Positions 1 through 64,000 of a stretch of 64,000 nucleotides of DNA are shown piece by piece (positions within the stretch are counted from its first letter, which is position 1; the number at the start of each line of letters is the position of its first letter). The translations under genes were made by a program, and so were the position numbers. Under the pieces are notes generated by a model. It saw only the letters and a program-made list of their open reading frames with translations. It searched no databases and had not been told where the DNA came from. The stretch spans positions 9,358-73,357 of the forward strand of contig JBBDIE010000158.1 in assembly GCA_040880545.1 (NCBI GenBank), read 5' to 3'. This stretch comes from Bacteroidales bacterium (GTDB taxonomy: Bacteria > Bacteroidota > Bacteroidia > Bacteroidales > GCA-2748055).

Positions 1-7
1 TAAGTGG

Positions 8-409
8 CTATTCCTGGAATCTTACTTTCAAGCAAAGTCCTGCTTGAAAATCAGTATTTAATTGAAAATGATTTAGAACTGCAAATGGTTCCAAAGAGAT
101 TTTAATACTGGAATGTTTTAAGTCTCTCCACGCAAGATTATTGACTTTCACAACACGACTAGCATCAATGGAGGACCAAATTGTTGTTACTAAATAGCCG
201 GTAAGGCCAGATAAAGCTAAAATTCTACCTACATCATAATTTGATAGCGCTATGTTAAATCCTATTGGGAATAGGCTAATGCTACCTGCTGCAACTCCAA
301 GAAAGGTAAATCCTCTTTTGTATTCGTCAGTATGTATTTGGCCTAATCCTGGAATGAATAAGGATAATGCTGCAATTTCAAATGGATGGTATTTCAAAAA
401 GATTGTCAA
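8..409 (-). CDS. hypothetical small membrane protein
   Basis: 133-codon ORF starting 8 nt after the lysS stop. It initiates at TTG and has no in-frame ATG. Several hydrophobic helices and an FIPGLGQI motif are common in small Bacteroidota membrane proteins. Function unknown. Confidence 0.4.
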   Translation of the reverse strand: MTIFLKYHPFEIAALSLFIPGLGQIHTDEYKRGFTFLGVAAGSISLFPIGFNIALSNYDVGRILALSGLTGYLVTTIWSSIDASRVVKVNNLAWRDLKHSSIKISLEPFAVLNHFQLNTDFQAGLCLKVRFQE

Positions 410-416
410 CTATATG

Positions 417-2237
417 TTATACCAAAGATACAAACAACCCCTCCTCCGTCTTCTCCACCTTCGCCAGATCCTTTGCCCGCAATCCTTTGAGCGCGGTATC
501 CCACTTCTTGTTTGAGAGGCCAGTCTGGGCTTTAAGCTCGTTCAGATCGACGGGTGTTTTTTCTTTCAGAAGGTTCAACACCAGCTTTTCTTCATTGGTT
601 AGATCTGCATATTCTTCCGATACCTCAGGCAGTTTGCCCTCTTGCTCATTGTTTTTTGCCTCCTGCCTGGCCTCCGAAGCCTTGGGGGAGGCGGCCCCAT
701 CACTCTCACTCTCACTTTTCACTCTGCTTTTCTCTGGCTTCATCTGCGGGAAAAACAACACATCCTGTATACTGGTATTGTTGGTCATCAGCATGGCCAG
801 CCGGTCCATGCCCATGCCCATACCACTGGTGGGGGGCATGCCGTATTCCAATGCCCGTACAAAGTCCATGTCAATGAACATCGCCTCATCATCGCCCTTT
901 TCAGAGAGTTTTAACTGCTCCCTGAACCGTTCGTACTGGTCAATGGGATCGTTCAGCTCTGAATAGGCATTACAGATCTCCTTGCCATTGATCATGAGTT
1001 CAAAGCGTTCAGTAAGTTCCGGATTGTCTCTGTGCTTTTTGCAGAGGGGAGACATCTCCACCGGGTAATCGGTAATAAATGTGGGTTGAATATAATGGGG
1101 TTCACATTGCTCTCCAAAGATCTCATCGATCAGCTTGCCCTTGCCCATGGCAGGATCGGTCTCAATGCCCAACTCTTTGCAGATCTCACGCAATTCTGTT
1201 TCAGTTTTGCCCGTAATATCAAACCCGGTAAATTCCCTGATGGAATCGGTCATGGTAATGCGTTTGAAAGGACGTTTGAAATCAATCTCCTTGTCGCCCA
1301 GTTTCACACTGGTTATTCCATGCAGGTCCAGCGCCACCTTTTCGATCATCTCTTCAGTAAAGTCCATCATCCAGTTGTAGTCCTTGTAGGCCACGTAAAT
1401 TTCCATCACCGTGAATTCCGGGTTGTGGGTCCGGTCCATTCCCTCGTTACGGAAATCCTTGGAGAACTCATAGACACCGTCGTACCCCCCTACAATCAGC
1501 CTTTTCAGGTACAATTCGTTGGCAATTCGCAGGTATAATGGTATGTCTAGTGCGTTGTGGTGTGTTTTGAACGGACGCGCCGCAGCCCCGCCGGGGATTG
1601 GCTGCAATACAGGTGTTTCCACCTCCAGGTACCCTTTGCTGTTGAACAGTTCCCTGAGAGAATTGTATATCTGCGTCCTTTTTCTGAAGACTTCCCGTAC
1701 ATCCGGATTCACTACCAGGTCCACATAACGCTGCCTGTAACGGAATTCCGGATCGGACACCGCATGGTAGGTCTTGCCATCCTTCTCCTTTACAATGGGC
1801 AATGGACGGATGGACTTGCTCAGTACCGTGATCTCCTCCACGTGCACAGAAATTTCACCCATCTGTGTTCTGAAGGCAAAGCCCCTGATGCCAATGAAGT
1901 CGCCAATGTCAAGTAATTTCTTGAATACGGTATTGTACATGGTTTTGTCCTCTTCCGGACAAATATCATCCCTGCGCAGGTAGACCTGTATGCGTCCCGA
2001 CTCATCCTGTATCTCTGCAAAGGAGGCACTCCCCATGATCCTGCGACTCATGATCCTTCCGGCAAGGGTGATGCCCTTAAGTGTCGCTTCCTCTGTGTCG
2101 AATTTTGACTTGACTTCAGCTGATCCGTGAGAAACTTCATAAGCGGCAGCAGGGTAGGGGTCTATACCGAGTTTGCGGATCTCTTCCAGTGAGTGTCTGC
2201 GTATTTGTTGCTGTTCGGAAAGGTCTGAGTGCGTCAT
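417..2237 (-). CDS. lysS: lysine--tRNA ligase (class II) with a ~100-aa C-terminal extension
   Basis: 606 aa. Class II aaRS motif 2 [15 protein letters not shown] and motif 3 [12 protein letters not shown] are present, with an N-terminal OB-type anticodon-binding region. ATG start. Confidence 0.95.
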
Positions 2238-2266
2238 TGTTATAACGTATAATTCAAAAGTTTGGG

Positions 2267-2274
2267 CAAAGATA
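2267..2274 (-). promoter_or_regulatory. candidate Bacteroidota -7 promoter box (TATCTTTG) for lysS
   Basis: Exact match to the TAnnTTTG consensus on the minus strand, 30 nt upstream of the lysS ATG. Confidence 0.45.
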
Positions 2275-2499
2275 GATAAAAGGGGGTAAAGTGCCTAAAG
2301 GGTTACAATACTTAAATGACTGCAATCTCTGGCCTGCTTTACTTTCCAATAACTGGTTTGAGGAATTCAGGTGAGTGACAAGGAATTCTAACTTTTAAAT
2401 TGCTGAAAAACAGGTGAACAGATATTAATGCTTGGTTGTTATACAGCTACCATTCAACCAGACGTTTTTTGAAATAATGTTTCACTAAAATCAGATGCT

Positions 2500-3090
2500 A
2501 TGAAAAAATTCATGTTTTTATTTGGAGTAGTAATGCTTGCAGCTCTTATGGGTTGCGAAAAGCAGGTTGTGGATCAGGATCCGCTGAACGAAAACGCTGC
2601 GGTTGATTCACAGAACAGTTTGTTAAAAGCCGGTCATTCCGGTATGAGCGCCACAGCTGTAATGCAAAATTTCCGGGCGCAATTGTCGGGCTTGAACGAG
2701 GTTCCATCGAATGATTCCCGTGCCCGGGGAGAGGCTGTATTTATGTATGATGCAGGTATGGACGCGGTTAGCTACAAGCTGATTGTTGCCAACCTGGAGA
2801 ACATTAGAATGGCTCATATCCACGCCGCACCGGCAGGTGTCAACGGAGGCGTGGTTGCATGGCTGTATCCCGCTTCACCACCGCCAAGTCTAATTGAAGG
2901 GGCAACCAGCGGAATACTTGCTGAAGGAGTAATCACCGCAGACCAATTGGTTGGTTCCATGGCAGGAATGTCCATTTCGGACCTGGTTGACTTGATGAAT
3001 TCCGAAGAGGTGTATGTTAACATTCATACAAATCAGTTTCCCGGTGGAGAGATACGCGGCCAGATTTCAATGAATAAAGGCATGCATTAA
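2500..3090 (+). CDS. CHRD domain-containing lipoprotein
   Basis: 196 aa. Signal peptide with lipobox (AALMGC). The LSGLNEVP...GEAVF...AHIHAAPAGVNGGVV...VNIHT...GEIRGQI pattern is typical of CHRD domains. Confidence 0.7.
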   Translation: MKKFMFLFGVVMLAALMGCEKQVVDQDPLNENAAVDSQNSLLKAGHSGMSATAVMQNFRAQLSGLNEVPSNDSRARGEAVFMYDAGMDAVSYKLIVANLENIRMAHIHAAPAGVNGGVVAWLYPASPPPSLIEGATSGILAEGVITADQLVGSMAGMSISDLVDLMNSEEVYVNIHTNQFPGGEIRGQISMNKGMH

Positions 3091-3145
3091 TTACCAGCTC
3101 CAGCAATTAACTATAGCACCTGACAGTTTACTGTTTAACATTATG

Positions 3146-3192
3146 AGCATCACTTTGCAGATGAAACTGCATTGTGGTGCTTTTTTTTTTTT
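3146..3192 (+). terminator. rho-independent terminator after the CHRD gene
   Basis: 15-nt arms (agcatcactttgcag / ctgcattgtggtgct) pair at 13 of 15 positions with a 6-nt loop, followed by a T12 run at 3181-3192. Confidence 0.75.
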
Positions 3193-3248
3193 GTTTCAAA
3201 AATTCTGGTTTTCAACCGATATTTGGAAGGTTCAACACATTAACTGTA

Positions 3249-3311
3249 GGAGTACTTGGAGTACTTGGAGTACTTGGAGTACTTGGAGTACTTGGAGTAC
3301 TTGGAGTACTT
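3249..3311 (+). repeat. tandem array of 7 perfect copies of GGAGTACTT (5-prime arm of an inverted pair)
   Basis: Direct reading gives 7 x 9 nt with no variants, 70 nt upstream of the four-helix-bundle ORF. Confidence 0.95.
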
Positions 3312-3380
3312 AGGGAGCTAGTGCTGGAAGTGGTTGATGTGATTGAAAATCTTGCTTCTTAACTAATTTATATCGAAATT

Positions 3381-3743
3381 ATGAATAATAAGGAGTTCGG
3401 GAAGCGGTTGGAACAGCGGACGAAGGTATTTGCAATTGAGATTATCAGACTTTCTGCAAAATTACCTGAAACTATAGAATATAGGGTAATTCGATATCAA
3501 ATGACAAAGTCTGGTAGTAGTGTGGCTGCAAATTACAGGGAAGCCAACATGTCAAGGAGTAAGGTTGATTTTTACCATAAGATTAGGGTTTGCGTGACGG
3601 AAGCTAGTGAAACTTCCTTATGGCTTGAAATCATCAATGAATTGAAAGATATGGAGCAGGGTGAACTAAATAAAATTTTGGCCGAATCAGATGAACTACT
3701 GTCCATCTTTATATCGATTTCCAATAATTTAAGAAAAAACTAA
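3381..3743 (+). CDS. four-helix-bundle protein (23S rRNA intervening-sequence protein family)
   Basis: 120 aa. Core QMTKSGSSVAANYREANMSRSKVDFYHKIRVCVTEASETSLWLEI matches the family signature (S-x-x-aNi-EG...df..fl...S..E). ATG start. Confidence 0.85.
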   Translation: MNNKEFGKRLEQRTKVFAIEIIRLSAKLPETIEYRVIRYQMTKSGSSVAANYREANMSRSKVDFYHKIRVCVTEASETSLWLEIINELKDMEQGELNKILAESDELLSIFISISNNLRKN

Positions 3744-3778
3744 ACACTTTGAAGCACCTCAAAGACCTGTAGTCCTTT

Positions 3779-3832
3779 AAGTACTTTAAGTACTCCAAGT
3801 ACTCCAAGTATTTTAAGTACTCCTCAAACTAA
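3779..3832 (+). repeat. tandem array of 6 copies of AAGTACTCC-type 9-mers (3-prime arm, reverse complement of the upstream array)
   Basis: Units are AAGTACTTT x2, AAGTACTCC x2, AAGTATTTT and AAGTACTCC. AAGTACTCC is the exact reverse complement of GGAGTACTT. A degenerate extra unit lies at 3770-3778. Confidence 0.95.
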
Positions 3833-3869
3833 TAGCCGGATACAACACCCTAAAGATCGTCAATTATAC

Positions 3870-3877
3870 TAAATTTG
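3870..3877 (+). promoter_or_regulatory. candidate -7 promoter box (TAAATTTG) for recJ
   Basis: Exact TAnnTTTG match 22 nt upstream of the recJ ATG. Confidence 0.45.
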
Positions 3878-3899
3878 TAGTAATTCTGAATGGGAAAGA

Positions 3900-5615
3900 A
3901 TGGAGAAAAACTGGGTCATAAAATCGCAGGGTGCTGAAGCTGAAGTGCTTGCTCTTAGCAGGTCGCTGGCGGTGAATAAAGTTTTGTCTAATTTACTTGT
4001 TCAGCGGGGAATTCACACATTCGAGGCGGCCAGGGTATTTTTTCGTCCGGAGCTTAGTCAGTTGCACGACCCCTTCCTGATGAAAGACATGGATGTGGCT
4101 GTAGAGCGAATCATGGCGGCCATAAAAAGTGATGAATCGGTGATGGTGTATGGTGACTATGATGTGGATGGGACCACCGCAGTGGCATTGATGTACTCAT
4201 TTTTGAAGGACCATTTGAAAAATCTCGATTATTATATTCCTGACCGGTATAGCGAAGGATATGGCGTATCCACTAAAGGGATCGATTATGCTGATGAGAA
4301 GGGGCACCGCATGATCATCGCACTTGATTGCGGGATAAAAGCTGTGGATAAGGTGGCATACGCCAGGTCGAAAGGCATTGATTTCATAATCTGCGACCAT
4401 CATACACCCGGGGGACAACTCCCGGAAGCGGTGGCAGTACTTGATCCAAAAAGGGCAGATTGCAATTATCCATATAAGGAACTCTCGGGATGTGGGGTTG
4501 GATTTAAGTTGATTCAGGCGCTTGCCCAGGCCATGGGGATTGAATTTGAAACCATTACGCACCTGCTGGACCTGGTTGTGGTAAGTATAGCATCCGATAT
4601 TGTTCCCATTAATGGGGAGAACAGGGTACTGGCTTTCCATGGGTTACAAAAATTAGCATATTCACCCCGAAAGGGACTTGAAGCAATCAAAAATGTGGCA
4701 GGATTTAGTGGAAATGATATTACCATTGAGGAGATCGTATTTAAGATCGGTCCGCGACTGAACGCTGCAGGCAGAATGGAGTCAGGTCGAACAGCAGTGG
4801 AGTTACTGGTAAGCGAGGATATGGACCAGGCGATGACCATCAGTAAAAACATCAACAATATCAATATCGAACGACGTGATGTGGACACCACCATTACCCG
4901 CCAGGCAGTGGAAATGATTCAAAAAGACAAGGAGATGCAGTTGCAGAAATCCACGGTATTATATAATCCTGAGTGGCACAAGGGAGTGATCGGGATCGTG
5001 GCTTCACGCCTGATGGACCATTACTACAGGCCAACGATTATTCTGACCAAATCAAATGGCCTGGCCACGGGCTCGGCACGGTCGGTGAATGGATTCGATC
5101 TTTACCAGGCCATTGAATCATGCAGCGACTTACTGGAGAACTTTGGTGGGCATAAATATGCAGCCGGGCTCACGATGAAAGTGAACAATATTAAGCCTTT
5201 TACAAAACGATTCGAAGAATATATTCATGATAATATTGATGCAGATCAGCTGATACCGGTTGTGGAGATTGACACTGAATTGCAGTTGGGTGAAATTGAT
5301 GATAAGTTCGTACGGGTGTTGAAACAATTCAGTCCGTTCGGACCGGAAAACATGGCTCCTGTTTTTTTTACTGAGAATGTTTCTGATAACGGGATGGGTA
5401 AAAGGGTTGGAACCGAGGGAGACCATTTAAAGTTAAACCTTGTTCAGGAGGAGAATCCGTACAAAGTTTATCCGGCCATCGCCTTTCAGAAAGGTAAAAT
5501 GTTCGAACAGATCGCAGAAGGCAAATCGTTCGATATCTGTTTCTCGGTCGAGGAGAACGAATACAGGGGACGCAGAACAATCCAGCTCAATGTGCGGGAC
5601 CTGAAGTTTGACTGA
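3900..5615 (+). CDS. recJ: single-stranded-DNA-specific exonuclease RecJ
   Basis: 571 aa. DHH-family motifs GDYDVDGTT, LDCG, ICDHHTP and the DHHA1 motif GGHKYAAG are present. Confidence 0.95.
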   Translation: MEKNWVIKSQGAEAEVLALSRSLAVNKVLSNLLVQRGIHTFEAARVFFRPELSQLHDPFLMKDMDVAVERIMAAIKSDESVMVYGDYDVDGTTAVALMYSFLKDHLKNLDYYIPDRYSEGYGVSTKGIDYADEKGHRMIIALDCGIKAVDKVAYARSKGIDFIICDHHTPGGQLPEAVAVLDPKRADCNYPYKELSGCGVGFKLIQALAQAMGIEFETITHLLDLVVVSIASDIVPINGENRVLAFHGLQKLAYSPRKGLEAIKNVAGFSGNDITIEEIVFKIGPRLNAAGRMESGRTAVELLVSEDMDQAMTISKNINNINIERRDVDTTITRQAVEMIQKDKEMQLQKSTVLYNPEWHKGVIGIVASRLMDHYYRPTIILTKSNGLATGSARSVNGFDLYQAIESCSDLLENFGGHKYAAGLTMKVNNIKPFTKRFEEYIHDNIDADQLIPVVEIDTELQLGEIDDKFVRVLKQFSPFGPENMAPVFFTENVSDNGMGKRVGTEGDHLKLNLVQEENPYKVYPAIAFQKGKMFEQIAEGKSFDICFSVEENEYRGRRTIQLNVRDLKFD

Positions 5616-5738
5616 TACGGAGCCTTTCAAGCACTTTTTTATGACTGTTGCCATACGAGAAAAATAATAATAATACACCATTTTTATTCATCCACAATAT
5701 TTGTAATTTCCCTTCCTTAAATCAAACTAAATTACATC

Positions 5739-6059
5739 ATGAAAACTTCAAGTATACGATCCCTGTCAACAGTGACGTTAATAGCTGTCTTGTTCATTAT
5801 TATAATTTCCGGCTGTTCTAATTACGAAGATATTACAGCATGTGTTCAAGGAAAAGTTTATGGCTTCTGGAACGGGCTATGGCACGGAATTATCGCACCT
5901 ATCGATCTTATTGCCATGATTTGGCGGGAAGATGTAACAGTATATGCCCCTAATAACAATGGTATTTGGTATGCCTTTGGTTTTGTACTTGGTAGTGGGG
6001 GATGGGGATTTTTAGGAAGTAAAGGAGCAAAGCAAGCAAGAAGAAAGAGGGAAAGATAG
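5739..6059 (+). CDS. hypothetical small lipoprotein/membrane protein
   Basis: 106 aa. Lipobox IIISGC, a Gly/Trp-rich hydrophobic C-terminal half and a basic tail. No recognisable family. Confidence 0.45.
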   Translation: MKTSSIRSLSTVTLIAVLFIIIISGCSNYEDITACVQGKVYGFWNGLWHGIIAPIDLIAMIWREDVTVYAPNNNGIWYAFGFVLGSGGWGFLGSKGAKQARRKRER

Positions 6060-6076
6060 GATTTGTTTTTCAAGCT

Positions 6077-8077
6077 TCACAGATCAAGCTGCAGTTGTAA
6101 TTCCGCATCCCAGATCTCATTTCCCGGCCGTACATCATACCCTGATCCTGTTTCCCATCTATGGGAGTAGCGGGTATAGCCTCCCTTGGCGCGGATGGTA
6201 ATACTGCCGGATATCCTGGCCGAGAATGTGAACACATTTCGAAGGCCGGTTCCATACCATGCGGGAAAGAGAAAGCTGTAACGGACCCCGGGCTCATAAG
6301 TATAGATCCGGTTTCCCCAATGGTTGGTATCAAAAATCAGGAACCTGTATGTGAAGCGAAATCCCTCCTGTGTATTAACTGTTACCTGTTCATAGAAAAG
6401 TTTACCTCTGTAACTCGCATTTTCTGCCAGGAGTGTTGCATATTCAAACCGGCCGGAAATTTTGAGCTTTTCAGTAAGGTCATACCTGTATTGCAATCGG
6501 TACCTGGTTTGTTGGTTGACCATGTAATTTCCATTTCCTGGTTGTCCCTCCTTAAGAAGTTCATGATGGGTGCGTCCCGTAAATCGGAATTCCACGATAG
6601 GCCCCTCGCTGAATTCGTAACTGAAACGTATGCTGTTCCGGATGTTGAATCCCGGCAAATCTGAATTATGGCGTGTTTTAATGATTCCTGAAAAATCTGA
6701 ATTAAGATAGATCCGTGCATATTTAAAGGGTGTGGTTACCAGTTCCACATTAATTCCTGATTCATTCTCCGGGTCGCCTCCTGCACCGTAGGCGTTTGGG
6801 GTAAATCCTGCAAAGTCCGGTTGGTATCTTCTTATGGATATGCTGGCAGATAATGCTGGATTAATTGCTAAAGTTGTACCAATCAGCAATGCATATCTGG
6901 CATCGTTGCCCAGGGCTGCTTCACCAAAAACTTCATAATTGGTTCCGAATCCAACTCCATAGAGGGAGATTCCAGTTCTTTGTGAATACACCGGATCCAT
7001 GGCTCCGATGGAATCCAGACCTCTGTTTGACAGTCCCAGTTTTGAATAGGTGTACGAAATTCCCGTGTAAAGCCGTTGAGCCGATCTGTTGATCGAAAAG
7101 CCTGTAGTGTGCTGGTTTGCCAGACCAAAACCATTTCTTTCGGTGGATGTTCTGTGTAATCCTGTTTTCCTTATCTGTTCGAACAGATCCGTTTTCAACG
7201 CAAAGTTATGGAATGATAAATCCTCTGGCTTGAAGGACCAGAAAAGGTCGCAGGTCCATTTTTTCATTACTGCTTCCGTATATATTCCCCTGTAGTAGTC
7301 ATACTCCATGGACGATGAGAATGGTTTTGCATAAGAGCGTCTGTAGCCATCCAGGTTCACTCCTGTTCCGTTGCTGTTGAATCCAAGGCCATGAACCAGG
7401 CCCATTCCACGGTGGATGCGGTAATTTCCCCAAATAACACTATTAATAATGCCTTGTGGTTTGTATGCAATGTAACCCGTGAAATGTTCCGGTCTCTGTT
7501 TGTTCAGCCATATTTCTCCCCGGTCCTTTTCAAAGGCACCTCCTATTGTCCACTTCCGGCCCGTATCATATTTTAGTCTGCCACTCACTTTGAATGGAGA
7601 ACCCGGGTAGCGGGAAGGGGTTGAATCCCGGGACTGAAATCCTTGTGCATAGGGAAACTGGTTGGATACATTGGACAGTAACATCCCCTTTCCCCTTTGA
7701 TACTTATCCGGAATTTTGTCATTTGAAAATGTTACCAGCGGAACAATCTGCTTCAAAAACCCCACTGTAAATCCGGGAATGACAGCAAGTTCATAGATGG
7801 TATGGAAATGGCCGTACTTTTCCCTCTGTTTCAGTATTCCATAAACCTGGAAAGGTGTGAATAATCCGGTTGCATTCAGTTCACTTTCAGTGGCGAAATT
7901 CAGATTCAGGGGATACTTTGTAAGTTCTTCGATAACTTCATACAGATGTTCGGTATCGGATGTGTTCCCGTTTTCGATGATCTCACTGGCAAGGTCCTCA
8001 AAAAGGGATAATTCCTGGCTGAAGCTGGTAATCCACGAAACAATTGGAATTAATATGAGCGCAATAAATTTTTTCAT
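6077..8077 (-). CDS. helix-hairpin-helix (ComEA-like) domain fused to a predicted outer-membrane beta-barrel
   Basis: 666 aa. Signal peptide. The N-terminal LNLNFATESELNATGLFTPFQVYGILKQREKYGHFHTIYELAVIPGF matches the ComEA-type HhH pattern. The remaining ~550 aa has alternating aromatic/Gly beta-strand composition. The ATG overlaps the upstream gene stop (ATGA). Confidence 0.65.
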   Translation of the reverse strand: MKKFIALILIPIVSWITSFSQELSLFEDLASEIIENGNTSDTEHLYEVIEELTKYPLNLNFATESELNATGLFTPFQVYGILKQREKYGHFHTIYELAVIPGFTVGFLKQIVPLVTFSNDKIPDKYQRGKGMLLSNVSNQFPYAQGFQSRDSTPSRYPGSPFKVSGRLKYDTGRKWTIGGAFEKDRGEIWLNKQRPEHFTGYIAYKPQGIINSVIWGNYRIHRGMGLVHGLGFNSNGTGVNLDGYRRSYAKPFSSSMEYDYYRGIYTEAVMKKWTCDLFWSFKPEDLSFHNFALKTDLFEQIRKTGLHRTSTERNGFGLANQHTTGFSINRSAQRLYTGISYTYSKLGLSNRGLDSIGAMDPVYSQRTGISLYGVGFGTNYEVFGEAALGNDARYALLIGTTLAINPALSASISIRRYQPDFAGFTPNAYGAGGDPENESGINVELVTTPFKYARIYLNSDFSGIIKTRHNSDLPGFNIRNSIRFSYEFSEGPIVEFRFTGRTHHELLKEGQPGNGNYMVNQQTRYRLQYRYDLTEKLKISGRFEYATLLAENASYRGKLFYEQVTVNTQEGFRFTYRFLIFDTNHWGNRIYTYEPGVRYSFLFPAWYGTGLRNVFTFSARISGSITIRAKGGYTRYSHRWETGSGYDVRPGNEIWDAELQLQLDL

Positions 8078-8916
8078 CGTGGGTGGTATGAGAGTGTTAT
8101 GGCAGGTGTTATTCCTGGTATGGACGATAAGGTGAGGGCAAAATCTACAACCATATTCCCAAAATGATGTCCTGAACCGAATGACAGGGTATGTGGGTTA
8201 TTATGGTATCCTCCCCGCAGGAAGGTTGAGGGATCAGCCACGTAGATGATACCGGTTTTGAATTGTAGTTGATCAGGGGCGAAGTAAGTAATTTCAGTAA
8301 GCAGGATCGTGTTGGAATATACCTTGTGGGAAATCCCGGTGGAGATATAAGAGGGTAACAAGGGGCCAAAGGAAGAATAATTACCGAATGATACGGGATT
8401 TTTCAGGTGGACCGCCAGGGCAGTGGCGGCTGATAGTTTGTATTGAAGCCCTGCCCCGGGTCCGACTGCCCATAAGTAGTTCCATTTATCCTGTGTAAAC
8501 GTGTTGTAATAACTGAAACTCACACCGGCAGATAATTTATCGGAAAAGTTCATTCCAAATACCAGGTCAGACTGGAAAATCCTGTAACCGGTGATCCCGT
8601 AATTTGAGATTTTTACCAGAAACGCACCGGGTGATGCTTGCAGAATTCCCTCCAGGGAGGTTACCCCAATTTCCTTTAACAAAAAAGGACGGATATGCCC
8701 GGCAGCGAAATAATTGGATTCCTTGTTTCCAAGGGAAGCTGGATTTTGAGCATGTTGCCCGTCTGATCCGGATATGGAACTCACATTTCCAAGGGCCATG
8801 CTTCGCGCGTCGGGAAAGTAACCTTGTCCCGTTGTATTGCAAAAAATGGACAAAAAAAAGACCGGAATCATTATTCCCGGTCTCCCTTTTGCCCACCTTG
8901 ATCGTGGGTATTTCAT
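8074..8916 (-). CDS. predicted outer-membrane beta-barrel protein, translationally coupled to the HhH protein
   Basis: 280 aa. Signal peptide. The N-terminal ARSMALGNVSS...NPASLG motif resembles FadL/PorV-like barrels, and the composition is beta-strand type. 4-nt overlap with the downstream gene. Confidence 0.55.
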   Translation of the reverse strand: MKYPRSRWAKGRPGIMIPVFFLSIFCNTTGQGYFPDARSMALGNVSSISGSDGQHAQNPASLGNKESNYFAAGHIRPFLLKEIGVTSLEGILQASPGAFLVKISNYGITGYRIFQSDLVFGMNFSDKLSAGVSFSYYNTFTQDKWNYLWAVGPGAGLQYKLSAATALAVHLKNPVSFGNYSSFGPLLPSYISTGISHKVYSNTILLTEITYFAPDQLQFKTGIIYVADPSTFLRGGYHNNPHTLSFGSGHHFGNMVVDFALTLSSIPGITPAITLSYHPR

Positions 8917-9001
8917 GATAATCTTCTATAATTTATTCAAAAAATAATCAATTTAAAAATTATAAAAAGTCATATCTGCTAATTAATGGTACCTGTAATG
9001 A

Positions 9002-9514
9002 TCAGTTTGTTTTAAATTTATACTTTACAGACTTCAGATCTTCGTTGGCTTGTACTATTTTCGATTCAAGCCCGGTTTTGAAAGCTTTAACCTTTTCCAA
9101 TACGGACTCGTCACCTGTTGCCAGGATTTGTGCCGCCAGAATTCCGGCATTTCTTGCTCCGTCAATCCCGACTGTGGCCACCGGTATTCCCGGAGGCATT
9201 TGAACGATAGAGAGCAATGAATCCCATCCATCAAGTGAGATGGATGCTTTAATGGGTACCCCTATAACAGGCAGCGGGGTGAGCGCTGCGACAACACCAG
9301 GCAGGTGTGCGGCTCCTCCTGCTCCTGCAATGATCACACGTATTCCACGATTGTATGCTCCTCTGGCAAAGTCCATGGCCTGCTGCGGTGTGCGGTGCGC
9401 CGATAAGGCATTTATTTCAAATGGTATTTCAAATTCGTCAAGGATCTTTGCCGCCTGTTCCATAATGGGAAGGTCGGATGTGGATCCCATGATAATGCTT
9501 ACTCTTGGATTCAT
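9002..9514 (-). CDS. purE: 5-(carboxyamino)imidazole ribonucleotide mutase
   Basis: 170 aa. Motifs GSTSDLPIM and AGGAAHLPGVVAA. Confidence 0.95.
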   Translation of the reverse strand: MNPRVSIIMGSTSDLPIMEQAAKILDEFEIPFEINALSAHRTPQQAMDFARGAYNRGIRVIIAGAGGAAHLPGVVAALTPLPVIGVPIKASISLDGWDSLLSIVQMPPGIPVATVGIDGARNAGILAAQILATGDESVLEKVKAFKTGLESKIVQANEDLKSVKYKFKTN

Positions 9515-9621
9515 ATTTTATTCTGATTAATGATTATTTTCCTGCCCCTTTTTTCATTGCATTGTATATCCGGTGTAATCAACGGGTCAAAAATTAATTC
9601 ACACAGCATTGCAACGATTTG

Positions 9622-9629
9622 CAAAATTA
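9622..9629 (-). promoter_or_regulatory. candidate -7 promoter box (TAATTTTG) for purE
   Basis: Exact TAnnTTTG match on the minus strand, ~105 nt upstream of the purE ATG, in the 426-nt divergent spacer. Confidence 0.35.
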
Positions 9630-9940
9630 AAGGTTTCAAATAGATATTACCGGATTTTTATTAGTTAATGTGTTCAAAATGGTAAATATCGGTTTTTCGG
9701 GCGATAAAATTTCTTATTTTTTGCATAAAAACGGAACAGCTAATTAATCCATGATTGTAGTTGCCTGTAAAAGATCATGTTCTGTTAAACATGTAAAAAT
9801 GTTAAAAGTCAGAGTAATCAGGTGATAAAAGGAGATTGGCCCACAATCGATCTGGTTACATTCGTCAGGAGGGTGCATGGAGTAATGGCCCTCACTTCCT
9901 GCTTAAATAAAATTCCTATCTTCGCAAAAATCAATTTTTC

Positions 9941-10486
9941 ATGACTAAAAAAAGGATAAAGGTCCTGGATCTGAATTTTGAAACATCCATTACCAGGGAT
10001 ACTATTCAGGCCGAAGTATCTCGTATCGCAGAAGATATGAATCGAGACCTGGCTGACAAAAATCCTATTTTTCTGGGTATTCTGAATGGAGCATTTATGT
10101 TCGCAAGTGACCTGTTCAAACTGATAACCATTCCCTGTCAGATTAGTTTTCTGAAACTTGCCTCTTACGAGGGAACCAGGACCTCAGGGGCAGTCAAACA
10201 ACTGATCGGTATTAATCAGGACCTGAAGGATCGAACGGTAGTTATTCTGGAAGATATAGTCGATACGGGCATAACGCTCGACACCATTGTCAGACAGCTT
10301 AACGGGTATGAGCCGAAGGAGATCCTGGTGGCAACCATGTTATATAAACCTGAAGCAATACAGAAGGATATCAAACTTGATTATGTGGGAATAGAGATCC
10401 CCAACGAATTTGTTTTAGGCTATGGGCTGGATTACAATGGATATGCCAGAAATCTTCCTGAAATCTATACTTTGGTGAAAGATTGA
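9941..10486 (+). CDS. hpt: hypoxanthine phosphoribosyltransferase
   Basis: 181 aa. PRPP-binding motif VVILEDIVDTGITL and overall 6-oxopurine PRT layout. Confidence 0.9.
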   Translation: MTKKRIKVLDLNFETSITRDTIQAEVSRIAEDMNRDLADKNPIFLGILNGAFMFASDLFKLITIPCQISFLKLASYEGTRTSGAVKQLIGINQDLKDRTVVILEDIVDTGITLDTIVRQLNGYEPKEILVATMLYKPEAIQKDIKLDYVGIEIPNEFVLGYGLDYNGYARNLPEIYTLVKD

Positions 10487-10498
10487 ACGTAAGTTTAT

Positions 10499-10506
10499 TA
10501 CTTTTG
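10499..10506 (+). promoter_or_regulatory. candidate -7 promoter box (TACTTTTG) for adk
   Basis: Exact TAnnTTTG match 36 nt upstream of the adk ATG, just after the hpt stop. Confidence 0.45.
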
Positions 10507-10542
10507 CATGGCTAATTTGTCACAATTCAAACCAACAATAAC

Positions 10543-11133
10543 ATGTTAAATATTGTAATATTCGGACCTCCGGGTTCAGGTAAAGGAACCCAGGCTGAAA
10601 AGCTGATTGAAAAGTATAAACTGATTCATATCTCCACGGGTGATCTGCTTCGAAATGAGGTTGCACAGAAGACCAGTCTCGGTATTGAGGCACAGAAAAT
10701 CATGGATGCCGGAAACCTGGTTCCCGATCAGATCGTTATCGGCATGATTCAGAAAAAACTGGAGGAGCATAAGGAAGGTCCGGGTTTTATATTTGATGGA
10801 TTTCCCCGAACAGTAGAACAGGCCAGAGAGTTGAGGAAAGCGCTTACTGATTACGATGAAAGGGTCACCCTGGTGATCTCACTACAGGTTCCACGCGAGG
10901 AACTCGTGGAACGGTTGCTAAAGCGGGGCAAGGAGAGCGGAAGATCGGATGACAATGAAGAGACGATCAATACCAGGATTGATGTTTACCACAATCAAAC
11001 TGTACCTGTAACCTATTATTATGAGAAAATGCATAAACATATTCCGGTGGACGGAATTGGTACTGTTAACCAGATATTCAAAAGGATTGTAAAAGAAGTG
11101 GAAGGATTTAAAAAATACCACCAGTCTGAATAA
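10543..11133 (+). CDS. adk: adenylate kinase (short-lid form)
   Basis: 196 aa. P-loop GPPGSGKGTQA. Also ISTGDLLR and FDGFPRT motifs. Confidence 0.95.
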   Translation: MLNIVIFGPPGSGKGTQAEKLIEKYKLIHISTGDLLRNEVAQKTSLGIEAQKIMDAGNLVPDQIVIGMIQKKLEEHKEGPGFIFDGFPRTVEQARELRKALTDYDERVTLVISLQVPREELVERLLKRGKESGRSDDNEETINTRIDVYHNQTVPVTYYYEKMHKHIPVDGIGTVNQIFKRIVKEVEGFKKYHQSE

Positions 11134-11502
11134 GGATCACAGATACCAGCGAAATTTGAATTTTTGCATTGTTATTATTGTGTGAGCCCTTGTTTGACCT
11201 CATAATAAAGGAAGTTTACATATTTTTCCAGTAAAATATTTCGCAAGAGCTTTATCCTAACCCCAACAGCAGGGTTGAATAATACGCAAACGACGCTTCC
11301 TCAATTTTGCGATTGGTTGTTCTCTGATAACCCGGTGGTTAAAAAAGACCGTTGAATATGAATTCCTGCAAACGCTCTTGTTGTGAACCTGGTCGTATCC
11401 TTTTGAGGAAATCATCATGATTTGAGATGGGATGTGCCTTTTAGTTGAAAGAGGTCATGAATTATATAGTAATACATCCATGGAAGTTCGTATTTTTGCA
11501 CT

Positions 11503-12516
11503 ATGAGTAATTCCAATTTTGTCGATTATGTAAAAATCTTTTGCCGGTCAGGTAAGGGAGGTCCCGGTTCCGCCCATTTACACCGTGATAAGATGACCCG
11601 GAAAGGCGGGCCAGATGGTGGAGATGGCGGCAGGGGAGGTCATGTGGTCGTCAGGGGGAATGAACAGTACTGGACACTGCTTCACCTGAAATATCAACGG
11701 CATATTTTCGCCACTGACGGGGTAGGTGGTGGCTCATCTCTGAAAACCGGCGCAGATGGTAAGGATGTGATCATTGAGGTTCCCCTGGGTACAGTAGCCA
11801 AAAATGCAGAAACCGGTGAGCAGATATTCGAGATCACCATCCAAAATGAGAAACAAATACTCATGCCCGGGGGAAGGGGAGGTTTAGGGAACGACCATTT
11901 CAAATCATCTACTTTCCAGACACCCCGTTTTGCCCAGCCGGGAGAACCGGGGCAGGAAGACTGGATTATCCTTGAACTGAAACTTCTGGCGGATGTGGGA
12001 CTGGTCGGTTTTCCCAACGCAGGAAAGTCAACATTATTATCGGTAGTATCTGCTGCAAAACCGAAAATTGCTGATTATCCTTTTACTACGCTGGTCCCTA
12101 ACCTTGGGATCGTTAAATACCGCGATCACAGATCATTTGTAATGGCTGATATCCCCGGAATCATTGAAGGTGCAAGTGAAGGGAAAGGTCTTGGACACAG
12201 GTTTCTCAGGCACATTGAGCGTAATTCAATGTTGCTTTTCCTGGTACCTGCCGACAGTAAAGATATTTTGAAGGAGTACGAAGTACTGGTCAATGAGTTG
12301 AAGGCATATAATCCAGAATTACTGGACAAACAACGGCTTCTGGCCATCTCGAAGTCTGATATGCTCGATGAGGAACTGATCCGGGAGATCAAGCCTGACC
12401 TGCCTGATATTCCTTATGTCTTTATTTCCTCCATTACCAATCAAGGGTTGGTGGAGTTGAATGACCGTATATGGAAATTGTTGAACCAAAATACCGACGA
12501 GCCGGGAAGCTATTGA
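11503..12516 (+). CDS. obg: GTPase Obg/CgtA
   Basis: 337 aa. N-terminal Gly-rich Obg fold ([12 protein letters not shown]), G1 motif GFPNAGKST and G3 motif DIPG. Confidence 0.95.
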
Positions 12517-12629
12517 TCAGTGGCTGGGTTTTTCGATTACTTCGTTTGAATAATTTAAGTTATTTTGACAGTTGTCTTTTGAATTGTAATAAATTATCTT
12601 ATTTAAGTTACAATTTAAATAAAAAAATA

Positions 12630-12637
12630 TAAGTTTG
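12630..12637 (+). promoter_or_regulatory. candidate -7 promoter box (TAAGTTTG)
   Basis: Exact TAnnTTTG match ~135 nt upstream of the 651-aa ORF. Confidence 0.3.
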
Positions 12638-12771
12638 TGCTCTTTTTGGTAAGATGATATTTCCTGCGAAAGCGAATGCCTTGGACCATCTACGTTTTTT
12701 TAAACTGGCAGGGATTCTGAAATTTATCAGGAGATATACCAGGCAAACAATTATGTAAACAGTTAGACAGT

Positions 12772-14727
12772 ATGAAGGAACTATTTTCAACACTGGAGGA
12801 TAAGAATATTGATATACCGGAATCGGTACTGGATTTGCTAAAATCCTGCAAGGGTTTTTCAGTGTTTAACACATCAGAGGAACTGGCCATAGCTTCAACC
12901 AATGGAAAAGAGAAGGTCAAATTTGAGGTTTCGTACGATATTCCCGGGAAGGGTAAATTTATTGAGGCGCATCTGCAACGAGTGAAAAATGGTATTTCGG
13001 TTAACTACACGGAACCTTACATGAGACGAAGGGATCCGGGAACCATGTCCATTGCGGATGAGCTGCCAACCGATAAGAGGCTGTTCAGTGAAAAATATGG
13101 TTATCCGTTTACCACCTTGCAGGAGGAGACCTTTGCCTGGCTCAGGGAGCAGGAACTGGCTGTTTTCTTTTATTTTGCGGGCCGGATGGGAATTGGTTCT
13201 CTGGGTATTGCCATTGTTCCGGCAAATGCTGCTTTTTTTGCGCTTGGTTTATCGATGCTCCAGGAAATTATTTCCCTGGAGAGCCTTAAGGATGAGTCTC
13301 AAATTCAGTCTGTCATTTATGTAGCCCCTGTATTCAGGCACACCCATTTCAATGGAAAACAGGTTGTGGTACACAACAGGACCGCGAAGGTTCATGAGGT
13401 ATATGCCTATAACCTGTATCCCGGTCCGAGTGCAAAGAAAGGCCTGTACAGTGTAATTCTCGACCAGGGTGAACGGGAAGGATGGATTACGGCACATTGT
13501 TCTGCTGTGCAGTCCATAAGCCCTTATGATAACATCACCACATTTATGCATGAAGGAGCGAGCGGAGGTGGGAAAAGCGAGCTTCATCAGCACATTATCA
13601 GGGAACCTGATGGACGGGTGAGGTTGGGTATGAATAGAGTTACCTCTGAGGAAAGGTTTATTACGATTCCCAGATTCTGTTCTTTCAACCCGGTGGCTGA
13701 TGATATGGCATTCTGTCATCCATCACTTCAGCGGAATGATGGTAAATTAAGAATCCTTGATGCTGAGAATGCCTGGTTCATCAGGGTTGACAGTGTTAAG
13801 CAGTATGGCGACGATCCATTTCTTGAAAAGATTACCATCAATCCGGGAAGGCCATTATTGTTCCTGAATATTAACACCAGTCCTGAATCCACTGCACTTA
13901 TCTGGGAACATGTGGAAGACGAACCGGGAAAACGATGTCCGAACCCCAGGGTAGTGCTTCCCAGGAACTGTGTGCCCAATGTGGTTGACAAACCTGTTTC
14001 CGTTGATATTCGAAGCTTTGGTATCCGTACACCACCCTGCTCAAGGGAAAATCCATCGTACGGTATACTCGGATTGTTCCATGTCCTTCCTCCTGCGCTG
14101 GCCTGGTTATGGAGACTTGTATCTCCCCGCGGATATAATAATCCAAGTATTGTAAGTACCGGGAACATGGAGAGTGAAGGGGTTGGCTCTTACTGGCCCT
14201 TTGCGACAGGAATAAGGATTAAGCATGCAAATCTCATGCTGAAGCAGATTATCGAAACACCCCGAACTACTTTCGCACTTGTTCCAAACCAGAATATTGG
14301 TGTTTGGGAGGTAGGCTTCAAGCCTCAGTTGCTGATGCGGGAGTATCTTACACGGAGAGGGATGGCAAAGCTTAAGTCGGACCAGTATGAACCTGCACGC
14401 TGTCCTTTGCTGGGTTATGAGTTGAATTACCTGACCATAGAAGGATCCAAGATCCCCTCCCGATTCCTGAAGGTTTACAACCAGTCTGAAGTGGGAATTG
14501 AAGGATATGACGCAGGTGCAGAGATACTTCAGAAATTTTTCAAGGAAGAGCTGCAGAAGTACTTGAAAGATGACCTGTTACATACCGGTAAGCGAATTAT
14601 TGATGCTTGTCTTTCCAACGCTTCCATTGAGGAATATAACGAGATTGTACCCATGAGTTACCGCTATTCATTCAATAACATGGCGGATTATGAACAGGAC
14701 AACGATATATATGGAGAGAAGGATTAA
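12772..14727 (+). CDS. large uncharacterised protein (DUF4914-like) with an HprK/PEPCK-type P-loop
   Basis: 651 aa, ATG start. EGASGGGKSE closely resembles the HPr kinase/phosphorylase P-loop G-x-S-G-x-GKSE. The family name is from memory only. Confidence 0.5.
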   Translation: MKELFSTLEDKNIDIPESVLDLLKSCKGFSVFNTSEELAIASTNGKEKVKFEVSYDIPGKGKFIEAHLQRVKNGISVNYTEPYMRRRDPGTMSIADELPTDKRLFSEKYGYPFTTLQEETFAWLREQELAVFFYFAGRMGIGSLGIAIVPANAAFFALGLSMLQEIISLESLKDESQIQSVIYVAPVFRHTHFNGKQVVVHNRTAKVHEVYAYNLYPGPSAKKGLYSVILDQGEREGWITAHCSAVQSISPYDNITTFMHEGASGGGKSELHQHIIREPDGRVRLGMNRVTSEERFITIPRFCSFNPVADDMAFCHPSLQRNDGKLRILDAENAWFIRVDSVKQYGDDPFLEKITINPGRPLLFLNINTSPESTALIWEHVEDEPGKRCPNPRVVLPRNCVPNVVDKPVSVDIRSFGIRTPPCSRENPSYGILGLFHVLPPALAWLWRLVSPRGYNNPSIVSTGNMESEGVGSYWPFATGIRIKHANLMLKQIIETPRTTFALVPNQNIGVWEVGFKPQLLMREYLTRRGMAKLKSDQYEPARCPLLGYELNYLTIEGSKIPSRFLKVYNQSEVGIEGYDAGAEILQKFFKEELQKYLKDDLLHTGKRIIDACLSNASIEEYNEIVPMSYRYSFNNMADYEQDNDIYGEKD

Positions 14728-14900
14728 AATCAACAGTTTGTGTCGCTTTTTTCTTTGAATTCGGTACCGGGGGACGATTGAGAAGCGGTTTTGTTTCACT
14801 GCATTTTAAGTGGCGGCAGAACCATTTATGCGCATTGGCATATTTTAATTCCGTTAATAATTTCTGATTTCAAATTCAATCCATTAGATTTGGAGAAGGT

Positions 14901-15494
14901 ATGTTGGAAACACTGAACCATATCGACACCAGGCTTTTCCTGTTTCTCAACGGCCTTCATAGCGAGACTTTTGACGGGATCATGGTTTGGGTAAGCGGAA
15001 AAACCACCTGGTGGCCATTTTATCTCTTATTGTTGGGATACCTTGTGTGGTCAAGAAGAATGCAGTTTGTTCCGCTGTTGATATTTATTGCACTGTGTAT
15101 CACGCTCACCGACCAATCTTCCGTACAACTTTTTAAAGAAGTTTTTGAACGGTTAAGGCCATGCAAGGAACCGGCGCTGCAGGGTCTTGTGCATCTGGTG
15201 GATGGAAAGTGTGGAGGGCTGTATGGTTTTGTTTCCTCCCATGCTGCCAATACATTTGGGATTGCCATGTTTTTACTGATGGTTGTAAGAAAAAAATGGT
15301 TTATTATCACCATGCTGGTGTGGGGTACATTAGTGGGTTACAGCAGAATTTACCTTGGTGTTCATTATCCGGGCGATGTGGTCGTAGGTGCATTGCTGGG
15401 TATATTATGCGGTTATATGATATATTTGCTGTTTAAGTGGCTGGTGCCAAAACTTCCCCAGGCATGGGGTATGCATACACCTGAGATTCGTTAG
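14901..15494 (+). CDS. PAP2-family phosphatase (membrane lipid phosphatase)
   Basis: 197 aa, ~5 TM. Acid-phosphatase motifs KxxxxxxRP (KEVFERLRP), SSHA and SRIYLGVHYPGD. Confidence 0.85.
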   Translation: MLETLNHIDTRLFLFLNGLHSETFDGIMVWVSGKTTWWPFYLLLLGYLVWSRRMQFVPLLIFIALCITLTDQSSVQLFKEVFERLRPCKEPALQGLVHLVDGKCGGLYGFVSSHAANTFGIAMFLLMVVRKKWFIITMLVWGTLVGYSRIYLGVHYPGDVVVGALLGILCGYMIYLLFKWLVPKLPQAWGMHTPEIR

Positions 15495-15498
15495 AACA

Positions 15499-16452
15499 AT
15501 GAAATGTATTTTAAGCCATACAACTGATCCTTATTTCAATTTAGCTGCCGAGGAATACCTGCTTAAAAATTTTAACGACTCATTCTATTTTCAGTATGTA
15601 AATGAGCCTTCGGTAGTTATTGGTAAGCATCAGAATGCACTGGCTGAAATTGACACTGAATTTTTGAAAAATCATGGGATTCATCTTGCCAGGCGGATTT
15701 CGGGTGGTGGAGCTGTTTACCATGATCATGGTAATATGAACTACTCCTTTATTACAACGGAGAAACCCGGTGATCTGGTTAAATTTGAAACCTATACAGC
15801 TCCTGTTATTGCTGCTCTGGATCAGTTTGGAGTGAATGCATTTTTGGGCAAAAGGAACGAAATTCTGGCTGACAAGGGCAAAATATCGGGTACCGCCAGC
15901 CATGTATTTAAATCGCGGGTACTGCACCATGGGACACTGTTATATGATACTGATCTGGAAATGCTGGCCGGATGTCTGTATACAGACCCTGCCCCATACA
16001 AGGATAAAGCGGTAAAATCTGTAAGATCGGAGGTGGTGAACCTGAAGGAGCTGGTCAGGGCACATTTGGAGACACAAGATTTTTTTGATTTTGTATTCAA
16101 ATTTATTCTGAATGCACAGAAGGACAATAACGCGCATATTTTTTCAGGGAAAGACATTACTGAAATCGAATCTTTGTGTCATGAGAAATTCCGCACCTGG
16201 GCATGGAATTATGGGTACTCTCCGAGATATACTGTGGAAAGGAAGGTAAATGGAATACACTTTATTACATCGGTTGAAAAGGGGAAAATTATCCATATTG
16301 AAATAACCGGAATCGGGCATCCGGAAATTGATCATATTGCCCTGAGGGCCATTACCCTGGGGCTGAACCATGATAAAGGGTCCATTGGGAGGGAGCTGAC
16401 GAAAAAATTTGATGCAGCAACTACTGGACTTATTTTACAGGGAATTTTTTAA
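15499..16452 (+). CDS. lplA: lipoate--protein ligase
   Basis: 317 aa. RRISGGGAVYHDHGN and GKISGTA motifs of the LplA/LipB/BirA fold. Confidence 0.85.
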   Translation: MKCILSHTTDPYFNLAAEEYLLKNFNDSFYFQYVNEPSVVIGKHQNALAEIDTEFLKNHGIHLARRISGGGAVYHDHGNMNYSFITTEKPGDLVKFETYTAPVIAALDQFGVNAFLGKRNEILADKGKISGTASHVFKSRVLHHGTLLYDTDLEMLAGCLYTDPAPYKDKAVKSVRSEVVNLKELVRAHLETQDFFDFVFKFILNAQKDNNAHIFSGKDITEIESLCHEKFRTWAWNYGYSPRYTVERKVNGIHFITSVEKGKIIHIEITGIGHPEIDHIALRAITLGLNHDKGSIGRELTKKFDAATTGLILQGIF

Positions 16453-16961
16453 GTGCGACGCTGGATCGCATTCACCACTCTTTCATTAACACTGGCAAGA
16501 CCATCAATAACCATATGGGCCATACTGTAAAAAACCTCTCTTTCTTCAAGCATCTCATGGATGGTTTGGCACATCTCTGCCTCAGTCTTTCCTTCAAGTA
16601 ACGGCCGTTTGGTTTGTGCTGTTTTCAGTCTGCTCAGCAAGGCCTCCGGTGAGAGTTTCAGGTAGATGGTCAGGCCTGATCTTTTCAGTAATTCCATGTT
16701 TTTACCATACGCAGGGGCACCACCGCCAGTGGCTATCACCACTTTTTCCAGTTTGTGCATTTCAGCAATGGCACGGGTTTCCAATTCTCTGAAATAAGAT
16801 TCACCGTACTTGCGAAAAATTTCCTCAATATTCAAATCTTCCTTCCCGGCGATCCATTCATCCATATCCACGAATCCATAGCCCATCATACTGGCTATCT
16901 TCCTTCCATGGGTAGTTTTTCCCGAACCCATAAATCCTATCAGATATATTCGTGAATGCAT
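16449..16961 (-). CDS. aroK: shikimate kinase
   Basis: 170 aa. P-loop GFMGSGKTT, plus GGGA and lid-region patterns. Confidence 0.9.
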   Translation of the reverse strand: MHSRIYLIGFMGSGKTTHGRKIASMMGYGFVDMDEWIAGKEDLNIEEIFRKYGESYFRELETRAIAEMHKLEKVVIATGGGAPAYGKNMELLKRSGLTIYLKLSPEALLSRLKTAQTKRPLLEGKTEAEMCQTIHEMLEEREVFYSMAHMVIDGLASVNERVVNAIQRRT

Positions 16962-16974
16962 TGGTATTGTCCGG

Positions 16975-19800
16975 TTAAAGTTCCAGGGTCATCTGTCCGT
17001 TTGATTTTTTGTCATCAGTATCATCCGGTTTTTTGCCAGGTTCTTTTACCTCCTTCTCTTTATCTGCCTTATTTTTCCCTTTCGGTTCTACAATCTTTCC
17101 GGGTGTATCGTCCCCCTTACGAGAACTTTTCTTATCACCCAGGGAGGTCTCTTTTGTTTCCGGTGACTGGTCGGTCTGGGCATCTGAAGTACCCGGTTCA
17201 TTTTCCATTGATGATTCCGGTTCAGATGAAAAGTCATCCTGTGGCTCTTCATTCTTTACTGTATCCTGAATAAGGGGTTCAAGTTCTTCAATCACTTTTA
17301 CCTCGTAATTTGAGAGACGCTTTCCCCTGGCCTTAAAACTTTTTACTCCGATAAATTCGGCCACTTCAATAATTTCGGCATCCCGGTCCTTGTATTTCCC
17401 ACCGAATTTCAACTCCAGCCTGGGGTATTCCACCTCCATGACACGGATTAATCTTGAGTCGGGATGATCACCAACGAAACTTGTCAGTTTCTCAGATGGT
17501 TCGATCCGGAACCTTTTGATATAGTAATATTCCTGTTCTGCGTCGTAATAAGCTGCAGACCAGATCTTGGAAGGCCTGAATTTTTCAATTACCTGCACAT
17601 CATCCTCAAAGTGATTTTCCAGGTCGAAACTGGCAATCCTGAGTCCACCTGATTTTGTTATCACCAGGATCCGGTCCTGTCCGGTAAATTCGCCAAGAAA
17701 TATTCCACGGGCATCAGCATTGAGCCTGTTCACATCCTCATCAAACCAAATCTTTCTGCCTCCAAGTGTCGAAACACCTTTTTCCTTCATGGTGATCTTA
17801 TGGACCGCATATTTGGAGAGGATATTTCCAGCAGCATTTCGTCCCTTGATGGCAAGTTCACTAAAATCCATGTCGAATATCGGTTTTTTCAGCCTTGGTC
17901 TTGGTTTCAGGCTAACCTTCACTGTTTCTGCCTCGCCATTTGGATTAACTGTCATATAGAGAATCCTGGAATGGGCGTGTTCCCTTCCGATATTATAAAT
18001 CTTTTCCCTTGTGACACCAGTGATAGAGCAACGTTTCATCATCGTGTTTCCTGAGTTTCCGTCGTAATAGATCACGTTATAGACGGTTCGTTTGTCACTC
18101 TTCTTAAAAACTGCCACATGGACAATATTTTTGCCCACAAATGTTTTTTCCGAAACTTTATGGATCACATAAGTTCCATCTTTGAGGAAAATAATAATAT
18201 CATCAAGATCCGAACAGTCGCAGACATATTCATCCTTTTTCAGTCCGGTTCCAACAAATCCGTCCACCCGGTTCACGTACAGTTTTTCATTGGCAACGAC
18301 AACTTTCGATGCAACGATATTTTCAAAGTTCCGGATTTCAGTTTTCCGCACCCTGTTATTGCCATGCTTTTTCTTAATGTTCCGGTAATAATCGATGGCA
18401 TATTCAACCAGGTTAGCCAGGTGACTTTTCACCTCTTTGATCTCCTCTTCAATTCCCCTGATCAGTTCATCGGCTTTCTTAACATCAAACTTAGAAATGC
18501 GTTTGATTTTTATTTCGGTTAATTTAACGATATCATCCCGGGTTACATCTCTGATTAACAGCTTTTTGAAGGGGTCAAGTCCTTTGTCAATTGCCTCGAT
18601 GACCGCCTCCCATGTTTCACTTTCTTCGATATCGCGGTAAATTCGCTCTTCAATAAATATTTTTTCCAGGGAGGACATGTGCCAGTGTTCTTCAAGTTCA
18701 CCCAGCCTGATTTCCAGTTCCTGTTTTAACAGGCTCTTCGTATTTTCGGTATTGTGCCGAAGAACCTCGCTTACCCCGATGAAACGCGGTTTATCCTCAT
18801 CGATAATACAGCAGTTTGGGGAAATGGAAACTTCACAATCTGTAAATGCATAAAGGGCATCAATGGTTTTATCCGAAGATATATTTGGAGCCAGATGAAC
18901 CATGATCTCAACAAATTCGGCTGTATTATCGTCGATCTTCTTGATCTTGATTTTCCCTTTATCATTGGCCTTAATGATTGATTCAATAAGGGTACCCGTG
19001 GTTTTCCCAAACGGCAGATCCCTGATCACCAATGTTTTCTTGTCCAGCTTTTCGATCCTGGCTCTGACGCGCACCTGGCCTCCACGCTTCCCGTCATTGT
19101 ACCTGCTGAAATCTGCGTTTCCACCGGTGGGGAAATCCGGTATTAATTCAAAATCTTTTCCCTGGAGATGTTTGACAGAGGCATCGATCAATTCATTGAA
19201 GTTATGTGGCAGTATCTTTGAAGAGAGTCCCACGGCGATTCCTTCGGCCCCCTGGGCCAGCAATAACGGGAATTTAACTGGAAGAGCCAGGGGTTCTTTG
19301 TTCCTGCCGTCGTAGGAAAGTTTCCAGGTAGTGGTTTTCGGATTAAAAACCACATCGCTGGCAAAAGCGGAAAGTCGTGCTTCGATATACCTGGGTGCTG
19401 CTGAACTGTCACCTGTAAAAATATTTCCCCAGTTACCCTGTGCATCAATCAGCAGGTCCTTTTGTCCCAGCTGTACCAAGGCATCCCCTATGGACGTATC
19501 CCCATGGGGATGAAACTGCATAGAGTGACCGATAATATTGGCAACCTTGTTGTAGCGGCCGTCATCCAGGCGCTTCATGGAGTGCAGGATTCGCCGTTGA
19601 ACAGGTTTTAACCCGTCCTGGATATTGGGAACGGCTCGTTCGAGGATCACATAAGATGCATAATCTATAAAGTAATCTTCATACATCCCGGTAAGCCTGG
19701 TTATTTTGGAGAAACCACCACTGTGTCCCTCCTCCTGACCACCGTCAATTTTATTAAAATCTTCTGGTGTATTATTTTTGTTATTTAAATCTTCACTCAT
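16975..19800 (-). CDS. parC: DNA topoisomerase IV subunit A (type IIA A subunit) with a charged low-complexity tail
   Basis: 941 aa. LKPVQRRILHSM. The active-site Tyr context is AAPRYIEARL. It lies adjacent to a 612-aa B subunit. The last ~110 aa are D/E/K/S-rich. Confidence 0.8.
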   Translation of the reverse strand: MSEDLNNKNNTPEDFNKIDGGQEEGHSGGFSKITRLTGMYEDYFIDYASYVILERAVPNIQDGLKPVQRRILHSMKRLDDGRYNKVANIIGHSMQFHPHGDTSIGDALVQLGQKDLLIDAQGNWGNIFTGDSSAAPRYIEARLSAFASDVVFNPKTTTWKLSYDGRNKEPLALPVKFPLLLAQGAEGIAVGLSSKILPHNFNELIDASVKHLQGKDFELIPDFPTGGNADFSRYNDGKRGGQVRVRARIEKLDKKTLVIRDLPFGKTTGTLIESIIKANDKGKIKIKKIDDNTAEFVEIMVHLAPNISSDKTIDALYAFTDCEVSISPNCCIIDEDKPRFIGVSEVLRHNTENTKSLLKQELEIRLGELEEHWHMSSLEKIFIEERIYRDIEESETWEAVIEAIDKGLDPFKKLLIRDVTRDDIVKLTEIKIKRISKFDVKKADELIRGIEEEIKEVKSHLANLVEYAIDYYRNIKKKHGNNRVRKTEIRNFENIVASKVVVANEKLYVNRVDGFVGTGLKKDEYVCDCSDLDDIIIFLKDGTYVIHKVSEKTFVGKNIVHVAVFKKSDKRTVYNVIYYDGNSGNTMMKRCSITGVTREKIYNIGREHAHSRILYMTVNPNGEAETVKVSLKPRPRLKKPIFDMDFSELAIKGRNAAGNILSKYAVHKITMKEKGVSTLGGRKIWFDEDVNRLNADARGIFLGEFTGQDRILVITKSGGLRIASFDLENHFEDDVQVIEKFRPSKIWSAAYYDAEQEYYYIKRFRIEPSEKLTSFVGDHPDSRLIRVMEVEYPRLELKFGGKYKDRDAEIIEVAEFIGVKSFKARGKRLSNYEVKVIEELEPLIQDTVKNEEPQDDFSSEPESSMENEPGTSDAQTDQSPETKETSLGDKKSSRKGDDTPGKIVEPKGKNKADKEKEVKEPGKKPDDTDDKKSNGQMTLEL

Positions 19801-19824
19801 GGATCACAAAATCTTTGTCAGCAA

Positions 19825-21663
19825 TCAAATTGCTACCACATCTTCTTCAACTCTCAGTCTTTCAATAATAAAGTCCTGCCTGTCGGGCGTGTTTTTCCCC
19901 ATATAGAATTCAAGTATCTGGTGGATATCATCTTCCTTCCCCAGTTTTACCGGTTCCAGTCTGATATCCGGACCTATGAAATTTTTGAATTCATCCGGTG
20001 ATATTTCACCCAGTCCCTTGAACCTGGTGATTTCATGTGTCTGCCCTATTTTCTTAATTGCAGCCTCTTTCTCCTCCTCTGAATAACAATAAACTGTATC
20101 TTTTTTATTCCGTACCCTGAACAGGGGTGTCTGGAGAATAAACAGATGTTTGTTCCTCACCAGATTTGGAAAGAACTGGAGGAAAAATGTAAGTAAAAGC
20201 AATCGGATATGCATACCATCCACATCGGCGTCGGTGGCAATTACCACATTTTTATATCTTAGTCCTTCAAGGTCCTCTTCAATATTCAACGCAGCCTGGA
20301 GCAGGTTGAACTCTTCATTTTCGTACACCACCTTTTTGGTGAGCCCAAAGCAGTTCAACGGTTTCCCCCGAAGGCTGAATACTGCCTGTGTGGCAACATC
20401 TCTCGATTTCGTTATGGAGCCTGAAGCTGAATCACCCTCGGTTATGAAAATGGTGGTGTCATTTTTCCGATCATGACTGGAGTCGTAATGAACTTTGCAG
20501 TCCCGTAGCTTCTTATTATGCAGGTTTGCTTTTTTCGCCCGCTCTTTGGCTAACTTTTTAATTCCTGAAATTGCTTTTCGCTCTTTCTCACTTTCCTGGA
20601 TCTTTTTCAAAAGCAGGTTGGCAGTTTCAGAATGTTTATGCAGGTGATCGTCCAGTTTACTTGACAGAAAATTCATGATAAAATTTCTGACACTGGGGCC
20701 ATTGGGTCCGATATCTTTAGAGCCCAGCTTCGTTTTGGTCTGAGATTCGAAAACCGGTTCTTCCACTTTAATACTTACAGCAGCTATGATGGAGGTTCGG
20801 ATATCAGAAGGATCAAAATCCTTTTTGTAGAAGTCACGAATTGTCTTGACCAGCCCCTCCCGGAATGCCAGAAGGTGCGTCCCACCCTGGGTAGTATGTT
20901 GTCCGTTTACAAAACTATAATACTCCTCCCCATACTGGTTGCCGTGGGTAATGGCCACCTCGATATCACCATTCTGCATGTGGATGATCGGGTACAGCCC
21001 TTCACCACTCATATTCTCTTCCAACAGATCCTTTAAACCGTTTTTAGAGATAAACTTCTGGCCATTGTATATGATGGTAAGGCCGGTGTTCAGGTATGTG
21101 TAGTTTCTGAGCATACTTTCCACATGCTCATCAATAAACTTGAACTCACCAAACATCTCTCCGTCAGGCACAAATGAGATGGCAGTACCGTTTTTCTCCT
21201 CACTATCCCGCTCCTTGTCATCCGACAGGAGATTGCCCTGTTCAAAATCCACAAGTTTGGTTTTTCCTTCCCTGTGCGACTGAATGATAAAGCTGGATGA
21301 GAGGGCATTCACAGCTTTGATACCTACGCCGTTTAAACCTACCGATTTTTTAAATACCTTGGAATCATATTTCGCTCCTGTATTCATTTTTGAGGCAACA
21401 TCCAAAACTTTTCCCAGGGGAATACCACGGCCATAATCCCTTACAGAAACCAGCTGTTCGTTAATGGTAATCTCAATAGTTTTACCATTTCCCATCATGT
21501 ATTCGTCAATGGAATTGTCCAATACCTCCTTTAACAGGATGTATATTCCATCATCGGGGGAGGAGCCATCCCCCAGCTTCCCGATGTACATACCCGGCCG
21601 TTTGCGAATATGTTCCTTCCAATCTAATGTACGAATGCTCTCTTCTGAATAATTCGCTGACAT
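19825..21663 (-). CDS. parE: DNA topoisomerase IV subunit B
   Basis: 612 aa. GHKL ATPase motifs ([14 protein letters not shown]), Toprim [16 protein letters not shown] and DADVDGMHI. Confidence 0.85.
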
Positions 21664-21767
21664 GCTATATTCCTCTCAAAATAATTTATTGCTTACAATC
21701 AGGCTTCGGAGTGTTTGCTGTTAATTATGTTTACGCTGAAAATTGAAACGGACTCCGGAAGTCTTCG

Positions 21768-21775
21768 CAAAGATA
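21768..21775 (-). promoter_or_regulatory. candidate -7 promoter box (TATCTTTG) for parE-parC
   Basis: Exact TAnnTTTG match on the minus strand ~105 nt upstream of the parE ATG. Confidence 0.35.
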
Positions 21776-21849
21776 GTAAAAACAAGGTCTGCAGAATTTT
21801 CATTTTTTAAAAAGAAATCAACAATTGAAGGGGGTGGGAAGGGGGAAAA

Positions 21850-22626
21850 TTACCATTCAACCGCTTTTACCTTCATCTTTGTTTTCAATCCGGTTCTGTA
21901 CGTTTCGGACAAATCAAAATCCCAGATCCATTCTTTTGTTCGATTGGATTTTGGCAGGTCCACATACACCAATTTCTGTTCCTTAACCGGCTGCTCATTT
22001 TCCTGGTTCAACTCTGCCATATCCGTAATCAGACAACCTGGATTTTTTGTGATCCAGTTGATGTGAAACTGTTGAATTGTTTTTCGAAACCTTTTAATCT
22101 CCACACCTACAATCCGTACATTCTTTTTTTTCAGGTAATCCACCAACAGGATATCCAGCTGATTTAATAAATTGAGCGAAATATATGCATCGGTCGTAAA
22201 AGGTAAGGTTGGCCTTTGAGGTTTAAATTCATCGAGGATGTATTTACTGAAATGCTCCCCTTTTGCTTTACGCAGTTCCCAGCAGAATTTAATTCCACCA
22301 CCAGAAATATCTGTTTCGAAAAGGGTGATATTCTTGTATGGAGCTGTTTTTTTTACAATCTGAGGTGGATGGTATACATCCACAAGTACTATTTTTTTGA
22401 ATTTTTCAGAGAGTTCCTTCAAAGGCAGGTCAAGTAACCACCCGCTTCCCAATACAGCCAGGCTCTTGATGTTTTTGTCCTGGAATGAATTGATAATAAA
22501 CTGCTTTGTATTATCCAGGTGCTCCTGCCAGTTCTCCTGTTCGCGTAAATATCGGTTCATGATCCCTTCCTGGTCCTTGATGAATTTCATCTTTCTGACC
22601 ATCTTTTTCTGACCAAACGATTTCAT
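21850..22626 (-). CDS. hypothetical protein, possibly Rossmann/SAM-methyltransferase-like
   Basis: 258 aa. LAVLGSGWLLDLP...IVLVDV resembles methyltransferase motif I plus the acidic beta-2 end. The match is weak and no other family signature is present. Confidence 0.35.
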   Translation of the reverse strand: MKSFGQKKMVRKMKFIKDQEGIMNRYLREQENWQEHLDNTKQFIINSFQDKNIKSLAVLGSGWLLDLPLKELSEKFKKIVLVDVYHPPQIVKKTAPYKNITLFETDISGGGIKFCWELRKAKGEHFSKYILDEFKPQRPTLPFTTDAYISLNLLNQLDILLVDYLKKKNVRIVGVEIKRFRKTIQQFHINWITKNPGCLITDMAELNQENEQPVKEQKLVYVDLPKSNRTKEWIWDFDLSETYRTGLKTKMKVKAVEW

Positions 22627-22720
22627 TTGCAGCTGTATTTATCCGGTTAAAAAAACTGTTATTACGGAGCTTAATTTATACCTAAAATTTTGAAAAATGA
22701 AACTTACTTTAACGATTAAT

Positions 22721-23491
22721 CTATCTGCTAAAAATACGTTTATTTTTTTCCAGTTCTGCGATTCCCCGTACCATCAAATTCCTCACATGCGATTTGAGGA
22801 CTTCTGTTTCCATTGAATTTACATCATCAGCAGAAATTTCATCAAGCACGTTGATCATGATCCTGGTTTTGCCTTTTAATACCCAGTTGTTTTTGCCCCG
22901 TTGAAATGTTTTTTCTGTGCCGGTATGGACAATTGGGATGATACCGCATCCCATTTTTTTTGCAAGCACAAAGGCACCATCCATAAATGCCCGCATCTCA
23001 GCCGATTTTGACCTTGTTCCTTCGGGGAAGATCATTACAGAGCTACCTTTGGCCATCTCTTTTTCCGCCTGTGTTATAAATTGAAGCCCGGACCTTTTAC
23101 TCTCCCTGTTAATTCTGATACAGTTGGTAAGTGAAAGTACCATGCCCACAAATGGGATCTTGAAATTTTCGGCCTTGGAGACCCACTTAAATGGTCGACG
23201 CACTTTATAGAGCGCCAGGATATCCACCAGTGTACGATGGTTGGCCACCAGTACTACAGGCCTGTTCCATGGAATTTTATCCCTTCCCCATAACCGGAGC
23301 TTCCATAAGGGGATAAGAGACTGGTAGTGCCATGCCCAGAAAGTTCCCATCATGTGCGTTATAATTCTTCGTTTGTCCCACCAAAAGGTTGCTGCCCAGA
23401 TCAACAGGAAAAAAGGGGTAATGATGGTTGATGTGATCAGCATGGTGATCCATGCCAGTATGGAACATATTTTCAATAATGTTTTTTTCAT
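22721..23491 (-). CDS. plsC: 1-acyl-sn-glycerol-3-phosphate acyltransferase family
   Basis: 256 aa. N-terminal TM helix. HX4D motif NHRTLVD and FPEGTRS motif. Confidence 0.8.
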   Translation of the reverse strand: MKKTLLKICSILAWITMLITSTIITPFFLLIWAATFWWDKRRIITHMMGTFWAWHYQSLIPLWKLRLWGRDKIPWNRPVVLVANHRTLVDILALYKVRRPFKWVSKAENFKIPFVGMVLSLTNCIRINRESKRSGLQFITQAEKEMAKGSSVMIFPEGTRSKSAEMRAFMDGAFVLAKKMGCGIIPIVHTGTEKTFQRGKNNWVLKGKTRIMINVLDEISADDVNSMETEVLKSHVRNLMVRGIAELEKNKRIFSR

Positions 23492-23586
23492 GGGTGCACA
23501 AAGATAAATAAAATGTATGCCATCACACCAGTGTACTCCTTGTGGTTATCTTTGTTTATATTTGGTATTCAAATAAAACTGAAACT

Positions 23587-24675
23587 ATGATAACAAGGAA
23601 TTACATACTGGTTCTGTTGATACTGATCGTGACCGCATCATGTCAGAATAACAGCAAAAAAGCAGACAGGGTTGCAGGTGAGGCAGGAAAATGGTCAGTC
23701 GAAAGGGCCAAAGCATGGGAAGAAGCGCATGGCTGGCTGCGGGGTTCAAATTTTAATCCCAGTACTGCAATTAACCAACTGGAGACCTGGCAGGCAGAAA
23801 CTTTTGATGAAATGACCATCGACAGGGAACTGGGCTGGGCATCGGGTATCGGGCTGAATTGTATGCGGGTATACCTCCACCATGTTGCATGGGATACAGA
23901 CAGGGATGGATTTAAGAACAGGATGGAGCGGTATCTTAAAATTGCCGATAGCCATGGGATCAAAACAATTTTTGTGTTTTTTGATGACTGCTGGAATCCA
24001 ACCTACCAGGCAGGGAAGCAACCCGATCCAAAAACGGGCATTCATAATTCGGGCTGGGTCCGTGACCCTGGTGACCTGCTTTATGAAGATCCGACCCTGA
24101 TAGGTCTGCTTGAGGAATATGTGAAAGATATATTGGAGACATTTTCAGATGATCATCGGATCGTACTCTGGGATCTCTACAATGAGCCTGGAAATTCTGG
24201 GTATGGTAACAAATCCATGGATCTGCTGACAAAGGTCTTTGAATGGGGGTGGGAGATCCGTCCATCGCAACCTATGTCGGTAGGTGTCTGGAAACGTGAT
24301 CTGACCGATCTGAATAAATTCCAGTTAGAGAATTCGGATATCATTACTTATCATAATTACAGCGGTCCGGAGAACCACCAGGCAGCCATCGACACACTAA
24401 AAATGTATGGCCGGCCAATGGTATGTACCGAATATATGGCACGTAAATTCAACAGTCTATTCCAGAACATCATGCCGATACTGGCAGAACAAAATATCGG
24501 GGCGATTAACTGGGGACTGGTTGCCGGCAAATCGAATACCAAATATGCATGGGGAGAACCGATACCCGATGGTTCCGATCCGGAATTATGGTTTCATGAA
24601 ATATTCAGACCCGATGGTACACCTTACAGCCAGGAGGAGGTTGATGTAATTAAACAACTTACTGAAGGTAGGTAG
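23587..24675 (+). CDS. secreted clan GH-A (GH5-like) TIM-barrel glycoside hydrolase
   Basis: The ORF track starts at GTG 23542. I prefer ATG 23587, which gives the lipoprotein signal MITRNYILVLLILIVTASC. LYNEPGN (acid/base Glu) and CTEYMAR (nucleophile Glu) contexts are present. Confidence 0.6.
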   Translation: MITRNYILVLLILIVTASCQNNSKKADRVAGEAGKWSVERAKAWEEAHGWLRGSNFNPSTAINQLETWQAETFDEMTIDRELGWASGIGLNCMRVYLHHVAWDTDRDGFKNRMERYLKIADSHGIKTIFVFFDDCWNPTYQAGKQPDPKTGIHNSGWVRDPGDLLYEDPTLIGLLEEYVKDILETFSDDHRIVLWDLYNEPGNSGYGNKSMDLLTKVFEWGWEIRPSQPMSVGVWKRDLTDLNKFQLENSDIITYHNYSGPENHQAAIDTLKMYGRPMVCTEYMARKFNSLFQNIMPILAEQNIGAINWGLVAGKSNTKYAWGEPIPDGSDPELWFHEIFRPDGTPYSQEEVDVIKQLTEGR

Positions 24676-24846
24676 TACTTACCTTTCAGGGGCCGGGTTA
24701 AAACAACCCGGTAATATTTCCATCATCATCCATATCGAAATTCTCGGCTGCCGGTTTTGCGGGAAGTACTGGCATACGCATGATATTTCCTGTAATAGGA
24801 ATTACAAAACCGGCACCTGAAGCGATCTCAATTTCCCTGACTGTAA

Positions 24847-25785
24847 TTATACCCAGATGATCTTTTTTCCCACCAACATATCTTCAACCATTTCCTTTGA
24901 ATTTTCATGGGCGATTCCAAGTAAAAAGCCGCCCCCTGAGCCATTGATTTTCAGGTAATATGTATTACTGACCTGGCCCTCGATCCAGGCATCTTCAATG
25001 GTTTCCGGGATCATCATTCTGAATTGGTTCCACTGGAAATCAGAGATTGCCCTGAAAATCAAAGCGGCATCATGACCTGTATTTCCTGTAATAGTTGCTA
25101 TAAATTTCCTGATTAGTCCAAAGTAGTCTTCGGTGATCATTTTTTGAAAGGAGATTTCCTTCATTTTATCAAGAAATATTTCAACTAGCGGGGCCGTTTT
25201 TAGAAACTGCTCCGAATCCAACAGGAAAAAACGGTATCCTCCGGGCGGCTTCAGGGGGTCACCCTTAACTTTGGTGATCTGCTTTTCCGTATTAAAATGG
25301 AGGGGTGTGTCCATCAGGCTGGTCATGGCATCCACCCCAGAACTTTTGCCATGAAAAGCCGATTCAATAGTTGCGAGATCCCTGAGTTGGTGAGGCAGCC
25401 CTGGTTTTTTACCGGGGGAAAAGAACTGATCATACACCAGGGCAGATACGGCACCGGAACTACCGATTCCGTAACCCTGCGGGATGGTTGAATCAATGAA
25501 AAATCCCTTTTTTAGCAAATATTCAACTTTTTGGAAATCAGGAGTCGCGTAAAAGCTGTTTTTTGGCAGAGAGCGTATGTGTATCAATAATTCCCTGAGA
25601 CTGGATACGGAATCTACTACTTTCCCGTTATCCTCCACTTCTTTTTCATCGCGATGAGCCAGGCGGGCGTGAAAATTTTTCAATGGTACTGTGAGCGCTT
25701 CACTTCCTGCGATTACTCCGTATTCACCTGCAAGCATAAGTTTTGCATGGTATCTCTTTTCCAGGTTCATCTGGTAGTCTGTCAT
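24847..25785 (-). CDS. GHMP kinase (mevalonate or phosphomevalonate kinase)
   Basis: 312 aa. KLMLAGEYGVIAGSEALTVP (motif I), GYGIGSSGAVSALV (motif II) and NGSGGGFLLG (motif III). Last gene of the mevalonate operon. Confidence 0.75.
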   Translation of the reverse strand: MTDYQMNLEKRYHAKLMLAGEYGVIAGSEALTVPLKNFHARLAHRDEKEVEDNGKVVDSVSSLRELLIHIRSLPKNSFYATPDFQKVEYLLKKGFFIDSTIPQGYGIGSSGAVSALVYDQFFSPGKKPGLPHQLRDLATIESAFHGKSSGVDAMTSLMDTPLHFNTEKQITKVKGDPLKPPGGYRFFLLDSEQFLKTAPLVEIFLDKMKEISFQKMITEDYFGLIRKFIATITGNTGHDAALIFRAISDFQWNQFRMMIPETIEDAWIEGQVSNTYYLKINGSGGGFLLGIAHENSKEMVEDMLVGKKIIWV

Positions 25786-25842
25786 AATGTTGCCGTGGTG
25801 TTTGTTTAGTCATTCATTGCAGCTATCCACAAATTTTTCTTT

Positions 25843-26949
25843 TCAGCGCTCAACTCTGACAGGGCCATTGCCCATTTTATCATGGATGATCTTCTCGTTG
25901 TCACAAATCTCTTTCAGTTCAGATTCGATAAAAAGCCTGGCTTTTGCTGCCGCTTTTTCCGGATAGAGTACATGCACGTTGGCACCTGCATCCAGTGTGA
26001 ATCCGATAGCTGTGCCAGTGCTGTTTCTGAATTTTCTGATCCGTTGTATAGCCTCAAGTGTATTTGGTTTTATCAGGATATATCCGGGTATTCCGGTCAT
26101 CATCATGGCATGCAATGAGAGCGCCTCATTTTCCATGACATCGATGAATTTTCTGGTATCCCCGATCTTCAGTACGTCGGCCATAAGCTGCATATTAGCT
26201 TCGGCAGCTTCGAATCGGAGTTTTGCATAGGGATTGGTTCTCATCAGTTCGTGTCCCATGGTGCTGGATACCATTTTTTGCCCAGGATCAATGATCAGTA
26301 TACTGTCGTGCATACCGGACAGGTCTTCGTGGATTTCAACTGGTATGGCGTATTCATCGGAAGAGTGAGCATAACTGGCCGTGATTCCCCATGCTGCCAT
26401 CTTACCGTACAATGAACGGGAGGCACTTCCTGATCCGAGTCTGGCTATGAATGATGCTTTCCTTAAAAAGTCATCTGTGACAGCCTCGCCATACAACAGC
26501 TCCTCAATCTCACACAATCCAAGTGCCAGTGCACTCATGGAAGATGCGCTTGAGGCTATCCCGGAGGAATGGGGAAAGGTATTTTCAGATCGGATGGAAA
26601 GTTTGCATGAATCGAGCCATGGCATGAATGGTACGATTCCTTGCAGATATTTCTCCAATTTTATGGCAAAGTCAGGTGCTTTTGAACCTTCAAATTCAAA
26701 ATTCAATACAGGGCCATTGATCGACTCGCCACTGGTGTAATCCAACTTCATAATCGTTACGGCGCTGTCCAGCGTCATGCTCAGGGAGGCATTGGCAGGT
26801 ATCTGACCGGGATATTTCCCCCAGTATTTTACAAGGGCAATATTTGAAGGGCTACTCCATGCAACGGATCCCTGTTTACGGGCCAGATTTTTTGTTGAAA
26901 TGGCCGCTGCCTCACTCAATAATTTCTCTTCATATTTTTCAATCTTCAT
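25843..26949 (-). CDS. mvaD: diphosphomevalonate decarboxylase
   Basis: 368 aa. SPSNIALVKYWGK, SSGIASSASS and GSGSASRS motifs. Confidence 0.9.
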   Translation of the reverse strand: MKIEKYEEKLLSEAAAISTKNLARKQGSVAWSSPSNIALVKYWGKYPGQIPANASLSMTLDSAVTIMKLDYTSGESINGPVLNFEFEGSKAPDFAIKLEKYLQGIVPFMPWLDSCKLSIRSENTFPHSSGIASSASSMSALALGLCEIEELLYGEAVTDDFLRKASFIARLGSGSASRSLYGKMAAWGITASYAHSSDEYAIPVEIHEDLSGMHDSILIIDPGQKMVSSTMGHELMRTNPYAKLRFEAAEANMQLMADVLKIGDTRKFIDVMENEALSLHAMMMTGIPGYILIKPNTLEAIQRIRKFRNSTGTAIGFTLDAGANVHVLYPEKAAAKARLFIESELKEICDNEKIIHDKMGNGPVRVER

Positions 26950-27863
26950 ATCGCAAGTTCACTGTAATTAAACCAGGGAGTCATCCCTTTTCCGGTTAAA
27001 TAGGAGGATAGCCTTTCCCTGTCCCATTCGGTGACCAGCAGAGCAAAATCCCCTCCCCATGCGCCAAGTGATTTCACATATCCCTCAAGGTCATTAAATT
27101 GTACGGATTTAAGGGCTGGAATGTTCAGTATTTCTGACAATTTGTTTTCGTGTTCCATGATTAATGAACCTAAATCATTAGGAGATGCGGCCTTGAGGAA
27201 TTTTCCGGTAAGCGACGAAAAGTATGCCACATCATCAGGGTTCGGTTGATAATTGTTGAGGAATGCAGCAACGCTCTTCCCGGATTCCTGTTTCTTTCCC
27301 AGATAGACCAGCCACATTTTATCCATAAAACCGGGTCTGAAATCAACCGACTGAACCACCGGCATTTCATTCAGTACCTGGTAAAGTATAGGTCCTTCAG
27401 ATGTGGCACAGGCTACATCATATCCTGATCCTCGTGAGATTCGGAAATGGAGTTGCATGGAATCAATACCTGCCCACTGTGCAAGCAAGGAGGTCAGCGT
27501 TGATGAACTCCCAAATCCGAACCGGGGATCAAATTCGAGGTTGGTGATGACATCCCCGGCATGGAGATATTTCATAAATTCCGGTTTAATTTCCACCAGG
27601 CTCCGGAGCATCCTCTTCAGGTTTTCGGATTGCTGACCACTGCTGGTTTTAATTATTCCCAGGTCATCCAGGGAGAGGATTGTTTCGAACCATATTTCTG
27701 AATTATACCGGGCAATCCAGTGAAACTGACCTACCACTTTTTTATCAATCACATGGAGGTGCTGGCCCACATTGAGAGGCACAGCAAGGGCTCTGGCTCC
27801 ATGCAGAATCATAAATTCTGAAGTAAGAAGAATTTTACCTCTTGCGTAAAATTGACGGTTCAT
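26946..27863 (-). CDS. GYDIA-family GHMP kinase (probable second mevalonate-pathway kinase)
   Basis: 305 aa. GKILLTSEFMILHGARALAVP, GFGSSSTLTSLL and GSGYDVACA (the GYDIA signature). ATGA overlap with the downstream decarboxylase gene. Confidence 0.7.
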   Translation of the reverse strand: MNRQFYARGKILLTSEFMILHGARALAVPLNVGQHLHVIDKKVVGQFHWIARYNSEIWFETILSLDDLGIIKTSSGQQSENLKRMLRSLVEIKPEFMKYLHAGDVITNLEFDPRFGFGSSSTLTSLLAQWAGIDSMQLHFRISRGSGYDVACATSEGPILYQVLNEMPVVQSVDFRPGFMDKMWLVYLGKKQESGKSVAAFLNNYQPNPDDVAYFSSLTGKFLKAASPNDLGSLIMEHENKLSEILNIPALKSVQFNDLEGYVKSLGAWGGDFALLVTEWDRERLSSYLTGKGMTPWFNYSELAI

Positions 27864-27869
27864 TATCTG

Positions 27870-29189
27870 TTATTTCGTGTCGCTGATAAATTTCCTTACA
27901 TCTGCGTAACTCACTGTTCTGTTGGAGAAATAATCCATGGCTGAATTTCTCTGCTCCTCATCGGCGCCAAGCTGACGCAGGATATTGGAAAGATGCATTT
28001 TCATATGCCCTTGCTGGATTCCGCCTGTGATCAGTGAGCGAATGGCGCTGAAGTTGCTGGCAAGTCCCGTGGATGCGATGATCATCATGAGCTCTTCAGC
28101 ACCCGGGTCCTGAAGTATCTTCAGGCTTGCTCTGGCCAGAGGATGTAAAGAGGTTAACCCTCCTACCGAGCCAACCGACATGGGTAGCTCAAGTTCAAAA
28201 CGGAAAACATTTCCTGATATTTCTGCCCGTGAAAGACTACAATAGCTGCCCTGCCTGGCCGCATACGCATGTCCGCATGCTTCTACAGCCCTGAAATCAT
28301 TACCAGTGGCAATTACAACGGCATCGATTCCGTTAAAAATTCCCTTGTTATGGGTAACCGCCCTGGAGATATCGTGATGGGCAATTTCAGTGGCGCGTAC
28401 GAACTTTTCAGCAAATGCAAGCCCCGACAGTTTAGGGTCAAAGGAATCGAATGAACGGACATCTGTCTCCACGGTTGCTTTAACACGGCTGCCTGGTGTA
28501 AAGTTGGAGAGGATCGACATCACAATCATCAATTCACCTGTCATGTTCTGATCAACTACTGCCTCTTTAACAACAGCTTGCCATTTTACTGCCAATGCTT
28601 CGAGTACCGTATTGATGAAGTTGGCTCCCATGGCATCCCCGGTGCCGAATTCTGTATGTAATTGATAATAGTCTGAAAGGGTGCCAGTAAGGTCGACCAG
28701 TGAAATATCTGAAATTCCACCACCGCGATTTTGCATTGATGCTGTTAACGGATCCAGGGAGCGGATGAGAAATGTACGCTTTTGCCGGAACAACTCCTTC
28801 AGAAAATCGGGTTGCCCGGTCCATTGGAAATGAACCTGCCCGGTTTTTATCGGTTTTTCTACCTGCGCATTGAAACCGCCATGCCCGGCCCAGAACTTGG
28901 CAGCATTTGACACGGCAGCCACCACTGAACTCTCCTCAATGGCCATGGGAACCACGAACCATTTCCCGTTGATCTTGAAATTGGGAGCCAGACCGAAAGG
29001 AAGATGAAAGGCAGAGACCGTATTTTCACTGAATTCGTTGTACAGTGACTGCAATTCTTTGTCGGGATGCAGATGAGAGGCGAGGACAGCGGCATATTCT
29101 GAGGGAAGTCCAAATTCATCCTGCACCCATTGAACCTTCTCCATGGGTGTAAACTTAGAGAAGCCTGAAATTGTCTCCTTCTGAGCCAT
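27870..29189 (-). CDS. mvaA: class II hydroxymethylglutaryl-CoA reductase
   Basis: 439 aa (class II size). GDAMGANFINT, SVGSVGGLT and GIQQGHMKMHLSN (catalytic His context). Confidence 0.9.
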   Translation of the reverse strand: MAQKETISGFSKFTPMEKVQWVQDEFGLPSEYAAVLASHLHPDKELQSLYNEFSENTVSAFHLPFGLAPNFKINGKWFVVPMAIEESSVVAAVSNAAKFWAGHGGFNAQVEKPIKTGQVHFQWTGQPDFLKELFRQKRTFLIRSLDPLTASMQNRGGGISDISLVDLTGTLSDYYQLHTEFGTGDAMGANFINTVLEALAVKWQAVVKEAVVDQNMTGELMIVMSILSNFTPGSRVKATVETDVRSFDSFDPKLSGLAFAEKFVRATEIAHHDISRAVTHNKGIFNGIDAVVIATGNDFRAVEACGHAYAARQGSYCSLSRAEISGNVFRFELELPMSVGSVGGLTSLHPLARASLKILQDPGAEELMMIIASTGLASNFSAIRSLITGGIQQGHMKMHLSNILRQLGADEEQRNSAMDYFSNRTVSYADVRKFISDTK

Positions 29190-29195
29190 AATGCT

Positions 29196-30194
29196 TTATT
29201 TAACGGTAAGATAGGCATACGCCATCTCCAGACCCTTTACCTGCCCTTCAACAAATTTATGAAGATGATCATAATCTTCACGTGCATGTTCCAAAAAAGT
29301 TGAAGCCATTCCATAAATTGCCGGTAATTCAGACTTTTGAAGCAGGTAATATCCATCCAGGAAATTTTTGATCCCCCCCGAAATGACCAGCGCATTGCAA
29401 GCTGGTTTTTCTACAGCAATTATGGCATTGATTGATTGAACCATGGAGAGGGCATCCTCCCCGATATATGACAGGGGTTCCAGTAGGGATGTATTGGAGT
29501 TTTCATTCCTGAGCAACTCCAGTCTTGCAAAATTTGTTCCGCCGAATGCAGCCAGTTCGATGGCGCTGACCGGTAATTGTAACAACGCCTTCAGGCTGGC
29601 GGGCCCCATTCCCTGCCCCACCTCTTTAACGATCACCGGAAATTTGAACCTATCCAGCAATTTCGAAATAGTATCAATGGGGGGATACTCCAGGATATCA
29701 CCTTCTGACTGAAACCACTCCTGCATGGGGTTCACATGAATGATAAGTCCATCGGCATCGAGCCTTTCAATCAGCCTTTCTGCCAGCGATACTTTTTTCT
29801 CCACCACCAGTTCTTCCACCTGTGCAATACCGAGATTTGCCCATAGCGGTCTGTCGGGGCCTATGAAAGGGCGCATATTAAAATCTTCAAAATAGCTGTT
29901 GTCATCCAGGATGATCCTGCATGAGCCGAGTCCCATACCCATTCCAAACTCTTTGCAAGCCCTGGCCAGGTTGCGGTTGATGGTACCTGCCATCTTTGTT
30001 CCCCCGGTCATGCTACTTACCCATAACGGAACATCGAAATCCCTTTCAAGAAATTTAAATGGTTTTAGTCCGTCAGTGGGGTGTGCAGATAGCAATGGTT
30101 CGTAATGAAAACGATCATCCATTTTTGCTATCCCGGTTTGGGAGCTGAATGCCAGGTCGATATGGTCTTTTTTTCTGGACTCAAGTGATTCCAT
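29196..30194 (-). CDS. fni: type 2 (FMN-dependent) isopentenyl-diphosphate delta-isomerase
   Basis: 332 aa. N-terminal RKKDHIDL, then SSMTGGT, VKEVGQGMG and FGGTNFA motifs. Confidence 0.9.
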   Translation of the reverse strand: MESLESRKKDHIDLAFSSQTGIAKMDDRFHYEPLLSAHPTDGLKPFKFLERDFDVPLWVSSMTGGTKMAGTINRNLARACKEFGMGMGLGSCRIILDDNSYFEDFNMRPFIGPDRPLWANLGIAQVEELVVEKKVSLAERLIERLDADGLIIHVNPMQEWFQSEGDILEYPPIDTISKLLDRFKFPVIVKEVGQGMGPASLKALLQLPVSAIELAAFGGTNFARLELLRNENSNTSLLEPLSYIGEDALSMVQSINAIIAVEKPACNALVISGGIKNFLDGYYLLQKSELPAIYGMASTFLEHAREDYDHLHKFVEGQVKGLEMAYAYLTVK

Positions 30195-30207
30195 AATTGT
30201 TGGGATG

Positions 30208-31359
30208 TTACCTGATACCTAAATGGCGGGAGATGATCAGACGTATAATTTCTGATGTGCCCTCACCTATTTCCAGAATACGCTGGTCTCTGTAAAATCT
30301 CTCTATGGGATTGTCTTTCATTAAGCCGTGGGCACCGTGGATCTGTAGCGATTCATTGGCCACTTCCCTGGCAATTTCAGAGGTGTATAATTTTGCCATG
30401 GCCGCCTCCTTACCAAACGGGTAGTTGTTATCTTTCAACCAGCAGGCCTTATAAAGCAGGTTTCTGGCGAGTTCAATTTTCATAGCCATATCGGCCAGTT
30501 TAAAGGAGTTGACCTGAAAACTGTGGATCGGCTTCCCGAATTGTACCCGTTTACCCGAATATTCCATGGCCATTTCAAACGCACCCTGTGCAAGACCCAA
30601 ACCCATGGCAGCAATTGAGAGCCTGCCTGCGTCGAGGGTGGCAAGCATGATTTTGGAACCCTTGCCCCGTTCACCAAGGATATACGATTCAGGAACTGTT
30701 ACATTATCGAAAAATATCCGCCCGGTATCGGCACTGCGCCACATCATCTTCGAATTGATCAGTTCACAGCTGTATCCCGCTGTATCCCGGGGTACCAAAA
30801 TAACAGACAGCTCCTTTTTCCCGCTTTCACGGGTACCCGTAACAGCCTGTACAGTAACGCCACCAGCCATTTCCGAAGCGGCATTGGTAATATAGATTTT
30901 CTTTCCATTGATCACCCACTGGCCATTTTTTAGTTCGGCACTGGTCTCCGTATTGTTGGAATCTGAGCCTGCATTAGGTTCTGTCAGCCCAAATGCCCAT
31001 AATTTTTTCCCTGTTGTAAGCATGGGCAGGAACTGTTTTTTCTGCTCCTCGGTGCCATATGCCATAATGGGCGCCTGCCCCAGTGAATTATGGGCAGCCA
31101 CGGTTGCAGCCTGCGAACCGTCTATCCGGGCGATCTCTTCAACCGCCAGAATGTACGACATGGTATCCATCCCCATACCTCCATATTCTTGAGGTGTTAT
31201 AATACGAAGGTATCCCTCATCGAACATCTTCTCCGTGATTTCCGTGGAGAAGGCCGATCGATCGTCGAGATCGCTGGCTACAGGCTTGATCTCCTTTTCT
31301 GCAAAGGCTCTTACCTGCTCTCTGAATTCTTCATGCTTTTTTGTTAACAGAGGATCCAT
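30208..31359 (-). CDS. acyl-CoA dehydrogenase (isovaleryl-CoA dehydrogenase by context)
   Basis: 383 aa with ACAD fold throughout. The C-terminal motif is EIGEGTSEI. It sits between the carboxylase genes and the mevalonate genes. Confidence 0.75.
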   Translation of the reverse strand: MDPLLTKKHEEFREQVRAFAEKEIKPVASDLDDRSAFSTEITEKMFDEGYLRIITPQEYGGMGMDTMSYILAVEEIARIDGSQAATVAAHNSLGQAPIMAYGTEEQKKQFLPMLTTGKKLWAFGLTEPNAGSDSNNTETSAELKNGQWVINGKKIYITNAASEMAGGVTVQAVTGTRESGKKELSVILVPRDTAGYSCELINSKMMWRSADTGRIFFDNVTVPESYILGERGKGSKIMLATLDAGRLSIAAMGLGLAQGAFEMAMEYSGKRVQFGKPIHSFQVNSFKLADMAMKIELARNLLYKACWLKDNNYPFGKEAAMAKLYTSEIAREVANESLQIHGAHGLMKDNPIERFYRDQRILEIGEGTSEIIRLIISRHLGIR

Positions 31360-31365
31360 TAAATT

Positions 31366-33360
31366 CTATTTTAAAATAATTAATAATTTGTTTAACTCAA
31401 CCAACTCCCCGACACTTACTTTAATTTTGTCTATCTCAGCATCTTTGGGAGATGCAATCCTGTTTTCCATTTTCATGGATTCAATAATAAGGAGTGTATC
31501 CCCAAAACTAACTGGGTCAGCCTCCTGTACTGCAATTTTTACAACCTTTCCGTTTAGTGGGGCGTTGATTTCGTTGGAGCCTGCTTTTGCATGGGTTTTC
31601 ACAGAATTCTCCAAATACCGGTCATCAGGTATGTCCAATCTCTTTGCAAAGAAAGTAAAATGTTCAATATCAATTACAATTTCGGGACCATCAAGATCTG
31701 CCCAGCAATCATATTGTTGTCCATTAATCTGCAATTTGTAACAAGAATCTTTATAATCCAATATTTCAACGGAAATCATTTTACCCTCGGCCTGGAGTTT
31801 GATCATTTTCGCGGATTTGATTATTCTGAAGGGAATCCGGTAGGTTTTATCATTAAATTGTATCTGAATATCAGACATTTGCCTCCATTGGCCAATTTCG
31901 TTCCAGATAGATGAGGCCAACCTGTTTTTGTACCTGTGATTCAGTGCAGCCACGGCCATGATGGATAGTGTCAAGGCCAGGGAAGGCCTGTTTTTAGCGT
32001 TTTCCATTCGCTGAATAATGGAAGGCAGGTGCTGATCAATATATTTTGTACTAATACTATTATCTTCAAAATCTTCCGATTGAAGAAGGGTCACCAGGAA
32101 ATCCCTGTTTGTGGTAATCCCCGACAGATGATAATTTTTAATTCCCAGGATCAACTTCCTGATGGCCTCGTTCCTGTCTGTTCCATGTGAAATCAGTTTA
32201 GCAACCAGTGGGTCATACAAAGGCGAAACAGTATTTCCCTGAACATAACCTTCGTCGATCCTGACGTGCGTCCCGACGGATGTTTTATTCCTGATGGTTC
32301 CACTGGCCGGCATGAACTCTTTTCTCGGATCTTCGGCATACACCCTTGCCTCCATTGCATGACCGTTTATCCGAATATCATTCTGGCGAACGGAGAGTAT
32401 GGCACCCCCTGCAATTTGTAGTTGTTCCTTCACGATGTCCAGGCCTGTGATCAATTCCGTAACCGGATTTTCAACCTGTATCCGGGTGTTCATCTCCATA
32501 AAATAGAATGCCTCGTTTTCGTCCACAAGGAATTCAATGGTACCTGCATTTGTGTAGCCAATCTCACTGGCCAGTTTCAGTGCACTTTCGAATATTTTTT
32601 TCCTGGTATTCAATGACAGGGAAGTGGCAGGGGCTTCTTCAATGATCTTCTGATGCCTTCGCTGCAGGGTGCATTCACGATCGAAGAGATGGACCATGTT
32701 GCCATGGTGGTCGCCAAGCATTTGAACCTCAATATGTCTTGCCTTCTGAATGTAACGCTCCACGTACAGTTCACCGGATCCAAAGTAATTCAATGATTCC
32801 CTGGTGGCATCCAATAAAGCTTCAGCAAGTTCTGCGCTGGATCCAACGATTTTCATCCCTTTTCCTCCGCCTCCGGCAGCGGGTTTAATCAATAAAGGAT
32901 AGGGCAGTTCATTGGCCATTCCTGTCAACTCCTGCACCGTTCCTTTTCTTCCCTCCAAAACCGGGATGCCAATTTTTTTTGTCATTTCACGGGCATTAGC
33001 CTTGTTGCCCATGAGGTCAATGACTTCCGGTGACGGACCGATAAATACAAGATCATTCTTCCTGCAAAGACGGGCAAAGTCGCCATTTTCAGCAAGGAAA
33101 CCATAACCGGGATGAATGGCAGAAGCATTGCTTTTTCGAGCAATATCAATGATAAGTTGTTGGTTCAGGAATGTATCCTGAATTGCCCCGTTGCCCAATG
33201 GCCATGCTTCATCAGCAAGTTGTACGTAAGGCATATCTTTATCGGATCCAGGGTATATTGCCACTGACTGCAATCCCGATTGCCTGATAGCGCTGATCAC
33301 CCTGACAGCTATTTCGCCGCGATTGGCCACAAGTATTTTATGGAGACCGGGTTTATTCAT
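31366..33360 (-). CDS. mccA: methylcrotonoyl-CoA carboxylase alpha subunit (biotin carboxylase + BCCP)
   Basis: ATP-grasp biotin carboxylase (KILVANRGEIAVRV) with a C-terminal biotinyl domain (IESMKMEN). I prefer ATG 33360 (MNKPGLHKILVANRGE) over the ORF-track start at 33396. This gives an 8-nt ATGAATAA overlap with the hydratase stop. Confidence 0.8.
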   Translation of the reverse strand: MNKPGLHKILVANRGEIAVRVISAIRQSGLQSVAIYPGSDKDMPYVQLADEAWPLGNGAIQDTFLNQQLIIDIARKSNASAIHPGYGFLAENGDFARLCRKNDLVFIGPSPEVIDLMGNKANAREMTKKIGIPVLEGRKGTVQELTGMANELPYPLLIKPAAGGGGKGMKIVGSSAELAEALLDATRESLNYFGSGELYVERYIQKARHIEVQMLGDHHGNMVHLFDRECTLQRRHQKIIEEAPATSLSLNTRKKIFESALKLASEIGYTNAGTIEFLVDENEAFYFMEMNTRIQVENPVTELITGLDIVKEQLQIAGGAILSVRQNDIRINGHAMEARVYAEDPRKEFMPASGTIRNKTSVGTHVRIDEGYVQGNTVSPLYDPLVAKLISHGTDRNEAIRKLILGIKNYHLSGITTNRDFLVTLLQSEDFEDNSISTKYIDQHLPSIIQRMENAKNRPSLALTLSIMAVAALNHRYKNRLASSIWNEIGQWRQMSDIQIQFNDKTYRIPFRIIKSAKMIKLQAEGKMISVEILDYKDSCYKLQINGQQYDCWADLDGPEIVIDIEHFTFFAKRLDIPDDRYLENSVKTHAKAGSNEINAPLNGKVVKIAVQEADPVSFGDTLLIIESMKMENRIASPKDAEIDKIKVSVGELVELNKLLIILK

Positions 33361-34144
33361 CTCTCCATCGGGGTTCTCGTTTCTCAAAAAAGGCATTGAT
33401 TCCTTCCCGACCCTCTTCAGATAACCTGTATTTTGTCAGAAGTTCTGCGGAATAATCGATCAGTTTGTCGGGATCCATGAGAAGGTTACCATAGCGAAAC
33501 ATCTGTTTGATGCCAGTCATTGCTTTTGGACCATTCCTGAGCAATGAATCCAGCAGTTCAGGAATGAATGTATCTAATTCCTGTTCAGGAACCAGTCTGT
33601 CGGCCAACCCTCGTGAATAAGCTTCACTTGCCGGGACTGACCGGCCGGTGAGCATCCATTCCCTGGCAGTGCTCTCGCCAGTTCTGTGTACGATATATGG
33701 TGCAATTGTAGCAGGAATCAGTCCTAATTTTACTTCAGAAAAAGTGAATAATGTCTGGAATGATGCAACGGCAATATCGCAGCCTGCAATGATCCCATTG
33801 GCACCACCTATTACTTTACCCCTTCCAACGGCAATTGTAGTTTTGGAGGAATTATAAATGTTGTTGAATAGCATGGCCAGTTCCCTGCTTTCCGCTAACA
33901 GTTCTTTTTCGTTACCGGCCATTCCGCTTTTCATCCAATTCAGGTCCGCCCCTGATGAAAAATGTTCTCCCTTTGATTGGAATATAATGATCCGGATATC
34001 TTTATTTTGGTTAAAATGATGAATCATTTCAGATATTTCACGGACCATTTCAATATGCAGTGCATTGTGAAATTCGGGCCTGTTCAGAATAATCTGACCA
34101 ATGCCACCTTTGACTGATTCAAGGATAAATTTATTCTTCGACAT
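33353..34144 (-). CDS. enoyl-CoA hydratase family (methylglutaconyl-CoA hydratase by context)
   Basis: Crotonase fold (FSSGADLNW, GGANGIIAGCD). The ORF track starts at GTG 34150. ATG 34144 lies 2 nt after the upstream stop. Confidence 0.75.
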   Translation of the reverse strand: MSKNKFILESVKGGIGQIILNRPEFHNALHIEMVREISEMIHHFNQNKDIRIIIFQSKGEHFSSGADLNWMKSGMAGNEKELLAESRELAMLFNNIYNSSKTTIAVGRGKVIGGANGIIAGCDIAVASFQTLFTFSEVKLGLIPATIAPYIVHRTGESTAREWMLTGRSVPASEAYSRGLADRLVPEQELDTFIPELLDSLLRNGPKAMTGIKQMFRYGNLLMDPDKLIDYSAELLTKYRLSEEGREGINAFFEKREPRWRDE

Positions 34145-34146
34145 AA

Positions 34147-35754
34147 TCACATTCTGAATACTCCGTATTTGGGATTCTGAAATTTTTTATTCAACGATAT
34201 GGAAATGGACATTCCCAAAATTTTCCTGGTCTCTGCCGGCTCTATGATTCCGTCATCCCACAACCTTGAACTGCTGTAATATGCAGCGCCTTCCCGCTCA
34301 TATTTTTCAATAATCGGTCTGCGAATCTCCTCCTTTTGTTCATCACTTATTTTTTCACCATTGGCCGTCAGCTGATCTTCCCTGATGGTTGCCAGTACAT
34401 CCGCAGCCTGTTCACCTCCCATTACTGAAATTTTTGCATTGGGCCACATGAAGAGCAGGTTGGGATCGTATGCCCTGCCTGACATGGCATAATTTCCTGC
34501 CCCAAAAGATCCTCCAATGATGATGGTAAACCGGGGAACCCGAGTGTTGGCCACTGCATGGACCATTTTCGCACCGTCTTTAGCAATACCACCATGTTCA
34601 TAATCTTTTCCTACCATAAAACCGGAAATGTTCTGCAGGAAAATAATAGGAAGTTTCCTGTAATCGCATAACTGGATGAAATGAGTCCCTTTCAGTGCTG
34701 CTTCGGAGAAGAGGATACCATTGTTGGCGATAATACCCACAGGATATCCCATGAGATGGGCAAAGCCGGTCACCAGGGTGGTCCCGTAATTTTTTTTGAA
34801 TTCAGAAAATTCACTGCCATCTGTCAGACGGGCGATAATTTCCCGCACGTCATAGGATTCACGGTTTGTAACAGGGAGTATACCAGTGATCTCGTCAGCA
34901 TTGTACAGTGGTTCTCTGACTTCAATGCGGTCCGCCGGCTCTCTTTCTGACGGCTGGATGGTTTCAAAAATATTGCGGCAGATCCGTAAAGCATCCCGGT
35001 CATCTTCAGCAAGGTGATCAGCAACACCTGAAATGGAAGTGTGTACATACCCCCCTCCCAGTTCCTCAGCGGTTACCACCTCTCCGGTAGCTGCCTTTAC
35101 GAGCGGTGGACCCCCCAGAAATATGGTTCCCTGGTTCTTTACAATAATTGTTTCATCGCTCATTGCAGGGACGTATGCTCCTCCGGCTGTACATGATCCC
35201 ATTACTGCAGCTACCTGTGGAATGCCTTCAGCGGAAAGTCGTGCCTGGTTGTAGAATATACGTCCAAAATCATCTTTATCAGGAAATACATCAGCCTGAT
35301 TGGGCAGGAATACACCACCCGAATCAACCAGGTAAACTAATGGCAAGTGATTTTTCAGAGCGATTTCCTGGGCACGTAAATGTTTTTTAATGGTTTCCTC
35401 AATATAGGTACCCCCTTTAACGGTAGCATCGTTGGCAATGATAACGGTCTCCTTACCATGTATGATCCCGATGCCCGTGACGATTCCAGCCGATGGGAAC
35501 TCATTGTTATATTGATCATAAGCTGCCAGGGCAGAAAGCTCCAGAAACGGAGTATTTGCGTCCAGTAACAGGTTGATCCTGTCGCGAACCAATAATTTAC
35601 CTCGTGATATATGTTTATCCCTGGAAATTTCTGGTCCGCCGGCAGATACATCTGCTAACACAGAACGATAGTCGCTGAGAAGTGCATCGTGAAATCGTTT
35701 TCTTTTCTCAAAACCAGTTCCGTTTGTTTCTATTTTAGTTTTCAGAGGATTCAA
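34147..35754 (-). CDS. mccB: methylcrotonoyl-CoA carboxylase beta subunit (carboxyltransferase)
   Basis: 535 aa. [10 protein letters not shown] and [14 protein letters not shown] carboxyltransferase motifs. TTG start, with no in-frame ATG near the N-terminus. Confidence 0.8.
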
Positions 35755-35838
35755 TAAAATTATTATTTAGATATTCCAATAACACCTTCATTCAACTTTT
35801 GTTTAAAAGATATGATTAAAAGTTTAAACAAAGTCAAA

Positions 35839-35846
35839 CAAAGTTA
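35839..35846 (-). promoter_or_regulatory. candidate -7 promoter box (TAACTTTG) for the nine-gene liu/mevalonate operon
   Basis: Exact TAnnTTTG match on the minus strand ~85 nt upstream of the first start codon. This is the only intergenic gap over 60 nt across the operon. Confidence 0.4.
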
Positions 35847-35904
35847 ATAAATGTTCAGTTGAAATCGGGCATCTGGGAAATCTATAAATTTTATGTAGCA
35901 ACGA

Positions 35905-36675
35905 TTACTTGTCCCTGAATTCTTTGTTGGGGTCAATCTGGAGATACCTGGAGAGGAATTTTACGCCAATGTAAAAAGGTATAGTGTCAATAAATGCAGA
36001 GACCATTTTGAAGGTATAATTCGACATGATTAGAATAAAGAGTCCATGGGAAACAGTTTCACCAGGATGAATATGTATGGCGTCTGAAAATGAATAGGTT
36101 ATCAGAATTACGGCAACAGAGTCAACCATCTGACTGGTAAGGGTTGATCCGTTGTTTCTAAGCCAGAGGGCTTTTCCCTTTGTGAGTTTTTTCAACAGGT
36201 GGAATATCTGAACATCCACAAACTGGGCAGTCAGGTAGGCAATCATTGATGCGATAGTTGCCATTTTGGTCAGGCTTCTGATATGAAAAAAACTGTAGTT
36301 TGGGTGAGAAACATCGGGTAGTCCGTTGGCGCCAAGTTCAGGATGGGGAGGCAGTGCCCCTCCGATCCAGAGAATGAACAAAACCCACAGATTCAGCAAA
36401 AGGCCAACCCATACCACTGTATTTGCACGGCGTCTTCCATATAATTCACTGATAAAGTCTGTACATAAAAAGGTGATTGGATAGGGAAGGACTCCAACAA
36501 AAACAATAAAAGGAATGTTCAGGTTGCCTATAGAAAATGAAAGATCAATCTGCCTTGAAAGGCCCAAAATATTGAGTACAGCAAGCGTTCCAAGGAAAAC
36601 CCCTGAAAGTATGATGAATACCAGTTCACGCCTCCGGGCGATTTTATTATCTACGCCATCTGTTGGTCCAAACAT
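35905..36675 (-). CDS. yhhQ: queuosine-precursor transporter (YhhQ/VUT family)
   Basis: 256 aa multi-TM. PYPITFLCTDFISELYGRRRAN is characteristic of the family. Confidence 0.8.
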   Translation of the reverse strand: MFGPTDGVDNKIARRRELVFIILSGVFLGTLAVLNILGLSRQIDLSFSIGNLNIPFIVFVGVLPYPITFLCTDFISELYGRRRANTVVWVGLLLNLWVLFILWIGGALPPHPELGANGLPDVSHPNYSFFHIRSLTKMATIASMIAYLTAQFVDVQIFHLLKKLTKGKALWLRNNGSTLTSQMVDSVAVILITYSFSDAIHIHPGETVSHGLFILIMSNYTFKMVSAFIDTIPFYIGVKFLSRYLQIDPNKEFRDK

Positions 36676-36925
36676 CAGTTCAGGTTAAGTGAATGGTTTT
36701 TAAAATTATTAAATTATTTTACAAATGAAACAGTGAAGCACTTTAATTAGTAGATTTTTCGATGATAATAAATTGTTAAAACGGTGAATTGATATTACAT
36801 TTATTGATGGTTTGTCAAGGTTCTCAGGCCATTGATCTATATTTTAAAGAAACAGTCGATTGCATGAAGTCCTTAGAACCGATAATTTCGTATTTTGTTG
36901 CGTTTATTAAGCTAATTTTCAGATA

Positions 36926-39900
36926 ATGCCGCTGAGCATCTCGAAAGCGTTGAATATCGAAAAGAATGAGCGAAGCGTGGTTTACCTGCTGCTGCTTCAA
37001 TCTGTATTTCTGGGTATTTTTGCCGGTGCACTGGACGTTGGGGCAAACGCACTGTTTCTTGATGCATATAGTGCAGACCTCATGCCCAGGGCGTTCATGA
37101 TTTCAGGAGCCGTGGGTATCCTGTTTACATCTGCTTATACATTCTTTCAGAAGAGAATGCAATTCAGACTATTTACCATCGTTAACCTGTTATTTGTAAT
37201 TATACTTACCGGTGCACTCAGACTGGGGTACAGCTATACAGAAGATCCAAGACTCACGTTTGCTTTGCTTGTTTTCATGGGACCTGTTGTAATTATCAGT
37301 ATGCTGGGGTTTTGGGGTACGGCAGGCAGATATTTTACACTTAGAGACGGGAAGCGGTTGTTTGGAATTATCGATACAGGTTCAGTAGTGGGAATGATAC
37401 TTGCATTTTATGCAGTACCTGTATTGGTACAATTCAATTTCATGGTGCATGATACACTCTTGATTGGGCTGGTAAGTCTTTTAGCGGCGATGGTATTCCA
37501 GGTAATTGTATTACGTAAGCATCAGCTGATAACCCAGGCAGGTTCAACAAGAAAAAGAATCAAAAAGTCTGGTTTCCTTGATATTTTCCGCAAGCGTTAT
37601 ACCTCCATGATGGCTCTGTTCGTGGTACTAAGTGTGATCACAGCATTTTTTATTCATTACTCATTTATGTGGGCAACGGAAGCGAATTACAGCGACAGCA
37701 GGGAACTTACTGGTTTTCTGGGTGCTTTTTTTGGTACGATGATGATCTTTACGGTTATTATTAAAAGCACACTGTACGGATGGCTGATGAAAAATTATGG
37801 ATTAAGGGTCACCCTGTTGATCTCCCCTGCGTTGCTGCTTATTTTAACTATCATTGCTTCTGTAGTAGGAGGGCTCTTTGGATATTCAGCCGAGTCTGCA
37901 AGTTTTACCTTTTTCTTTCTGGTAATTGCCCTTTCAAAACTCTTTAACAGATCCTTAAAGGATGCCATTGAAAGTCCGTCCATGAAGATCCTCTACCAGT
38001 CACTTGATTCGGACGAAAGATTTGATGTACAGGCACGGATTGACGGTGTGGTGAATGAACTTACTGCATTTATGGCAGGATTGGTCATGGCGGGCTTACT
38101 TCTGTTAAGTTTCATTAATGTTATTCATTTTTCATATATTCTTATTTTTCTGTTGGTTATTTGGGTCATCCTTGGTTATTCGCTGTACAGATCATACAGA
38201 AAAACCCTGAATGAAACGCTGGCCTCCGCCAAAACATCTACCAGCAGTAGTCCAGTAATTGATATTTCAGCGCAGGAAAAAGTATCCACCACACCAATGT
38301 ACGGTGAAACGATCCGGCTGGATCCCTATTTTTATCACGCTTCGACGCCGGAAAAACTGGATAAATACCTGGGTGCTTCGGATCCGTTGAGACAGTATTT
38401 TACCTGGCAGTTGATTTCAGGAACCTTATATAGCTGTGATCCAGATTATGTGGATGAGGTGCTGAAAGCAACTAAAGAACCTGTATTGCAAAAGGTTATC
38501 CGTGAATACACTGAACGTTTGCGGTTACCAGGAAAAAATATAGAGAAAGCGTTTCGCTCTGCGGATAAAAATGAGATTATAGCGGCTTTATTACAGACCA
38601 TCAGGGATCATGATGTAAGTCAGGTGCCCCATATCATTACCTTGTTGAGGGACAGGGACCTGCAGCTCAGGGCTACTGCTATTGAAGCGGCAGGAAAATT
38701 AAAAGTGAAAGAGCTGGGAAGCTACCTTGTGGACTACCTGGGTCACCCGGACCTTTATTCGGTAACGTGGTCGGCGTTGGTTAATATGGGAGAGATAATT
38801 CTGGAAAACCTTGAAAATGCATTTCATAAAACCGGAACAGAGACTTTTGTTCGATTAAGGATCGTACGGGCAATGGTTGCCATAGGGGGGGACAAGGCAA
38901 ATGAATATCTTTTCCAGAAGATCAGTTATCACCAGCGGGATATCAGGGAGGCAGCAATCAGGGGGCTATATCTGAATAAGTTTACACCCGATGCGCGTAG
39001 AATTCCGGTTCTTCAGGCAGCCATCTATGAAGCTGTACTGGCAGGTGCCGGCAATATTGCCACTGAAGCTGTCTTACGGGAGAATGATCCTGGGATCGGA
39101 ATTCTTGATACGATCAGGGAGGAGAAGCGAAATACGGATAACCTCCTATTTAATTTGCTTGGAATAACCTATGAAAAGAGTGCGATCGAACACGTACAGC
39201 GAAGTATAGAAGATTCCGAAAACGAAGATACCGGCTTTGCTCTTGAGTTGCTTAACCTGATTGTTGATGAACAGGTATATGCCTACCTGGAACCTTATTT
39301 TGATATTTTGTCTGCTGGAGAGAAGATCCGGCGTTTACAGAGTGAAATGCCCGTGGAAATACTTCCCTATTATACTTTGTTGATCGATCTGTTAAACAGG
39401 GACAGCCTTTATACAGGAAATTATCTGCGTGTGTGTGCTATCGATGCCATAAGGTTGTCGAAAGGTGTGGATGCCGGAAAGTATCTGGCCGCACAGGTAT
39501 TCCATCCGGATCCGGTTATCAGGAAAACGGCGTCCCTGGTACTGGCAGATAAAGATGCTGCTTTGTATGAGAATGTATCCGAACGGCTGGACATGTATTC
39601 AAGGGAAATTGATCATGACATATCAATCACGGGCCTCTTCCATGGACCGGAAATTATCAAGGTTGTTGAAGATCTGAAACAATGGAATTTTTTTCGGACT
39701 CTTGATCGCGAAGTAATATTCCGGTTGGCAAGTCATCTGGTTAGTTCCGACGCAGTAAGTCTGAACAATCCGGATCGGGTCTCCATGATAAAGGCAGGTG
39801 AAGATCGGGAATCTATTTTTTCTGACGGGATCGTGATTAATCTGACAGACTACCCGTCTGTATTGGAGCATATGGCACTCCTTACTTCAGAGTCCGGCTT

Positions 39901-40030
39901 CAGGTTATACCAGGCTGACAGAACCGTATTCAGAGAATTATTGTTTGATATGCCGGGCCTCTTGTATGCCTGCAATAGTATATTTGGTAGCACCAACACG
40001 GCTGAATTGTTAAACCCAAAAGTTTATTGA
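36926..40030 (+). CDS. 12-TM transporter-like (MFS/TLC-like) domain fused to HEAT repeats and a degenerate cNMP-binding-like C-terminus
   Basis: 1034 aa. Twelve hydrophobic helices in a 6+6 layout with a basic central loop (aa 1-440). HEAT-like repeats follow (LLRDRDLQLRATAIEAAGKLK, DIREAAIRGLY, DPVIRKTASLVLA). The C-terminal FFRTLDREVIFRLASHL...GEDRESIF resembles a cNMP-binding fold but lacks the canonical FGE/RTA residues. Confidence 0.6.
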   Translation: MPLSISKALNIEKNERSVVYLLLLQSVFLGIFAGALDVGANALFLDAYSADLMPRAFMISGAVGILFTSAYTFFQKRMQFRLFTIVNLLFVIILTGALRLGYSYTEDPRLTFALLVFMGPVVIISMLGFWGTAGRYFTLRDGKRLFGIIDTGSVVGMILAFYAVPVLVQFNFMVHDTLLIGLVSLLAAMVFQVIVLRKHQLITQAGSTRKRIKKSGFLDIFRKRYTSMMALFVVLSVITAFFIHYSFMWATEANYSDSRELTGFLGAFFGTMMIFTVIIKSTLYGWLMKNYGLRVTLLISPALLLILTIIASVVGGLFGYSAESASFTFFFLVIALSKLFNRSLKDAIESPSMKILYQSLDSDERFDVQARIDGVVNELTAFMAGLVMAGLLLLSFINVIHFSYILIFLLVIWVILGYSLYRSYRKTLNETLASAKTSTSSSPVIDISAQEKVSTTPMYGETIRLDPYFYHASTPEKLDKYLGASDPLRQYFTWQLISGTLYSCDPDYVDEVLKATKEPVLQKVIREYTERLRLPGKNIEKAFRSADKNEIIAALLQTIRDHDVSQVPHIITLLRDRDLQLRATAIEAAGKLKVKELGSYLVDYLGHPDLYSVTWSALVNMGEIILENLENAFHKTGTETFVRLRIVRAMVAIGGDKANEYLFQKISYHQRDIREAAIRGLYLNKFTPDARRIPVLQAAIYEAVLAGAGNIATEAVLRENDPGIGILDTIREEKRNTDNLLFNLLGITYEKSAIEHVQRSIEDSENEDTGFALELLNLIVDEQVYAYLEPYFDILSAGEKIRRLQSEMPVEILPYYTLLIDLLNRDSLYTGNYLRVCAIDAIRLSKGVDAGKYLAAQVFHPDPVIRKTASLVLADKDAALYENVSERLDMYSREIDHDISITGLFHGPEIIKVVEDLKQWNFFRTLDREVIFRLASHLVSSDAVSLNNPDRVSMIKAGEDRESIFSDGIVINLTDYPSVLEHMALLTSESGFRLYQADRTVFRELLFDMPGLLYACNSIFGSTNTAELLNPKVY

Positions 40031-40037
40031 TAACACA

Positions 40038-42059
40038 TTGAGAAAGCGAACTACTATATTTAACCAACTGATACTGAATATTGTCATTCCTGCGATTATT
40101 GCGCTGCTGGCGTTGGGTATGATCAATGTACAACAGACATGGAGCATCCTTGAGCAGTCGGCCGACGAGAAAAGCAGAATCATCAGTGAAGAGATCCGGC
40201 AAATTCATGAAATGCAGGATATGGCCATGCAGATCCTTGAAAAACAACTTGAACCGGAGCTTTTGCATTTTAGCGATCTTTTGGTAAATGAAGTATTTGC
40301 TGACACAAAGAATATTGAATTGGCCGATCTGAATGTTGTACGTGAACGTTTGGGAATGGACAAGGAAAACCAGGATATTTATGTGATAAACAGGAATGGC
40401 ATTGTAGTGAACACTACCTTTGAAGCTGACCTGGGTCTGAACCTGTTTCATTTTGGCCGGGAGCACAGGGAGTTGCTTGAAAAGGTTTGGGAAGAGGGTA
40501 TATTTCACAGTGAAAAGTTTACGGTGGAAAACTCCACCAAAAGACTACGAAAGTTTACATATATCCCCACACTCGACGGAAATTATCTTGTTGAACTGGG
40601 GATCTATTCTGAACAGGCCGATGGTATCATAGATTTTGTTAAAACACGTATGAATACAATGTCGGATGTACAGCGAAATCTGATTTCCGTTGATCTGTTT
40701 ATTGGTAAGGAAAACCCGATCTGTTTAAATGGAGAGGCGATCATTAAGGAAGAATTTTCCGGAGCTTACAGAGAGGTGATGAACAACAAAAAGCGTATTA
40801 CCCTGGATGAGAGAAAAGGAGATCCACCGGTCAGAAGAGAATTTATATTTATGGACCGTCAGAATACCAGTTTATATAAGGAATCAGTCATCCGCATTAT
40901 TTCCGATACCAGTGAAGAACAGGCTGTTTTGAAGAAGGAGTTGTTAAAGTTTCTGCTGGTCTTTTCCATCACAATACTAATTGTAATGACCCTGCTCTAC
41001 AGGAAAACCAAGGTTATTACAGATCCGATCAAGAAGCTGGTTGAGAATGTAAACCGGATAACTGCCGGGCATCTCAATGAACGTGCAGAAGTTATGGGGA
41101 ACAATGAAATCACATCTTTGTCGGAACAATTCAATAATATGATTGCTGAATTGGAAAGTTATTATAACGAACTGGAACAGAAGGTAAAGGACCGTACCGC
41201 TGAAGTGGTGGCTCAGAAGGAGGAGATAGAGGCCCAGCGTGACACCTTGCAGGAACAACGGAATATGCTTGCTGAGATTAATAATTCATTGCAGAAGGCT
41301 TATACGGAAATTGAAGACAGTATTCATTATGCGAGCAGGATCCAAAATGCCATTTTACCGCCGGATGATTATCTGAAAAAGATTATTCCCAATTCTTTTT
41401 TCTTTTATAAACCACGCGATATTGTGAGTGGCGATTTTTACTGGGTGGCATCCAAGGATAATAAAGTGATCGTTTCGGCTGTGGATTGCACAGGGCATGG
41501 AGTGCCGGGAGCCTTTATGTCAATCGTAGGTAGTAATCAGCTGAATTATGCACTGAATATTGAACATGCTACCAGGCCATCTGAGATTATGAGAATACTG
41601 AACGAAGGGGTAACGGCTACGTTGAGACAAACAAAAAATGAGTCGATCCAGGATGGAATGGATATGGCGATGGTTACCATCGACAAGGAGAAAAGAATCC
41701 TTCAATACTCGGGTGCATTCAATCCGCTGATTAAAATAAGGAGCGGGGAGGTTGAAAAGATTAAGGCTGACCGGATTCCAATCGGGGGGCATATTATTGA
41801 AGCAGAGAAGAATTTTACAAATAACGAATTTACCTACCAGGATGGTGATTTGATCTATATGTTTACAGACGGTTATCCGGATCAGTTCGGTGGACCAAAA
41901 GGAGGCAAGTATATGACAGGGAAGTTTATTAAATTGCTCCATACCATATCGGATCATCCATTGGAGGAGCAATATGGATTACTGGAGAAAGAACTTCAAT
42001 CGTGGATGGGAGATGAAGCACAGGTGGATGATATCCTGGTGATTGGTATACAACTTTAG
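40038..42059 (+). CDS. membrane sensor with HAMP domain and PP2C/SpoIIE-type phosphatase domain
   Basis: 673 aa. TTG start 7 nt after the upstream stop, the only start that retains TM1. Layout is TM1, a ~280-aa extracytoplasmic domain, TM2 (FLLVFSITILIVMTLLY), HAMP, coiled coil, then PP2C motifs GDFYWV, DCTGHGVPGAFMS, DGMDMAMV, FTDGYPDQFGG and DDILVIGIQL. Confidence 0.8.
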   Translation: MRKRTTIFNQLILNIVIPAIIALLALGMINVQQTWSILEQSADEKSRIISEEIRQIHEMQDMAMQILEKQLEPELLHFSDLLVNEVFADTKNIELADLNVVRERLGMDKENQDIYVINRNGIVVNTTFEADLGLNLFHFGREHRELLEKVWEEGIFHSEKFTVENSTKRLRKFTYIPTLDGNYLVELGIYSEQADGIIDFVKTRMNTMSDVQRNLISVDLFIGKENPICLNGEAIIKEEFSGAYREVMNNKKRITLDERKGDPPVRREFIFMDRQNTSLYKESVIRIISDTSEEQAVLKKELLKFLLVFSITILIVMTLLYRKTKVITDPIKKLVENVNRITAGHLNERAEVMGNNEITSLSEQFNNMIAELESYYNELEQKVKDRTAEVVAQKEEIEAQRDTLQEQRNMLAEINNSLQKAYTEIEDSIHYASRIQNAILPPDDYLKKIIPNSFFFYKPRDIVSGDFYWVASKDNKVIVSAVDCTGHGVPGAFMSIVGSNQLNYALNIEHATRPSEIMRILNEGVTATLRQTKNESIQDGMDMAMVTIDKEKRILQYSGAFNPLIKIRSGEVEKIKADRIPIGGHIIEAEKNFTNNEFTYQDGDLIYMFTDGYPDQFGGPKGGKYMTGKFIKLLHTISDHPLEEQYGLLEKELQSWMGDEAQVDDILVIGIQL

Positions 42060-42081
42060 ATAGGAACAAAAAGCGTATCAT

Positions 42082-45000
42082 ATGAGCAGCACACCCAGTA
42101 AGCAGGGTAAATTGTTTAATCCATTTCCAGGACTTCGTCCTTTTACACAGGATGAATCACACCTGTTCTTCGGAAGGGAAGGACAGAGCAAGTCCGTATT
42201 GAATTCACTGGAGGCCAATAATTTTGTCGCTGTAATTGGTGCTTCGGGTAGTGGAAAGTCATCCCTGATATACTGTGGGGTCATCCCTGCTTTAAAGGAC
42301 GAATCCGGAAAAAAATGGACGACGGTTTCTACCAGACCAGGAACCAATCCCATCAAAAACCTTGTGTCATCTGTTTCAGAAGTTTTCGGTGAGAAGGTAA
42401 AAGAGAAAGATGAGGAGAGGCTACTTTCGGGGGAATTATCCCTTCAGGAATGGGTTAACGGGATCATTCCAAAGGGGCAACAATTGCTTTTGATCATTGA
42501 TCAGTTTGAAGAGCTTTTCAGGTACCGGAAGATTAAATCATCTGATACTGTAATGGCAGAGGTGAGTCTTTTTGTTGAGCAGATTTATGCAGTATGTTCA
42601 GAAGGGAATGGTAACATCAGTGTTGTACTGACGATGCGTTCTGATTTTATAGGTGAATGTTCGGTATTTCAGGATCTGACAGAATTGATAAACCGGAGTA
42701 ATTACCTGATTCCCCAGATGACCCGGAATGATTTCAGGAAGGCGATCGAGGGACCTGTAAATGTTGGGGGTGCCACGATCGATCCGGAATTGGTAGAACA
42801 GCTTCTGGATGAAGTGGGTAATAATACGGATCAGTTACCTGTTCTTCAGCATTCTCTCATGCGGACCTGGGATTACTGGGCACTACAAAACATTCCAGAT
42901 AAACCGATTTCAACAGGTGATTATGAGGCAATCGGACGGATGGAAAAGGCACTGTCAGACCACGCCAATGAGGCGTATGAGGAACTTGATGAAAATCAGC
43001 GTAAAATTTGCGAGAACCTGTTTAAAACGATCACGGAGAAGGGTGGTGACAACAGGGGGGTTCGTCGTCCTTCAAGTATTGAAAGGGTGGCTGAAATATC
43101 AAGATGTACCCCAGCAGAAATCATTCAGATAGCCGAGGTGTTCAGAACCGGAGGAAGGACTTTTCTGACACCCTACCAGCCGGTTAAGCTGGCAGATGAT
43201 ACGGTTACGGACATCTCCCATGAATCACTGATGCGTATATGGGACAGGTTAAGGTTATGGGTCGATGAGGAGGATTCATCTGTACAAATGTACAAGCGTC
43301 TTTCCGAAGCTTCGGCACTTTACCAGTCAGGTATTACGGGCCTCTGGCGGCCACCGGATCTGCAACTGGCATTAAACTGGCGGGAAAAGCAGCAACCGAC
43401 GACAAAATGGGCATTACAATATAATCCTGCATTCGAAAGGGCGATGGTGTTTTTGGATACAAGCGCGGCTGAATTTAAGAAAGAGGAGGAGAATAAGATC
43501 AGGCTGCAGAAACGCCGGTTGAGAGTAACCAGGATGTTTTCACTGGTATTGGGAGGAATCGCAGTGATCGCCATGGGATTGTTTTTGTGGACAAGAGACC
43601 TTCAGAGCCAGGCAGAAGCACGGAGAATTGAAGCTGAGGAACAGCGGGAACTTGCAGTTGCAAATGAAGAAAGAGCCAGGCTCCAGGAGGCAGAGGCTAT
43701 TACCGCAAGGAATGCTGCAGATGAAGAGCGACAAAAAGCAGTTGAGGCATCCATTACAGCTGAAAATGAAAGAAGAGAAGCTGACAAACAAAGAACGATT
43801 GCAGAAACCAGGCAACAACAGGCCGACAGAAGCGCGCTTGAGGCAATGGTGGCGCAAAAGCTTGCACAGGAGAATGAAAAGGAGGCAGATGATCAAAGAA
43901 AAAGAGCCGTCGCAGCAAGCGAAGAAGCACAGAACAGGAGAATGCTTTCCATCGCTAAATCCATGTCTGTAAAATCACTCCAGGTGGATAAGACGGATGA
44001 TCCGGACTTGAAGGCCCTACTTGCATACCAGGCATACAGGTACAACCTGGAATATGGAGGTCAGATGCATGAAGCTGATATCTATTCCGGTTTATATGAC
44101 GCCCGAAAAGCGATACTGGGTGATTCATATAATGTTTATGAAGGGCATGCACAATCAGTGAAATCGATCGTATTCGTTCCAGGCACAACCAGACTTATCA
44201 GCGGGGGAACCGATGGTAGGATTTTGTCTCGTCAAATAGAAGATGCACTGGACAATTACGAGGTTTTTAGTGAAAAAGATATATTGCTTGAAGCTTTGGA
44301 CATTAGTTCGGATGGTAAATACCTTGCTACAGCTACCAACAGTGAAGGGATATATGTTTATAACCTATCCGGAGGAAATAATAACCCGTTGATATTTAAT
44401 GGCCATGAGGGGAGAATCAGGGATGTTGAATTTTCTAATAACCCGGATGAACTGTTCAGTATCGGACTGGACAAACAGATATTGAAATGGACTATTGCAG
44501 GCAAAACTTCACAGCAAGTAGCAAATTCAATTTCACGATATAACGATATTGCCCTCTCACCGGATGGAAGGCTACTCGCGGCCAGTAACAGGTCAGGAAA
44601 TATTATCATTATAAACATGGAGGATACTGGGCATCAGGACACCATACACGGTCCGGCACTAAATCCTGTCATCTCCCTGGATTTCAGCCGAGACGGACAA
44701 TACCTGGCTGCTGGTGATCAGCGAGGTAATGTGCGAATCTTTGATACGGGTACTTTTATGCAATTGTACAGTCTGCGGGGTAGTTCTGCCCGTATAGTAT
44801 CTGTTAAATTCAGTCCGAACAATAACTTTCTTGCCTCAAGCAGTTATGACGGCAAGGTTTTGTTGTGGGACATGAAGAATCTCAATAACTCACCTATTGT
44901 GATGGAAGACAACCGTGGATTTGTTTTTACAGTTGAATTCAGTCCTGATGAAAACTACCTGCTGAGTGGCAGCAATAACCTGAAATCCAGACCTGTGAAT

Positions 45001-45138
45001 GCCAGTATACTGACAGAAAATATTTGTAATATGGTCAGCAGGAATTTCACATCAGAGGAGTGGGAGATTTATGTGGGTAAGGATATCAAATTTGTTGAGA
45101 CTTGTCCGCAAATAGTAACTGAAAACCAGCTTAAATGA
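42082..45138 (+). CDS. STAND-type P-loop NTPase + single TM + ~110-aa charged coiled coil + 7-bladed WD40 propeller
   Basis: 1018 aa. N-terminal FPGLRPFTQDESHLFFGRE, Walker A GASGSGKSS and Walker B LLLIIDQFEELF (typical of nSTAND-type NTPases). TM MFSLVLGGIAVIAMGLFLW at 43534-43596 is preceded by KRRLRVTR. An E/R/A/Q-rich heptad-like segment follows. Seven WD40-like blades are present (for example LISGGTDGRI, LASSSYDGKVLLWD). Confidence 0.8.
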   Translation: MSSTPSKQGKLFNPFPGLRPFTQDESHLFFGREGQSKSVLNSLEANNFVAVIGASGSGKSSLIYCGVIPALKDESGKKWTTVSTRPGTNPIKNLVSSVSEVFGEKVKEKDEERLLSGELSLQEWVNGIIPKGQQLLLIIDQFEELFRYRKIKSSDTVMAEVSLFVEQIYAVCSEGNGNISVVLTMRSDFIGECSVFQDLTELINRSNYLIPQMTRNDFRKAIEGPVNVGGATIDPELVEQLLDEVGNNTDQLPVLQHSLMRTWDYWALQNIPDKPISTGDYEAIGRMEKALSDHANEAYEELDENQRKICENLFKTITEKGGDNRGVRRPSSIERVAEISRCTPAEIIQIAEVFRTGGRTFLTPYQPVKLADDTVTDISHESLMRIWDRLRLWVDEEDSSVQMYKRLSEASALYQSGITGLWRPPDLQLALNWREKQQPTTKWALQYNPAFERAMVFLDTSAAEFKKEEENKIRLQKRRLRVTRMFSLVLGGIAVIAMGLFLWTRDLQSQAEARRIEAEEQRELAVANEERARLQEAEAITARNAADEERQKAVEASITAENERREADKQRTIAETRQQQADRSALEAMVAQKLAQENEKEADDQRKRAVAASEEAQNRRMLSIAKSMSVKSLQVDKTDDPDLKALLAYQAYRYNLEYGGQMHEADIYSGLYDARKAILGDSYNVYEGHAQSVKSIVFVPGTTRLISGGTDGRILSRQIEDALDNYEVFSEKDILLEALDISSDGKYLATATNSEGIYVYNLSGGNNNPLIFNGHEGRIRDVEFSNNPDELFSIGLDKQILKWTIAGKTSQQVANSISRYNDIALSPDGRLLAASNRSGNIIIINMEDTGHQDTIHGPALNPVISLDFSRDGQYLAAGDQRGNVRIFDTGTFMQLYSLRGSSARIVSVKFSPNNNFLASSSYDGKVLLWDMKNLNNSPIVMEDNRGFVFTVEFSPDENYLLSGSNNLKSRPVNASILTENICNMVSRNFTSEEWEIYVGKDIKFVETCPQIVTENQLK

Positions 45139-46202
45139 GGAAAATTATACTCTGTATTGTCCTGATAAAATATGGTATATTTATTTCAGCACAGGAGCAG
45201 TGTGCCTTTATACTTGAAGAGGCACAGGAAATGTTTGGTATCGGTCTGATCGAAGCAATTCCTGATAAGCTTGCGCCTTGTCTTGAATCCGGTTTTACCA
45301 AAGATGAGAAGCTCCAGGCCCACAAGCTGATCATTCTCGCATACTTGTTTGATGATAATTATGAAATGGCAGATAACGCCATGCTGGCTTTCCTGTCTGA
45401 ATTTCCTTCCTACGAACCGGTAGCTACTGATCCCAGGGTATTTATTGCCCTTATGGAGACCTATGACACTAAACCTGTATTGATGATGGGTGGAAGTATT
45501 GGCCTGAACTTTACGGTGCCACTGGTTACAGGCAGGGTAGGAACATACAATTTTCAATCGTACCATGGAAAATATGTGCCGGGAGGTGCAGGTTATCATG
45601 GATCGTTCAGGGTGGACAAAGTGATCAGACCGGGCATGGTCCTTTCCGGGGAACTCATGTTTGCGAACAACCGTTTTGACTTTTACCTTGATGGAACATC
45701 GGAAATAACAGAATTTTCCGGTGAGATTACCGATTTTTCACAAATCGAATATTATGAAACCCAGAACAGTATTTCCCTGCCCATAAGTATCAGATATCAA
45801 TTCAGGGAAGGTCCATTGTTCACTTTTACTACAATCGGGATATGTCCGGGACTACTTTTATCAGCTACAGGTGAGGGCAAAAGGGATTATATAAATACAA
45901 ATTTTACCAGGTATAATCCAATTGAAGTATCCAACGTTAATATCCTCGACAAAAGAAGGATGTTTACAATGAGGGCATTTGCGGGGTTTGGCGTTAAGTA
46001 CAATATAGGCCCGGGTGAGTTTTTTCTGGATGCCCGCTACTATGTGGATTTATTGAGTCAGGTGAAGCCAGGTGTTAGCCGGTATGTGAATGATATTGCC
46101 ATGCAGTTATTCTACGTAAATGATAATCTTCTGCTTACCAATCTGGCCATTTCAGCCGGGTATGTGTTCCCAATTTATCGTCCTAAAAAGAAAATTGAAT
46201 AG
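45135..46202 (+). CDS. predicted outer-membrane beta-barrel protein with a small helical N-terminal domain
   Basis: 355 aa. Signal peptide. ~90-aa helical (TPR-like) segment, then alternating beta-strand composition with the barrel ending near AGYVF. The ATG overlaps the upstream stop (ATGA). Confidence 0.55.
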   Translation: MRKIILCIVLIKYGIFISAQEQCAFILEEAQEMFGIGLIEAIPDKLAPCLESGFTKDEKLQAHKLIILAYLFDDNYEMADNAMLAFLSEFPSYEPVATDPRVFIALMETYDTKPVLMMGGSIGLNFTVPLVTGRVGTYNFQSYHGKYVPGGAGYHGSFRVDKVIRPGMVLSGELMFANNRFDFYLDGTSEITEFSGEITDFSQIEYYETQNSISLPISIRYQFREGPLFTFTTIGICPGLLLSATGEGKRDYINTNFTRYNPIEVSNVNILDKRRMFTMRAFAGFGVKYNIGPGEFFLDARYYVDLLSQVKPGVSRYVNDIAMQLFYVNDNLLLTNLAISAGYVFPIYRPKKKIE

Positions 46203-46203
46203 A

Positions 46204-47391
46204 ATGAGACCCAGAATTTTATATGTGATCCTGTTGATTTTCCCGCTGGTGTTTCATGCCTGCAAGGATGAACTTACCGATCTTCAGAAAGACTCCTTCA
46301 TGAAGTTTTATGGAAGTTACCTGAATGACGCAGGCAGGGATGTAAAGGCACTTCCTTCCGGAGGTTATGCGATTACCGGGAATATTGTACCAGATTCAAT
46401 TGTTAAAATGGCACTGATCATTACAGATGAAGCAGGTAACCAGGTGGAAGGGTCTCCCTGGTTTTATGGTGGTAAATATCAGACCGGCGGTACAACATTA
46501 CTGTTGTTGGAAGACGGCTATCTTCTGGGGGGAACCCTGGTTGATACGGCCAGTGACGGGGAATTGTATACAGATATGTTTCTGGTTAAAACCGATGCCG
46601 CTGGAAATGAAGTCTGGAGCCAACGGTATGGTAATGAAGAAAGTGATCTGTTGAATCATGTGATCCATCGAAAAACCGGGGGCTTTGTTTTGGCCGGAAA
46701 AAAAACCACCAATGAAAACGAGGACCTTTGGATCGTGATGGTGGATGAAAACGGGAATAAACTTTATGATTTCACAGGAAAGGATGTTGATGACGATGAT
46801 GAGGCGAATTTCCTGATCAGTACCGGTAATGGTTATTTGTGTGCCTGTACCTATGATGATGGGTCGATGGAAGGTACCGATATATATATATTGAGCCTGA
46901 ATGAGAATTGCAGCCCGGAAGGGTCCACTGTACTGGGAACTGAAGATGATGATATTGCAAGGACAATTATCAGGTATCAGGATGGATTTGCTGTGATGGG
47001 TTATACGGAAAATACGCTTACCGGGCAGAATGATATTTCCGTCTATACCTTTTCTGTGGAGAATCATAATTTTAAAAACGTACAGAAGATGGCAACGCTG
47101 TCTGAGCTATTGGCGGACCTGACCGGAGAAGATTGTGTTGTAAATTCCAAAGGAGATATTGCCATCATAGGATCGCGTGAAGCAAATGATAACCGGGATA
47201 TGTATCTTGTAATTATTGATAGTTCCGGAAGTATTGTAGGTGAACCAGCTCTATTTGGGGGGTCGGGTAACCAGACCGGGCAGGCCATTGATAAAACTGC
47301 CGACGGAGGCTTAATTTTGACTGGTTCGAATGCGTTTGGTGGTAACACCGTGATCACCCTGGTAAAGACAGATGCCGGTGGAGCTCTATAA
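46204..47391 (+). CDS. lipoprotein with seven beta-propeller-like repeats
   Basis: The ORF-track start at 46120 overlaps the previous gene. ATG 46204 gives the lipoprotein signal MRPRILYVILLIFPLVFHAC, 1 nt after the upstream stop. Seven repeats are of the form GGYAITG...IITDEAGN, DGYLLGG...VKTDAAGNEVW, GGFVLAG...VMVDENGN, and so on. Confidence 0.65.
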   Translation: MRPRILYVILLIFPLVFHACKDELTDLQKDSFMKFYGSYLNDAGRDVKALPSGGYAITGNIVPDSIVKMALIITDEAGNQVEGSPWFYGGKYQTGGTTLLLLEDGYLLGGTLVDTASDGELYTDMFLVKTDAAGNEVWSQRYGNEESDLLNHVIHRKTGGFVLAGKKTTNENEDLWIVMVDENGNKLYDFTGKDVDDDDEANFLISTGNGYLCACTYDDGSMEGTDIYILSLNENCSPEGSTVLGTEDDDIARTIIRYQDGFAVMGYTENTLTGQNDISVYTFSVENHNFKNVQKMATLSELLADLTGEDCVVNSKGDIAIIGSREANDNRDMYLVIIDSSGSIVGEPALFGGSGNQTGQAIDKTADGGLILTGSNAFGGNTVITLVKTDAGGAL

Positions 47392-47412
47392 CAAACTGAA
47401 AATCAACTATTC

Positions 47413-50400
47413 ATGAAAACCAGGATTGTCTTAATATTTTTATTACTCATTGCTTCTGTTGGCTCATTGGTAACAGGGCAATCTGCGAATCTGACAAATC
47501 CGTTCATTGACGAAACGGATGCGCGATCCAATACCAATGTTATCATTCTGCAACTTACCGGGGATACGCTCCTTGCAGATATTGCCTCGGACGACATTGC
47601 AGCAGCAATTTTTCTTGGAGGTATGTCGGGAGGGAGTGCTGCATGGGACAGCCTGGTTGGTTCACTGAATGCAGGAAATATAACACTACTGAACAATAAC
47701 CTGACAGCACATATCAGTGTCCCTTCCAGCACTTCTTATTACATCGTTTCAGATGATACAATTACATTCACTATTCCTTCTGCTTCTCTTAAATCAGGTG
47801 GAGATTCAATTGTTGCCACTCCGGAGATCGTTATTGCGAATGAACTTTCTGCAATTTCCGGGGATGGCGGCGATTTAGCTGTAACAGCAACCGAATCGGA
47901 TATCAGGAGCAGAGACAATTCATATAGCCTGGAACTCGACAATAACCTGTGGAACAGTGATATTACGGGTTCTGCAGACCTTCTGGATACCATTAAGGGA
48001 ATGTTCAGTGGAGGTACAGTTTTTCCATCTTTGGTGGATGCTTTAACCCTGGCTGATCTGGAAATCAGCGTAGATGGAAAAATTCTTGGAATTTATTTTC
48101 GGCAGAATTTACAATATTTCATAGAAACAGATGAAGTGATCTCCGTGGAGGTTTCAAATTCACTGTTGTCATTCGAAGAATTCTTTACAGACTCTGTTCA
48201 GGAATTTACAATTACCAACGAAATTCCTTACATTTCAATTACGGCCAAAAGCCTTACTGAAGCTGAAATCAGATCCGGGTCAACAGACTTTGATATTACC
48301 CTGAACGGGGACCAATGGAGTGGCTCGTTGGGAAGTAATTTCGCTGAAGATATTGTTTCCGGAGGCAACTGGGATACCCAGATCACTCCGTTTCTGACAT
48401 TTAACAGGATCAGCGACACGGTTGTAACCGTTACAATACCTGAGACTTCCGGTTTTGATATAATTAACGAAGAAACTGTACAGGTAACTGTGTCCGCAAC
48501 AGCTCTTCAGCATACCTCAGCAGGTAGTTTTACTGCCTCTGAGGAGATGACAATTACCCCAGAGCCGGTAATCATAATTGGTTCAGCGACCTTTAACGGA
48601 GTTAACGAAGGTGATATCAGGGTAAATAGTTATACAATTACACTGACACTTTATGAGGACACCTGGCATGGCGATATTGGTGGTGATAATTCAAGGAACA
48701 GGGATCTGATCAATAGTCTCACCTTTACACCAACAGAGTCGGTTGCAGCGGGAGTGATGAAGGCAGAAATTCTGCAAGGGGGTAACGACGGCGCCGACAA
48801 TACTACAGTATCTGGAAATGTTGTGACCATTACGGTACCCGAGGTTGCAGCTTTTAATATTCAAGAAGATGTACAGGTAAGTTTTGCGGTACCATCATCT
48901 GCACTTGTCAATTCATCAACTACTGTAAATACAGGTGATTTTGCTTTCATCAGTCACATTGTACCCACCATGGAAATTTCATCAGATCCTGATCCATTAT
49001 ACGAATCGGATCTGAATAAATCAATTATAGGAGTGAAACTTTTCGAGGAAGAGTGGTTTGACAATAATCTGGATAAATCAAATTTCAACCTGATTGTAAC
49101 CCCATCAGCTGCCGGAATTTCTATCAAAAAAATTAGCAGGTTTGGTTCTGATTCATGCGAAATTGAATTGCAGTATGATGGTATTATGAGTACGAACCAC
49201 ACGATCGATCTGAGCATTAATGCTGTTGAGCTGAAGGGTTCAGATCCAATCACAGGGGCCATATCGGGGATACCCGTTATTGCACTAATTGAACCGGTTA
49301 TCCTCGATGTGGTAATTCCAGATGTACCCATGGGAATAGGAGATATTGTCACAGCGCAAATTACGGTTGATGATGACAATGATTTCGTATTTGATTCCAT
49401 TGTGGGGACCATAGCCGGAAGGGTGATGATAGAAGGGTCCCTGGTTCGGATTTCAGAGACGCTGTACACTGCTGATTTTGAGATAATAGAAGACTCTGAG
49501 CCGCAATATGCCGGGGGAGATGATATTGTTGTTGATAGTTTGCAGATGTTTAACGATACAGTGCCTGGAAATTATTATTCAGGTGTAATATCACAGAGCA
49601 ACGACCTGATCGATTCAAAACGACCTGTAATTGGGTTGGTAAGTTTCAATAACGGAAAATACAGAATTGGACAGTCATTGGTTGCAACCATACAATCGGC
49701 CGAATCGAATCTTACTTTTGATGAAAATCTGACCTCAATCAATACAATTCCACTTACCGATCCCGGAGTGGTAGCGTATAATGCAGGAAGTGGGATTTAC
49801 CAGTTAACCTATACCGTAGCAGAGGGAGATCCGGATGTTGTATCACCAGCAGCTGTACCGGTGAATATAGTGTTACGGGATGGAGTATTGAACAGCAGTC
49901 TTGTTGCAACATCCTATTCGGGTGCTGATCCGGAAATTGACGCCAACAGTCCGGTGATAACAACTGTGGATGAGACAAGCACAGGTACGCAGGTACCGGG
50001 GAATAGCATTGTACATACCATTACTGCAACAGAAAACGGTTTGTTATTGGGGAGCGGTACCACCGTGAATAATGTGGGGGTTGGATCGGGCCGGATATCT
50101 TTAGCTGTTGCTGGTGAGAACACCTATCAACTGGTCTACGAAGTTAGTGCCGATGATAGCAAGGTAAGTTCTGGTAATCTCATGGTAACACTATCTCTGG
50201 CCGATTCTGCTGGTAATGAGACTGTTTTTGGTGGAACTATTACAAACAAGGATCTTTCAATCGTTACTTCATCGCCGACTGCTGATATGTATGGAGGAGG
50301 AACGATTTGTGCAGAAGATTCAGCTGAAATTTTAATAGCTATTTCAGGAGGAACACCTCCTTATCATGTTACGTTGTATGAAGATGGGGCATTATTCAAT

Positions 50401-53400
50401 AGCTATGTTGATGTGGGAACGCAGTTGACTGTGAAAGTTGCTCCGCTGGATGACACCCGCTATGTCATACATAGAATCAGTGATGCAATGAACGTCATTA
50501 CATTTGGTGCTGATTCTGTTGATATTCAGGTGAACCCTCTTCCAACTGCTGCGTTTTCTCCAACTATCAGAACTATATTCTCTGTGGATGGTGGTGGAGC
50601 TTACCAACTTCCGGCAACGCCCATAGGCGGAGTTTTCAGTGGTCCCGGAGTGGTCCCGGCGGAAGGACGTTTTTATCCGGGTATTGCAGGTGTATCGGAT
50701 TCACTTGGACATGAAATTGTATATACCTATAAGGAAAGCACGACTGGATGTATTGGCACTGACACCGTTATTTTCACAGTTTTGAATACCAGTGGAGAAT
50801 TAACCATCGACTTCCCGGATGTCAGCAGGGAAGGGATTATCTGTTATGACGATGGTATGTTCAGAATTACTGGTAACAATGTGGCTGATCCGCCGGTCAT
50901 AGGCAGTTTTAATTTATACAGGGTAGACAGGGCCGGTGATGTGGCTGTACCGGAAGCCATTATAGATGAGGATCCTGATGATAACATGGCCTTTATTGAT
51001 CCATCAAAACTGGTAAATGAGTCGGTCGGCTACAGGGTCGAATATGAATTTCTGTGGGAAGGCTCGGTTGTGGTTATTGAGAGACCCCTGATATTTGATT
51101 ATGTCAATGAGATTGTTTTCAGTAAAACGATCCCCGTTACTGTATGTAAAGATGAATCAGCGGTTGCACTGGAGGCATCACCTAATATAGATGGCACCTT
51201 CAACTTTTCTGGTCCGGGAATTCTGGGTAATGAAGTGGTTGGATTCACCTTTGAACCGGATTCCGGTGATATTGGATTAAATACATTCATCTATCAATAC
51301 ACATCTGATATGGGGTGCACCAGGTCGGCCGGGTTGGAAATAACTAATTTTGATGTACCCGTTGTCGTATTCACACCGCAGGATGTGTGCATACCCCCGG
51401 TTGATGCACAAACAGGTGAGGGAGGAGGTCCGATTACCTTTACCAATGAAACTACCCAGGCCGGACTTGTGTCCAGGTGGATGTGGGAATTCGGTGATAT
51501 CAATAGCGGATCAGGCAATTTCGATACCATCCCCGGTAACGGATCCGCAATTGATGTTGTTCATGATTATACCGCACCCGGAAACAGGAGTGTTTTGCTG
51601 AAAATCGAAACATACGAAGGTTGCGACGCATCACTAAGCAGATTAATTGAATTTACCGACAAGCCCGATGCCGACTTTAAGGCAGTAAGTGATTGCTGGA
51701 TTCCCGGAGAGCCAATAGAATTCAGGAATTATTCTGTATCTCAAAAAAAGTGGGAGACCTTCACCTGGACCATCAGAAACGATTTGATGACATGGGATAC
51801 GACCGTTATAACAACGGTAGTGGATTCCTTAGCCAGGATATACTTTAATAACAGCGATGACACATATGAGATTGCATTGGAGGTGAAAAATATTGCGGGA
51901 GAAAATCTGAACTGTTATGACACCAAAGTCGACAAAGACTTTATTTTAAAACCTACCCACCGGTTTATCGAGAATGAAGGAGCGAGATTTATGACCTTCG
52001 ATGATAGCGGGGAGAAATGGACCACAGATTCTACAACCAATTTTTCAAGCTGGGAGTGGGGTCTGCCCAATTTCGAAGGCTTTGTTGCCCCACCCAATGA
52101 CAATGCATGGTTTACTTTGAGGGACAAGGGTGCTAGTGGTGAGCGTTCATGGATTCAGAGTGAATGTTTTGATTTCAGAAACCTGGAAAAACCCATGATC
52201 AGAATGGATGTAATGCGGAGTTTTGACAGGAACAGGGGAGGAGCCGTATTGCAATATTCCCTGAATAACGGAACAAACTGGCAGACCCTGGGAAATATCG
52301 GGGAGGGCATCAACTGGTACAATTCGTTTGAGATAATCAACAGACCCGGGGGAGGCAGAAGTGGCTCGGGTAGTTCCATAGGTTGGTCCGGAGAAAATAT
52401 ATTCAATCCTGATACTTCCTGGATTACAGTAGCTCATGATTTGGATGACCTGCTGGATGAGCGCCTGGTAATTTTTGGAATATTTTATGCTACTGATGGA
52501 GCCTCTGCATTAGATCCACCACCCCAGGGTTTTGCAGTGGACAATATTTATATTGGAGAAAGGACGAAAAGAGGAATTGTGGAGCATTTTACAAACGCCT
52601 ACGACCAGGCATCCTTTGACGCCGATCAGAAAATCAATAACTTCGTTACAGCAAATAATCTGGATGTGACCAGTGTGCAGTACCATATGCATTATCCCGG
52701 TGATATATCTGATCCAATGAATGAAAATAATCCTGCACCTGCATCGGCACGCTCATTTTACTATGGAGTGAATCAGGTGCCCTATGCCTTGTTGGACGGA
52801 GGAATCAATGCTGAATATAAGTATAATTTTGTACCTGCCGGACCGACGATCACACAGTTAAAAAGGCTTACCCTGGAAAAACCACTTTTCCAGCTTGACC
52901 TGAAGTTTCAACTACACAGTAATCATTTGTCGACCACCATTACTACAGCAGCACTTGCAGATATTGAGCACAGCGATATTGTGTTGAACACTGCAGTTGT
53001 TGAGAAATCGGTTTTTGCTTCCGGTGTGAATGGTGATACGGAGTATCGAAATGTGGTACTTGATATGCTTCCTTCATCTGGCGGACATATGTTTTCAAGA
53101 TCATGGACAACAGGTGATACACAGGAAGAACAGTTTACCTGGACCTACAAGCATGTTGGCGACTATGATGAGTTGATGCTGGTAGCCTTCCTGCAGGATC
53201 GGGAGACTGACAAAATTCTACAGGTAGTAACTGGTGAAGAATCGGTTTACCCGATGAATATTGTTCATAACAAGGCCAGTGAATTACGCCTTTATCCCAA
53301 TCCGGCACGATCGGTATTGTTCATCGAAAATGCAAATGCTGCGGAATCTGCTGGTTCAGTTGTGATCAGCGATATGACGGGCAGGATTGTAACATTGAAA

Positions 53401-53526
53401 GAGATTGCCGCCGGCGAACAGAAAATAGAGATCAATACCATGGAACTTTCAGAAGGTACATATATTGTCAACTGGAAAGTAAATGGAATAGTTCTGGGAA
53501 GAAGCAGTTTTATAAAACTAAGGTAA
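47413..53526 (+). CDS. 2037-aa secreted multidomain surface protein, T9SS cargo
   Basis: Signal peptide. Five N-terminal ~110-aa repeat modules. PKD-like domain (WMWEFGD, ~51400-51660). C-terminal T9SS type-A sorting domain (LRLYPNPA...GTYIVNWKVNG). Confidence 0.85.
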   Translation: MKTRIVLIFLLLIASVGSLVTGQSANLTNPFIDETDARSNTNVIILQLTGDTLLADIASDDIAAAIFLGGMSGGSAAWDSLVGSLNAGNITLLNNNLTAHISVPSSTSYYIVSDDTITFTIPSASLKSGGDSIVATPEIVIANELSAISGDGGDLAVTATESDIRSRDNSYSLELDNNLWNSDITGSADLLDTIKGMFSGGTVFPSLVDALTLADLEISVDGKILGIYFRQNLQYFIETDEVISVEVSNSLLSFEEFFTDSVQEFTITNEIPYISITAKSLTEAEIRSGSTDFDITLNGDQWSGSLGSNFAEDIVSGGNWDTQITPFLTFNRISDTVVTVTIPETSGFDIINEETVQVTVSATALQHTSAGSFTASEEMTITPEPVIIIGSATFNGVNEGDIRVNSYTITLTLYEDTWHGDIGGDNSRNRDLINSLTFTPTESVAAGVMKAEILQGGNDGADNTTVSGNVVTITVPEVAAFNIQEDVQVSFAVPSSALVNSSTTVNTGDFAFISHIVPTMEISSDPDPLYESDLNKSIIGVKLFEEEWFDNNLDKSNFNLIVTPSAAGISIKKISRFGSDSCEIELQYDGIMSTNHTIDLSINAVELKGSDPITGAISGIPVIALIEPVILDVVIPDVPMGIGDIVTAQITVDDDNDFVFDSIVGTIAGRVMIEGSLVRISETLYTADFEIIEDSEPQYAGGDDIVVDSLQMFNDTVPGNYYSGVISQSNDLIDSKRPVIGLVSFNNGKYRIGQSLVATIQSAESNLTFDENLTSINTIPLTDPGVVAYNAGSGIYQLTYTVAEGDPDVVSPAAVPVNIVLRDGVLNSSLVATSYSGADPEIDANSPVITTVDETSTGTQVPGNSIVHTITATENGLLLGSGTTVNNVGVGSGRISLAVAGENTYQLVYEVSADDSKVSSGNLMVTLSLADSAGNETVFGGTITNKDLSIVTSSPTADMYGGGTICAEDSAEILIAISGGTPPYHVTLYEDGALFNSYVDVGTQLTVKVAPLDDTRYVIHRISDAMNVITFGADSVDIQVNPLPTAAFSPTIRTIFSVDGGGAYQLPATPIGGVFSGPGVVPAEGRFYPGIAGVSDSLGHEIVYTYKESTTGCIGTDTVIFTVLNTSGELTIDFPDVSREGIICYDDGMFRITGNNVADPPVIGSFNLYRVDRAGDVAVPEAIIDEDPDDNMAFIDPSKLVNESVGYRVEYEFLWEGSVVVIERPLIFDYVNEIVFSKTIPVTVCKDESAVALEASPNIDGTFNFSGPGILGNEVVGFTFEPDSGDIGLNTFIYQYTSDMGCTRSAGLEITNFDVPVVVFTPQDVCIPPVDAQTGEGGGPITFTNETTQAGLVSRWMWEFGDINSGSGNFDTIPGNGSAIDVVHDYTAPGNRSVLLKIETYEGCDASLSRLIEFTDKPDADFKAVSDCWIPGEPIEFRNYSVSQKKWETFTWTIRNDLMTWDTTVITTVVDSLARIYFNNSDDTYEIALEVKNIAGENLNCYDTKVDKDFILKPTHRFIENEGARFMTFDDSGEKWTTDSTTNFSSWEWGLPNFEGFVAPPNDNAWFTLRDKGASGERSWIQSECFDFRNLEKPMIRMDVMRSFDRNRGGAVLQYSLNNGTNWQTLGNIGEGINWYNSFEIINRPGGGRSGSGSSIGWSGENIFNPDTSWITVAHDLDDLLDERLVIFGIFYATDGASALDPPPQGFAVDNIYIGERTKRGIVEHFTNAYDQASFDADQKINNFVTANNLDVTSVQYHMHYPGDISDPMNENNPAPASARSFYYGVNQVPYALLDGGINAEYKYNFVPAGPTITQLKRLTLEKPLFQLDLKFQLHSNHLSTTITTAALADIEHSDIVLNTAVVEKSVFASGVNGDTEYRNVVLDMLPSSGGHMFSRSWTTGDTQEEQFTWTYKHVGDYDELMLVAFLQDRETDKILQVVTGEESVYPMNIVHNKASELRLYPNPARSVLFIENANAAESAGSVVISDMTGRIVTLKEIAAGEQKIEINTMELSEGTYIVNWKVNGIVLGRSSFIKLR
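53281..53523 (+). other. T9SS C-terminal sorting domain (type A) of the 2037-aa protein
   Basis: ELRLYPNPARSVLFIEN...ISDMTGRIV...LSEGTYIVNWKVNGIVLGRSSFIKLR matches the Por secretion-system CTD pattern. Confidence 0.85.
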
Positions 53527-53531
53527 CGGGA

Positions 53532-54743
53532 TCATGCTTGCTGGTTGATCATCTCACCCAGTTTCCTGCCGAAAGCTAATATTTCTTCAGCCTTTTCTCC
53601 ATCGGGATAGAACTTGGAGGAGAGGCTGTTTTTTACATCCAGTTTCAAATTTACCAGGTGATCTTCAATTAACTTTACCGCTTCACCACTCCAGCCATAG
53701 GAACCAAAGACAGCAGCAGGCTTACCCTTGTCGCGGATGGGATTGATCACTGAGAACAGTTTATAAACCGGCAATAAGGTATTCTGGTTGATGGTTGGTG
53801 ATCCTACAACCAGCGCATCGGCGCGCACCATTTTTTCTTCAAGCTCTCCCAGGAGAATGTTTTCAATGTCAACCAGATCAATATCAAAGTTACCACTTAA
53901 TTGTAGGCCTTCAGCAATTTTCACACCCATTTCACGGGTATAGCCATAGGCTGAAATATAAGCAATCAGTATCCTGTTCTGCTTCACCGTGTTCTCCAGA
54001 TAGACATCGGCTAACTCCCTGGAACTGTCGATAATCTTTTTCCAGGTGGATCTGAGGATCGGGCCATGCCCCGGGCAAATACAGTTAATGTCCAGCCCTT
54101 CTATTTTATCAATGGCCTTGCGCATAAATTTGCTGTAAGGTTTCAATATTACATCAAAGTAATATGTAAAGGCTTCTGAATAATCACCCACCAGGTCATC
54201 GAACATTTTGGGGTCGGCATAATGGGCTCCGAAAGAATCACATGTAAAGAGCAATTTTTCCTCTTCAAGGTAAGCATAGATAGTATCGGGCCAGTGCAGG
54301 TTAGGTGCACCAATGATTTTTATGGTCATGTTCCCCAGATCCAGAATATCACCATCTTTCACTTTTTTCCACTTAAATGGTCGACCGACCATTTCTGTCA
54401 GGTAGTTGATGGCTTGTCCGCTTCCAATAACAGTCGCCTCCGGAGCCAGTTCCAAAATATATTTCAGGGAACCGGAATGGTCCGGTTCAGTATGTGTACA
54501 GAGAATATATTCAATTTGTGAAGGGTCTGTAATGGATTTAAGTTTCTCCAGATACGTTTCATAGAAACTCTCTTTTACCGTATCAATAAGCAACTTTTTT
54601 TCCGCATCAATAAAATAAGAATTGTAAGTCGTTCCGAATTTGGTCTCCATCACTATATCAAAAGTGATGATATCTTTATCCAGTACCCCTGCCCAGGTCA
54701 CATGATCTGATACCTTAAGCGTTTTGTTGTCATTCATTTTCAT
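53532..54743 (-). CDS. fprA: flavodiiron protein (A-type flavoprotein, FprA family)
   Basis: 403 aa. Metallo-beta-lactamase-like di-iron motif HTEPDHSG and a C-terminal flavodoxin-like domain (AYISAYGYT..., FGSYGWSGEA). Confidence 0.85.
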   Translation of the reverse strand: MKMNDNKTLKVSDHVTWAGVLDKDIITFDIVMETKFGTTYNSYFIDAEKKLLIDTVKESFYETYLEKLKSITDPSQIEYILCTHTEPDHSGSLKYILELAPEATVIGSGQAINYLTEMVGRPFKWKKVKDGDILDLGNMTIKIIGAPNLHWPDTIYAYLEEEKLLFTCDSFGAHYADPKMFDDLVGDYSEAFTYYFDVILKPYSKFMRKAIDKIEGLDINCICPGHGPILRSTWKKIIDSSRELADVYLENTVKQNRILIAYISAYGYTREMGVKIAEGLQLSGNFDIDLVDIENILLGELEEKMVRADALVVGSPTINQNTLLPVYKLFSVINPIRDKGKPAAVFGSYGWSGEAVKLIEDHLVNLKLDVKNSLSSKFYPDGEKAEEILAFGRKLGEMINQQA

Positions 54744-54756
54744 CTCATATTTCCAC

Positions 54757-54764
54757 CAAAGATA
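54757..54764 (-). promoter_or_regulatory. candidate -7 promoter box (TATCTTTG) for fprA
   Basis: Exact TAnnTTTG match on the minus strand 13 nt upstream of the ATG, which implies a very short leader. Confidence 0.35.
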
Positions 54765-54793
54765 AAAAGGATTGGACAGCTTGTAGCTTAACG

Positions 54794-54832
54794 AAATAAA
54801 AAAAAGCTGCTCCGAATGAACGGAACAGCTTT
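54794..54832 (-). terminator. rho-independent terminator of the small Cys/Lys-repeat gene
   Basis: On the minus strand, AAAGCUGUUCCG / CGGAGCAGCUUU forms a 12-bp stem (one G-U pair) with a 6-nt loop, followed by a U-rich tail (A-run 54798-54805 on the plus strand). Confidence 0.75.
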
Positions 54833-54884
54833 AAAACTCACAATCTGACTGTAACGGATCTAACTAAACTTTTTTTGTCAGGAG

Positions 54885-55118
54885 TTATTTTTTTTCGTCA
54901 CACGCTTTTTTGGCGGTTTTGTCGCATTCGCTTTTTTTAGCATCTGTGCACTCACTTTTCTTAGCATCTGTACACTCGCTAGATTTTTTCTCAGCTTTCT
55001 TAGGATCTTTATCTGCAAGTTCAATTGCTACTACAGCATCATTACTTTGTGCGAATGCTGTTGCACTCATTCCACCCATAAATGCTACGATCGCTAAAAC
55101 TGCTATTAATTTCTTCAT
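54885..55118 (-). CDS. small secreted Lys-rich protein with period-8 Cys repeats
   Basis: 77 aa. Signal peptide MKKLIAVLAIVAFMGGMSATAFA. C-terminal repeats are KKSECTDA KKSECTDA KKSECDKTA KKACDEKK. It has its own terminator. Confidence 0.6.
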   Translation of the reverse strand: MKKLIAVLAIVAFMGGMSATAFAQSNDAVVAIELADKDPKKAEKKSSECTDAKKSECTDAKKSECDKTAKKACDEKK

Positions 55119-55217
55119 GATTCTTAATTTTAGTATGTGTGATTAATTGGGTGCAATATACGGTAAACAGAAACCAATACCTGTTAAATGGATGTTAAAA
55201 AAGGATGTTAAAGTATT

Positions 55218-55877
55218 TTAATTTCCCATACGGGCAATGACGGTAACACCCCCTTTGATTTTTTCATTCAGGTACACATTTACCGGGGAATCAGCGGGCA
55301 GATATACATCGAGTCTTGAGCCAAACCTGATGAATCCCATTTCCTCAGCCTGGTTCACATTTTGCGCCAGGTTGGCTCTGCAGATGATCCTTCGTGCCAC
55401 ATAGCCGGCTATCTGTCTGATGAGGATTTCCTGATTCTGGTTTTTTACCACGACTGTTGTTCGTTCGTTTAATTCCGAAGATTTTGGATGTCTGGCCACC
55501 AGGTATTTTCCCGGATGGTATTTGTAGTAACTGATTTCTCCTGAAACGGGGAACCAGTTAATGTGGACATCATAGATGCTCATGAATATGGAAACCAGGG
55601 TACGTTGATCCTTAAAATATTCTGATTCTGTTACCTGTTCAATGGCTACTACTTTTCCGTCGGCCGGGGCGAGTACGGCTTCGGGGTCCTGAACAAATTC
55701 TCTTTCAGGAACCCTGAAAAACCTGGTAACAAGTAACCACAAGGTGATGAGACCGATTGTAACAGGAATTAGTAGAAACCATACAAAAATGAATACAGCC
55801 AAAACCAGCATGATGATGATGAAAATGGTGGTAGTGGTGATAACTCCTTTTCCTTCTTTATGAATCCTGAGCTTCAT
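55218..55877 (-). CDS. psd: phosphatidylserine decarboxylase proenzyme
   Basis: 219 aa. N-terminal TM helices. FGSRLDVY self-cleavage-site context. ATGA overlap with cdsA. Confidence 0.85.
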   Translation of the reverse strand: MKLRIHKEGKGVITTTTIFIIIMLVLAVFIFVWFLLIPVTIGLITLWLLVTRFFRVPEREFVQDPEAVLAPADGKVVAIEQVTESEYFKDQRTLVSIFMSIYDVHINWFPVSGEISYYKYHPGKYLVARHPKSSELNERTTVVVKNQNQEILIRQIAGYVARRIICRANLAQNVNQAEEMGFIRFGSRLDVYLPADSPVNVYLNEKIKGGVTVIARMGN

Positions 55878-56689
55878 GATTTCAGTATTAAGATCACGAT
55901 ATAGAACAGTGGTGCCGTGAACAAGAGGGAATCAAAGCGGTCCAGAATTCCACCATGACCAGGGATGATCTGTCCGGAATCCTTCACGCCTGCCTCCCGT
56001 TTCAATTTACTTTCAAAGAGATCCCCTGCTGTGGCTCCCAGCCCGACTACACAGCCGATCATAACCCATTGGAGGGCAGTAAACTCACTGGTAAGCCTGA
56101 AGATTATGTATCCCGCCAATGCAGTAAACATCATTCCGGAGACAAGTCCTTCGAGGGTTTTACCAGGTGAAACAGATGGAGCGATCTGCGTTTTTCCAAA
56201 CAATGATCCAAAGATATAGGCTGCAGCGTCAAATACCCAGATCAGGGAGAGCAGAATAACAAGGAAAGCAGGATCATAATTACCGGGTTCCCTTATCCAC
56301 CCCAGTGCCATGAAAAAGATCAGCGATCCTGTGAGCCAAAGTGTAATGAACAGGCCCGGTCCGGTTTCACGAATCGATGTATTGCTGATAAGCAGGTAAT
56401 GGAGTGCCAGGATCAACAGGATACTTCCGGCGATGATGGCTATCATATGCAAACCAATAAAACCGGTAATGAACAGATATGCAGTTGATAGCGTAAGAAG
56501 TCCTGTTGTAAGTAACACCGTGAAAAGAAGTCTGTCATTCTGACGGAACATTCTTCTGAATTCGAACAGTGCCAGCGCAAAAATAATCAGGACGAGTGCC
56601 ACCATTGAATATTCGGACCAAATGATAAGTCCCAGAACAATCAAAACGAAAATTATCCCGGACAAGGTTCTTACAAGCAGTTTATTCAT
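55874..56689 (-). CDS. cdsA: phosphatidate cytidylyltransferase
   Basis: Multi-TM. Signature GHGGILDRFDS. The ORF-track start at 56707 is TTG. ATG 56689 (MNKLLVRT...) gives an 8-nt ATGAATAA overlap with the upstream stop. Confidence 0.9.
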   Translation of the reverse strand: MNKLLVRTLSGIIFVLIVLGLIIWSEYSMVALVLIIFALALFEFRRMFRQNDRLLFTVLLTTGLLTLSTAYLFITGFIGLHMIAIIAGSILLILALHYLLISNTSIRETGPGLFITLWLTGSLIFFMALGWIREPGNYDPAFLVILLSLIWVFDAAAYIFGSLFGKTQIAPSVSPGKTLEGLVSGMMFTALAGYIIFRLTSEFTALQWVMIGCVVGLGATAGDLFESKLKREAGVKDSGQIIPGHGGILDRFDSLLFTAPLFYIVILILKS

Positions 56690-56897
56690 TAGCCAGGTAA
56701 TCTGCAATTAATTTTTTCGATCTGACCACATCATCCTGGGAGACGAGAAGTTCAATGTCTCCGAAACGTAATGCAGAGTCCATCTTATTCAGGATGAAGG
56801 CCTGAATTTCATTATTCATGAGATGCTGCTTGATCAATTCAGCTTCGAAAAGCTTATTGGTACTGTAAACAAGTATTTTCTCACTTGTCTTCCCCAT
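56682..56897 (-). CDS. DUF2007-like small protein (putative signal-transducing protein fold)
   Basis: 71 aa. LVYSTNKLFEAELIKQHLMNNEIQAFILNK... matches the DUF2007 pattern. Overlaps the ftsH stop by 17 nt. Confidence 0.6.
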   Translation of the reverse strand: MGKTSEKILVYSTNKLFEAELIKQHLMNNEIQAFILNKMDSALRFGDIELLVSQDDVVRSKKLIADYLANE

Positions 56898-58989
56898 CTT
56901 CTTTTTCGTTATTTACTGGTTTATTTGGATCTTCCACCACAGTCGAGGGAGCCTCTTTGATCTGTTTTTTCTTCTCCCGGGCTTTTTTTACCGATTTCTG
57001 TTTCTCCTGTTCCTCCTCAGTTTTCCAGGGTCTAATTCCAAAAATCTCTTCCAGGTCGTCACTGAAAATTACTTCAGATTCCAGCAGCCGTTCCGCGAGC
57101 ATTGTCAGTTTATCTTTGCTTCCTTTAAGGATTTCAACAGCTCTTTTATATTGTTTGTCCACTAAGGATTTAACTTCATCGTCGATCAATTCCGCGGTTT
57201 TTTCGCTGTACGGTTTGTTGAAGGCATACTCGTTCTGGCCGGAAGAGTCAAAGTAACTTCTATTTCCTATCTTTTCACTCATTCCAAAATAGGATATCAT
57301 TGCATAGGCCTGTTTGGTTACCTTCTCCAGGTCGTTGAGCGCACCAGTTGAAATTTTGTTAAATATCAGGTCTTCCGAGGCTCTTCCTCCCAAAGTTGCA
57401 CACATCTCATCCAGCATCTGCTCTGTGGTGGTAATCTGGCGCTCTTCAGGCAGGTACCAGGCAGCACCGAGTGCACGTCCCCGTGGAATAATAGTGACCT
57501 TCACAAGCGGGTTGGCATGTTCCAGTAACCAGCTGACGGTCGCATGACCCGCTTCATGGAATGCAATGGTTCGCTTCTCATCCTTCTTTATAATCTTGTT
57601 CTTTTTCTCCAGTCCTCCTACAATCCTGTCAACGGCATCCAGAAAATCCTGTTTCTCTACGGCTGCTTTATCCTGTCGTGCGGCAATCAATGCAGCTTCA
57701 TTGCATACATTGGCAATATCTGCCCCTGAAAAACCCGGTGTCTGTTTTGCCAGAAAGTCCAGGGCTACTTCCTTACCGAGCTTAAGCGGTTTTACATGTA
57801 CTTTGAATATATCTTTTCTTTCATTGAGATCGGGAAGTTCAACATGGATCTGCCTGTCGAATCTTCCGGCACGTAACAATGCCTTATCGAGCATATCGGC
57901 ACGGTTAGTGGCCGCCAGGATGATCACGCCACTGTCTGAACTGAACCCATCCATTTCGGTCAACAGTTGATTCAATGTATTCTCCCGCTCATCATTGGAT
58001 CCGAAGTTTGGGTTTCTCCCGCGGGCTCGGCCAACAGCATCAATCTCATCAATGAAAACTATGCAGGGAGCTTTCTCCTTGGCCTGTTTGAACAGGTCAC
58101 GTACCCTGGATGCTCCCACACCCACGAACATTTCCACAAAATCAGAACCCGACATGGAGAAGAAAGGAACATTGGCCTCTCCGGCAACAGCTTTTGCCAG
58201 TAAGGTTTTACCTGTTCCCGGAGGTCCTACCAATAAGGCACCTTTGGGGATTTTACCACCCAGATTTGTATATTTTTTTGGATTCTTCAGGAAATCAACA
58301 ATCTCCCGGATCTCAACCTTTGCCTCCTCCAGGCCGGCAACATCCGAGAAGTCCACTTTCACATTGGTATCCTTGTCAAAGATCTGTGCACGGGATTTGC
58401 CAACGTTGAAAATATTGTTGGCTCCACCGCCACCGCCACCGGCGCCGCCACCCATACGGCGCAGCATAAATATCCAGATCCCCAGGATCAGAAGAAACGG
58501 CAGAATCCAGAGCAACATTTCTCCCAGTACATTTTTTCTTGTTACTGTGGTATACTCGGGAACATTTTCCGGGGGTAGTTCATTCAATACCTGGTTCAGT
58601 TCCTGTCCGAATACATCCGCGAAAACGATGGTAAAATAGTACTGGGGCAGATTTTGCCCGAGCATGGAATTGCTGCGTTTGTCACGTACATCGGAATATC
58701 TGGCGTCTGATAATCTTTCAGGCTTTATATAGATCTCAACTTTTTCCTTGTTTACAATTACAATCTTTTCAACATCACCCGACTTCAACATTTCGAAAAA
58801 TGAATTTGAAGTGGTCTCTGCCATGCTCCCTGAATTGTTCATGAACTGCATTCCAATCAAGGCGAGCATTACAATTCCAATGATCCAGTATGTATTGATT
58901 TTAGGCTTGTTTCCCGGTTTATTTGGTCCGCCGGATTCTCCCGGTTTGTTTGATTTATCGGTCATCTTTTTAATAAAATTACTTAGCAT
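56881..58989 (-). CDS. ftsH: ATP-dependent zinc metalloprotease FtsH
   Basis: Two N-terminal TM helices. AAA Walker [10 protein letters not shown], Walker B VFIDEID and zinc motif HEAGHA. The ORF-track start at 58995 is TTG. Alternative ATG starts lie at 58989 and 58965. Confidence 0.95.
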
Positions 58990-59353
58990 CTTCAATTCTT
59001 TTCATTTCTCCATCTGCCCACAACTCTTCCAGGTTATAAAAACTACGCGTTTCATTCAGGAAGATATGAACCACAATATCAGAATAATCCATGAGAACCC
59101 ATAACGAATTTTCATTTCCTTCAATGTGATGTGCCCCTGTATTGAGTTCGGATTTTAACTTTCGGCTTACTGATCCGGAAAGTGCATCGACCTGGGTAGT
59201 AGAGTCACCATGGCAAATAACAAAATGGTCACAAATTGCGGTTCCGATCTTCTCGAGGTTAATCGTGATAATCTCCTTTGCCTTTTTTTCTTTCAGTGCC
59301 TCCAGGATCAGTTCTAACTTGTCCGGTGGAATAGTTCCTTTGGTTTTGGTCAT
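58979..59353 (-). CDS. rsfS: ribosome silencing factor RsfS
   Basis: 124 aa. ICDHFVICHG and WVLMDYSDIVVHIF motifs. Confidence 0.9.
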   Translation of the reverse strand: MTKTKGTIPPDKLELILEALKEKKAKEIITINLEKIGTAICDHFVICHGDSTTQVDALSGSVSRKLKSELNTGAHHIEGNENSLWVLMDYSDIVVHIFLNETRSFYNLEELWADGEMKRIEDAK

Positions 59354-59401
59354 TCAGATTTTGGAATCAGATTTACTTTTTAAGTGATAATCATTAATAT
59401 G

Positions 59402-59409
59402 CAAAGTTA
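59402..59409 (-). promoter_or_regulatory. candidate -7 promoter box (TAACTTTG) for rsfS-ftsH
   Basis: Exact TAnnTTTG match on the minus strand ~49 nt upstream of the rsfS ATG. Confidence 0.45.
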
Positions 59410-59427
59410 TATGTTATTTTATTAACC

Positions 59428-59435
59428 TAATTTTG
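59428..59435 (+). promoter_or_regulatory. candidate -7 promoter box (TAATTTTG) for birA
   Basis: Exact TAnnTTTG match 44 nt upstream of the birA ATG. It is divergent from the rsfS box. Confidence 0.45.
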
Positions 59436-59479
59436 ACATTAAAGTTTATTTCGATTTATGGAGTGTCAAAAACTATACC

Positions 59480-60211
59480 ATGGAAAGCAATGTGATCACT
59501 TACGGTGAACTTGATTCAACAAACAGGGAGGCAGCCACCTTGATTTCATCGGGACTTATTACCGGGGACACGTTTGTTGTTGCTGACTACCAAGGCAATG
59601 GAAGGGGGCAGGGGAATAACCATTGGGTGAGTGACCGGGGAATGAATCTTTTAATGAGCTGGATCGTCTTCCCTGCATTTTTGTCAGTAAAATTTCAATT
59701 TCAACTGTCAAAAGCTGTATCACTTGCTATTTCGGACTTGCTTGAAAGTCATACCATTCCATGTAAGATCAAATGGCCCAACGATATTTTAATTAATTCG
59801 ATGAAGGCTGGTGGCATTTTAATTGAGAACAGCATTATGGAAAACACCCTGAAACACAGCATTATAGGAATAGGATTAAATATAAATCAACGAAACTTCC
59901 CAAGGTTTCCCTACCAGGCATCCAGTATGTGCAAAGAAACCGGTAAAACCTATGACCTGACGGAGGTCAGAACAATGCTGATGACTTGTCTCAGAGTAAG
60001 GTTCGAGCAGCTTAAAAATGGGAAAACAAAAGATATTGACCGTGAATATGGAGCACGCATGTTCGGACTGAATGAGGAATCAAAGTTCAGTGACGGCACA
60101 GCAGAATTTATTGGGATTATACGCGGGGTAAATGAGATCGGGGAGCTGCAGGTGGAAACGGTGAAGGGTATGCAAACGTTTGGTTTTCACGAAATAACAC
60201 TGATTTACTGA
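59480..60211 (+). CDS. birA: biotin--[acetyl-CoA-carboxylase] ligase (group I, no HTH domain)
   Basis: 243 aa. GNGRGQGNNHWVS (GRGRxGRxW-type loop) and KWPNDILI motifs. Confidence 0.85.
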   Translation: MESNVITYGELDSTNREAATLISSGLITGDTFVVADYQGNGRGQGNNHWVSDRGMNLLMSWIVFPAFLSVKFQFQLSKAVSLAISDLLESHTIPCKIKWPNDILINSMKAGGILIENSIMENTLKHSIIGIGLNINQRNFPRFPYQASSMCKETGKTYDLTEVRTMLMTCLRVRFEQLKNGKTKDIDREYGARMFGLNEESKFSDGTAEFIGIIRGVNEIGELQVETVKGMQTFGFHEITLIY

Positions 60212-60618
60212 CCTGGGAACTGAAACTTTTCCACCTCATCCACCAGCGAGTCGACAAAGCTTTTCAATGGTGATTTTACCATGGACAGCAAAACCTGGTT
60301 CAGTTTTGGTTCAATGGTTACCTTAATCCTGCTCTCAGATTCGGACACCTCTTTTATCTGTATCCAGAGATTGAAATTGTATTGAGATACCTTCGGATTA
60401 CTGCTGATCTTCACAAGTTTGACGGGCTCTTTTTCCACGATGTCCAATGAAATCTTCCCCAGCAGATCCATCCTGAAACTACATGTATTGCTATCGGCCT
60501 GCCATTCTGTTACCTTATCAGCAGGTATAAAGTTTTTGAAGTTTCGGAAATCGGAAATAAAATGGTATACGTGTACAGCCGGATAGTTTGTTTTCCCTGT
60601 CTTGCTTTCTATTTTCAT
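60205..60618 (-). CDS. SRPBCC/START-like small protein
   Basis: 137 aa. The beta-rich pattern with a C-terminal helix is typical of SRPBCC proteins. There is no specific signature. Confidence 0.45.
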   Translation of the reverse strand: MKIESKTGKTNYPAVHVYHFISDFRNFKNFIPADKVTEWQADSNTCSFRMDLLGKISLDIVEKEPVKLVKISSNPKVSQYNFNLWIQIKEVSESESRIKVTIEPKLNQVLLSMVKSPLKSFVDSLVDEVEKFQFPGQ

Positions 60619-60639
60619 GTGTTCCTGCTTTTCAAATGG

Positions 60640-61272
60640 TCATTCAGCTGTCCAGTTTGAAGGATCCTTTCTCCATTTTTGTAATAGCGGTAATTGGGCA
60701 CTGGAAAGGTAGCCACTTTCAACAGCCTGCGATAACATTGATTCATAATCGGTGAGGGTTTTTACCGTTACACCAGATGCTGCAAAGCTGCTTTCAGCAA
60801 CATCGAAACCATAGGTAAAGGTTGCCACCATTCCGGTTACAACACAACCGACACTTCGAAGGGCTTCAATTGCCCTGAGAGAACTGCCTCCTGTTGAAAT
60901 AAGGTCTTCGATAACAAGCACCTTATGGCCAACACTGTAACTACCTTCAACCAGGTTTTGCATGCCATGATCCTTTGCACTGCTTCTGACATAAATAAAA
61001 GGCAGATCCATTGCATCGGCAACGAGCGCTCCCTGGGCGATGGCTCCGGTGGCAACGCCGGCAATAACATCCGGGTTATCAAAATTCTCCCTGATACAAG
61101 CAATATAGGCATCCCTGATCGCACCCCTGATTACCGGGTATGATAAGGTCTTCCGGTTGTCGCAATATATGGGGGATTTCCAACCTGAAGCCCACGTGAA
61201 CGGACTTGCAGGTTCTAATATAATTGCTTTACTTTGCAGCAATAATTCTGCTATAGTTCTATTAGTTCTCAT
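60640..61272 (-). CDS. pyrE: orotate phosphoribosyltransferase
   Basis: PRPP motif VLVIEDLISTGGS. The ORF-track start at 61407 would overlap the divergent NUDIX gene. ATG 61272 (MRTNRTIAELLL...) gives the normal ~211-aa length. Confidence 0.9.
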   Translation of the reverse strand: MRTNRTIAELLLQSKAIILEPASPFTWASGWKSPIYCDNRKTLSYPVIRGAIRDAYIACIRENFDNPDVIAGVATGAIAQGALVADAMDLPFIYVRSSAKDHGMQNLVEGSYSVGHKVLVIEDLISTGGSSLRAIEALRSVGCVVTGMVATFTYGFDVAESSFAASGVTVKTLTDYESMLSQAVESGYLSSAQLPLLQKWRKDPSNWTAE

Positions 61273-61281
61273 GATCGACAA

Positions 61282-61896
61282 ATGTATAAAGTTTTTTTCA
61301 AGGATAGAACCGTATATTTTGGAGACGATTTTTCGAAGGTTTTTGAGAGAAATACGGGGCTGTTTTATAAATATAACAATCTTCAGGAGCTGACAGAGCT
61401 TGTTCATGCCTTCTATTATTTAGAGAAAATAGAGAAGTTATTTATCTTGGATAATGATATTATTAAACTGTTCAACGAGTTTATATCCTGTTTCAATTAC
61501 ATCAATGCAGCAGGGGGGGTGGTCATCCGGTCCGACGGAAAATTTCTGATCATAAAAAGGAATGGATTATGGGATCTGCCCAAAGGAAAGTTTGAGCCGG
61601 GAGAAGATGCTGAAAAGGCAGCCCTCCGTGAAGTGGAGGAAGAGACAGGGTTAAAGAACCTGCAGATCACTTATCCCATATTGTCTACCTTTCATACATA
61701 TCAGATCACCAAGGATATGAATCTGAAAAAGACAAAGTGGTTTGAGATGTTGTATTTTGGGAAGGAAGACCCCGTACCGGAAGTTGCCGAAGGTATTACA
61801 GAAATTCAGTGGGTTGAACCTGGAAAAACCGATTTTATCAGGAAGAATACATACCCCAGCGTACTGGATGTGCTTTACATCAGAGATCTCCTCTAG
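61282..61896 (+). CDS. NUDIX hydrolase
   Basis: 204 aa. Nudix box GKFEPGEDAEKAALREVEEETGL. Confidence 0.85.
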   Translation: MYKVFFKDRTVYFGDDFSKVFERNTGLFYKYNNLQELTELVHAFYYLEKIEKLFILDNDIIKLFNEFISCFNYINAAGGVVIRSDGKFLIIKRNGLWDLPKGKFEPGEDAEKAALREVEEETGLKNLQITYPILSTFHTYQITKDMNLKKTKWFEMLYFGKEDPVPEVAEGITEIQWVEPGKTDFIRKNTYPSVLDVLYIRDLL

Positions 61897-63316
61897 ACCT
61901 CATTATTCTGAATAGTTGTTGTTCAAATCCCTCTGTTGCCAACGTGGCGGGCGATTGGATAATGATCCCGTCCGGATCAAGCAGGTAATTTGTAGGGAAC
62001 ATTCTGACATCATAATCCTCCAGTAATTTCTCTTTGTTTCCGTAAAACAGGGCAGTCCAGTTGTACTTGTTTTTATCCATGAAATCTGACATATTTTCTT
62101 GTTTCTCCGTTACCATTACAGTAACAATTTCCAGGTATTTCCCATGTACTTCGTGGAGGGTTTTCAGAAACGGAAATTCCTTAAGACAACTGTAATTGTC
62201 CGGTGTGCAGAAATTCAGATAAACATACTTACCTTTGAAATCGTCGATGGTTTTCAGACTGTTTTTTCGGTCGAGCAGTTCAAAGGCGGGTGGATTCTGA
62301 CCAGTTTTTAATCTTGTCAGGTAATTTTTCACTCCCTTAGCATATTGGGCATGAGATTCGGTGACCGGATCGACAATCACAGAATCCAACAGTATCAGTA
62401 AGGCTTCTTTGTAGAAATAATCTTTAAAATAGATGTCAAAAATCTCCTTGATGATGATCAGTTCTGCCAGTTGCTCATCGGGGACCGAAGGGTGCTTCAT
62501 CAAAGTGTCCTTCAAAGCGGTGAGATTATGGCTTCTGTTCACCAGTGTATTTACACTCTTCCCTTCGGTGGTCCGGGAATAGAAGAAGAGGAACTCTTCA
62601 TACATTTCATTGAACAGTTCCATGTATGCCGGATTTCCGGTTTGCGGCACATCACTCCTGAGATGATTTTCATAGAGATACTCTAAACCCACATCCCGGC
62701 TATTGATCTTAATAATGCCATACCTGTATTTTCTGTAATTATTGAAAAATCCGGAAGTATCATTTTTATAATTTACTTCAATACTACGGATCAGTGAATC
62801 GGAATCTGTACTAATATTATTCCGCCTGGAATCCTTTAGCACATTGTTGGCCGCAATAACCTGTCTGTCAAAATTCAGGATTTTCGTATTGATGTCATTC
62901 CCCATTAATTCGGCCTCCGGATTAGCAAGTGGATATTCTTTCAGTACCAACATATGGGCGATGGAAGGGGTAAAAAATGGATTTCTGATATCAGATTCGC
63001 TTTTCGTTGTTTTTGGGGGAAGCAATATTTCGTAACCGAAGCCCGACTGAACGTACATGTGAATTCTATAAACGCCCGAATTCATAAATATCCATCCGGC
63101 CCCGGATACAGAAATTTCCTTCCGGAACTGACCGTTGTTTTCAATGGTCAGCGTATCTATGACTTTTGAATCCCCGGTAACTGGATTGACAATTTCACGG
63201 ATCAATAAATATTCACCTGCAAATTGTTCGGCATTGCCCTGCAAAACTACCGGCTGCCCCATTCCTTCCTGCAAAAGCAATATGAACAGAATTGGTAACA
63301 GATTTTTCAGTATCAT
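61880..63316 (-). CDS. secreted TlpA/redoxin-like protein with a non-canonical active site
   Basis: 478 aa. Signal peptide. The C-terminal ~140 aa has the thioredoxin-fold layout (GKYVYLNFCTPDNYSC...FPTNYLLDPDG). C-x6-C replaces CxxC. Confidence 0.55.
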   Translation of the reverse strand: MILKNLLPILFILLLQEGMGQPVVLQGNAEQFAGEYLLIREIVNPVTGDSKVIDTLTIENNGQFRKEISVSGAGWIFMNSGVYRIHMYVQSGFGYEILLPPKTTKSESDIRNPFFTPSIAHMLVLKEYPLANPEAELMGNDINTKILNFDRQVIAANNVLKDSRRNNISTDSDSLIRSIEVNYKNDTSGFFNNYRKYRYGIIKINSRDVGLEYLYENHLRSDVPQTGNPAYMELFNEMYEEFLFFYSRTTEGKSVNTLVNRSHNLTALKDTLMKHPSVPDEQLAELIIIKEIFDIYFKDYFYKEALLILLDSVIVDPVTESHAQYAKGVKNYLTRLKTGQNPPAFELLDRKNSLKTIDDFKGKYVYLNFCTPDNYSCLKEFPFLKTLHEVHGKYLEIVTVMVTEKQENMSDFMDKNKYNWTALFYGNKEKLLEDYDVRMFPTNYLLDPDGIIIQSPATLATEGFEQQLFRIMRSRGDL

Positions 63317-63317
63317 G

Positions 63318-63788
63318 CTACAAGTACTTTTTTAAGTCAATTCCTTCAGGCAGAAATTGAGACGCATCCCCGTTGTTTCGGATAATATCTCTGATAATGG
63401 TTGAATTGACCGGAGTATGTTCCGGATTTGTAAGTAGGAATACAGACTCCACCCCTGGGAGCATACGCTTGTTGATCTGGGCAATGGCACGTTCATATTC
63501 GAAATCAGCAGCGGTCCGGATGCCACGCAGCATATACCCGGCGTTTACCTTTTTACAGAAGTCCACCGTTAATCCTTCAAAAAAATCACAGGAGACCCTG
63601 CTTTCATTTTTAAACACCTCATTGATCATAGCCACCCTTGATTCTATACTGATCAATGGCTGTTTGCCTGAATGTACACCCACAGATACAATGATCCTGT
63701 CAAACAGCCCGATGGCCCTTCGAACGATGGATTCATGACCTATGGTAAACGGATCGAATGATCCGGGGAATATCGCTATCTTCTCCAT
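63318..63788 (-). CDS. coaD: pantetheine-phosphate adenylyltransferase
   Basis: IAIFPGSFDPFTIGH motif. The ORF-track start at 63797 is TTG. ATG 63788 (MEKIAIFPGS) fits the usual N-terminus. Confidence 0.95.
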   Translation of the reverse strand: MEKIAIFPGSFDPFTIGHESIVRRAIGLFDRIIVSVGVHSGKQPLISIESRVAMINEVFKNESRVSCDFFEGLTVDFCKKVNAGYMLRGIRTAADFEYERAIAQINKRMLPGVESVFLLTNPEHTPVNSTIIRDIIRNNGDASQFLPEGIDLKKYL

Positions 63789-63819
63789 ATGCTTCAATTT
63801 AATCCTTGTAATGGTAGCT

Positions 63820-63827
63820 CAAAATTA
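63820..63827 (-). promoter_or_regulatory. candidate -7 promoter box (TAATTTTG) for coaD
   Basis: Exact TAnnTTTG match on the minus strand ~32 nt upstream of ATG 63788. Confidence 0.4.
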
Positions 63828-64000
63828 CGGATTTTTATTCAGAGAGCTGTTGTATCATGGCATGTTTAAATTTATGATAAGACTATGTGTGGAATACGCA
63901 TTAATGTATACAAGTTTTAAATAATTCAAAAAAAGTGGCTGGTTTCTTACTGAACAAGTTTTTTTTAAGGATATTTGTACCAGCAGCAGATTAACCCTGA

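Follow-up and report, generated by a model that had tools for sequence, protein, structure and literature searches.

A gene for a 120-aa four-helix-bundle (4HB) protein, enclosed by two oppositely oriented arrays of a 9-mer, lies in a 64,000-nucleotide stretch of contig JBBDIE010000158.1 from a Bacteroidales bacterium (the window). Besides the 4HB gene, the open reading frames (ORFs) listed in positions 1-8000 are lysS, a CHRD gene, recJ, a 106-aa ORF, and a 666-aa ORF. The features of the locus are as follows.

2291..2299, + strand: lone AGTGCCTAA unit adjoining the lysS promoter (comparison of the locus with relatives)
3145..3192, + strand: terminator-like hairpin (3145-3182) and T-run after the CHRD gene (RNAfold -21.4 kcal/mol, 14-pair interrupted stem, T12)
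3239..3248, + strand: outer extension of the left arm, partly complementary to 3824-3833 and paired in the MFE fold
3249..3311, + strand: 5' arm, seven perfect GGAGTACTT units (sequence read-out, TRF score 126)
3312..3380, + strand: spacer from 5' arm to ATG, with decayed units and no TAnnTTTG promoter motif; the MFE stem extends into it
3381..3743, + strand: 120-aa 4HB gene, PF05635 / TIGR02436 (Pfam and TIGR02436 profiles)
3752..3778, - strand: three decayed inner units of the 3' arm (in-register read-out; inverted repeats I2 and I5 reach 3752)
3779..3823, - strand: 3' arm, five clean units, reverse complement of the 5' unit (in-register read-out)
3824..3833, + strand: outer extension of the right arm, no repeat unit (inverted-repeat search, in-register read-out)
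3870..3877, + strand: recJ -7 box TAAATTTG (motif scan; comparison with relatives L209-L213)

The seven perfect head-to-tail GGAGTACTT units are where the original prediction placed them, although they end 69 nt rather than 70 nt before the ATG. The reverse-complement array that it described downstream is also present, beginning 35 nt past the stop codon instead of 36. Its extent was overstated: in place of six units reaching 3832, there are five clean units (3779 AAGTACTTT, 3788 AAGTACTCC, 3797 AAGTACTCC, 3806 AAGTATTTT, 3815 AAGTACTCC) and three decayed ones on their inner side (3752 AAGCACCTC, 3761 AAAGACCTG, 3770 TAGTCCTTT), and the sequence at 3824-3832, TCAAACTAA, is no unit. AAGTACTTT, said to occur twice, is found once. 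All five differences from AAGTACTCC within 3779-3823 are indeed C-to-T changes that give G-U pairs on the coding strand. The arms of inverted repeat I1 (3239-3301 / 3771-3833) are 81% complementary. The 64-kb window holds 10 exact copies of the 9-mer, all inside the two arrays, against a chance expectation of ~0.5; with at most one mismatch, there are 20 matches as compared to 9.2 +/- 2.7 in shuffles. A pattern search of the window found no array copies beyond the two. Read in the family register, the 5'-arm unit is AGTACTTGG, a minor variant within the family unit set (12 occurrences). The 9-mer unit loosely resembles the DnaA box, the rRNA boxA, and the Haemophilus uptake sequence, in each case as a partial match.

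The ORF is a true member of the 23S-rRNA-IVS-protein / four-helix-bundle family, as had been proposed, with scores above the curated cut-offs for both Pfam PF05635 (57.7 bits, cut-off 33.8; profile positions 7-103 of 106) and TIGR02436 (74.4 bits, cut-off 24; positions 2-108 of 109). This S23p / 4HB family comprises 14,548 clusters at 50% identity. Homologues of the window protein share 57-66% identity with it, and a profile of close relatives matches PDB 2RLD (E = 2e-24; 5 chains), a link at the level of sequence. The conserved S23p motif spacing, GxxRxxxSxxxNxxE (PMC3936711), recurs in the window protein as Q40-x2-K43-x3-S47-x3-N51-x2-E54, with Q for G and K for R; the alignment of relatives (A1) shows no variation at the motif S, N, and E. 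Besides its own family, the protein has no DNA- or RNA-binding family match in Pfam, PADLOC, or PHROGs, and tblastn finds no second 4HB gene in the window. Assignment as a defence gene was rejected, the PADLOC match being marginal (E = 0.009). Assignment as a phage gene was likewise rejected: PHROGs gives no match, and close relatives are scarce on viral contigs, where the relatives amount to five distant matches and one phage record.

The cassette lies outside rRNA, as originally proposed. Its flanks are the CHRD gene and recJ, no Rfam family scores above threshold anywhere in the window, and no Rfam match above chance is obtained for the cassette. The strong hairpin upstream and the conserved -7 box downstream also bear out its placement between the CHRD-gene terminator and the recJ promoter. 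This -7 box is kept in recJ relatives lacking the cassette and sets the right insertion limit at or before ~3842. What lies directly ahead of recJ differs among relatives: L209, L210, and L214-L216 have an empty site, L213 has a 4HB cassette, and L211 and L212 have a PDDEXK_3 gene. In L213, the cassette array begins where the window has its lone AGTGCCTAA unit (2291..2299), which could represent either a remnant or a seed. This polymorphism, obtained from the empty-site comparison, fits the suggestion of a mobile or formerly mobile module. The divergence of the empty sites is too high to fix exact junctions. No clear direct duplication lies beside the arms (...TTAACTGT | ... | CAAACTAA...). 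The ORF list and Pfam give the 4HB gene as the sole ORF of the cassette, with no transposase or recombinase. A diversity-generating retroelement was provisionally set aside, as no ORF of positions 1-8000 looks like a reverse transcriptase (ORF list by eye, with Pfam scans of the CHRD and recJ products). The alternative suggestion of a self-regulated transcript is unsupported, since the gene has no upstream promoter motif and a terminator lies just upstream. A promoter of its own was rejected for the 4HB gene: a sigma-70 scan of the + strand upstream was empty, and the Bacteroidota -7 motif is absent there in the window. Across the family, a single one of the 84 cassettes has TAnnTTTG ahead of its ATG, versus 10 on the control strand.

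Close relatives were sampled as 84 cassettes at 81 genome loci from at least five phyla. Most carry inverted arrays of a 7/9/10-nt unit family (AGTGCCTAA and variants), to which the window unit belongs (AGTGCCTAA / AGTACTTAA / AGTACTTGG), and 58 of the 84 have at least four units on both sides. An AGT-to-AGT spacing of 9 nt accounts for 43% of flank spacings versus 2.4% in background. Within 350 nt of 4HB genes there are 165 arrays, versus 35 chains, many of them AT-rich and due to chance, across the other 360 kb. The arrays sit close to the gene (median gaps of 19 nt from array to ATG and 24 nt from stop to array; often 0-2 nt), and pairing is better between the arms of one cassette than between arms of different loci (p = 2e-5). 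Flanking genes are oriented (+,+) in 61 cases and (-,-) in 2; given this 61:2 orientation relative to neighbours, an invertible switch operating through the inverted arms was rejected. Canonical 9-mers are more numerous in the 3' arm than in the 5' arm (208 vs 151, p = 0.006), and this excess shows a direction-dependent constraint. Within one protein clade, members from different phyla have the same unit core, T-R-R-A-G-T followed by a short variable spacer, and units are mixed within single arrays (GCC, GAC, GTC, ACT, and 10-mers). The same units accompany proteins of 53-60% identity in Bacteroidota, Desulfobacterota, Planctomycetota, Acidobacteriota, and Gemmatimonadota. Unit type tracks protein clade, not host phylum. 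In 11 Flavobacteriaceae genomes of several genera, the cassette keeps its position between genes of 112 aa and 246 aa, which indicates long vertical residence. Cultured carriers include Flavivirga, Tamlana (T. agarivorans JW-26), Seonamhaeicola, Hyunsoonleella jejuensis DSM 21035, and Nostoc punctiforme PCC 73102.

The arrays vary in length. The window and a second assembly of its locus, 99.8% identical, have seven versus five units in the 5' array and five versus six in the 3' array, the extra 3' unit of the second assembly being one AAGTACTCC. These unit differences are the sole indels across 3.2 kb. The locus thus has head-to-tail intergenic units within the 6-9-nt range and of strain-variable copy number, as in STRR-type repeats and long simple sequence repeats (SSRs).

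Arrays also accompany more distant 4HB genes and occur apart from such genes. Distant relatives (30-40% identity) lie within inverted heptamer arrays of unrelated sequence at 11 of 12 plasmid loci and likewise on viral contigs L230 and L233; the flanking genes are (+,+) at 10 of the 12 distant loci. It is structure, not sequence, that is conserved around them. Some of the heptamers are of the cyanobacterial STRR kind, and Planktothrix has arrays of CCCCAAT, which we take to be the STRR1 heptamer, beside a 4HB gene. Among AGTGCCTAR x3 arrays with room for a gene, 88 of 99 have no 4HB gene. Of these gene-less arrays, 48 are accompanied by a reverse array at a distance of 7-131 nt and 59 lack a well-matched partner; gene-less pairs often share a unit family without complementarity. 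At 19 loci, gene-less hairpins gave no Rfam match.

Folding predicts the long-range duplex enclosing the ORF that the original prediction called for, with a stem of ~60 bp where ~54 bp had been claimed. The + strand RNA of the cassette folds at -188.8 kcal/mol (z = -7.8), and the - strand RNA at -157.3 kcal/mol. For the arms alone, the values are -84.9 (sense) versus -71.7 kcal/mol (antisense), with 60 pairs, 9 of them G-U; the 5' arm folds on itself at -35.7 kcal/mol. A DNA fold of the cassette likewise yields a long stem (-78.6 kcal/mol). The further claim, that wobble-only variation reflects selection on a coding-strand RNA duplex, fails across the family. In the window, the arms give 36 Watson-Crick, 5 sense-wobble, and 0 antisense-wobble pairs, but only two variant units underlie this 5:0 ratio, and the five changes cannot be counted as independent. 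The TT forms have the ending most common in the family (TAA), which makes recent expansion of a minor variant the likelier origin of the perfect GG array. Over 58 homologous cassettes, there are 79 sense- versus 77 antisense-wobble transitions, and duplex energy favors sense in 29 and antisense in 29 of the 58 array pairs; for 76 cassettes taken with 150-nt flanks, the asymmetry is 42 versus 34 (p = 0.18). Wobble asymmetry was accordingly rejected as a family-wide sign of RNA pairing on the sense strand.

The locus belongs to a widespread type of cassette, an S23p/4HB gene, related to Avd of diversity-generating retroelements (DGRs), within inverted tandem-repeat arrays. Our best explanation, held tentatively and at somewhat less than even confidence, is a hitch-hiking cassette resembling the intervening sequences (IVSs) of rRNA, whose arms form a register-tolerant stem, putatively processed by RNase III. 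In its favour are the identity of the gene, the predicted stem, the arrays around close and distant relatives, the preferential pairing of arms from one cassette, the co-orientation with and tight packing against flanking genes, the scarcity of promoter motifs, the excess of canonical 9-mers in the 3' arm, and the precedent of the Coxiella IVS. The cassette would not be transcribed on its own and would ride on a host transcript. In the host RNA, the two arrays could pair in any register, giving a long duplex with the ORF as its loop. Cleavage of this duplex by RNase III, by analogy with the rRNA IVSs, would then part the cassette RNA from the flanking cistrons. Because the stem consists of tandem units, slippage could both resize and regenerate it. 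With a strong terminator upstream and a promoter of recJ's own downstream, read-through across both arms is uncertain at the window. Several observations speak against an RNA stem. Selection on a sense RNA duplex should give a strand asymmetry of wobble, of which the family has none; a mere stem does not require cross-phylum conservation of the 9-mer within a protein clade; and many gene-less array pairs are poorly complementary, while the 5' arm can fold on itself.

A DNA-level element, which we consider unlikely, would have the inverted arrays as its ends and be a mobile or recombining module of a non-autonomous kind, with RNA pairing incidental. The arrays would form hairpins or cruciforms in DNA, or act as portable homology arms ("landing pads"), and so allow the 4HB gene to move between array hairpins and between genomes. 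The absence of G-U strand bias and the long DNA stem are consistent with such an element, as are the frequency of gene-less array hairpins (88/99; 48 with a reverse array), the variable occupancy upstream of recJ (empty, 4HB cassette, or PDDEXK_3 gene), and the cross-phylum sharing of units that follow the protein clade in five phyla. However, a strand-symmetric element should give neither the 61:2 orientation nor the asymmetry between 5' and 3' arms. The cassette also has no transposase or recombinase gene, a target-site duplication is not evident at the window, the position is conserved in the 11 Flavobacteriaceae genomes, and close relatives are scarce on viral contigs.

It is also doubtful, to a similar degree, that the arrays are iteron-like multi-site platforms for the encoded, putatively pentameric 4HB protein, on RNA or DNA, with complementarity a by-product of a unit used in two orientations. 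Proposed roles of such platforms would be autoregulation, transcript protection, or action in trans at gene-less arrays. Conservation of the T-R-R-A-G-T core in one protein clade points in this direction, as do the wholly different units of clades at 30-40% identity, the gene-less pairs that share a unit family without complementarity, and the action of the homologous Avd with a reverse transcriptase on structured RNA, as described in bioRxiv 10.1101/2023.10.23.563531. Yet the protein matches no nucleic-acid-binding family in Pfam, PADLOC, or PHROGs beyond its own family. Units are heterogeneous inside single arrays, and co-inheritance of gene and array explains the match of clade and unit without recognition.

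A bolder and rather improbable proposal is that 4HB genes and register-free repeat hairpins make up a self-propagating system, in which the protein would recognize or help to propagate its own unit and seed gene-less arrays through the genome and across phyla; this would explain both the ORF-bearing rRNA IVSs and how heptamer and nonamer arrays of the STRR type arose. Least probable of all are functionless, slippage-prone long SSRs of the STRR kind that hitch-hike around the gene in tolerant spacers: copy-number change (7 vs 5 and 5 vs 6 between the 99.8%-identical assemblies), the gene-less majority of arrays, and comparable heptamer arrays in Cyanobacteria, Xanthomonas, and Beggiatoaceae (PMC4692102, PMC4679880) are consistent with them, but the inverted gene-bracketing layout recurs with different units among most close relatives and at 11 of the 12 distant plasmid loci, arrays are concentrated beside 4HB genes (165 vs 35), and the orientation biases are unexpected for neutral repeats.

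The cassette physically links the S23p/4HB proteins of rRNA IVSs, STRR and long SSR repeats, and the small "four helix bundle" genes wedged into operons, among them CRISPR-Cas, DISARM, and restriction-modification operons. If the arms are RNA-processing stems, the cassette would be an mRNA counterpart of rRNA IVSs and could alter how operons are expressed in many phyla; should the protein recognize its own repeats, the cassette would represent a new kind of selfish element. On the practical side, short-read assemblies tend to break at the arrays, 29 of the 128 arrays lying within 450 nt of a sequence end.

REP/BIME elements with their RAYT genes (REPtrons, REPINs) are similar in that a gene is bracketed by a short inverted element that also occurs gene-less in operon spacers. 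They differ in encoding a Y1 transposase, whereas the present protein is a 120-aa helical bundle, and in having single palindromes where the present arms are tandem arrays. The Correia/NEMIS elements of Neisseria are likewise intergenic inverted repeats co-transcribed with their neighbours, whose hairpins are RNase III substrates; unlike the present cassette, they have no ORF and no tandem units, and they possess defined terminal repeats and target duplications.

In the searchable literature, we found neither an occurrence of two consecutive 9-mer units nor a link between this protein family and tandem repeats. The STRR and long SSR arrays include convergent GGGAATC pairs in Xanthomonas (PMC4692102), TAACTGA arrays (PMC4679880), and heptamer arrays of unassigned function in Cyanobacteria, Xanthomonas, and Beggiatoaceae (both papers); the terms "23S", "S23", "four helix", and "intervening" were not found in these two papers. 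Like the present arrays, these are head-to-tail intergenic arrays of 7-9-nt units, often in convergent (inverted) pairs, strain-variable in length and patchily spread across phyla; the present unit differs in being 9 nt long and of another sequence. Avd of DGRs is homologous to the PF05635 four-helix-bundle family (PMC10053308).

The closest comparison is with the 23S rRNA IVSs of Leptospira and Coxiella burnetii (PMC4990558). In Coxiella, an S23p ORF lies in the loop of a 28-bp stem, the IVS is excised by RNase III, and variable-number GACAGAT heptamers adjoin the ATG (PMC4990558). Unlike these IVSs, which lie inside a 23S rRNA gene (helix 25 or 45), the present cassette sits between protein-coding genes, its stem is composed wholly of tandem 9-mers, and RNase III cleavage, shown for the IVS, would apply to it only by analogy. 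It shares with them the protein family, an inverted-repeat stem with the S23p ORF in its loop, a co-directional position within a host transcription unit (presumed for the present cassette), and variable short tandem repeats beside the ORF.

The cassette in this window is real, IVS-like in layout, and one member of a large family-wide architecture. Its elements, read in register, lie between a CHRD-domain gene and recJ:

3145–3192: strong terminator-like hairpin with a T12 run (−21.4 kcal/mol), 3′ of the CHRD-domain gene and upstream of the cassette
3249–3311: 5′ array, seven perfect head-to-tail GGAGTACTT units
3381–3743: four-helix-bundle (4HB) ORF, 120 codons
3752–3778: 3′ array, three decayed units, AAGCACCTC, AAAGACCTG, and TAGTCCTTT
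3779–3823: 3′ array, five clean units in the order AAGTACTTT, AAGTACTCC, AAGTACTCC, AAGTATTTT, AAGTACTCC
3870–3877: recJ −7 box, TAAATTTG, downstream of the cassette and conserved in recJ relatives lacking one

The ORF product scores well above the cut-offs of two profiles, PF05635 (57.7 bits versus 33.8) and TIGR02436 (74.4 bits versus 24), which places it clearly in both families. Its homologues are 57–66% identical and come mostly from Bacteroidales metagenome-assembled genomes, and a profile built from these relatives hits 2RLD, a relative whose structure is solved. A contig of the metagenome-assembled genome GCA_040903685.1 corresponds to the window. As originally predicted, the cassette lies outside rRNA; an Rfam search of the whole window detected neither rRNA nor tRNA nor any further family. 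The hairpin at 3145–3192 was missed by a simple terminator scan because of its internal loop.

The seven perfect upstream units proposed from the sequence are borne out. A downstream reverse-complement array is also present, but not with the six units proposed, as 3824–3832 reads TCAAACTAA, which is no unit; likewise, AAGTACTTT, claimed twice, occurs once in register. The 9-mer has 10 exact matches in the 64-kb window, all inside the two arrays, and neither another 4HB gene nor a further array was found there. Another assembly from this organism, 99.8% identical across 3.2 kb, has a 5′ array two units shorter and a 3′ array one unit longer, with no other indels in that stretch. Such unit-count changes support the view that the perfect seven-copy GG array more probably arose by recent slippage, which expanded a minor variant.

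The original prediction took wobble-only variation between the arms as a sign of selection on a coding-strand RNA duplex around the ORF. Such selection predicts that between-arm transitions favor G-U over A-C on that strand. All five differences from AAGTACTCC within 3779–3823 are indeed C-to-T; however, this 5:0 ratio derives from two variant units, and because only these carry the changes, the five are not independent. The TT forms are the counterpart of the family's dominant TAA ending. Three family tests show no sense bias, which leaves the wobble argument without support across the family. With 150-nt flanks included, 42 cassettes favor the sense strand and 34 the antisense strand (p = 0.18); with arrays only, the split is 29 to 29. 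A direct count over 58 cassettes gives 79 transitions leaving G-U pairing on the coding strand versus 77 on the opposite strand (74 versus 77 without the window).

Folding does return the long-range stem between the arrays. The plus-strand RNA has a predicted energy of −188.8 kcal/mol (z = −7.8), with both arrays paired with each other, and the minus-strand RNA one of −157.3 kcal/mol. The arms alone are predicted to form 60 pairs, nine of them G-U, at −84.9 kcal/mol for sense versus −71.7 kcal/mol for antisense, and the same stem is predicted for single-stranded DNA. The 5′ array (3249–3311) contains the palindrome AGTACT, so its RNA is also predicted to fold on itself (−35.7 kcal/mol), in competition with the long-range stem.

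Scanning one genome for each species gave 80 loci with proteins 52–64% identical, distributed over Bacteroidota, Desulfobacterota, Planctomycetota, Acidobacteriota, and Gemmatimonadota. Short inverted repeats surround the gene in nearly all of them, with 9-mers such as AGTGCCTAA, AGTGCCTAG, AGTGACTAA, AGTGTCTAA, and AGTACTTAA; in this register the window unit reads AGTACTTGG, a minor variant with 12 occurrences. AGT-to-AGT spacing in the flanks is 9 nt in 43% of cases, 7 nt in 15%, and 10 nt in 9%, against a background of ~2% each. Close to 4HB genes (up to 350 nt away) there are 165 arrays of at least five anchors; the other 360 kb contain 35 chains, many of them AT-rich chance chains. At least four units occur on both sides in 58 of 84 cassettes, and arms pair better with their own partner than with those taken from different loci (median rank 14.5 of 58, p = 2e-5). 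The 4HB family comprises 14,548 clusters at 50% identity (E up to 0.001). One locus (L022, 3353–3470) holds 12 perfect AGTGCCTAA units within a 14-anchor chain, and another (L029) has 17 units (2347–2500) and 16 units (2854–2990) on its two sides.

The layout recurs with other units in distant relatives. Twelve plasmid-borne genes (29–40% identity) were sampled from Nostoc, Planktothrix, Dolichospermum, Gloeocapsa, Pseudanabaena, Anabaena, Chlorohelix, Bernardetia, Chondrinema, and Monoglobus. Eleven have flanking short tandem repeats, mostly inverted heptamers: AATTCAA x4 versus TTGAATT x4 (31 nt, 100% complementary), GTAATTC x4 versus GAATTAC x4, AGGTCGG versus CCGACCT, CAGTNAA, and, in Planktothrix (L221, 1357–1480 and 1848–2030), CCCCAAT and CGTAAAT. 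The CCCCAAT heptamer is presumably the classical cyanobacterial STRR1 unit. Two viral contigs (L230, L233) share the array-flanked layout; arrays are absent around the 4HB gene in one phage record. Unit type tracks protein clade, not host phylum; among Cytophagales, distant proteins go with other units, and Desulfobacterota and Planctomycetota with close proteins have AGTGNCTAA units in common. Ten of the 12 plasmid loci are co-oriented with both neighbors, which are often defense genes (DISARM drmD-MmeI, type I hsdS-hsdR, csx2-cas1, cas2-cas1, DUF1156-Swt1 HEPN, helicase-methylase). This setting fits the older remark by Zhang et al. that 23S_rRNA_IVP genes are wedged inside cas operons (PMC3936711).

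What lies upstream of recJ differs between relatives. In four relatives with RecJ 82–85% identical (L209, L210, L214, L215) and one at 74% (L216), lysS and recJ are divergent, with neither CHRD gene nor cassette. The locus L213 (RecJ 72%) carries a 4HB cassette with AGTGCCTAA and AGTTCATAG alternating along the 5′ arm (2296–2460) in an 18-nt period; its arms are only half complementary because the 3′ arm (2960–3010) has the AGTTCATAG type only. A solitary AGTGCCTAA unit beside the lysS promoter (window 2291–2299) occupies the same place as the start of the L213 array, with decayed versions (AGTGCCCAT, AGTGCCCAG) in L209 (~2782–2790) and L210 (~2848–2856). The solitary unit may be what is left of a lost cassette, or a seed from which an array could grow. 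In L211 and L212 (RecJ 80%), a PF13366 (PDDEXK_3) gene sits at the same place behind CTTTGTGAAA tandem repeats (~4 similar units at 2490–2560 and 1310–1362, respectively). A second small-gene family may thus also tend to lie behind short tandem repeats.

Of the cassettes, 61 run in the same direction as both neighbors and two run against both. Median spacers to the neighbors are 82 and 84 nt, and many cassettes lie inside apparent operons (ABC-transporter-like pairs), judged by flanking ORF sizes alone; in 11 Flavobacteriaceae genomes, the two flanking genes are the same, one of 112 aa and one of 246 aa. Median array-to-ATG and stop-to-array gaps are 19 and 24 nt, frequently 0–2 nt. In the 150 nt preceding the ATG, one of 84 cassettes has the Bacteroidota −7 motif TAnnTTTG, versus 10 on the control strand. 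Canonical 9-mers favor the 3′ arm (208 versus 151; 40 loci versus 16; p = 0.006). These data fit a cassette dependent on host transcription.

A search for three AGTGCCTAR units returned 120 metagenome and seven viral loci, with a 4HB gene on the inner side of 11 of the 99 arrays having enough inner sequence. Among 88 gene-less arrays, 48 have a reverse-oriented array 7–131 nt away, forming a hairpin, and only 26 have a well-complementary partner. Gene-less arrays, too, are polarized with respect to their neighbors (28 versus 12). Gene-less hairpins also adjoin cassettes (L043, 4166–4245; L063, 418–511; L072, 886–991). Of 128 arrays in the metagenome loci, 29 are no more than 450 nt from where the available sequence ends, and many homologue-bearing contigs are ~1–3 kb; arrays probably break short-read assemblies.

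Two less likely alternatives are that the arrays are DNA-level elements with a mobile or recombination role, or that they have a protein-binding role. The missing wobble bias, the conservation of unit sequence inside a protein clade, and the poor complementarity of gene-less array pairs leave room for both. A strand-symmetric DNA element does not fit the 61:2 co-orientation and the other direction-dependent features. In the mechanism with the best support, the cassette would hitch-hike on a transcript of the host, the arms of tandem repeats would pair into a long, register-tolerant duplex enclosing the ORF, and RNase III would cut this duplex, by analogy with rRNA intervening sequences. Transcription through both arms in this window is uncertain because of the upstream terminator-like hairpin.

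Two consecutive units of the 9-mer were not found in any searchable paper. Heptamer arrays of unknown function have been published, including 70–75 convergent pairs in Xanthomonas genomes, and term searches of the two papers found no mention of the 4HB gene family (PMC4692102, PMC4679880). The Coxiella IVS, which RNase III excises, has an S23p ORF in the loop closed by a 28-bp terminal stem, with GACAGAT heptamers in variable number beside the ATG (PMC4990558).

Follow-up and report, generated by a model that had tools for sequence, protein, structure and literature searches.

The liuABCDE cluster of Pseudomonas takes isovaleryl-CoA to HMG-CoA by way of an acyl-CoA dehydrogenase (ACAD), MCC and a hydratase, and includes an HMG-CoA lyase (LiuE). 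A 'leucine shunt' into the mevalonate (MVA) pathway has been described in Halobacterium and Leishmania (PMC8791446, section 3.1.2), and its chemistry is established elsewhere through isotope labelling (PMC8791446 section 3.1.2, PMC7321100, PMC5993337); Trypanosoma brucei also encodes HMG-CoA synthase (HMGS) and a putative lyase (PMC5993337). The first-pass annotation of the DNA studied here had stated that leucine-derived HMG-CoA feeds isoprenoids in trypanosomatids, which the literature bears out and extends to Halobacterium and myxobacteria (PMC8791446, PMC5993337, PMC7321100). It had added that myxobacteria run the connection in reverse with different enzymes; such a reverse pathway, alternative isovaleryl-CoA biosynthesis, does exist (its intermediates are outlined in PMC5389471 and PMC7321100), but forward flow from leucine or dimethylacrylate to isoprenoids occurs as well (PMC7321100). 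Within the Bacteroidota, work on the MVA gene cluster includes that of Hayakawa 2017 on Flavobacterium johnsoniae (quoted in PMC6107057), some Flavobacterium species have an MVA pathway without recognisable HMGCS, left unexplained by the authors (PMC12016392), and some Bacteroidales are reported with both MEP and MVA pathways (PMC11129491).

Here we analysed a window (the whole stretch of 64 kb) from an uncultured Bacteroidales bacterium, in which nine genes probably form a single transcription unit that would lead without a break from isovaleryl-CoA to IPP/DMAPP.

Family assignments of the nine gene products

The nine packed minus-strand genes that the first-pass annotation had placed between 24847 and 35754 were all recovered at exactly those positions, and the families it had given them were confirmed, with nuances, by profile, PDB and structure comparisons. 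The first gene (34147-35754) encodes a 535-aa MCC beta (carboxyltransferase) subunit (Pfam Carboxyl_trans, 504 bits). Against the PDB it scored 699 bits with the MCC beta of P. aeruginosa and 683 bits with human MCCB, with geranyl-CoA carboxylase (GCC) at 460 bits and PCC at about 250 bits; judged by these scores, it is of the MCC type. MCC alpha (31366-33396, 676 aa) combines biotin carboxylase (BC) and BCCP regions (Biotin_carb_N, CPSase_L_D2, Biotin_carb_C, Biotin_lipoyl) and retains the GGGGKG (ATP loop), EMNTR and SMKM (biotinylation) motifs; its true start may be Met13 at 33360. Between the two lies the gene of a crotonase-family hydratase (33353-34150, 265 aa; ECH_1, 155 bits), a placement shared by all the fused loci and by L087, a locus that contains lyase-like genes. 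The best NCBIfam models for this protein, PRK07468 and the gamma-carboxygeranoyl-CoA hydratase PRK05674, were both matched below cut-off, and from its LiuC position we infer a 3-methylglutaconyl-CoA hydratase.

The ACAD (30208-31359) is Bcd/SCAD-like, with 354 bits to C. difficile Bcd versus 202 bits to human IVD (1ivh), and it keeps the canonical catalytic Glu in its IGEGTSE motif, where IVD has IGAGTSE. In a manual alignment to what we take to be the corresponding IVD segment, it has a Gly at the position of the catalytic Glu254; its Gly matching IVD G374 is family-wide and present in unrelated structures too. A canonical IVD orthologue was rejected, the Bcd/SCAD type being closer by bits. 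The earlier proposal that the first four genes convert isovaleryl-CoA to HMG-CoA stands as a route, but not with an IVD orthologue at its head; gene context points to isovaleryl-CoA dehydrogenase as the role of this ACAD.

The type 2 isopentenyl-diphosphate isomerase (IDI-2; 29196-30194, 332 aa) scored 197 bits with TIGR02151, not reaching the cut-off of 281, and its PDB matches are type-2 IDIs only (e.g. 2zru, 1vcf, 1p0k). The class II HMG-CoA reductase (HMGR; 27870-29189, 439 aa) passes TIGR00532 (267 bits, cut-off 260), scores 290 bits with Pfam HMG-CoA_red and shares 100% identity with MEX0988014.1, a protein of a MAG labelled Bacteroidales bacterium. It is followed by a GYDIA-family GHMP kinase (26946-27863, 305 aa; NF040656, 282 bits, cut-off 225), whose AF2 model (pLDDT 91.9) matches mevalonate kinases at E 1e-13 (Foldseek) and gives a target-normalised TM-score of 0.68 (TMq 0.73) to S. 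pneumoniae PMK 3gon, the best among the matches listed, where 2oi2 ties at 0.68; it was assigned as phosphomevalonate kinase by elimination. The diphosphomevalonate decarboxylase (MDD)-like protein (25843-26949, 368 aa) has MVD-like_N and MDD_C domains and 150 bits with TIGR01240, short of the cut-off of 171. The last gene (24847-25785), conserved at the block end in fused loci, encodes a divergent mevalonate-kinase (MVK)-like GHMP kinase of 312 aa that looks weakly mevalonate-kinase-like (TIGR00549, 63 bits, below cut-off; PDB 2oi2, a mevalonate kinase, E 3.6e-7). On these assignments, each gene accounts for one step of the route, with no step missing and no gene surplus.

Junctions and flanking signals

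By ORF coordinates, the MCC beta and hydratase genes overlap by 4 nt, and gaps of 6 nt and 13 nt separate MCC alpha from ACAD and ACAD from IDI-2. The gaps on either side of the HMGR gene are 6 nt each, the GYDIA kinase and MDD genes overlap by 4 nt, and the 57-nt gap between MDD and MVK is the largest in the operon. The overlap between hydratase and MCC alpha genes is 44 nt counted from the first ATG and 8 nt if MCC alpha starts at Met13; with the latter, the ORF list agrees with the range described earlier, from an 8-nt overlap to 13 nt plus the one larger gap.

Upstream of the MCC beta gene, on the minus strand, a leader of 150 nt (35755-35904) holds TAACTTTG at 35839-35846, a candidate Bacteroidota-type -7 box found by motif scan; it is a positional candidate only, because the count of this motif across the whole window is not above chance. 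Two TAnnTTTG motifs were detected by motif scan on the coding strand within the operon (29252-29259 and 31503-31510), and internal promoters are therefore possible. Inverted repeats (24665-24820; arms 24665-24685, 24693-24711 and 24744-24820) where the operon meets the convergent gene at 23542-24675 are putative terminators, although no T-run was found at any of them.

Proposed route and the fate of HMG-CoA

Isovaleryl-CoA, supplied by leucine or imported isovalerate, would be oxidised by the ACAD to 3-methylcrotonyl-CoA, carboxylated by MCC alpha and beta with use of ATP and bicarbonate to 3-methylglutaconyl-CoA, and hydrated by the crotonase to HMG-CoA. As the unit encodes no lyase, HMG-CoA would go to the class II reductase to give mevalonate, which the two GHMP kinases, the decarboxylase and IDI-2 would turn into IPP and DMAPP. 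A liu-type catabolic module would thus have its lyase exit swapped for the MVA pathway, giving a 'leucine shunt' hard-wired to the synthesis of isoprenoids such as menaquinone, undecaprenol and possibly carotenoid or squalene, so that leucine carbon is apparently directed to isoprenoid lipids and not burned. The nine-gene unit contains no BCAT, BCKDH/VOR or ETF genes to specify the isovaleryl-CoA source and the electron acceptor.

The operon had been described as lacking both HMG-CoA lyase and HMGS, and the search of the surrounding DNA agrees: tblastn (with the PDB-validated S. aureus MvaS and the lyase-like proteins of L087 as queries), motif scans and Pfam/NCBIfam scans of the other large ORFs detected neither of them in the operon or elsewhere in the 64-kb window, and the related fused loci likewise have neither in the roughly 10 kb around them. 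Absence of HMGS near HMGR is normal for the phylum, since the two are more than 10 kb apart in all the Bacteroidota and Bacteriovoracaceae loci examined.

Conservation of the fused block

A survey of synteny in related Bacteroidota, proposed with the first-pass annotation, revealed that at least 14 separate loci of Bacteroidales share one gene order (the window, L002, L060, L080, L085, L086, L101, L104 and L165-L170), although the flanking genes differ. HMGR identity across the lineages sharing the block is 49-64%, and all seven HMGR relatives at 54-64% identity whose contexts were fetched carry it; MCC beta identity is 71-83% in close fused loci and 59-63% in L060, L080 and L086. Recurrence of the order in so many diverged loci places the arrangement far beyond chance. 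Some fused loci have genes for isoprenoid-consuming enzymes as neighbours: L060 has a phytoene/squalene synthase, L167 a UbiE-type methyltransferase.

Only one Bacteroidales clade carries the fusion. Among the first 84 loci, the GYDIA kinase gene directly follows HMGR in 66, often with MDD and MVK after it, whereas 75 of the first 90 HMGR loci have no MCC or ACAD genes before HMGR (in 56 of these the upstream sequence spans 7 kb or more). In Ancylomarina, ACAD alone accompanies the MVA genes, and MCC is missing from the neighbourhood.

The related contig L087 has the order MCC beta-hydratase-MCC alpha, followed by two HMG-CoA-lyase-like genes (HMG-CoA lyase is the best NCBIfam model for both) and an orthologous ACAD, 63% identical to that of the window, and no mevalonate genes; its MCC beta nests among the fused-locus sequences in an NJ tree. 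By its gene content, L087 is a natural control, i.e. a liu-type module with lyase-like genes and without MVA genes. ACAD orthologues also occur in the liu-type clusters L132 and L135, where a bona fide HMG-CoA lyase (419 bits) adjoins an ACAD of the window's subfamily. The co-conserved block together with L087 supports the linear reading from isovaleryl-CoA to IPP/DMAPP that was first proposed.

It could instead be argued that two independent modules, leucine catabolism with a distant lyase and an MVA pathway with a distant HMGS, merely lie side by side and share an intermediate or regulation at most. The distant HMGS throughout the loci examined, the internal TAnnTTTG motifs and the Ancylomarina MVA genes without adjacent MCC would suit such a view; however, the seam between the leucine and MVA halves is short. 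It measures 6-13 nt in the window; by called-gene coordinates it is 9-11 nt in both L002 and L165-L167, and tblastn coordinates put it at about 10-12 nt for L085 and L086. The flanks of the block vary, but the block itself is unbroken in at least 14 lineages. Moreover, L087, in which the homologous module has a lyase, lacks the MVA genes, and the converse is also true, and MVA-linked ACADs all fall in one distinct clade of the NJ tree. We therefore consider side-by-side modules unlikely.

Direction of flow and substrates

Flow in the opposite direction is a further alternative, which we regard as very improbable. After dehydration of HMG-CoA supplied by a distant synthase, MCC working in reverse would decarboxylate the product with formation of ATP, and the Bcd-like ACAD would carry out the reduction to isovaleryl-CoA. 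Isovaleryl-CoA primes the iso-C15 fatty acids that are typical of Bacteroidota, and the operon would then bring together the two consumers of HMG-CoA. Biotin carboxylase reactions can run both ways in vitro, the enzymes nearest to the ACAD are of the clostridial Bcd and acryloyl-CoA reductase types, which are reductive in action, and the organism looks anaerobic, since the window encodes a flavodiiron protein (53532-54743). Iso-C15:0 is also the main fatty acid in related families, according to 10.1101/2021.01.06.425552 and PMC11129491.

Against this, the ATP-grasp BC domain has been kept in full, whereas the known systems that decarboxylate do without it; the retained domain, ATP loop and biotinyl-Lys motif would back the carboxylation direction. 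In the myxobacterial pathway, AibA/B are CoA-transferase-like, AibC is an MDR-type reductase and the aib operon includes mvaS, but the nine products here match the families given above only, with no CoA-transferase-like protein or MDR-type reductase among them, and a synthase is absent from the unit. Carboxylation also fits L170, where genes for a BicA-like bicarbonate transporter of the SulP type and a carbonic anhydrase (237 bits, cut-off 221) lie upstream in the same orientation and end 70 nt short of MCC beta, and the pairing of the homologous module with a lyase in L087, L132 and L135 indicates the catabolic direction. That the enzymes act on other acyl-CoA substrates (geranyl-CoA-type or short straight-chain), so that the product is not HMG-CoA and the mevalonate link is apparent only, is scarcely credible in spite of the SCAD/Bcd-like ACAD and a hydratase score of 193 bits with the gamma-carboxygeranoyl-CoA hydratase model, nearly equal to its best model, because the carboxyltransferase, which sets substrate choice, favours MCC (683-699 bits) over GCC (460 bits), the lyase-containing relatives are typical liu clusters, and a lasting fusion to HMGR would have no rationale.

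Comparison with described systems

With the myxobacterial Aib pathway (AibA/B/C, LiuC, MvaS) the forward route from isovaleryl-CoA proposed here would share HMG-CoA, methylglutaconyl-CoA, dimethylacrylyl-CoA and isovaleryl-CoA, and in both the MVA node is tied to isovaleryl-CoA; however, the direction of the Aib pathway is opposite and its enzymes differ (a CoA-transferase-like decarboxylase, an MDR reductase), whereas the operon here has ATP-dependent MCC and no synthase. The Bacteroidota MVA cluster matches the second half of the block in families and order (HMGR, GYDIA kinase, MDD, divergent MVK), divergent kinases included, but the MCC and ACAD genes that precede HMGR in fused Bacteroidales loci are absent there in 75 of the first 90 loci. 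The first half resembles Pseudomonas liuABCDE in its MCC beta-hydratase-MCC alpha order, its ACAD and the conversion of isovaleryl-CoA to HMG-CoA. It differs in that LiuE is missing, the dehydrogenase is Bcd/SCAD-like, not a LiuA/IVD orthologue, and placed after MCC alpha, and the operon continues into five mevalonate genes.

The chemistry would be that of the leucine shunt of Leishmania/Trypanosoma, Halobacterium salinarum and myxobacteria, which leads from leucine through isovaleryl-CoA, methylcrotonyl-CoA, methylglutaconyl-CoA and HMG-CoA to mevalonate. That shunt is proven by labelling, whereas the present route is predicted from genes, in one operon without lyase or synthase. In Trypanosoma brucei, the leucine-shunt genes are dispersed. 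The chemistry is thus already known, and what is new is the operon form of the route, hard-wired.

Organization and surroundings of the operon

The first-pass annotation had proposed a nine-gene operon, and an ORF listing of the window matches it exactly, with nine consecutive minus-strand ORFs running from 34147-35754 down to 24847-25785 and encoding, in this order, MCC beta, a crotonase-family hydratase, MCC alpha, an acyl-CoA dehydrogenase (ACAD), IDI-2, a class II HMG-CoA reductase (HMGR), a GYDIA kinase, an MDD-like protein and a second GHMP kinase. Two junctions overlap by 4 nt, gaps measure 6, 13, 6 and 6 nt at four others and 57 nt at one more, and the hydratase and MCC alpha genes overlap by 44 nt when the first ATG is taken, or by 8 nt if Met13 is the start of MCC alpha; the genes are presumably co-transcribed. 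Proteins of the window are 100% identical to MEX0988013-16, from a MAG labelled 'Bacteroidales bacterium'.

The gene 3' of the operon is convergent. Upstream, a gene of the Vut_1/queuosine-precursor-transporter family (35905-36675, minus strand) adjoins the operon with a 150-nt gap, and beyond it lies a divergent gene (36926-40030, plus strand) for a protein of ~1030 residues with TLC and HEAT repeats. The transporter gene is kept upstream in five close lineages (the window and the loci L085, L165, L166 and L168, where L numbers denote loci fetched from other genomes or metagenomes), in three of these five (the window, L165 and L166) the large HEAT-repeat gene can also be recognised, and the pair is not present in L002, L060, L080 and L170. 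An Rfam scan gave no match anywhere in the window, including preQ1, and no riboswitch was found on the operon leader. The leader contains a -7-type box, TAACTTTG, at 35839-35846; two such motifs also occur inside the operon, and a scan of the window for TAnnTTTG gave an overall count at chance level. Scans for sigma-70 promoters and intrinsic terminators gave counts comparable to those of shuffled sequence (33 vs 26.7 and 14 vs 13.2, respectively), the sigma-70 consensus being unsuited to Bacteroidota, and are not informative for the operon.

Elsewhere in the window, a 1018-residue nSTAND1 NTPase with WD40 repeats is encoded ~6 kb off the operon (42082-45138, plus strand), homologues of which occur near the fused operon in L167 (1-979) and L169 (1-39). 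A 2037-residue protein (47413-53526, plus strand) has a C-terminal T9SS sorting domain as its sole recognisable domain, and a full-length DUF4914 protein (12772-14727, plus strand; 944 bits) has no known function. A flavodiiron (flavorubredoxin-like) protein encoded at 53532-54743 (minus strand) suggests an anaerobic or microaerobic host, and two genes at 15499-16452 and 59480-60211 (both plus strand) encode a lipoate-protein ligase and a member of the biotin/lipoate ligase family.

Local absence of HMG-CoA synthase and lyase

The operon had also been described as devoid of HMG-CoA synthase and lyase, which is borne out by the lack of any tblastn, Pfam or NCBIfam match to either enzyme in the window. 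The synthase query was S. aureus MvaS, validated against the PDB (872 bits, full length); in tblastn it found no match in the window or the first 167 fetched loci (E <= 0.01), nor in L168-L170 (E <= 1e-5). HMG-CoA-lyase-like proteins from L087, used as queries, matched neither the window nor any fused locus, that is, any locus with the leucine block and mevalonate (MVA) genes in one run. Among the remaining large ORFs of the window, neither Pfam nor NCBIfam models revealed a thiolase, synthase, lyase or MEP gene. The window and the first 84 loci also contained no match to the sequence motifs of HMG-CoA synthase (xACYxxT), lyase (PRDGLQ) and thiolase, a weak result since the lyase-like motif of L087 diverges ('VRDGFQ'). 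Against plasmids, the same MvaS query matched only Firmicutes, Streptomyces, proteobacterial and haloarchaeal sequences, which yielded no Bacteroidota seed for the synthase.

Some Bacteroidales have been reported with both MEP and MVA genes (PMC11129491), and for this reason the leucine route must not be assumed to be the exclusive source of HMG-CoA.

Enzymes of the leucine side

Against solved structures, MCC beta scored 699 bits with P. aeruginosa MCC beta and 683 bits with human MCCB, compared with 460 bits for geranyl-CoA carboxylase (GCC) and ~250 bits for propionyl-CoA carboxylases (PCC); by sequence the carboxyltransferase is thus clearly assignable to the MCC clade rather than to PCC, ACC or GCC. 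MCC alpha comprises three biotin-carboxylase domains, ATP-grasp included, and a biotinyl domain, with the motifs GGGGKG and EMNTR and the SMKM biotinylation motif. The best models for the crotonase are PRK07468 and gamma-carboxygeranoyl-CoA hydratase, none above its cut-off, and its gene sits between those of both MCC subunits, like in liu clusters; it is probably a 3-methylglutaconyl-CoA hydratase.

The first-pass annotation was right in calling the fourth protein an acyl-CoA dehydrogenase; its assignment as the enzyme acting on isovaleryl-CoA requires correction, since the protein resembles Bcd/SCAD enzymes most (354 bits to C. difficile Bcd) and IVD much less (202 bits to 1ivh). The canonical catalytic Glu is present, in 'EIGEGTSE' where human IVD reads 'EIGAGTSE', and judged by the residues of the IVD/LiuA type (catalytic Glu254, Gly374-Ala375) the protein is Bcd/SCAD-like instead. 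The Gly of 'IGEGT', common to IVD G374, was considered as a marker of branched-chain specificity and rejected, since the whole ACAD subfamily has it, as do the unrelated ACAD structures 1ws9 and 7szv. As a separate observation, metagenome homologues of the ACAD (L120-L122, L124-L126 and L144; 47-50% identity) are extended at the C-terminus by a rubredoxin-like segment (CPxCG ... CPxC) and form another branch than the operon ACAD; L123, the sole extension-less member there, reads 'IYEGT' and not 'IGEGT'.

Enzymes of the mevalonate side

HMGR belongs to class II (TIGR00532, 267 bits vs a cut-off of 260) and the GYDIA kinase also exceeds its NCBIfam equivalog cut-off, whereas the MDD-like protein and IDI-2 both remain under theirs; the former carries the N- and C-terminal MDD Pfam domains, and the PDB matches of the latter are type-2 IDI structures only. 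The last gene encodes a GHMP kinase that is weakly mevalonate-kinase-like. No PDB relative of the GYDIA kinase was detected at sequence level. With its confident AF2 model (pLDDT 91.9), mevalonate kinases match at E 1e-13, and the top target-normalised TM-score among the matches listed is 0.68 (tied with 2oi2; TMq 0.73), for S. pneumoniae phosphomevalonate kinase 3gon; the model has an MVK/PMK fold, and either of the two GHMP kinases may be the MVK or the PMK. It was in Flavobacterium johnsoniae that the divergent kinases of Bacteroidota came to light (Hayakawa 2017, as cited in PMC6107057). From the family identities of these five downstream genes, the conversion of HMG-CoA to IPP/DMAPP is therefore covered.

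Conservation of the fused block

Comparative evidence forms the core of the case for a leucine-to-isoprenoid operon. Species-representative genomes were scanned with an HMGR profile, and the resulting loci, with four more, were searched with the nine operon proteins, the final tally being made over all 167 loci fetched by then. Amongst 90 HMGR loci, 12 were fused (~9 distinct lineages), 75 had MVA genes only (56 of them with at least 7 kb of upstream sequence) and three had only the ACAD with MVA genes, namely two from Ancylomarina and one contig starting within the ACAD. Two Prolixibacteraceae MAGs (L060 and L080) are among the fused loci, as is a metagenome lineage (L002-L004) without IDI-2 and with unrelated flanks. 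Carriers of the fused operon include, besides the MAG that encodes MEX0988014.1, GCA_964539395.1, GCA_016936975.1, GCA_964579515.1, GCA_043797815.1 and OY782875.1. All seven individually checked HMGR relatives at 54-64% identity have the full fused block, and a metagenome scan with the ACAD profile added L085, L086, L101, L104 and the partial L088.

Synteny in related Bacteroidota, a check proposed in the first-pass annotation, bears out the unit: the order MCC beta, hydratase, MCC alpha, ACAD, (IDI-2), HMGR, GYDIA kinase, MDD, mevalonate kinase is kept in at least 14 distinct loci, while the flanking genes vary, and in most of these loci ~9-13 nt separate the leucine half from the mevalonate half. 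Conservation within the block is highest for the ACAD (76-84% identity among the closer fused relatives) and MCC beta (71-83%), compared with 54-64% for HMGR; in the distant fused loci L060, L080, L086, L101 and L104, identities are 54-64% for the ACAD and 59-63% for MCC beta.

In Ancylomarina euxinus M1P (L023) and Ancylomarina sp. (L032), the genes for ACAD, IDI-2, HMGR, GYDIA kinase, MDD and mevalonate kinase follow one another (~7700-14400), and the 7.7 kb upstream contain MutS-like and DNA polymerase III delta' genes instead of an MCC or hydratase gene; the ACAD remains linked to MVA genes there even without MCC. Recurrent HMGR neighbours in other Bacteroidota (POT transporter, DPP-IV, LpxB, SurE and others) were considered as a clue to HMG-CoA supply and set aside as lineage synteny with no bearing on it. 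In Flavobacteriaceae (for example L057, L058 and L082), a POT-family peptide transporter and a DPP-IV-type peptidase recurrently flank HMGR, which is probably lineage synteny only, though both serve peptide/amino-acid supply.

Lyase-bearing relatives as a natural control

Locus L087, judged to be from Bacteroidota by its T9SS-sorted neighbour, encodes MCC beta (65% identity), hydratase and MCC alpha, then two tandem lyase-like proteins, then an ACAD 63% identical to that of the window, and has no mevalonate genes within 10 kb. The two divergent HMG-CoA-lyase-like genes (8018-9964, plus strand; 336 and 271 residues, the first with 'VRDGFQ') lie between MCC alpha and ACAD, and their best NCBIfam model is HMG-CoA lyase at 185 and 147 bits, under the cut-off of 246. 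In L132 and L135 the order is ACAD, MCC alpha, lyase, hydratase, MCC beta; the lyase is bona fide (419 bits), and the ACAD is again of this subfamily. Since the ACAD stands beside a lyase in all three loci, it is this subfamily that provides the dehydrogenase in liu-type clusters of several lineages, and on this ground we infer an IVD-like role for the operon ACAD. In neighbour-joining trees (without support values), all MVA-linked ACADs fall into a single clade whose sister group contains L087, and the L087 MCC beta nests among the fused ones.

In the loci seen, the homologous module thus ends in a lyase or in mevalonate genes, never both. This alternation, together with the tight seam and the co-conservation of the block, makes it unlikely that the operon consists of two independent modules that happen to adjoin each other.

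Proposed route and its direction

In the proposed route, the ACAD would oxidise isovaleryl-CoA, derived from leucine or from imported isovalerate, MCC would carboxylate the product, and hydration by the crotonase-family protein would then give HMG-CoA. With no lyase in the unit, carbon would flow on through reduction of HMG-CoA by HMGR, and the two kinases, MDD and IDI-2 would take the resulting product to IPP/DMAPP.

A carboxylation direction is favoured for MCC by its conserved ATP-grasp domain. The substrate of biotin carboxylase is bicarbonate, and in L170 genes for a BicA-like SulP transporter and a beta-carbonic anhydrase (237 bits vs a cut-off of 221) overlap by 4 nt (1888-4346, plus strand) and end 70 nt before MCC beta on the same strand; the pair may serve to provide MCC with bicarbonate. 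Flow in reverse, to isovaleryl-CoA for iso-fatty acids as in myxobacteria, would suit a Bcd-like ACAD and an apparently anaerobic host; however, the ATP dependence of MCC, the missing synthase, the bicarbonate module of L170 and the linkage of relatives to a lyase render it highly improbable. That the leucine-side genes act on other substrates is scarcely credible for a carboxyltransferase of MCC type.

At the other end of the leucine-to-isoprenoid route, isoprenoid consumers neighbour two operon copies: a phytoene/squalene synthase gene lies divergently upstream of the fused operon on the Prolixibacteraceae chromosome L060 (2242-3084, minus strand), and a UbiE-type methyltransferase gene just 3' of it in L167 (14892-15659, minus strand).

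Implications

According to a 2025 study, some Flavobacterium species produce carotenoids through the MVA pathway while lacking an HMGCS gene, and the source of their HMG-CoA was left open there (PMC12016392); the operon offers a testable answer for such synthase-less Bacteroidota. We would tentatively extend this to the possibility that fused-operon Bacteroidales without HMG-CoA synthase, perhaps also without MEP, obtain menaquinone and undecaprenyl phosphate obligately from leucine or isovalerate, and that the same liu-to-HMGR logic explains the MVA pathway of the HMGCS-less Flavobacterium; if true, isoprenoid metabolism would be amino-acid-dependent there. Membrane quinones and the cell-wall lipid carrier of a sediment and gut-type Bacteroidales clade may come from amino-acid carbon, which would affect how 13C signatures in bacterial isoprenoid biomarkers are read. 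The nine genes also make up a compact cassette for terpenoid engineering from leucine or isovalerate; a review notes that E. coli had not been engineered with the shunt (PMC8791446).

Comparison with known systems

With the liu module, the operon shares an MCC-clade carboxyltransferase and an alpha subunit with biotin carboxylase and BCCP, but it lacks a clustered HMG-CoA lyase, which L087, L132 and L135 have, and a dehydrogenase of IVD/LiuA type. HMGR, MDD and an IPP isomerase are common to it and the classical (MVK-PMK-MDD) mevalonate pathway, whose two kinase steps its GHMP kinases may cover and from which it differs in that no HMG-CoA synthase or thiolase was found in the operon or the window. 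The myxobacterial Aib pathway uses a CoA-transferase-like decarboxylase (AibA/B) and a reductase (AibC), whereas no AibA/B, AibC or MvaS was detected among the nine operon proteins by Pfam, NCBIfam or MvaS tblastn. The earlier statement that myxobacteria run the connection in reverse is incomplete, as the forward route occurs there too: dimethylacrylate, not acetate, labelled a sesquiterpene (PMC7321100).

Labelling has confirmed the leucine shunt in Halobacterium salinarum and Leishmania (PMC8791446, section 3.1.2), and it was dissected genetically in Trypanosoma brucei (PMC5993337); so far it has been a labelling phenomenon of a few protists, one archaeon and myxobacteria. Full-text literature searches found no published description of a fused liu-MVA operon or of a dedicated gene unit for the shunt, and HMGR in place of the lyase exit would be its first genetic hard-wiring. 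The leucine-to-isoprenoid interpretation of the first-pass annotation is, with the corrections made here, supported at the genomic level. The predicted chemistry is that of the shunt, which labelling has established in the precedents, and the genes point to a biochemical route already on record that is here encoded, within one Bacteroidales clade, by a conserved operon of its own.

What the first reader, a model, noticed from the sequence alone, without database searches (positions are those of the whole stretch)
36926..53526. Six-gene operon linking inner-membrane signalling proteins, a transmembrane STAND NTPase, OM components and a giant T9SS cargo
Seen in the sequence: six ORFs lie on one strand with junctions of 7 nt (40030/40038), 22 nt (42059/42082), a 4-nt ATGA overlap (45135-45138), 1 nt (46202/46204) and 21 nt (47391/47413). 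The block is bounded by a divergent yhhQ and a convergent fprA. In order, the products are: a 12-TM transporter-like/HEAT/cNMP-like protein; a HAMP-PP2C phosphatase; a P-loop STAND NTPase with TM, coiled coil and WD40; an OM beta-barrel; a 7-bladed lipoprotein; and a 2037-aa surface protein with a T9SS sorting domain. No component is housekeeping. I know of no described system with this combination. The set has predicted members in the cytoplasm, inner membrane, periplasm, outer membrane and cell surface. My inference is an envelope-spanning sensory or regulatory machine that controls or uses the surface protein, or a conflict/recognition system built on a STAND switch. No kinase, STAS protein, sigma/anti-sigma pair or nuclease/toxin effector is present.
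Basis: partly seen in the sequence, partly recalled or inferred. Interest (0 to 1): 0.78.

Follow-up and report, generated by a model that had tools for sequence, protein, structure and literature searches.

The report
Conserved envelope-spanning STAND switch gene cluster
This is a real, widely inherited and so far undescribed Bacteroidota gene cluster, built around a membrane-anchored NLR-like ATP switch whose sensor sits on a rigid rod in the periplasm next to outer-membrane proteins and a giant secreted surface protein, and it appears to be an immune-type sensor re-purposed for cell-envelope signalling.

Summary
The cluster is not a chance arrangement. In the 80 closest of at least 593 species genomes that carry the STAND gene, the order g1-(g2)-(gX)-g3-g4-g5-giant T9SS cargo recurs (g1 53/54, g4 72/73, g5 57/58, giant ORF 40/45). 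It recurs across Bacteroidales, Cytophagales and Flavobacteriales, with changing flanks and co-evolving components. New findings: (i) the STAND protein is N-in/C-out, with a continuous Ala-heptad coiled-coil stalk whose length varies only in whole heptads (104-132 aa, about 17 nm) and a WD40 head carrying a co-varying cysteine pair; (ii) the PP2C phosphatase is optional, as is a TIR/DUF4062 gene (gX) that is missing from this window; (iii) in other bacteria the same stalked STAND occurs only as a two-gene pair with a catalytically intact TIR in conflict-type neighbourhoods (6/6), whereas all 42 cluster copies of gX have lost the catalytic motif; (iv) in Bacteroidota the constant partner is g1 (an NTT-like carrier with HEAT repeats and a degenerate CNB domain), also found beside a contractile injection system or a TonB receptor. 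Best reading: a domesticated trans-envelope STAND signalling module. Its function is untested.

The parts
36676..36925 (.). 250-nt divergent intergenic region between yhhQ and g1; presumed promoter region of the cluster
   Evidence: This is the only sizeable non-coding gap next to the cluster. No Rfam family matches it. No exact Bacteroidota-type TAnnTTTG motif is found there. The promoter role is inferred, not shown.
36926..40030 (+). g1: 1034-aa inner-membrane protein with a 12-TM NTT/TLC-type carrier (about residues 1-425), HEAT repeats (about 520-700) and a C-terminal CNB-fold domain with a degenerate phosphate-binding cassette
   Evidence: Pfam TLC 34.4 bits (cutoff 21) and HEAT_2. The ortholog profile matches ADP/ATP carrier 9j3n (E=3e-15), alphaRep/HEAT, and the PKG CNB domain (E=1e-12). 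Pfam cNMP_binding is significant in 6/27 orthologs. The PBC motif is absent in 27/27. g1 is present upstream of g3 in 53/54 assessable loci, and also next to g3 in Persicobacter and Runella.
40038..42059 (+). g2: 673-aa SiaA-like sensor phosphatase with TM1, a periplasmic domain of about 260 aa, TM2, HAMP and a PP2C/SpoIIE domain; an optional member of the cluster
   Evidence: Pfam HAMP and SpoIIE. NCBIfam SiaA 240 bits, below the cutoff of 700, with only HAMP+PP2C matched. PDB 6k4e (SiaA PP2C) E=5e-61. TM segments at 5-34 and 296-324. Present in 32 of 54 assessable loci.
42082..45138 (+). g3: 1018-aa membrane-anchored nSTAND1 NTPase, the central switch
   Evidence: nSTAND1 E=9.6e-94 and WD40. 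There are at least 593 relatives in species genomes. Walker A is intact in 78/79 and Walker B (DQFEE) in 79/79 orthologs.
42121..43329 (+). g3 cytoplasmic nSTAND1 NTPase domain (residues 14-416); there is no N-terminal effector domain
   Evidence: Pfam match 14-416. Mean identity to orthologs is 53%.
43525..43596 (+). g3 single transmembrane helix (about residues 482-505), preceded by a basic KRRLRxTR stretch
   Evidence: Kyte-Doolittle maximum 2.25. A TM is present in all 79 orthologs. Net charge is +5.7 on the N-flank and +0.2 on the C-flank.
43597..43944 (+). g3 periplasmic coiled-coil stalk (about residues 506-621): 16 heptads with Ala at position a
   Evidence: Position a is Ala in 93%, d is Gln/Asn in 48%, and g is Leu/Ile/Glu. 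Pro and Gly are almost absent. Stalk length in 79 orthologs is 118 (52), 125 (22), 132 (3), 111 (1) or 104 (1), and all indels are exactly 7 residues.
43945..45135 (+). g3 periplasmic head: helical preface plus WD40 propeller, with a C-terminal motif holding a co-varying cysteine pair (C982, C1008)
   Evidence: WD40 hits over 727-1000. The Cys pair is both present in 66, both absent in 12 and mismatched in 1 of 79 orthologs.
45135..46202 (+). g4: 355-aa outer-membrane protein with a signal peptide, a periplasmic helical domain (about 22-107, invariant C23 and C49) and a small beta-barrel
   Evidence: OMP_b-brl_2. AF2 pLDDT 87. Foldseek best matches are OmpA/Ail/OmpW/Pla (E=2.5e-7). Invariant residues are listed. 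Present in 72/73 assessable loci.
46204..47391 (+). g5: 395-aa lipoprotein forming a 7-bladed beta-propeller
   Evidence: A lipobox Cys is present in 67/67 orthologs. AF2 pLDDT 91. CylK propeller match with TM-score 0.76, E=4e-17 and by sequence profile E=5e-29. Present in 57/58 assessable loci.
47413..50409 (+). g6 N-terminal variable half (about residues 1-1000): signal peptide and divergent repeats of about 115-125 aa; the presumed distal tip of the surface protein
   Evidence: Internal repeats. This half is shared with only 4-16 of 36 giant orthologous ORFs.
50410..53526 (+). g6 conserved C-terminal half: Cys-containing Ig-like and PKD domains, a lectin/jelly-roll-like region, an Omp28-like domain, and the type-A T9SS sorting tail (residues 1960-2024, nt 53290-53484)
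   Evidence: This half is shared with 21-28 of 36 giant ORFs. Por_Secre_tail and PKD are found in 23/23 complete orthologs and Omp28 in 13/23. TIGR04183 scores above its cutoff. A giant ORF follows g5 directly in 40/45 assessable loci.

Best explanation
The cluster encodes a trans-envelope signalling module centred on a membrane-anchored STAND (NLR-like) NTPase.

Shown by sequence analysis:
- g3 has its NTPase in the cytoplasm and one TM helix.
- It then has a continuous coiled-coil rod of about 118 residues (about 17 nm).
- It ends in a WD40 head that most likely carries a disulfide, which places the head in the periplasm.
- g4 (an OM barrel with a periplasmic helical domain), g5 (a propeller lipoprotein) and a giant T9SS-secreted, PKD/Ig-rich surface protein are inherited with it as one unit.
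- So is g1, an inner-membrane NTT-like carrier with HEAT repeats and a degenerate CNB domain.

Inferred mechanism: the WD40 head reads the state of the g4/g5/cargo complex at the outer membrane, for example occupancy, load or loss of the surface protein. As in other STAND proteins, this releases the NTPase to exchange nucleotide and oligomerise. The cytoplasmic output goes through g1. Where present, it also goes through the SiaA-like HAMP-PP2C phosphatase g2, probably acting on a STAS-type partner switch encoded elsewhere. So the signal flows outside-in.

Inferred history: the module descends from a two-gene TIR+stalked-STAND conflict pair. In Bacteroidota the TIR effector became catalytically dead and was then lost (as in this window), and the sensor was wired to a resident envelope apparatus. 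The result is a domesticated regulator of cell-surface behaviour and not a mobile defence system.
For: Unit status:
- The same gene order is found in the 80 best loci: g1 53/54, g4 72/73, g5 57/58, giant ORF 40/45.
- Flanks change (fprA is shared by only 6 loci) and no other gene family is associated.
- Component distance matrices correlate at r=0.76-0.86, with 0/500 Mantel permutations reaching the observed value.
- The architectures follow g3 clades.

Topology and geometry:
- A TM helix is present in 79/79 orthologs, with positive-inside charge of +5.7 against +0.2.
- The stalk shows Ala at every 7th residue, and its length differs only by whole heptads.
- The cysteine pair in the head co-varies 66/12/1.
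- g4 has a signal peptide and an invariant Cys pair, and g5 has an invariant lipobox.

Switch competence: Walker A is intact in 78/79 and Walker B in 79/79.

Direction of signalling:
- Sister loci pair the same stalked STAND with a cytoplasmic TIR that keeps DxFISY and SxWCxxE (6/6).
- In characterised STAND proteins (established knowledge: Apaf-1, MalT, Avs) the C-terminal repeat domain is the sensor.

Domestication:
- 0/42 cluster gX copies keep WxxxE, and gX is absent in 19 of 54 loci, including the window.
- No component matches PADLOC.
- The neighbours are core metabolism genes, there are no tRNAs, and GC content is even.

Output:
- g1 is the only cytoplasmic-membrane partner that is always present, including in Persicobacter (beside a contractile injection system) and Runella (beside a TonB receptor).
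- In Runella two STAS proteins and an RsbW-like kinase sit next to g3, matching the presence of a PP2C phosphatase elsewhere.
Against: - Nothing here is experimental. No contact between the WD40 head and g4, g5 or g6 has been shown, and no multimer modelling was possible.
- Co-transcription is inferred only from spacing and synteny. Promoter motifs occur at chance level.
- The stalk also occurs in the stand-alone TIR pairs, so it is not a special adaptation for reaching this outer-membrane complex.
- The direction of signalling rests on analogy.
- g1 has no known function, and its CNB domain lacks the cNMP-binding cassette.
- No substrate for the PP2C phosphatase is encoded in the window.
- Only the 80 closest of at least 593 loci were inspected, so synteny may break down further out. 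L081 and L082 are already exceptions.
- The HMMs used for synteny were built from only four sequences per gene.
Confidence: 0.5

Rival explanations
1. The cluster is still a conflict or immune system: an NLR-like guard of the cell envelope. The giant surface protein (or, in relatives, a TonB receptor or a contractile injection system) is a guarded target or decoy for phages, predators or contact-dependent weapons. The periplasmic WD40 head detects interference with it. The activated STAND triggers an effector that has displaced the dead TIR, most plausibly g1, an NTT-type carrier that could drain ATP or NAD from the cell (abortive infection).
For: - nSTAND1 was defined in conflict systems (PMC8195603).
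- Sister loci are TIR+STAND pairs next to GT4-conflict, SLATT/LSDAT and CHAT-TPR genes.
- TIR remnants are still present in most cluster lineages.
- The distal half of g6 is the fastest-evolving part of the cluster.
- The alternative partners (TonB-dependent receptor, contractile injection system) are classic phage receptors or weapons.
- Effector displacement is common in such systems (established knowledge).
Against: - No component matches PADLOC.
- No recognised effector is present in the window.
- The TIR catalytic motif is lost in 42/42 cluster copies.
- Position in the chromosome is stable and lies among housekeeping genes, and the components are co-inherited vertically across orders.
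- The WD40 sensor is not hypervariable; its identity to orthologs is 22-62% and follows the phylogeny.
- In the loci seen, there is one copy with one architecture per clade.
Confidence: 0.25
2. Signalling runs inside-out, or the module couples energy mechanically (LapD-like or TolA-like). A cytoplasmic cue (nucleotide state of the NTPase, ligand on the HEAT/CNB part of g1, phosphorylation state set by g2) changes the oligomeric state or register of the coiled-coil rod. The WD40 head then grips or releases the g4/g5 complex, and so retains, exposes or sheds the giant adhesin.
For: - The rigid, register-preserving stalk (indels only in heptads) is what a mechanical transmission element would need.
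- The cytoplasmic parts are rich in input-type domains (CNB-like, HEAT, HAMP-PP2C).
- LapD/LapG/LapA sets a precedent for inside-out control of a giant adhesin (established knowledge).
- Bacteroidota lack recognisable Tol-Pal loci (PMC12204202).
Against: - Heptad-only indels are expected for any continuous coiled coil, whether or not it signals.
- The same stalk serves TIR-armed pairs, where the output is clearly cytoplasmic.
- No protease, LapG-like or other releasing enzyme is encoded.
- The CNB domain lacks the cNMP-binding cassette.
Confidence: 0.13
3. g4 and g5 are simply cargo-specific secretion or anchoring accessories of the giant T9SS protein, as SprF is for SprB. g1-g3 form an unrelated signalling pair that happens to be linked to them in these lineages.
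For: - T9SS adhesin genes often travel with cognate outer-membrane accessories (established knowledge of sprCDBF).
- g1+g3 occur without g4, g5 and g6 in Persicobacter and Runella.
- g4 is a generic small barrel with no specific structural match.
Against: - The linkage g3-g4-g5 holds in 72/73 and 57/58 loci across several orders, with g3-g4 overlaps or very short gaps.
- g3 co-evolves with g4 and g5 at r=0.84 and 0.79.
- g4 is not a PorP/SprF family member, and the cargo has a type-A tail, not type-B.
Confidence: 0.09
4. The six genes are neighbours by chance or by simple vertical synteny, with no shared function.
For: The mirror-tree correlation is also expected for any set of vertically inherited genes.
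Against: - The block keeps its internal order and tight spacing while its flanks change.
- Gene gain and loss inside it is confined to two specific positions.
- The 4-nt overlap and 1-nt gap imply translational coupling.
Confidence: 0.03

Closest known systems
nSTAND1-type STAND NTPases of bacterial conflict systems (Kaur, Burroughs, Iyer & Aravind 2021, PMC8195603); more broadly NLR-like/Avs-type STAND sensors
   Same: g3 has the same NTPase family (Pfam nSTAND1, E=1e-93), a C-terminal repeat sensor (WD40) and intact Walker motifs. Its sister loci carry a TIR effector gene and conflict-type neighbours.
   Different: - g3 has no fused effector.
- It is anchored in the inner membrane, with the sensor on a 104-132-residue coiled-coil stalk outside the cytoplasm.
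- It is embedded in a vertically inherited 5-7-gene cluster with outer-membrane and T9SS components.
- The associated TIR is degenerate or absent.
SiaABCD pathway of Pseudomonas aeruginosa (SiaA HAMP-PP2C phosphatase, SiaB kinase, SiaC, SiaD cyclase; PMC7647112)
   Same: g2 has the SiaA layout (TM, periplasmic domain, TM, HAMP, PP2C). Its PP2C domain matches the SiaA structure 6k4e at E=5e-61. SiaA controls aggregation and surface behaviour.
   Different: - No SiaB, SiaC or SiaD homologue is present in the cluster.
- The periplasmic domain is unrelated to SiaA's by sequence.
- g2 scores 240 bits against the NCBIfam SiaA cutoff of 700.
- g2 is dispensable in 22 of 54 loci.
LapD-LapG-LapA control of a giant adhesin in Pseudomonas fluorescens
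   Same: An inner-membrane protein with cytoplasmic nucleotide-type domains and a periplasmic output is encoded with a giant repeat-rich surface adhesin and outer-membrane parts.
   Different: - No GGDEF/EAL receptor, LapG protease or type I secretion system is present.
- The transducer is a STAND NTPase.
- The cargo uses T9SS.
- The likely direction of signalling is the opposite (outside-in).
TolA/TonB periplasmic force transducers and Tol-Pal (PMC12204202)
   Same: Both have an N-terminal inner-membrane anchor, a long extended periplasmic segment and a C-terminal domain that meets outer-membrane proteins or lipoproteins. A beta-propeller (TolB) and an OM lipoprotein also feature in Tol-Pal.
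   Different: - No TolQR/ExbBD motor is present.
- The cytoplasmic part is a P-loop STAND NTPase.
- There is no TolA domain III or TonB C-terminal domain.
- The stalk is a canonical heptad coiled coil.
sprCDBF-type operons (giant T9SS gliding adhesin SprB with its outer-membrane partner SprF)
   Same: A giant T9SS-secreted, Ig/PKD-rich surface protein is encoded next to a small outer-membrane beta-barrel and other accessory genes. The L001 ortholog of g6 has SprB repeats.
   Different: - g4 is an OMP_b-brl_2 protein, not a PorP/SprF family member.
- The cargo has a type-A tail, not type-B.
- No STAND, carrier or phosphatase is known in spr operons.
NTT/TLC nucleotide carriers (ATP/ADP and NAD transporters of plastids and intracellular bacteria; PDB 9j3n)
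   Same: The membrane domain of g1 belongs to this family (Pfam TLC above its threshold; profile E=3e-15 to solved carriers).
   Different: - g1 is found in free-living Bacteroidota.
- It carries a cytoplasmic extension of about 600 residues, made of HEAT repeats and a degenerate CNB domain.
- It is always paired with a STAND NTPase.
- Its substrate is unknown.

Membership tests
STAND NTPase, nSTAND1 clade | Match to the nSTAND1 NTPase model above threshold | tested here: met
   PF20703 315.5 bits against a cutoff of 27.1, residues 14-416
STAND NTPase, nSTAND1 clade | Intact Walker A (GxxGxGKS/T) and Walker B (hhhhD) motifs | tested here: met
   GASGSGKSS and LLIIDQFEE are present in the window. 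Walker A is intact in 78/79 and Walker B in 79/79 orthologs.
STAND NTPase, nSTAND1 clade | C-terminal superstructure-forming repeat (sensor) domain | tested here: met
   WD40 repeats over about 727-1000. Sister proteins carry TPR repeats instead.
STAND NTPase, nSTAND1 clade | Ligand-dependent nucleotide exchange and oligomerisation | not testable with these tools
   Needs biochemistry.
Known anti-phage defence systems (PADLOC models, Avs/NLR-like) | Sequence match of at least one component to a defence-system model | tested here: not met
   Only a 23-residue P-loop hit (mad3, E=4e-4). Nothing was found for g1, g2, g4, g5, g6 or gX.
Known anti-phage defence systems (PADLOC models, Avs/NLR-like) | A recognisable effector (nuclease, TIR NADase, protease, pore) | tested here: not met
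   There is none in the window. The TIR of gX in related loci lacks the catalytic WxxxE motif in 42/42 copies.
Known anti-phage defence systems (PADLOC models, Avs/NLR-like) | Patchy, island-associated, horizontally mobile distribution | tested here: not met
   Neighbours are core-genome genes, position is stable and the architecture follows clades. There are no close phage hits. Three hits lie on large Cytophagales secondary replicons.
Known anti-phage defence systems (PADLOC models, Avs/NLR-like) | Protection against phage | not testable with these tools
   Needs infection assays.
SiaABCD signalling pathway | SiaA-type HAMP-PP2C phosphatase | tested here: inconclusive
   The PP2C domain is close to 6k4e (E=5e-61), but the whole protein scores 240 bits against the equivalog cutoff of 700 and the periplasmic part is unmatched.
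SiaABCD signalling pathway | Adjacent SiaB kinase, SiaC substrate and SiaD diguanylate cyclase | tested here: not met
   No such genes are in the window or in the flanks of the 80 loci.
T9SS type-A cargo | C-terminal type-A sorting domain | tested here: met
   TIGR04183 34 bits (cutoff 23) and PF18962 43.7 bits (cutoff 27) at residues 1960-2025. Present in 23/23 complete orthologs.
T9SS type-A cargo | N-terminal Sec signal peptide | tested here: met
   MKTRIVLIFLLLIASVGSLVTGQ has a hydrophobic core with KD 2.27. This is by inspection; no dedicated predictor was available.
T9SS type-A cargo | T9SS-dependent secretion and tail cleavage | not testable with these tools
   Needs a T9SS mutant and proteomics.
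sprB/sprF-type adhesin-accessory pair | Outer-membrane partner of the PorP/SprF family, and a cargo with a type-B tail | tested here: not met
   g4 matches only OMP_b-brl_2, and its Foldseek matches are generic small barrels. The cargo tail is type A.
Tol-Pal / TonB force-transduction systems | TolQR/ExbBD-type proton motor and a TolA/TonB C-terminal domain | tested here: not met
   No such Pfam hits were found in any of the six proteins or the neighbours.
LapD-LapG-LapA adhesin control | A degenerate GGDEF-EAL c-di-GMP receptor and a LapG-type periplasmic protease | tested here: not met
   Both are absent from the cluster.
NTT/TLC nucleotide carrier family (g1 membrane domain) | Match to the TLC model above threshold and to solved carriers | tested here: met
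   PF03219 34.4 bits (cutoff 21). Ortholog profile against 9j3n E=3e-15. Many orthologs score better with MFS_1 (15/27).
NTT/TLC nucleotide carrier family (g1 membrane domain) | Nucleotide transport activity | not testable with these tools
   Needs liposome or uptake assays.
Cyclic-nucleotide receptors (CNB domain) | CNB fold with a phosphate-binding cassette (FGE...R[ST]A) | tested here: not met
   The fold is recognised at family level (PKG CNB E=1e-12; Pfam hit in 6/27), but the cassette is absent in 27/27 orthologs, including the window.

The most novel reading that the evidence does not exclude
This is the first trans-envelope NLR. It is a STAND/NLR-type switch whose repeat sensor stands on a coiled-coil rod of about 17 nm in the periplasm and monitors a resident outer-membrane or surface apparatus (here a barrel-lipoprotein pair holding a giant T9SS protein; in relatives a contractile injection system or a TonB receptor). 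It evolved from a TIR-armed immune pair, and in it an NTT-type nucleotide carrier (g1) has replaced the TIR NADase as the cytoplasmic output. That would link envelope surveillance to nucleotide export or nucleotide signalling.
Probability: 0.3. Interest if true: 0.88.

Novelty: new variant of a known kind. Interest (0 to 1): 0.72.

Why it matters
STAND/NLR proteins are known as cytoplasmic sensors in bacteria, plants and animals. A large family whose sensor lies outside the cytoplasm on a fixed-register stalk would extend the NLR principle to surveillance or control of the cell envelope. It would be a bacterial counterpart, in logic, of a Toll-like receptor joined to an NLR switch.

The comparison made here also captures an evolutionary transition. 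The TIR is intact in two-gene pairs, catalytically dead inside the cluster, and finally lost. This is a concrete and testable case of an immune module being domesticated.

For Bacteroidota biology, the cluster assigns a context to five or six 'hypothetical' genes found in hundreds of environmental species. It also points to an unknown layer of regulation of giant T9SS surface proteins (adhesion, aggregation, gliding, biofilm). Finally, it gives a first functional handle on the NTT-HEAT-CNB proteins, a widespread architecture with no known role.

Cultured carriers exist (Fulvivirga kasyanovii, F. ulvae, Perlabentimonas gracilis, Persicobacter psychrovividus, Runella rosea), so the question is open to experiment.

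Tried and rejected
- An exact look-up of the window's g3 in the contig index found nothing. Context therefore had to come from homologues.
- The sigma-70 promoter and terminator scan and a Bacteroidota TAnnTTTG scan were uninformative. Counts were at chance and nothing fell in the gaps or upstream of g1, so no statement on transcription units is possible.
- Tandem-repeat search in g6 found only a trivial 22-nt repeat. The protein repeats are too diverged to show at DNA level.
- Rfam and tRNA scans of the whole window were empty. There is no riboswitch in the yhhQ/g1 region and no integration hallmark.
- Profile search of g4 against PDB sequences gave only a non-significant BamG hit (E=0.068). 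Foldseek gave generic OmpA/Ail/OmpW/Pla-type barrels, with BamG only at E about 1e-4. A specific relation to BAM or T9SS parts was rejected.
- A lipoprotein surface-export signal in g5 was examined. Residues after the Cys are D/E/K-rich but inconsistent, so whether g5 faces the periplasm or the surface is left open.
- The periplasmic domain of g2 has no Pfam or PDB sequence match. A Cache-like fold is only my guess.
- A first regex for the stalk end matched only 32/79 sequences and gave spurious lengths. It was replaced by alignment-based counting.
- Literature searches (nSTAND1; STAND+WD40+T9SS; TM+periplasmic STAND; NTT+HEAT+CNB; SiaA) found no description of the cluster. One search failed on syntax.
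- Considered and rejected: a SiaABCD homologue (no SiaBCD genes), a Tol-Pal analogue by homology (no motor or TolA/TonB domains), a LapD system (no GGDEF/EAL or LapG), an spr-type operon (g4 is not PorP/SprF and the tail is type A), and a mobile defence island (core-genome context, no PADLOC hits).

Full report
**1. The observation**

The window holds six + strand ORFs at exactly the stated coordinates. They are g1 36926-40030, g2 40038-42059 (TTG start), g3 42082-45138, g4 45135-46202, g5 46204-47391 and g6 47413-53526. The junctions are 7 nt, 22 nt, a 4-nt ATGA overlap, 1 nt and 21 nt. Ortholog N-termini support the TTG start of g2 and the 46204 start of g5.

The block is bounded by a divergent Vut_1/queuosine-precursor transporter gene and a convergent flavodiiron gene whose stop lies 5 nt from the g6 stop. 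No terminator-like hairpin falls in any gap. GC content is even across the region. The wider neighbourhood is core metabolism: leucine/HMG-CoA catabolism, phosphatidylserine decarboxylase, CDP-diglyceride synthase, FtsH and biotin ligase. The window has no tRNA and no Rfam match. It comes from a Bacteroidales MAG whose proteins are annotated only as 'outer membrane beta-barrel protein' and 'hypothetical protein'.

**2. The parts**

- **g1.** This is a 12-TM carrier of the NTT/TLC type. Pfam TLC scores above its threshold, and the ortholog profile matches solved ADP/ATP carriers at E=3e-15. It is followed by HEAT repeats and a C-terminal domain with the cyclic-nucleotide-binding fold (E=1e-12 to the PKG CNB domain; Pfam cNMP_binding is significant in 6 of 27 orthologs). 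The canonical phosphate-binding cassette is missing in all 27 orthologs, so 'cNMP-like' is the right wording.
- **g2.** It has the layout TM, about 260 periplasmic residues, TM, HAMP, PP2C. Its PP2C domain matches the SiaA phosphatase structure 6k4e at E=5e-61. The whole protein is well below the SiaA equivalog cutoff, and its periplasmic domain matches nothing.
- **g3.** It is an nSTAND1 NTPase (E=1e-93) with no N-terminal effector, one TM helix, a coiled coil and a WD40 propeller.
- **g4.** It has a signal peptide, a helical domain of about 85 residues with two invariant cysteines, and a small beta-barrel. AF2 pLDDT is 87, and the Foldseek matches are generic OmpA/Ail/OmpW/Pla barrels.
- **g5.** It is a lipoprotein (Cys conserved in 67/67 orthologs) forming a 7-bladed propeller. 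AF2 pLDDT is 91, and the TM-score to the CylK propeller is 0.76.
- **g6.** It has a signal peptide, divergent N-terminal repeats, PKD/Ig-like domains, an Omp28-like domain and a type-A T9SS tail.

**3. Is it a unit?**

Full-length g3 homologues are abundant. Three look-ups at 45-61% identity already showed the same gene order, with different flanks in one of them.

The best 80 span Bacteroidales, Marinilabiliales, Cytophagales and Flavobacteriales, and include cultured Fulvivirga and Perlabentimonas. Profile HMMs of each gene gave these tallies, counting only loci whose contig reaches far enough:

| Gene | Present / assessable loci |
|---|---|
| g1 upstream | 53/54 |
| g4 downstream | 72/73 |
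| g5 downstream | 57/58 |
| giant ORF directly after g5 | 40/45 |

All 23 complete giant ORFs carry the T9SS tail and PKD domains. Many MAG contigs break just after g5, as expected for a repetitive giant gene.

The downstream fprA is shared by only 6 loci. The recurrent flanking genes are housekeeping ones (yhhQ, aroK, topoisomerase subunits), and no kinase or STAS family is associated. Pairwise distance matrices of g1, g3, g4 and g5 correlate at r=0.76-0.86, with 0 of 500 Mantel permutations reaching that value, and g2-g3 correlate at 0.86. This shows co-inheritance without shuffling, although vertical descent alone also produces such correlation.

Two positions in the cluster are variable: g2, and an extra gene, gX, between g2 and g3. 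Among 54 assessable loci the four architectures number 18 (gX only), 17 (g2+gX), 15 (g2 only, the window's type) and 4 (neither). They map onto g3 clades. The 7-gene form is found in the most diverse lineages and is probably ancestral. gX has no trace in the window.

**4. The STAND protein is built to cross the envelope**

All 79 full-length orthologs have the single TM helix. The 15 residues before it carry a net charge of +5.7 and the 15 after it +0.2, so the NTPase is cytoplasmic and everything C-terminal is outside. Walker A and B are intact in 78 and 79 of 79.

The segment after the TM is only 27% identical between orthologs, yet it has Ala at every seventh position (93%), Gln/Asn at d and Leu/Ile/Glu at g, with almost no Pro or Gly. 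Its length is 118 residues in 52 orthologs, 125 in 22, 132 in 3, 111 in 1 and 104 in 1, and every indel is exactly seven residues. This describes one continuous coiled coil. At 0.15 nm per residue it is about 16-20 nm long. I recall that this is comparable to the reach of GldM/PorM across the Bacteroidota periplasm; that is my knowledge and was not tested here.

The WD40 head ends in a conserved motif with two cysteines. They are both present in 66 orthologs, both absent in 12, and mismatched in one. That is the pattern of a disulfide, which fits an oxidising compartment.

Contact with g4, g5 or g6 is still only inferred.

**5. Where the module comes from**

An exhaustive search with g3 residues 1-520 found 10,164 representative clusters at E<=1e-30. 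Of the 147 closest, 143 have the TM helix and at least 101 have the Ala-heptad stalk. Some have TPR instead of WD40 heads.

Six of these relatives were looked up. All six sit in higher-GC genomes (55-59%), one of them apparently cyanobacterial. In all six the STAND gene is preceded, usually with overlap, by a gX-type gene of about 500 codons. No g1, g2, g4, g5 or g6 is present, and the neighbours include CHAT-TPR, GT4-conflict and SLATT/LSDAT genes.

gX consists of an N-terminal TIR and two further TIR/DUF4062-like domains. In the six stand-alone pairs the TIR keeps both the D[IL]FISY strand and the SxWCxxE motif, which contains the catalytic glutamate of TIR NADases (established knowledge). 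In 42 cluster-embedded gX copies none keeps WxxxE, and only 11 keep the first motif.

The simplest history is as follows. A TIR plus stalked-STAND conflict pair was recruited in Bacteroidota. Its TIR decayed. It was then lost in some clades, including the one represented here. This is inference from comparative data, with a small sample (6) on the stand-alone side.

**6. The constant partner and the variable apparatus**

Within Bacteroidota, g1 is always with g3. Two annotated replicons of cultured Cytophagales show this in other settings.

- In Persicobacter psychrovividus pPP2, a g1+g3 pair without g4-g6 lies in the middle of a contractile-injection-system locus.
- On a Runella rosea plasmid, g3 is followed by a TonB-dependent receptor, a GNAT gene and g1. 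It is preceded by two STAS/anti-sigma-antagonist genes and an RsbW-like kinase.

Both keep the TM and the stalk. These are single examples. They suggest that g1+g3 is a portable inner-membrane pair that can be coupled to different outer-membrane or extracellular machines. They also suggest that a partner-switch (STAS/kinase/PP2C) is its usual downstream language, which would explain an orphan PP2C phosphatase in the window.

**7. Mechanism**

I commit to outside-in signalling. The periplasmic WD40 head reads the g4/g5/cargo complex. The NTPase switches and oligomerises. The output runs through g1 and, where present, g2. My reasons are:
- the sensor role of C-terminal repeats in all characterised STAND proteins (established knowledge);
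- the cytoplasmic, catalytically competent TIR of the ancestral pairs;
- the universal presence of g1.

I rate this at about 0.5. The main rival (0.25) is that the cluster is still an immune guard of the envelope, with g1 as a replacement effector. Ancestry, the fast-evolving distal half of g6 and the nature of the alternative partners favour that reading. Against it are the empty PADLOC scan, the decay of the TIR, the core-genome position and the clade-wise vertical pattern. Inside-out (LapD-like or TolA-like) control (0.13), a mere cargo-accessory role for g4/g5 (0.09) and chance adjacency (0.03) follow.

**8. Comparison with what is known**

By membership, g3 is an nSTAND1 STAND NTPase, g6 is a type-A T9SS cargo, the g1 membrane domain is an NTT/TLC carrier, and the g2 catalytic domain is a SiaA-type PP2C. 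The cluster is not a member of any of the following:
- SiaABCD (no SiaB, SiaC or SiaD);
- Tol-Pal/TonB (no motor and no TolA/TonB domains);
- LapD-LapG (no GGDEF/EAL and no protease);
- spr-type operons (g4 is not PorP/SprF and the tail is type A);
- any PADLOC defence system.

nSTAND1 has been described only as a cytoplasmic conflict NTPase with fused effectors (PMC8195603). A periplasmic placement of a STAND-linked sensor has been predicted in passing for one DGR target (PMC10907252). I found no paper on this cluster, on stalked membrane-anchored nSTAND1 proteins, or on the NTT-HEAT-CNB architecture. The library is incomplete, so prior description elsewhere cannot be excluded.

**9. Verdict**

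The six genes are a derived form of a conserved 5-7-gene Bacteroidota module.

I classify it as a new variant of a known kind: STAND/NLR signalling in a new trans-envelope architecture and gene context.

Interest is 0.72. A specialist in NLR evolution or in the Bacteroidota envelope and T9SS would be surprised by an extracytoplasmic, stalk-mounted STAND sensor wired to outer-membrane parts, and by the visible domestication series. All functional claims are still computational inference.

**Limits**
- Only the 80 closest loci were examined.
- The synteny HMMs came from four sequences each.
- ORF calling was simple.
- No multimer modelling was available.
- There are no transcript data.

Noticed in passing
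window 35905-36675 (- strand) and 23-24 related loci: The yhhQ/Vut_1 queuosine-precursor transporter gene lies just upstream of g1 in 23-24 of the related loci. It is mostly divergent, but lies on the same strand in 5 loci. This is far more often than any other flanking gene. It could be plain vertical synteny or a functional link between a 7-deazaguanine transporter and a nucleotide-carrier protein.
   Followed up: partly
window 53526/53532: The stop codons of g6 (+) and the flavodiiron gene (-) are only 5 nt apart. That leaves no room for a terminator between the convergent genes, so transcripts must overlap or terminate inside the opposite gene.
   Followed up: no
window 27870-35754 (- strand): A compact catabolic operon: HMG-CoA reductase-like, an unassigned 332-aa ORF, acyl-CoA dehydrogenase, biotin carboxylase/BCCP, enoyl-CoA hydratase and carboxyltransferase. 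It is a leucine/isovalerate-type pathway. The 332-aa ORF at 29196-30194 has no Pfam hit.
   Followed up: no
L086-L089, L092, L093: A sister family of membrane-anchored nSTAND1 proteins has the same Ala-heptad stalk but TPR or longer WD40 heads. In all six loci it is preceded by a three-domain TIR/DUF4062 protein of about 500 aa with intact catalytic motifs, and it sits next to CHAT-TPR, GT4-conflict or SLATT/LSDAT genes. This looks like an undescribed two-gene extracytoplasmic-sensing NLR-like system in its own right.
   Followed up: partly
L090 (Persicobacter psychrovividus pPP2, NZ_AP025294.1 about 275306-281505): A g1+g3 pair without g4-g6 is inserted between the sheath/tube/baseplate genes and the DUF4255/tape-measure/LysM genes of a contractile injection system. 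This suggests possible regulation or triggering of a CIS by the STAND pair.
   Followed up: partly
L091 (Runella rosea plasmid NZ_CP030852.1 about 59603-72376): g3 and g1 flank a TonB-dependent receptor and a GNAT gene. They lie directly downstream of two STAS/anti-sigma-antagonist genes and an RsbW-like kinase, and upstream of a large sensor histidine kinase. This hints at the partner-switch output that the window's orphan PP2C phosphatase would need.
   Followed up: partly
L059 4096-4995 and L064 4115-5023: Two Cyclobacteriaceae-type loci carry a second, shorter gX-like ORF upstream of g1, giving the order gX-g1-gX-g3.
   Followed up: no
L031 and L037: Contigs carrying typical Bacteroidota-type clusters are filed under a Thiohalospira (Gammaproteobacteria) MAG and a Chloroflexota MAG. 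These are probably binning errors rather than transfer, because the g3 sequences nest inside Bacteroidales clades.
   Followed up: partly
L081 (Sporocytophaga MAG) and L082 (Raineyaceae MAG): These are exceptions to the synteny. L081 has a split g4, no detectable g5 and the shortest stalk (104 aa). L082 has g3 alone, with a 132-aa stalk and none of the partners within the available flanks. They could be decaying or relocated copies.
   Followed up: no
many MAG loci, e.g. L023, L025, L033, L034, L041, L061, L068: Assemblies very often end 0.1-2 kb after g5, inside the giant cargo gene. The cargo is therefore systematically under-represented or truncated in metagenome bins, which biases any census of these surface proteins.
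   Followed up: no
window 39930-40508 (-), 41520-41972 (-), 46498-47067 (-), 48954-49469 (-): Several antisense ORFs of 150-190 aa overlap the cluster genes. They have no support from conservation and are most likely spurious.
   Followed up: no
public annotation of g3 orthologs: Some RefSeq/GenBank records call the orthologs 'High-affinity carbon uptake protein Hat/HatR'. This is a legacy label that propagated from a cyanobacterial WD40 protein, and it is misleading.
   Followed up: no
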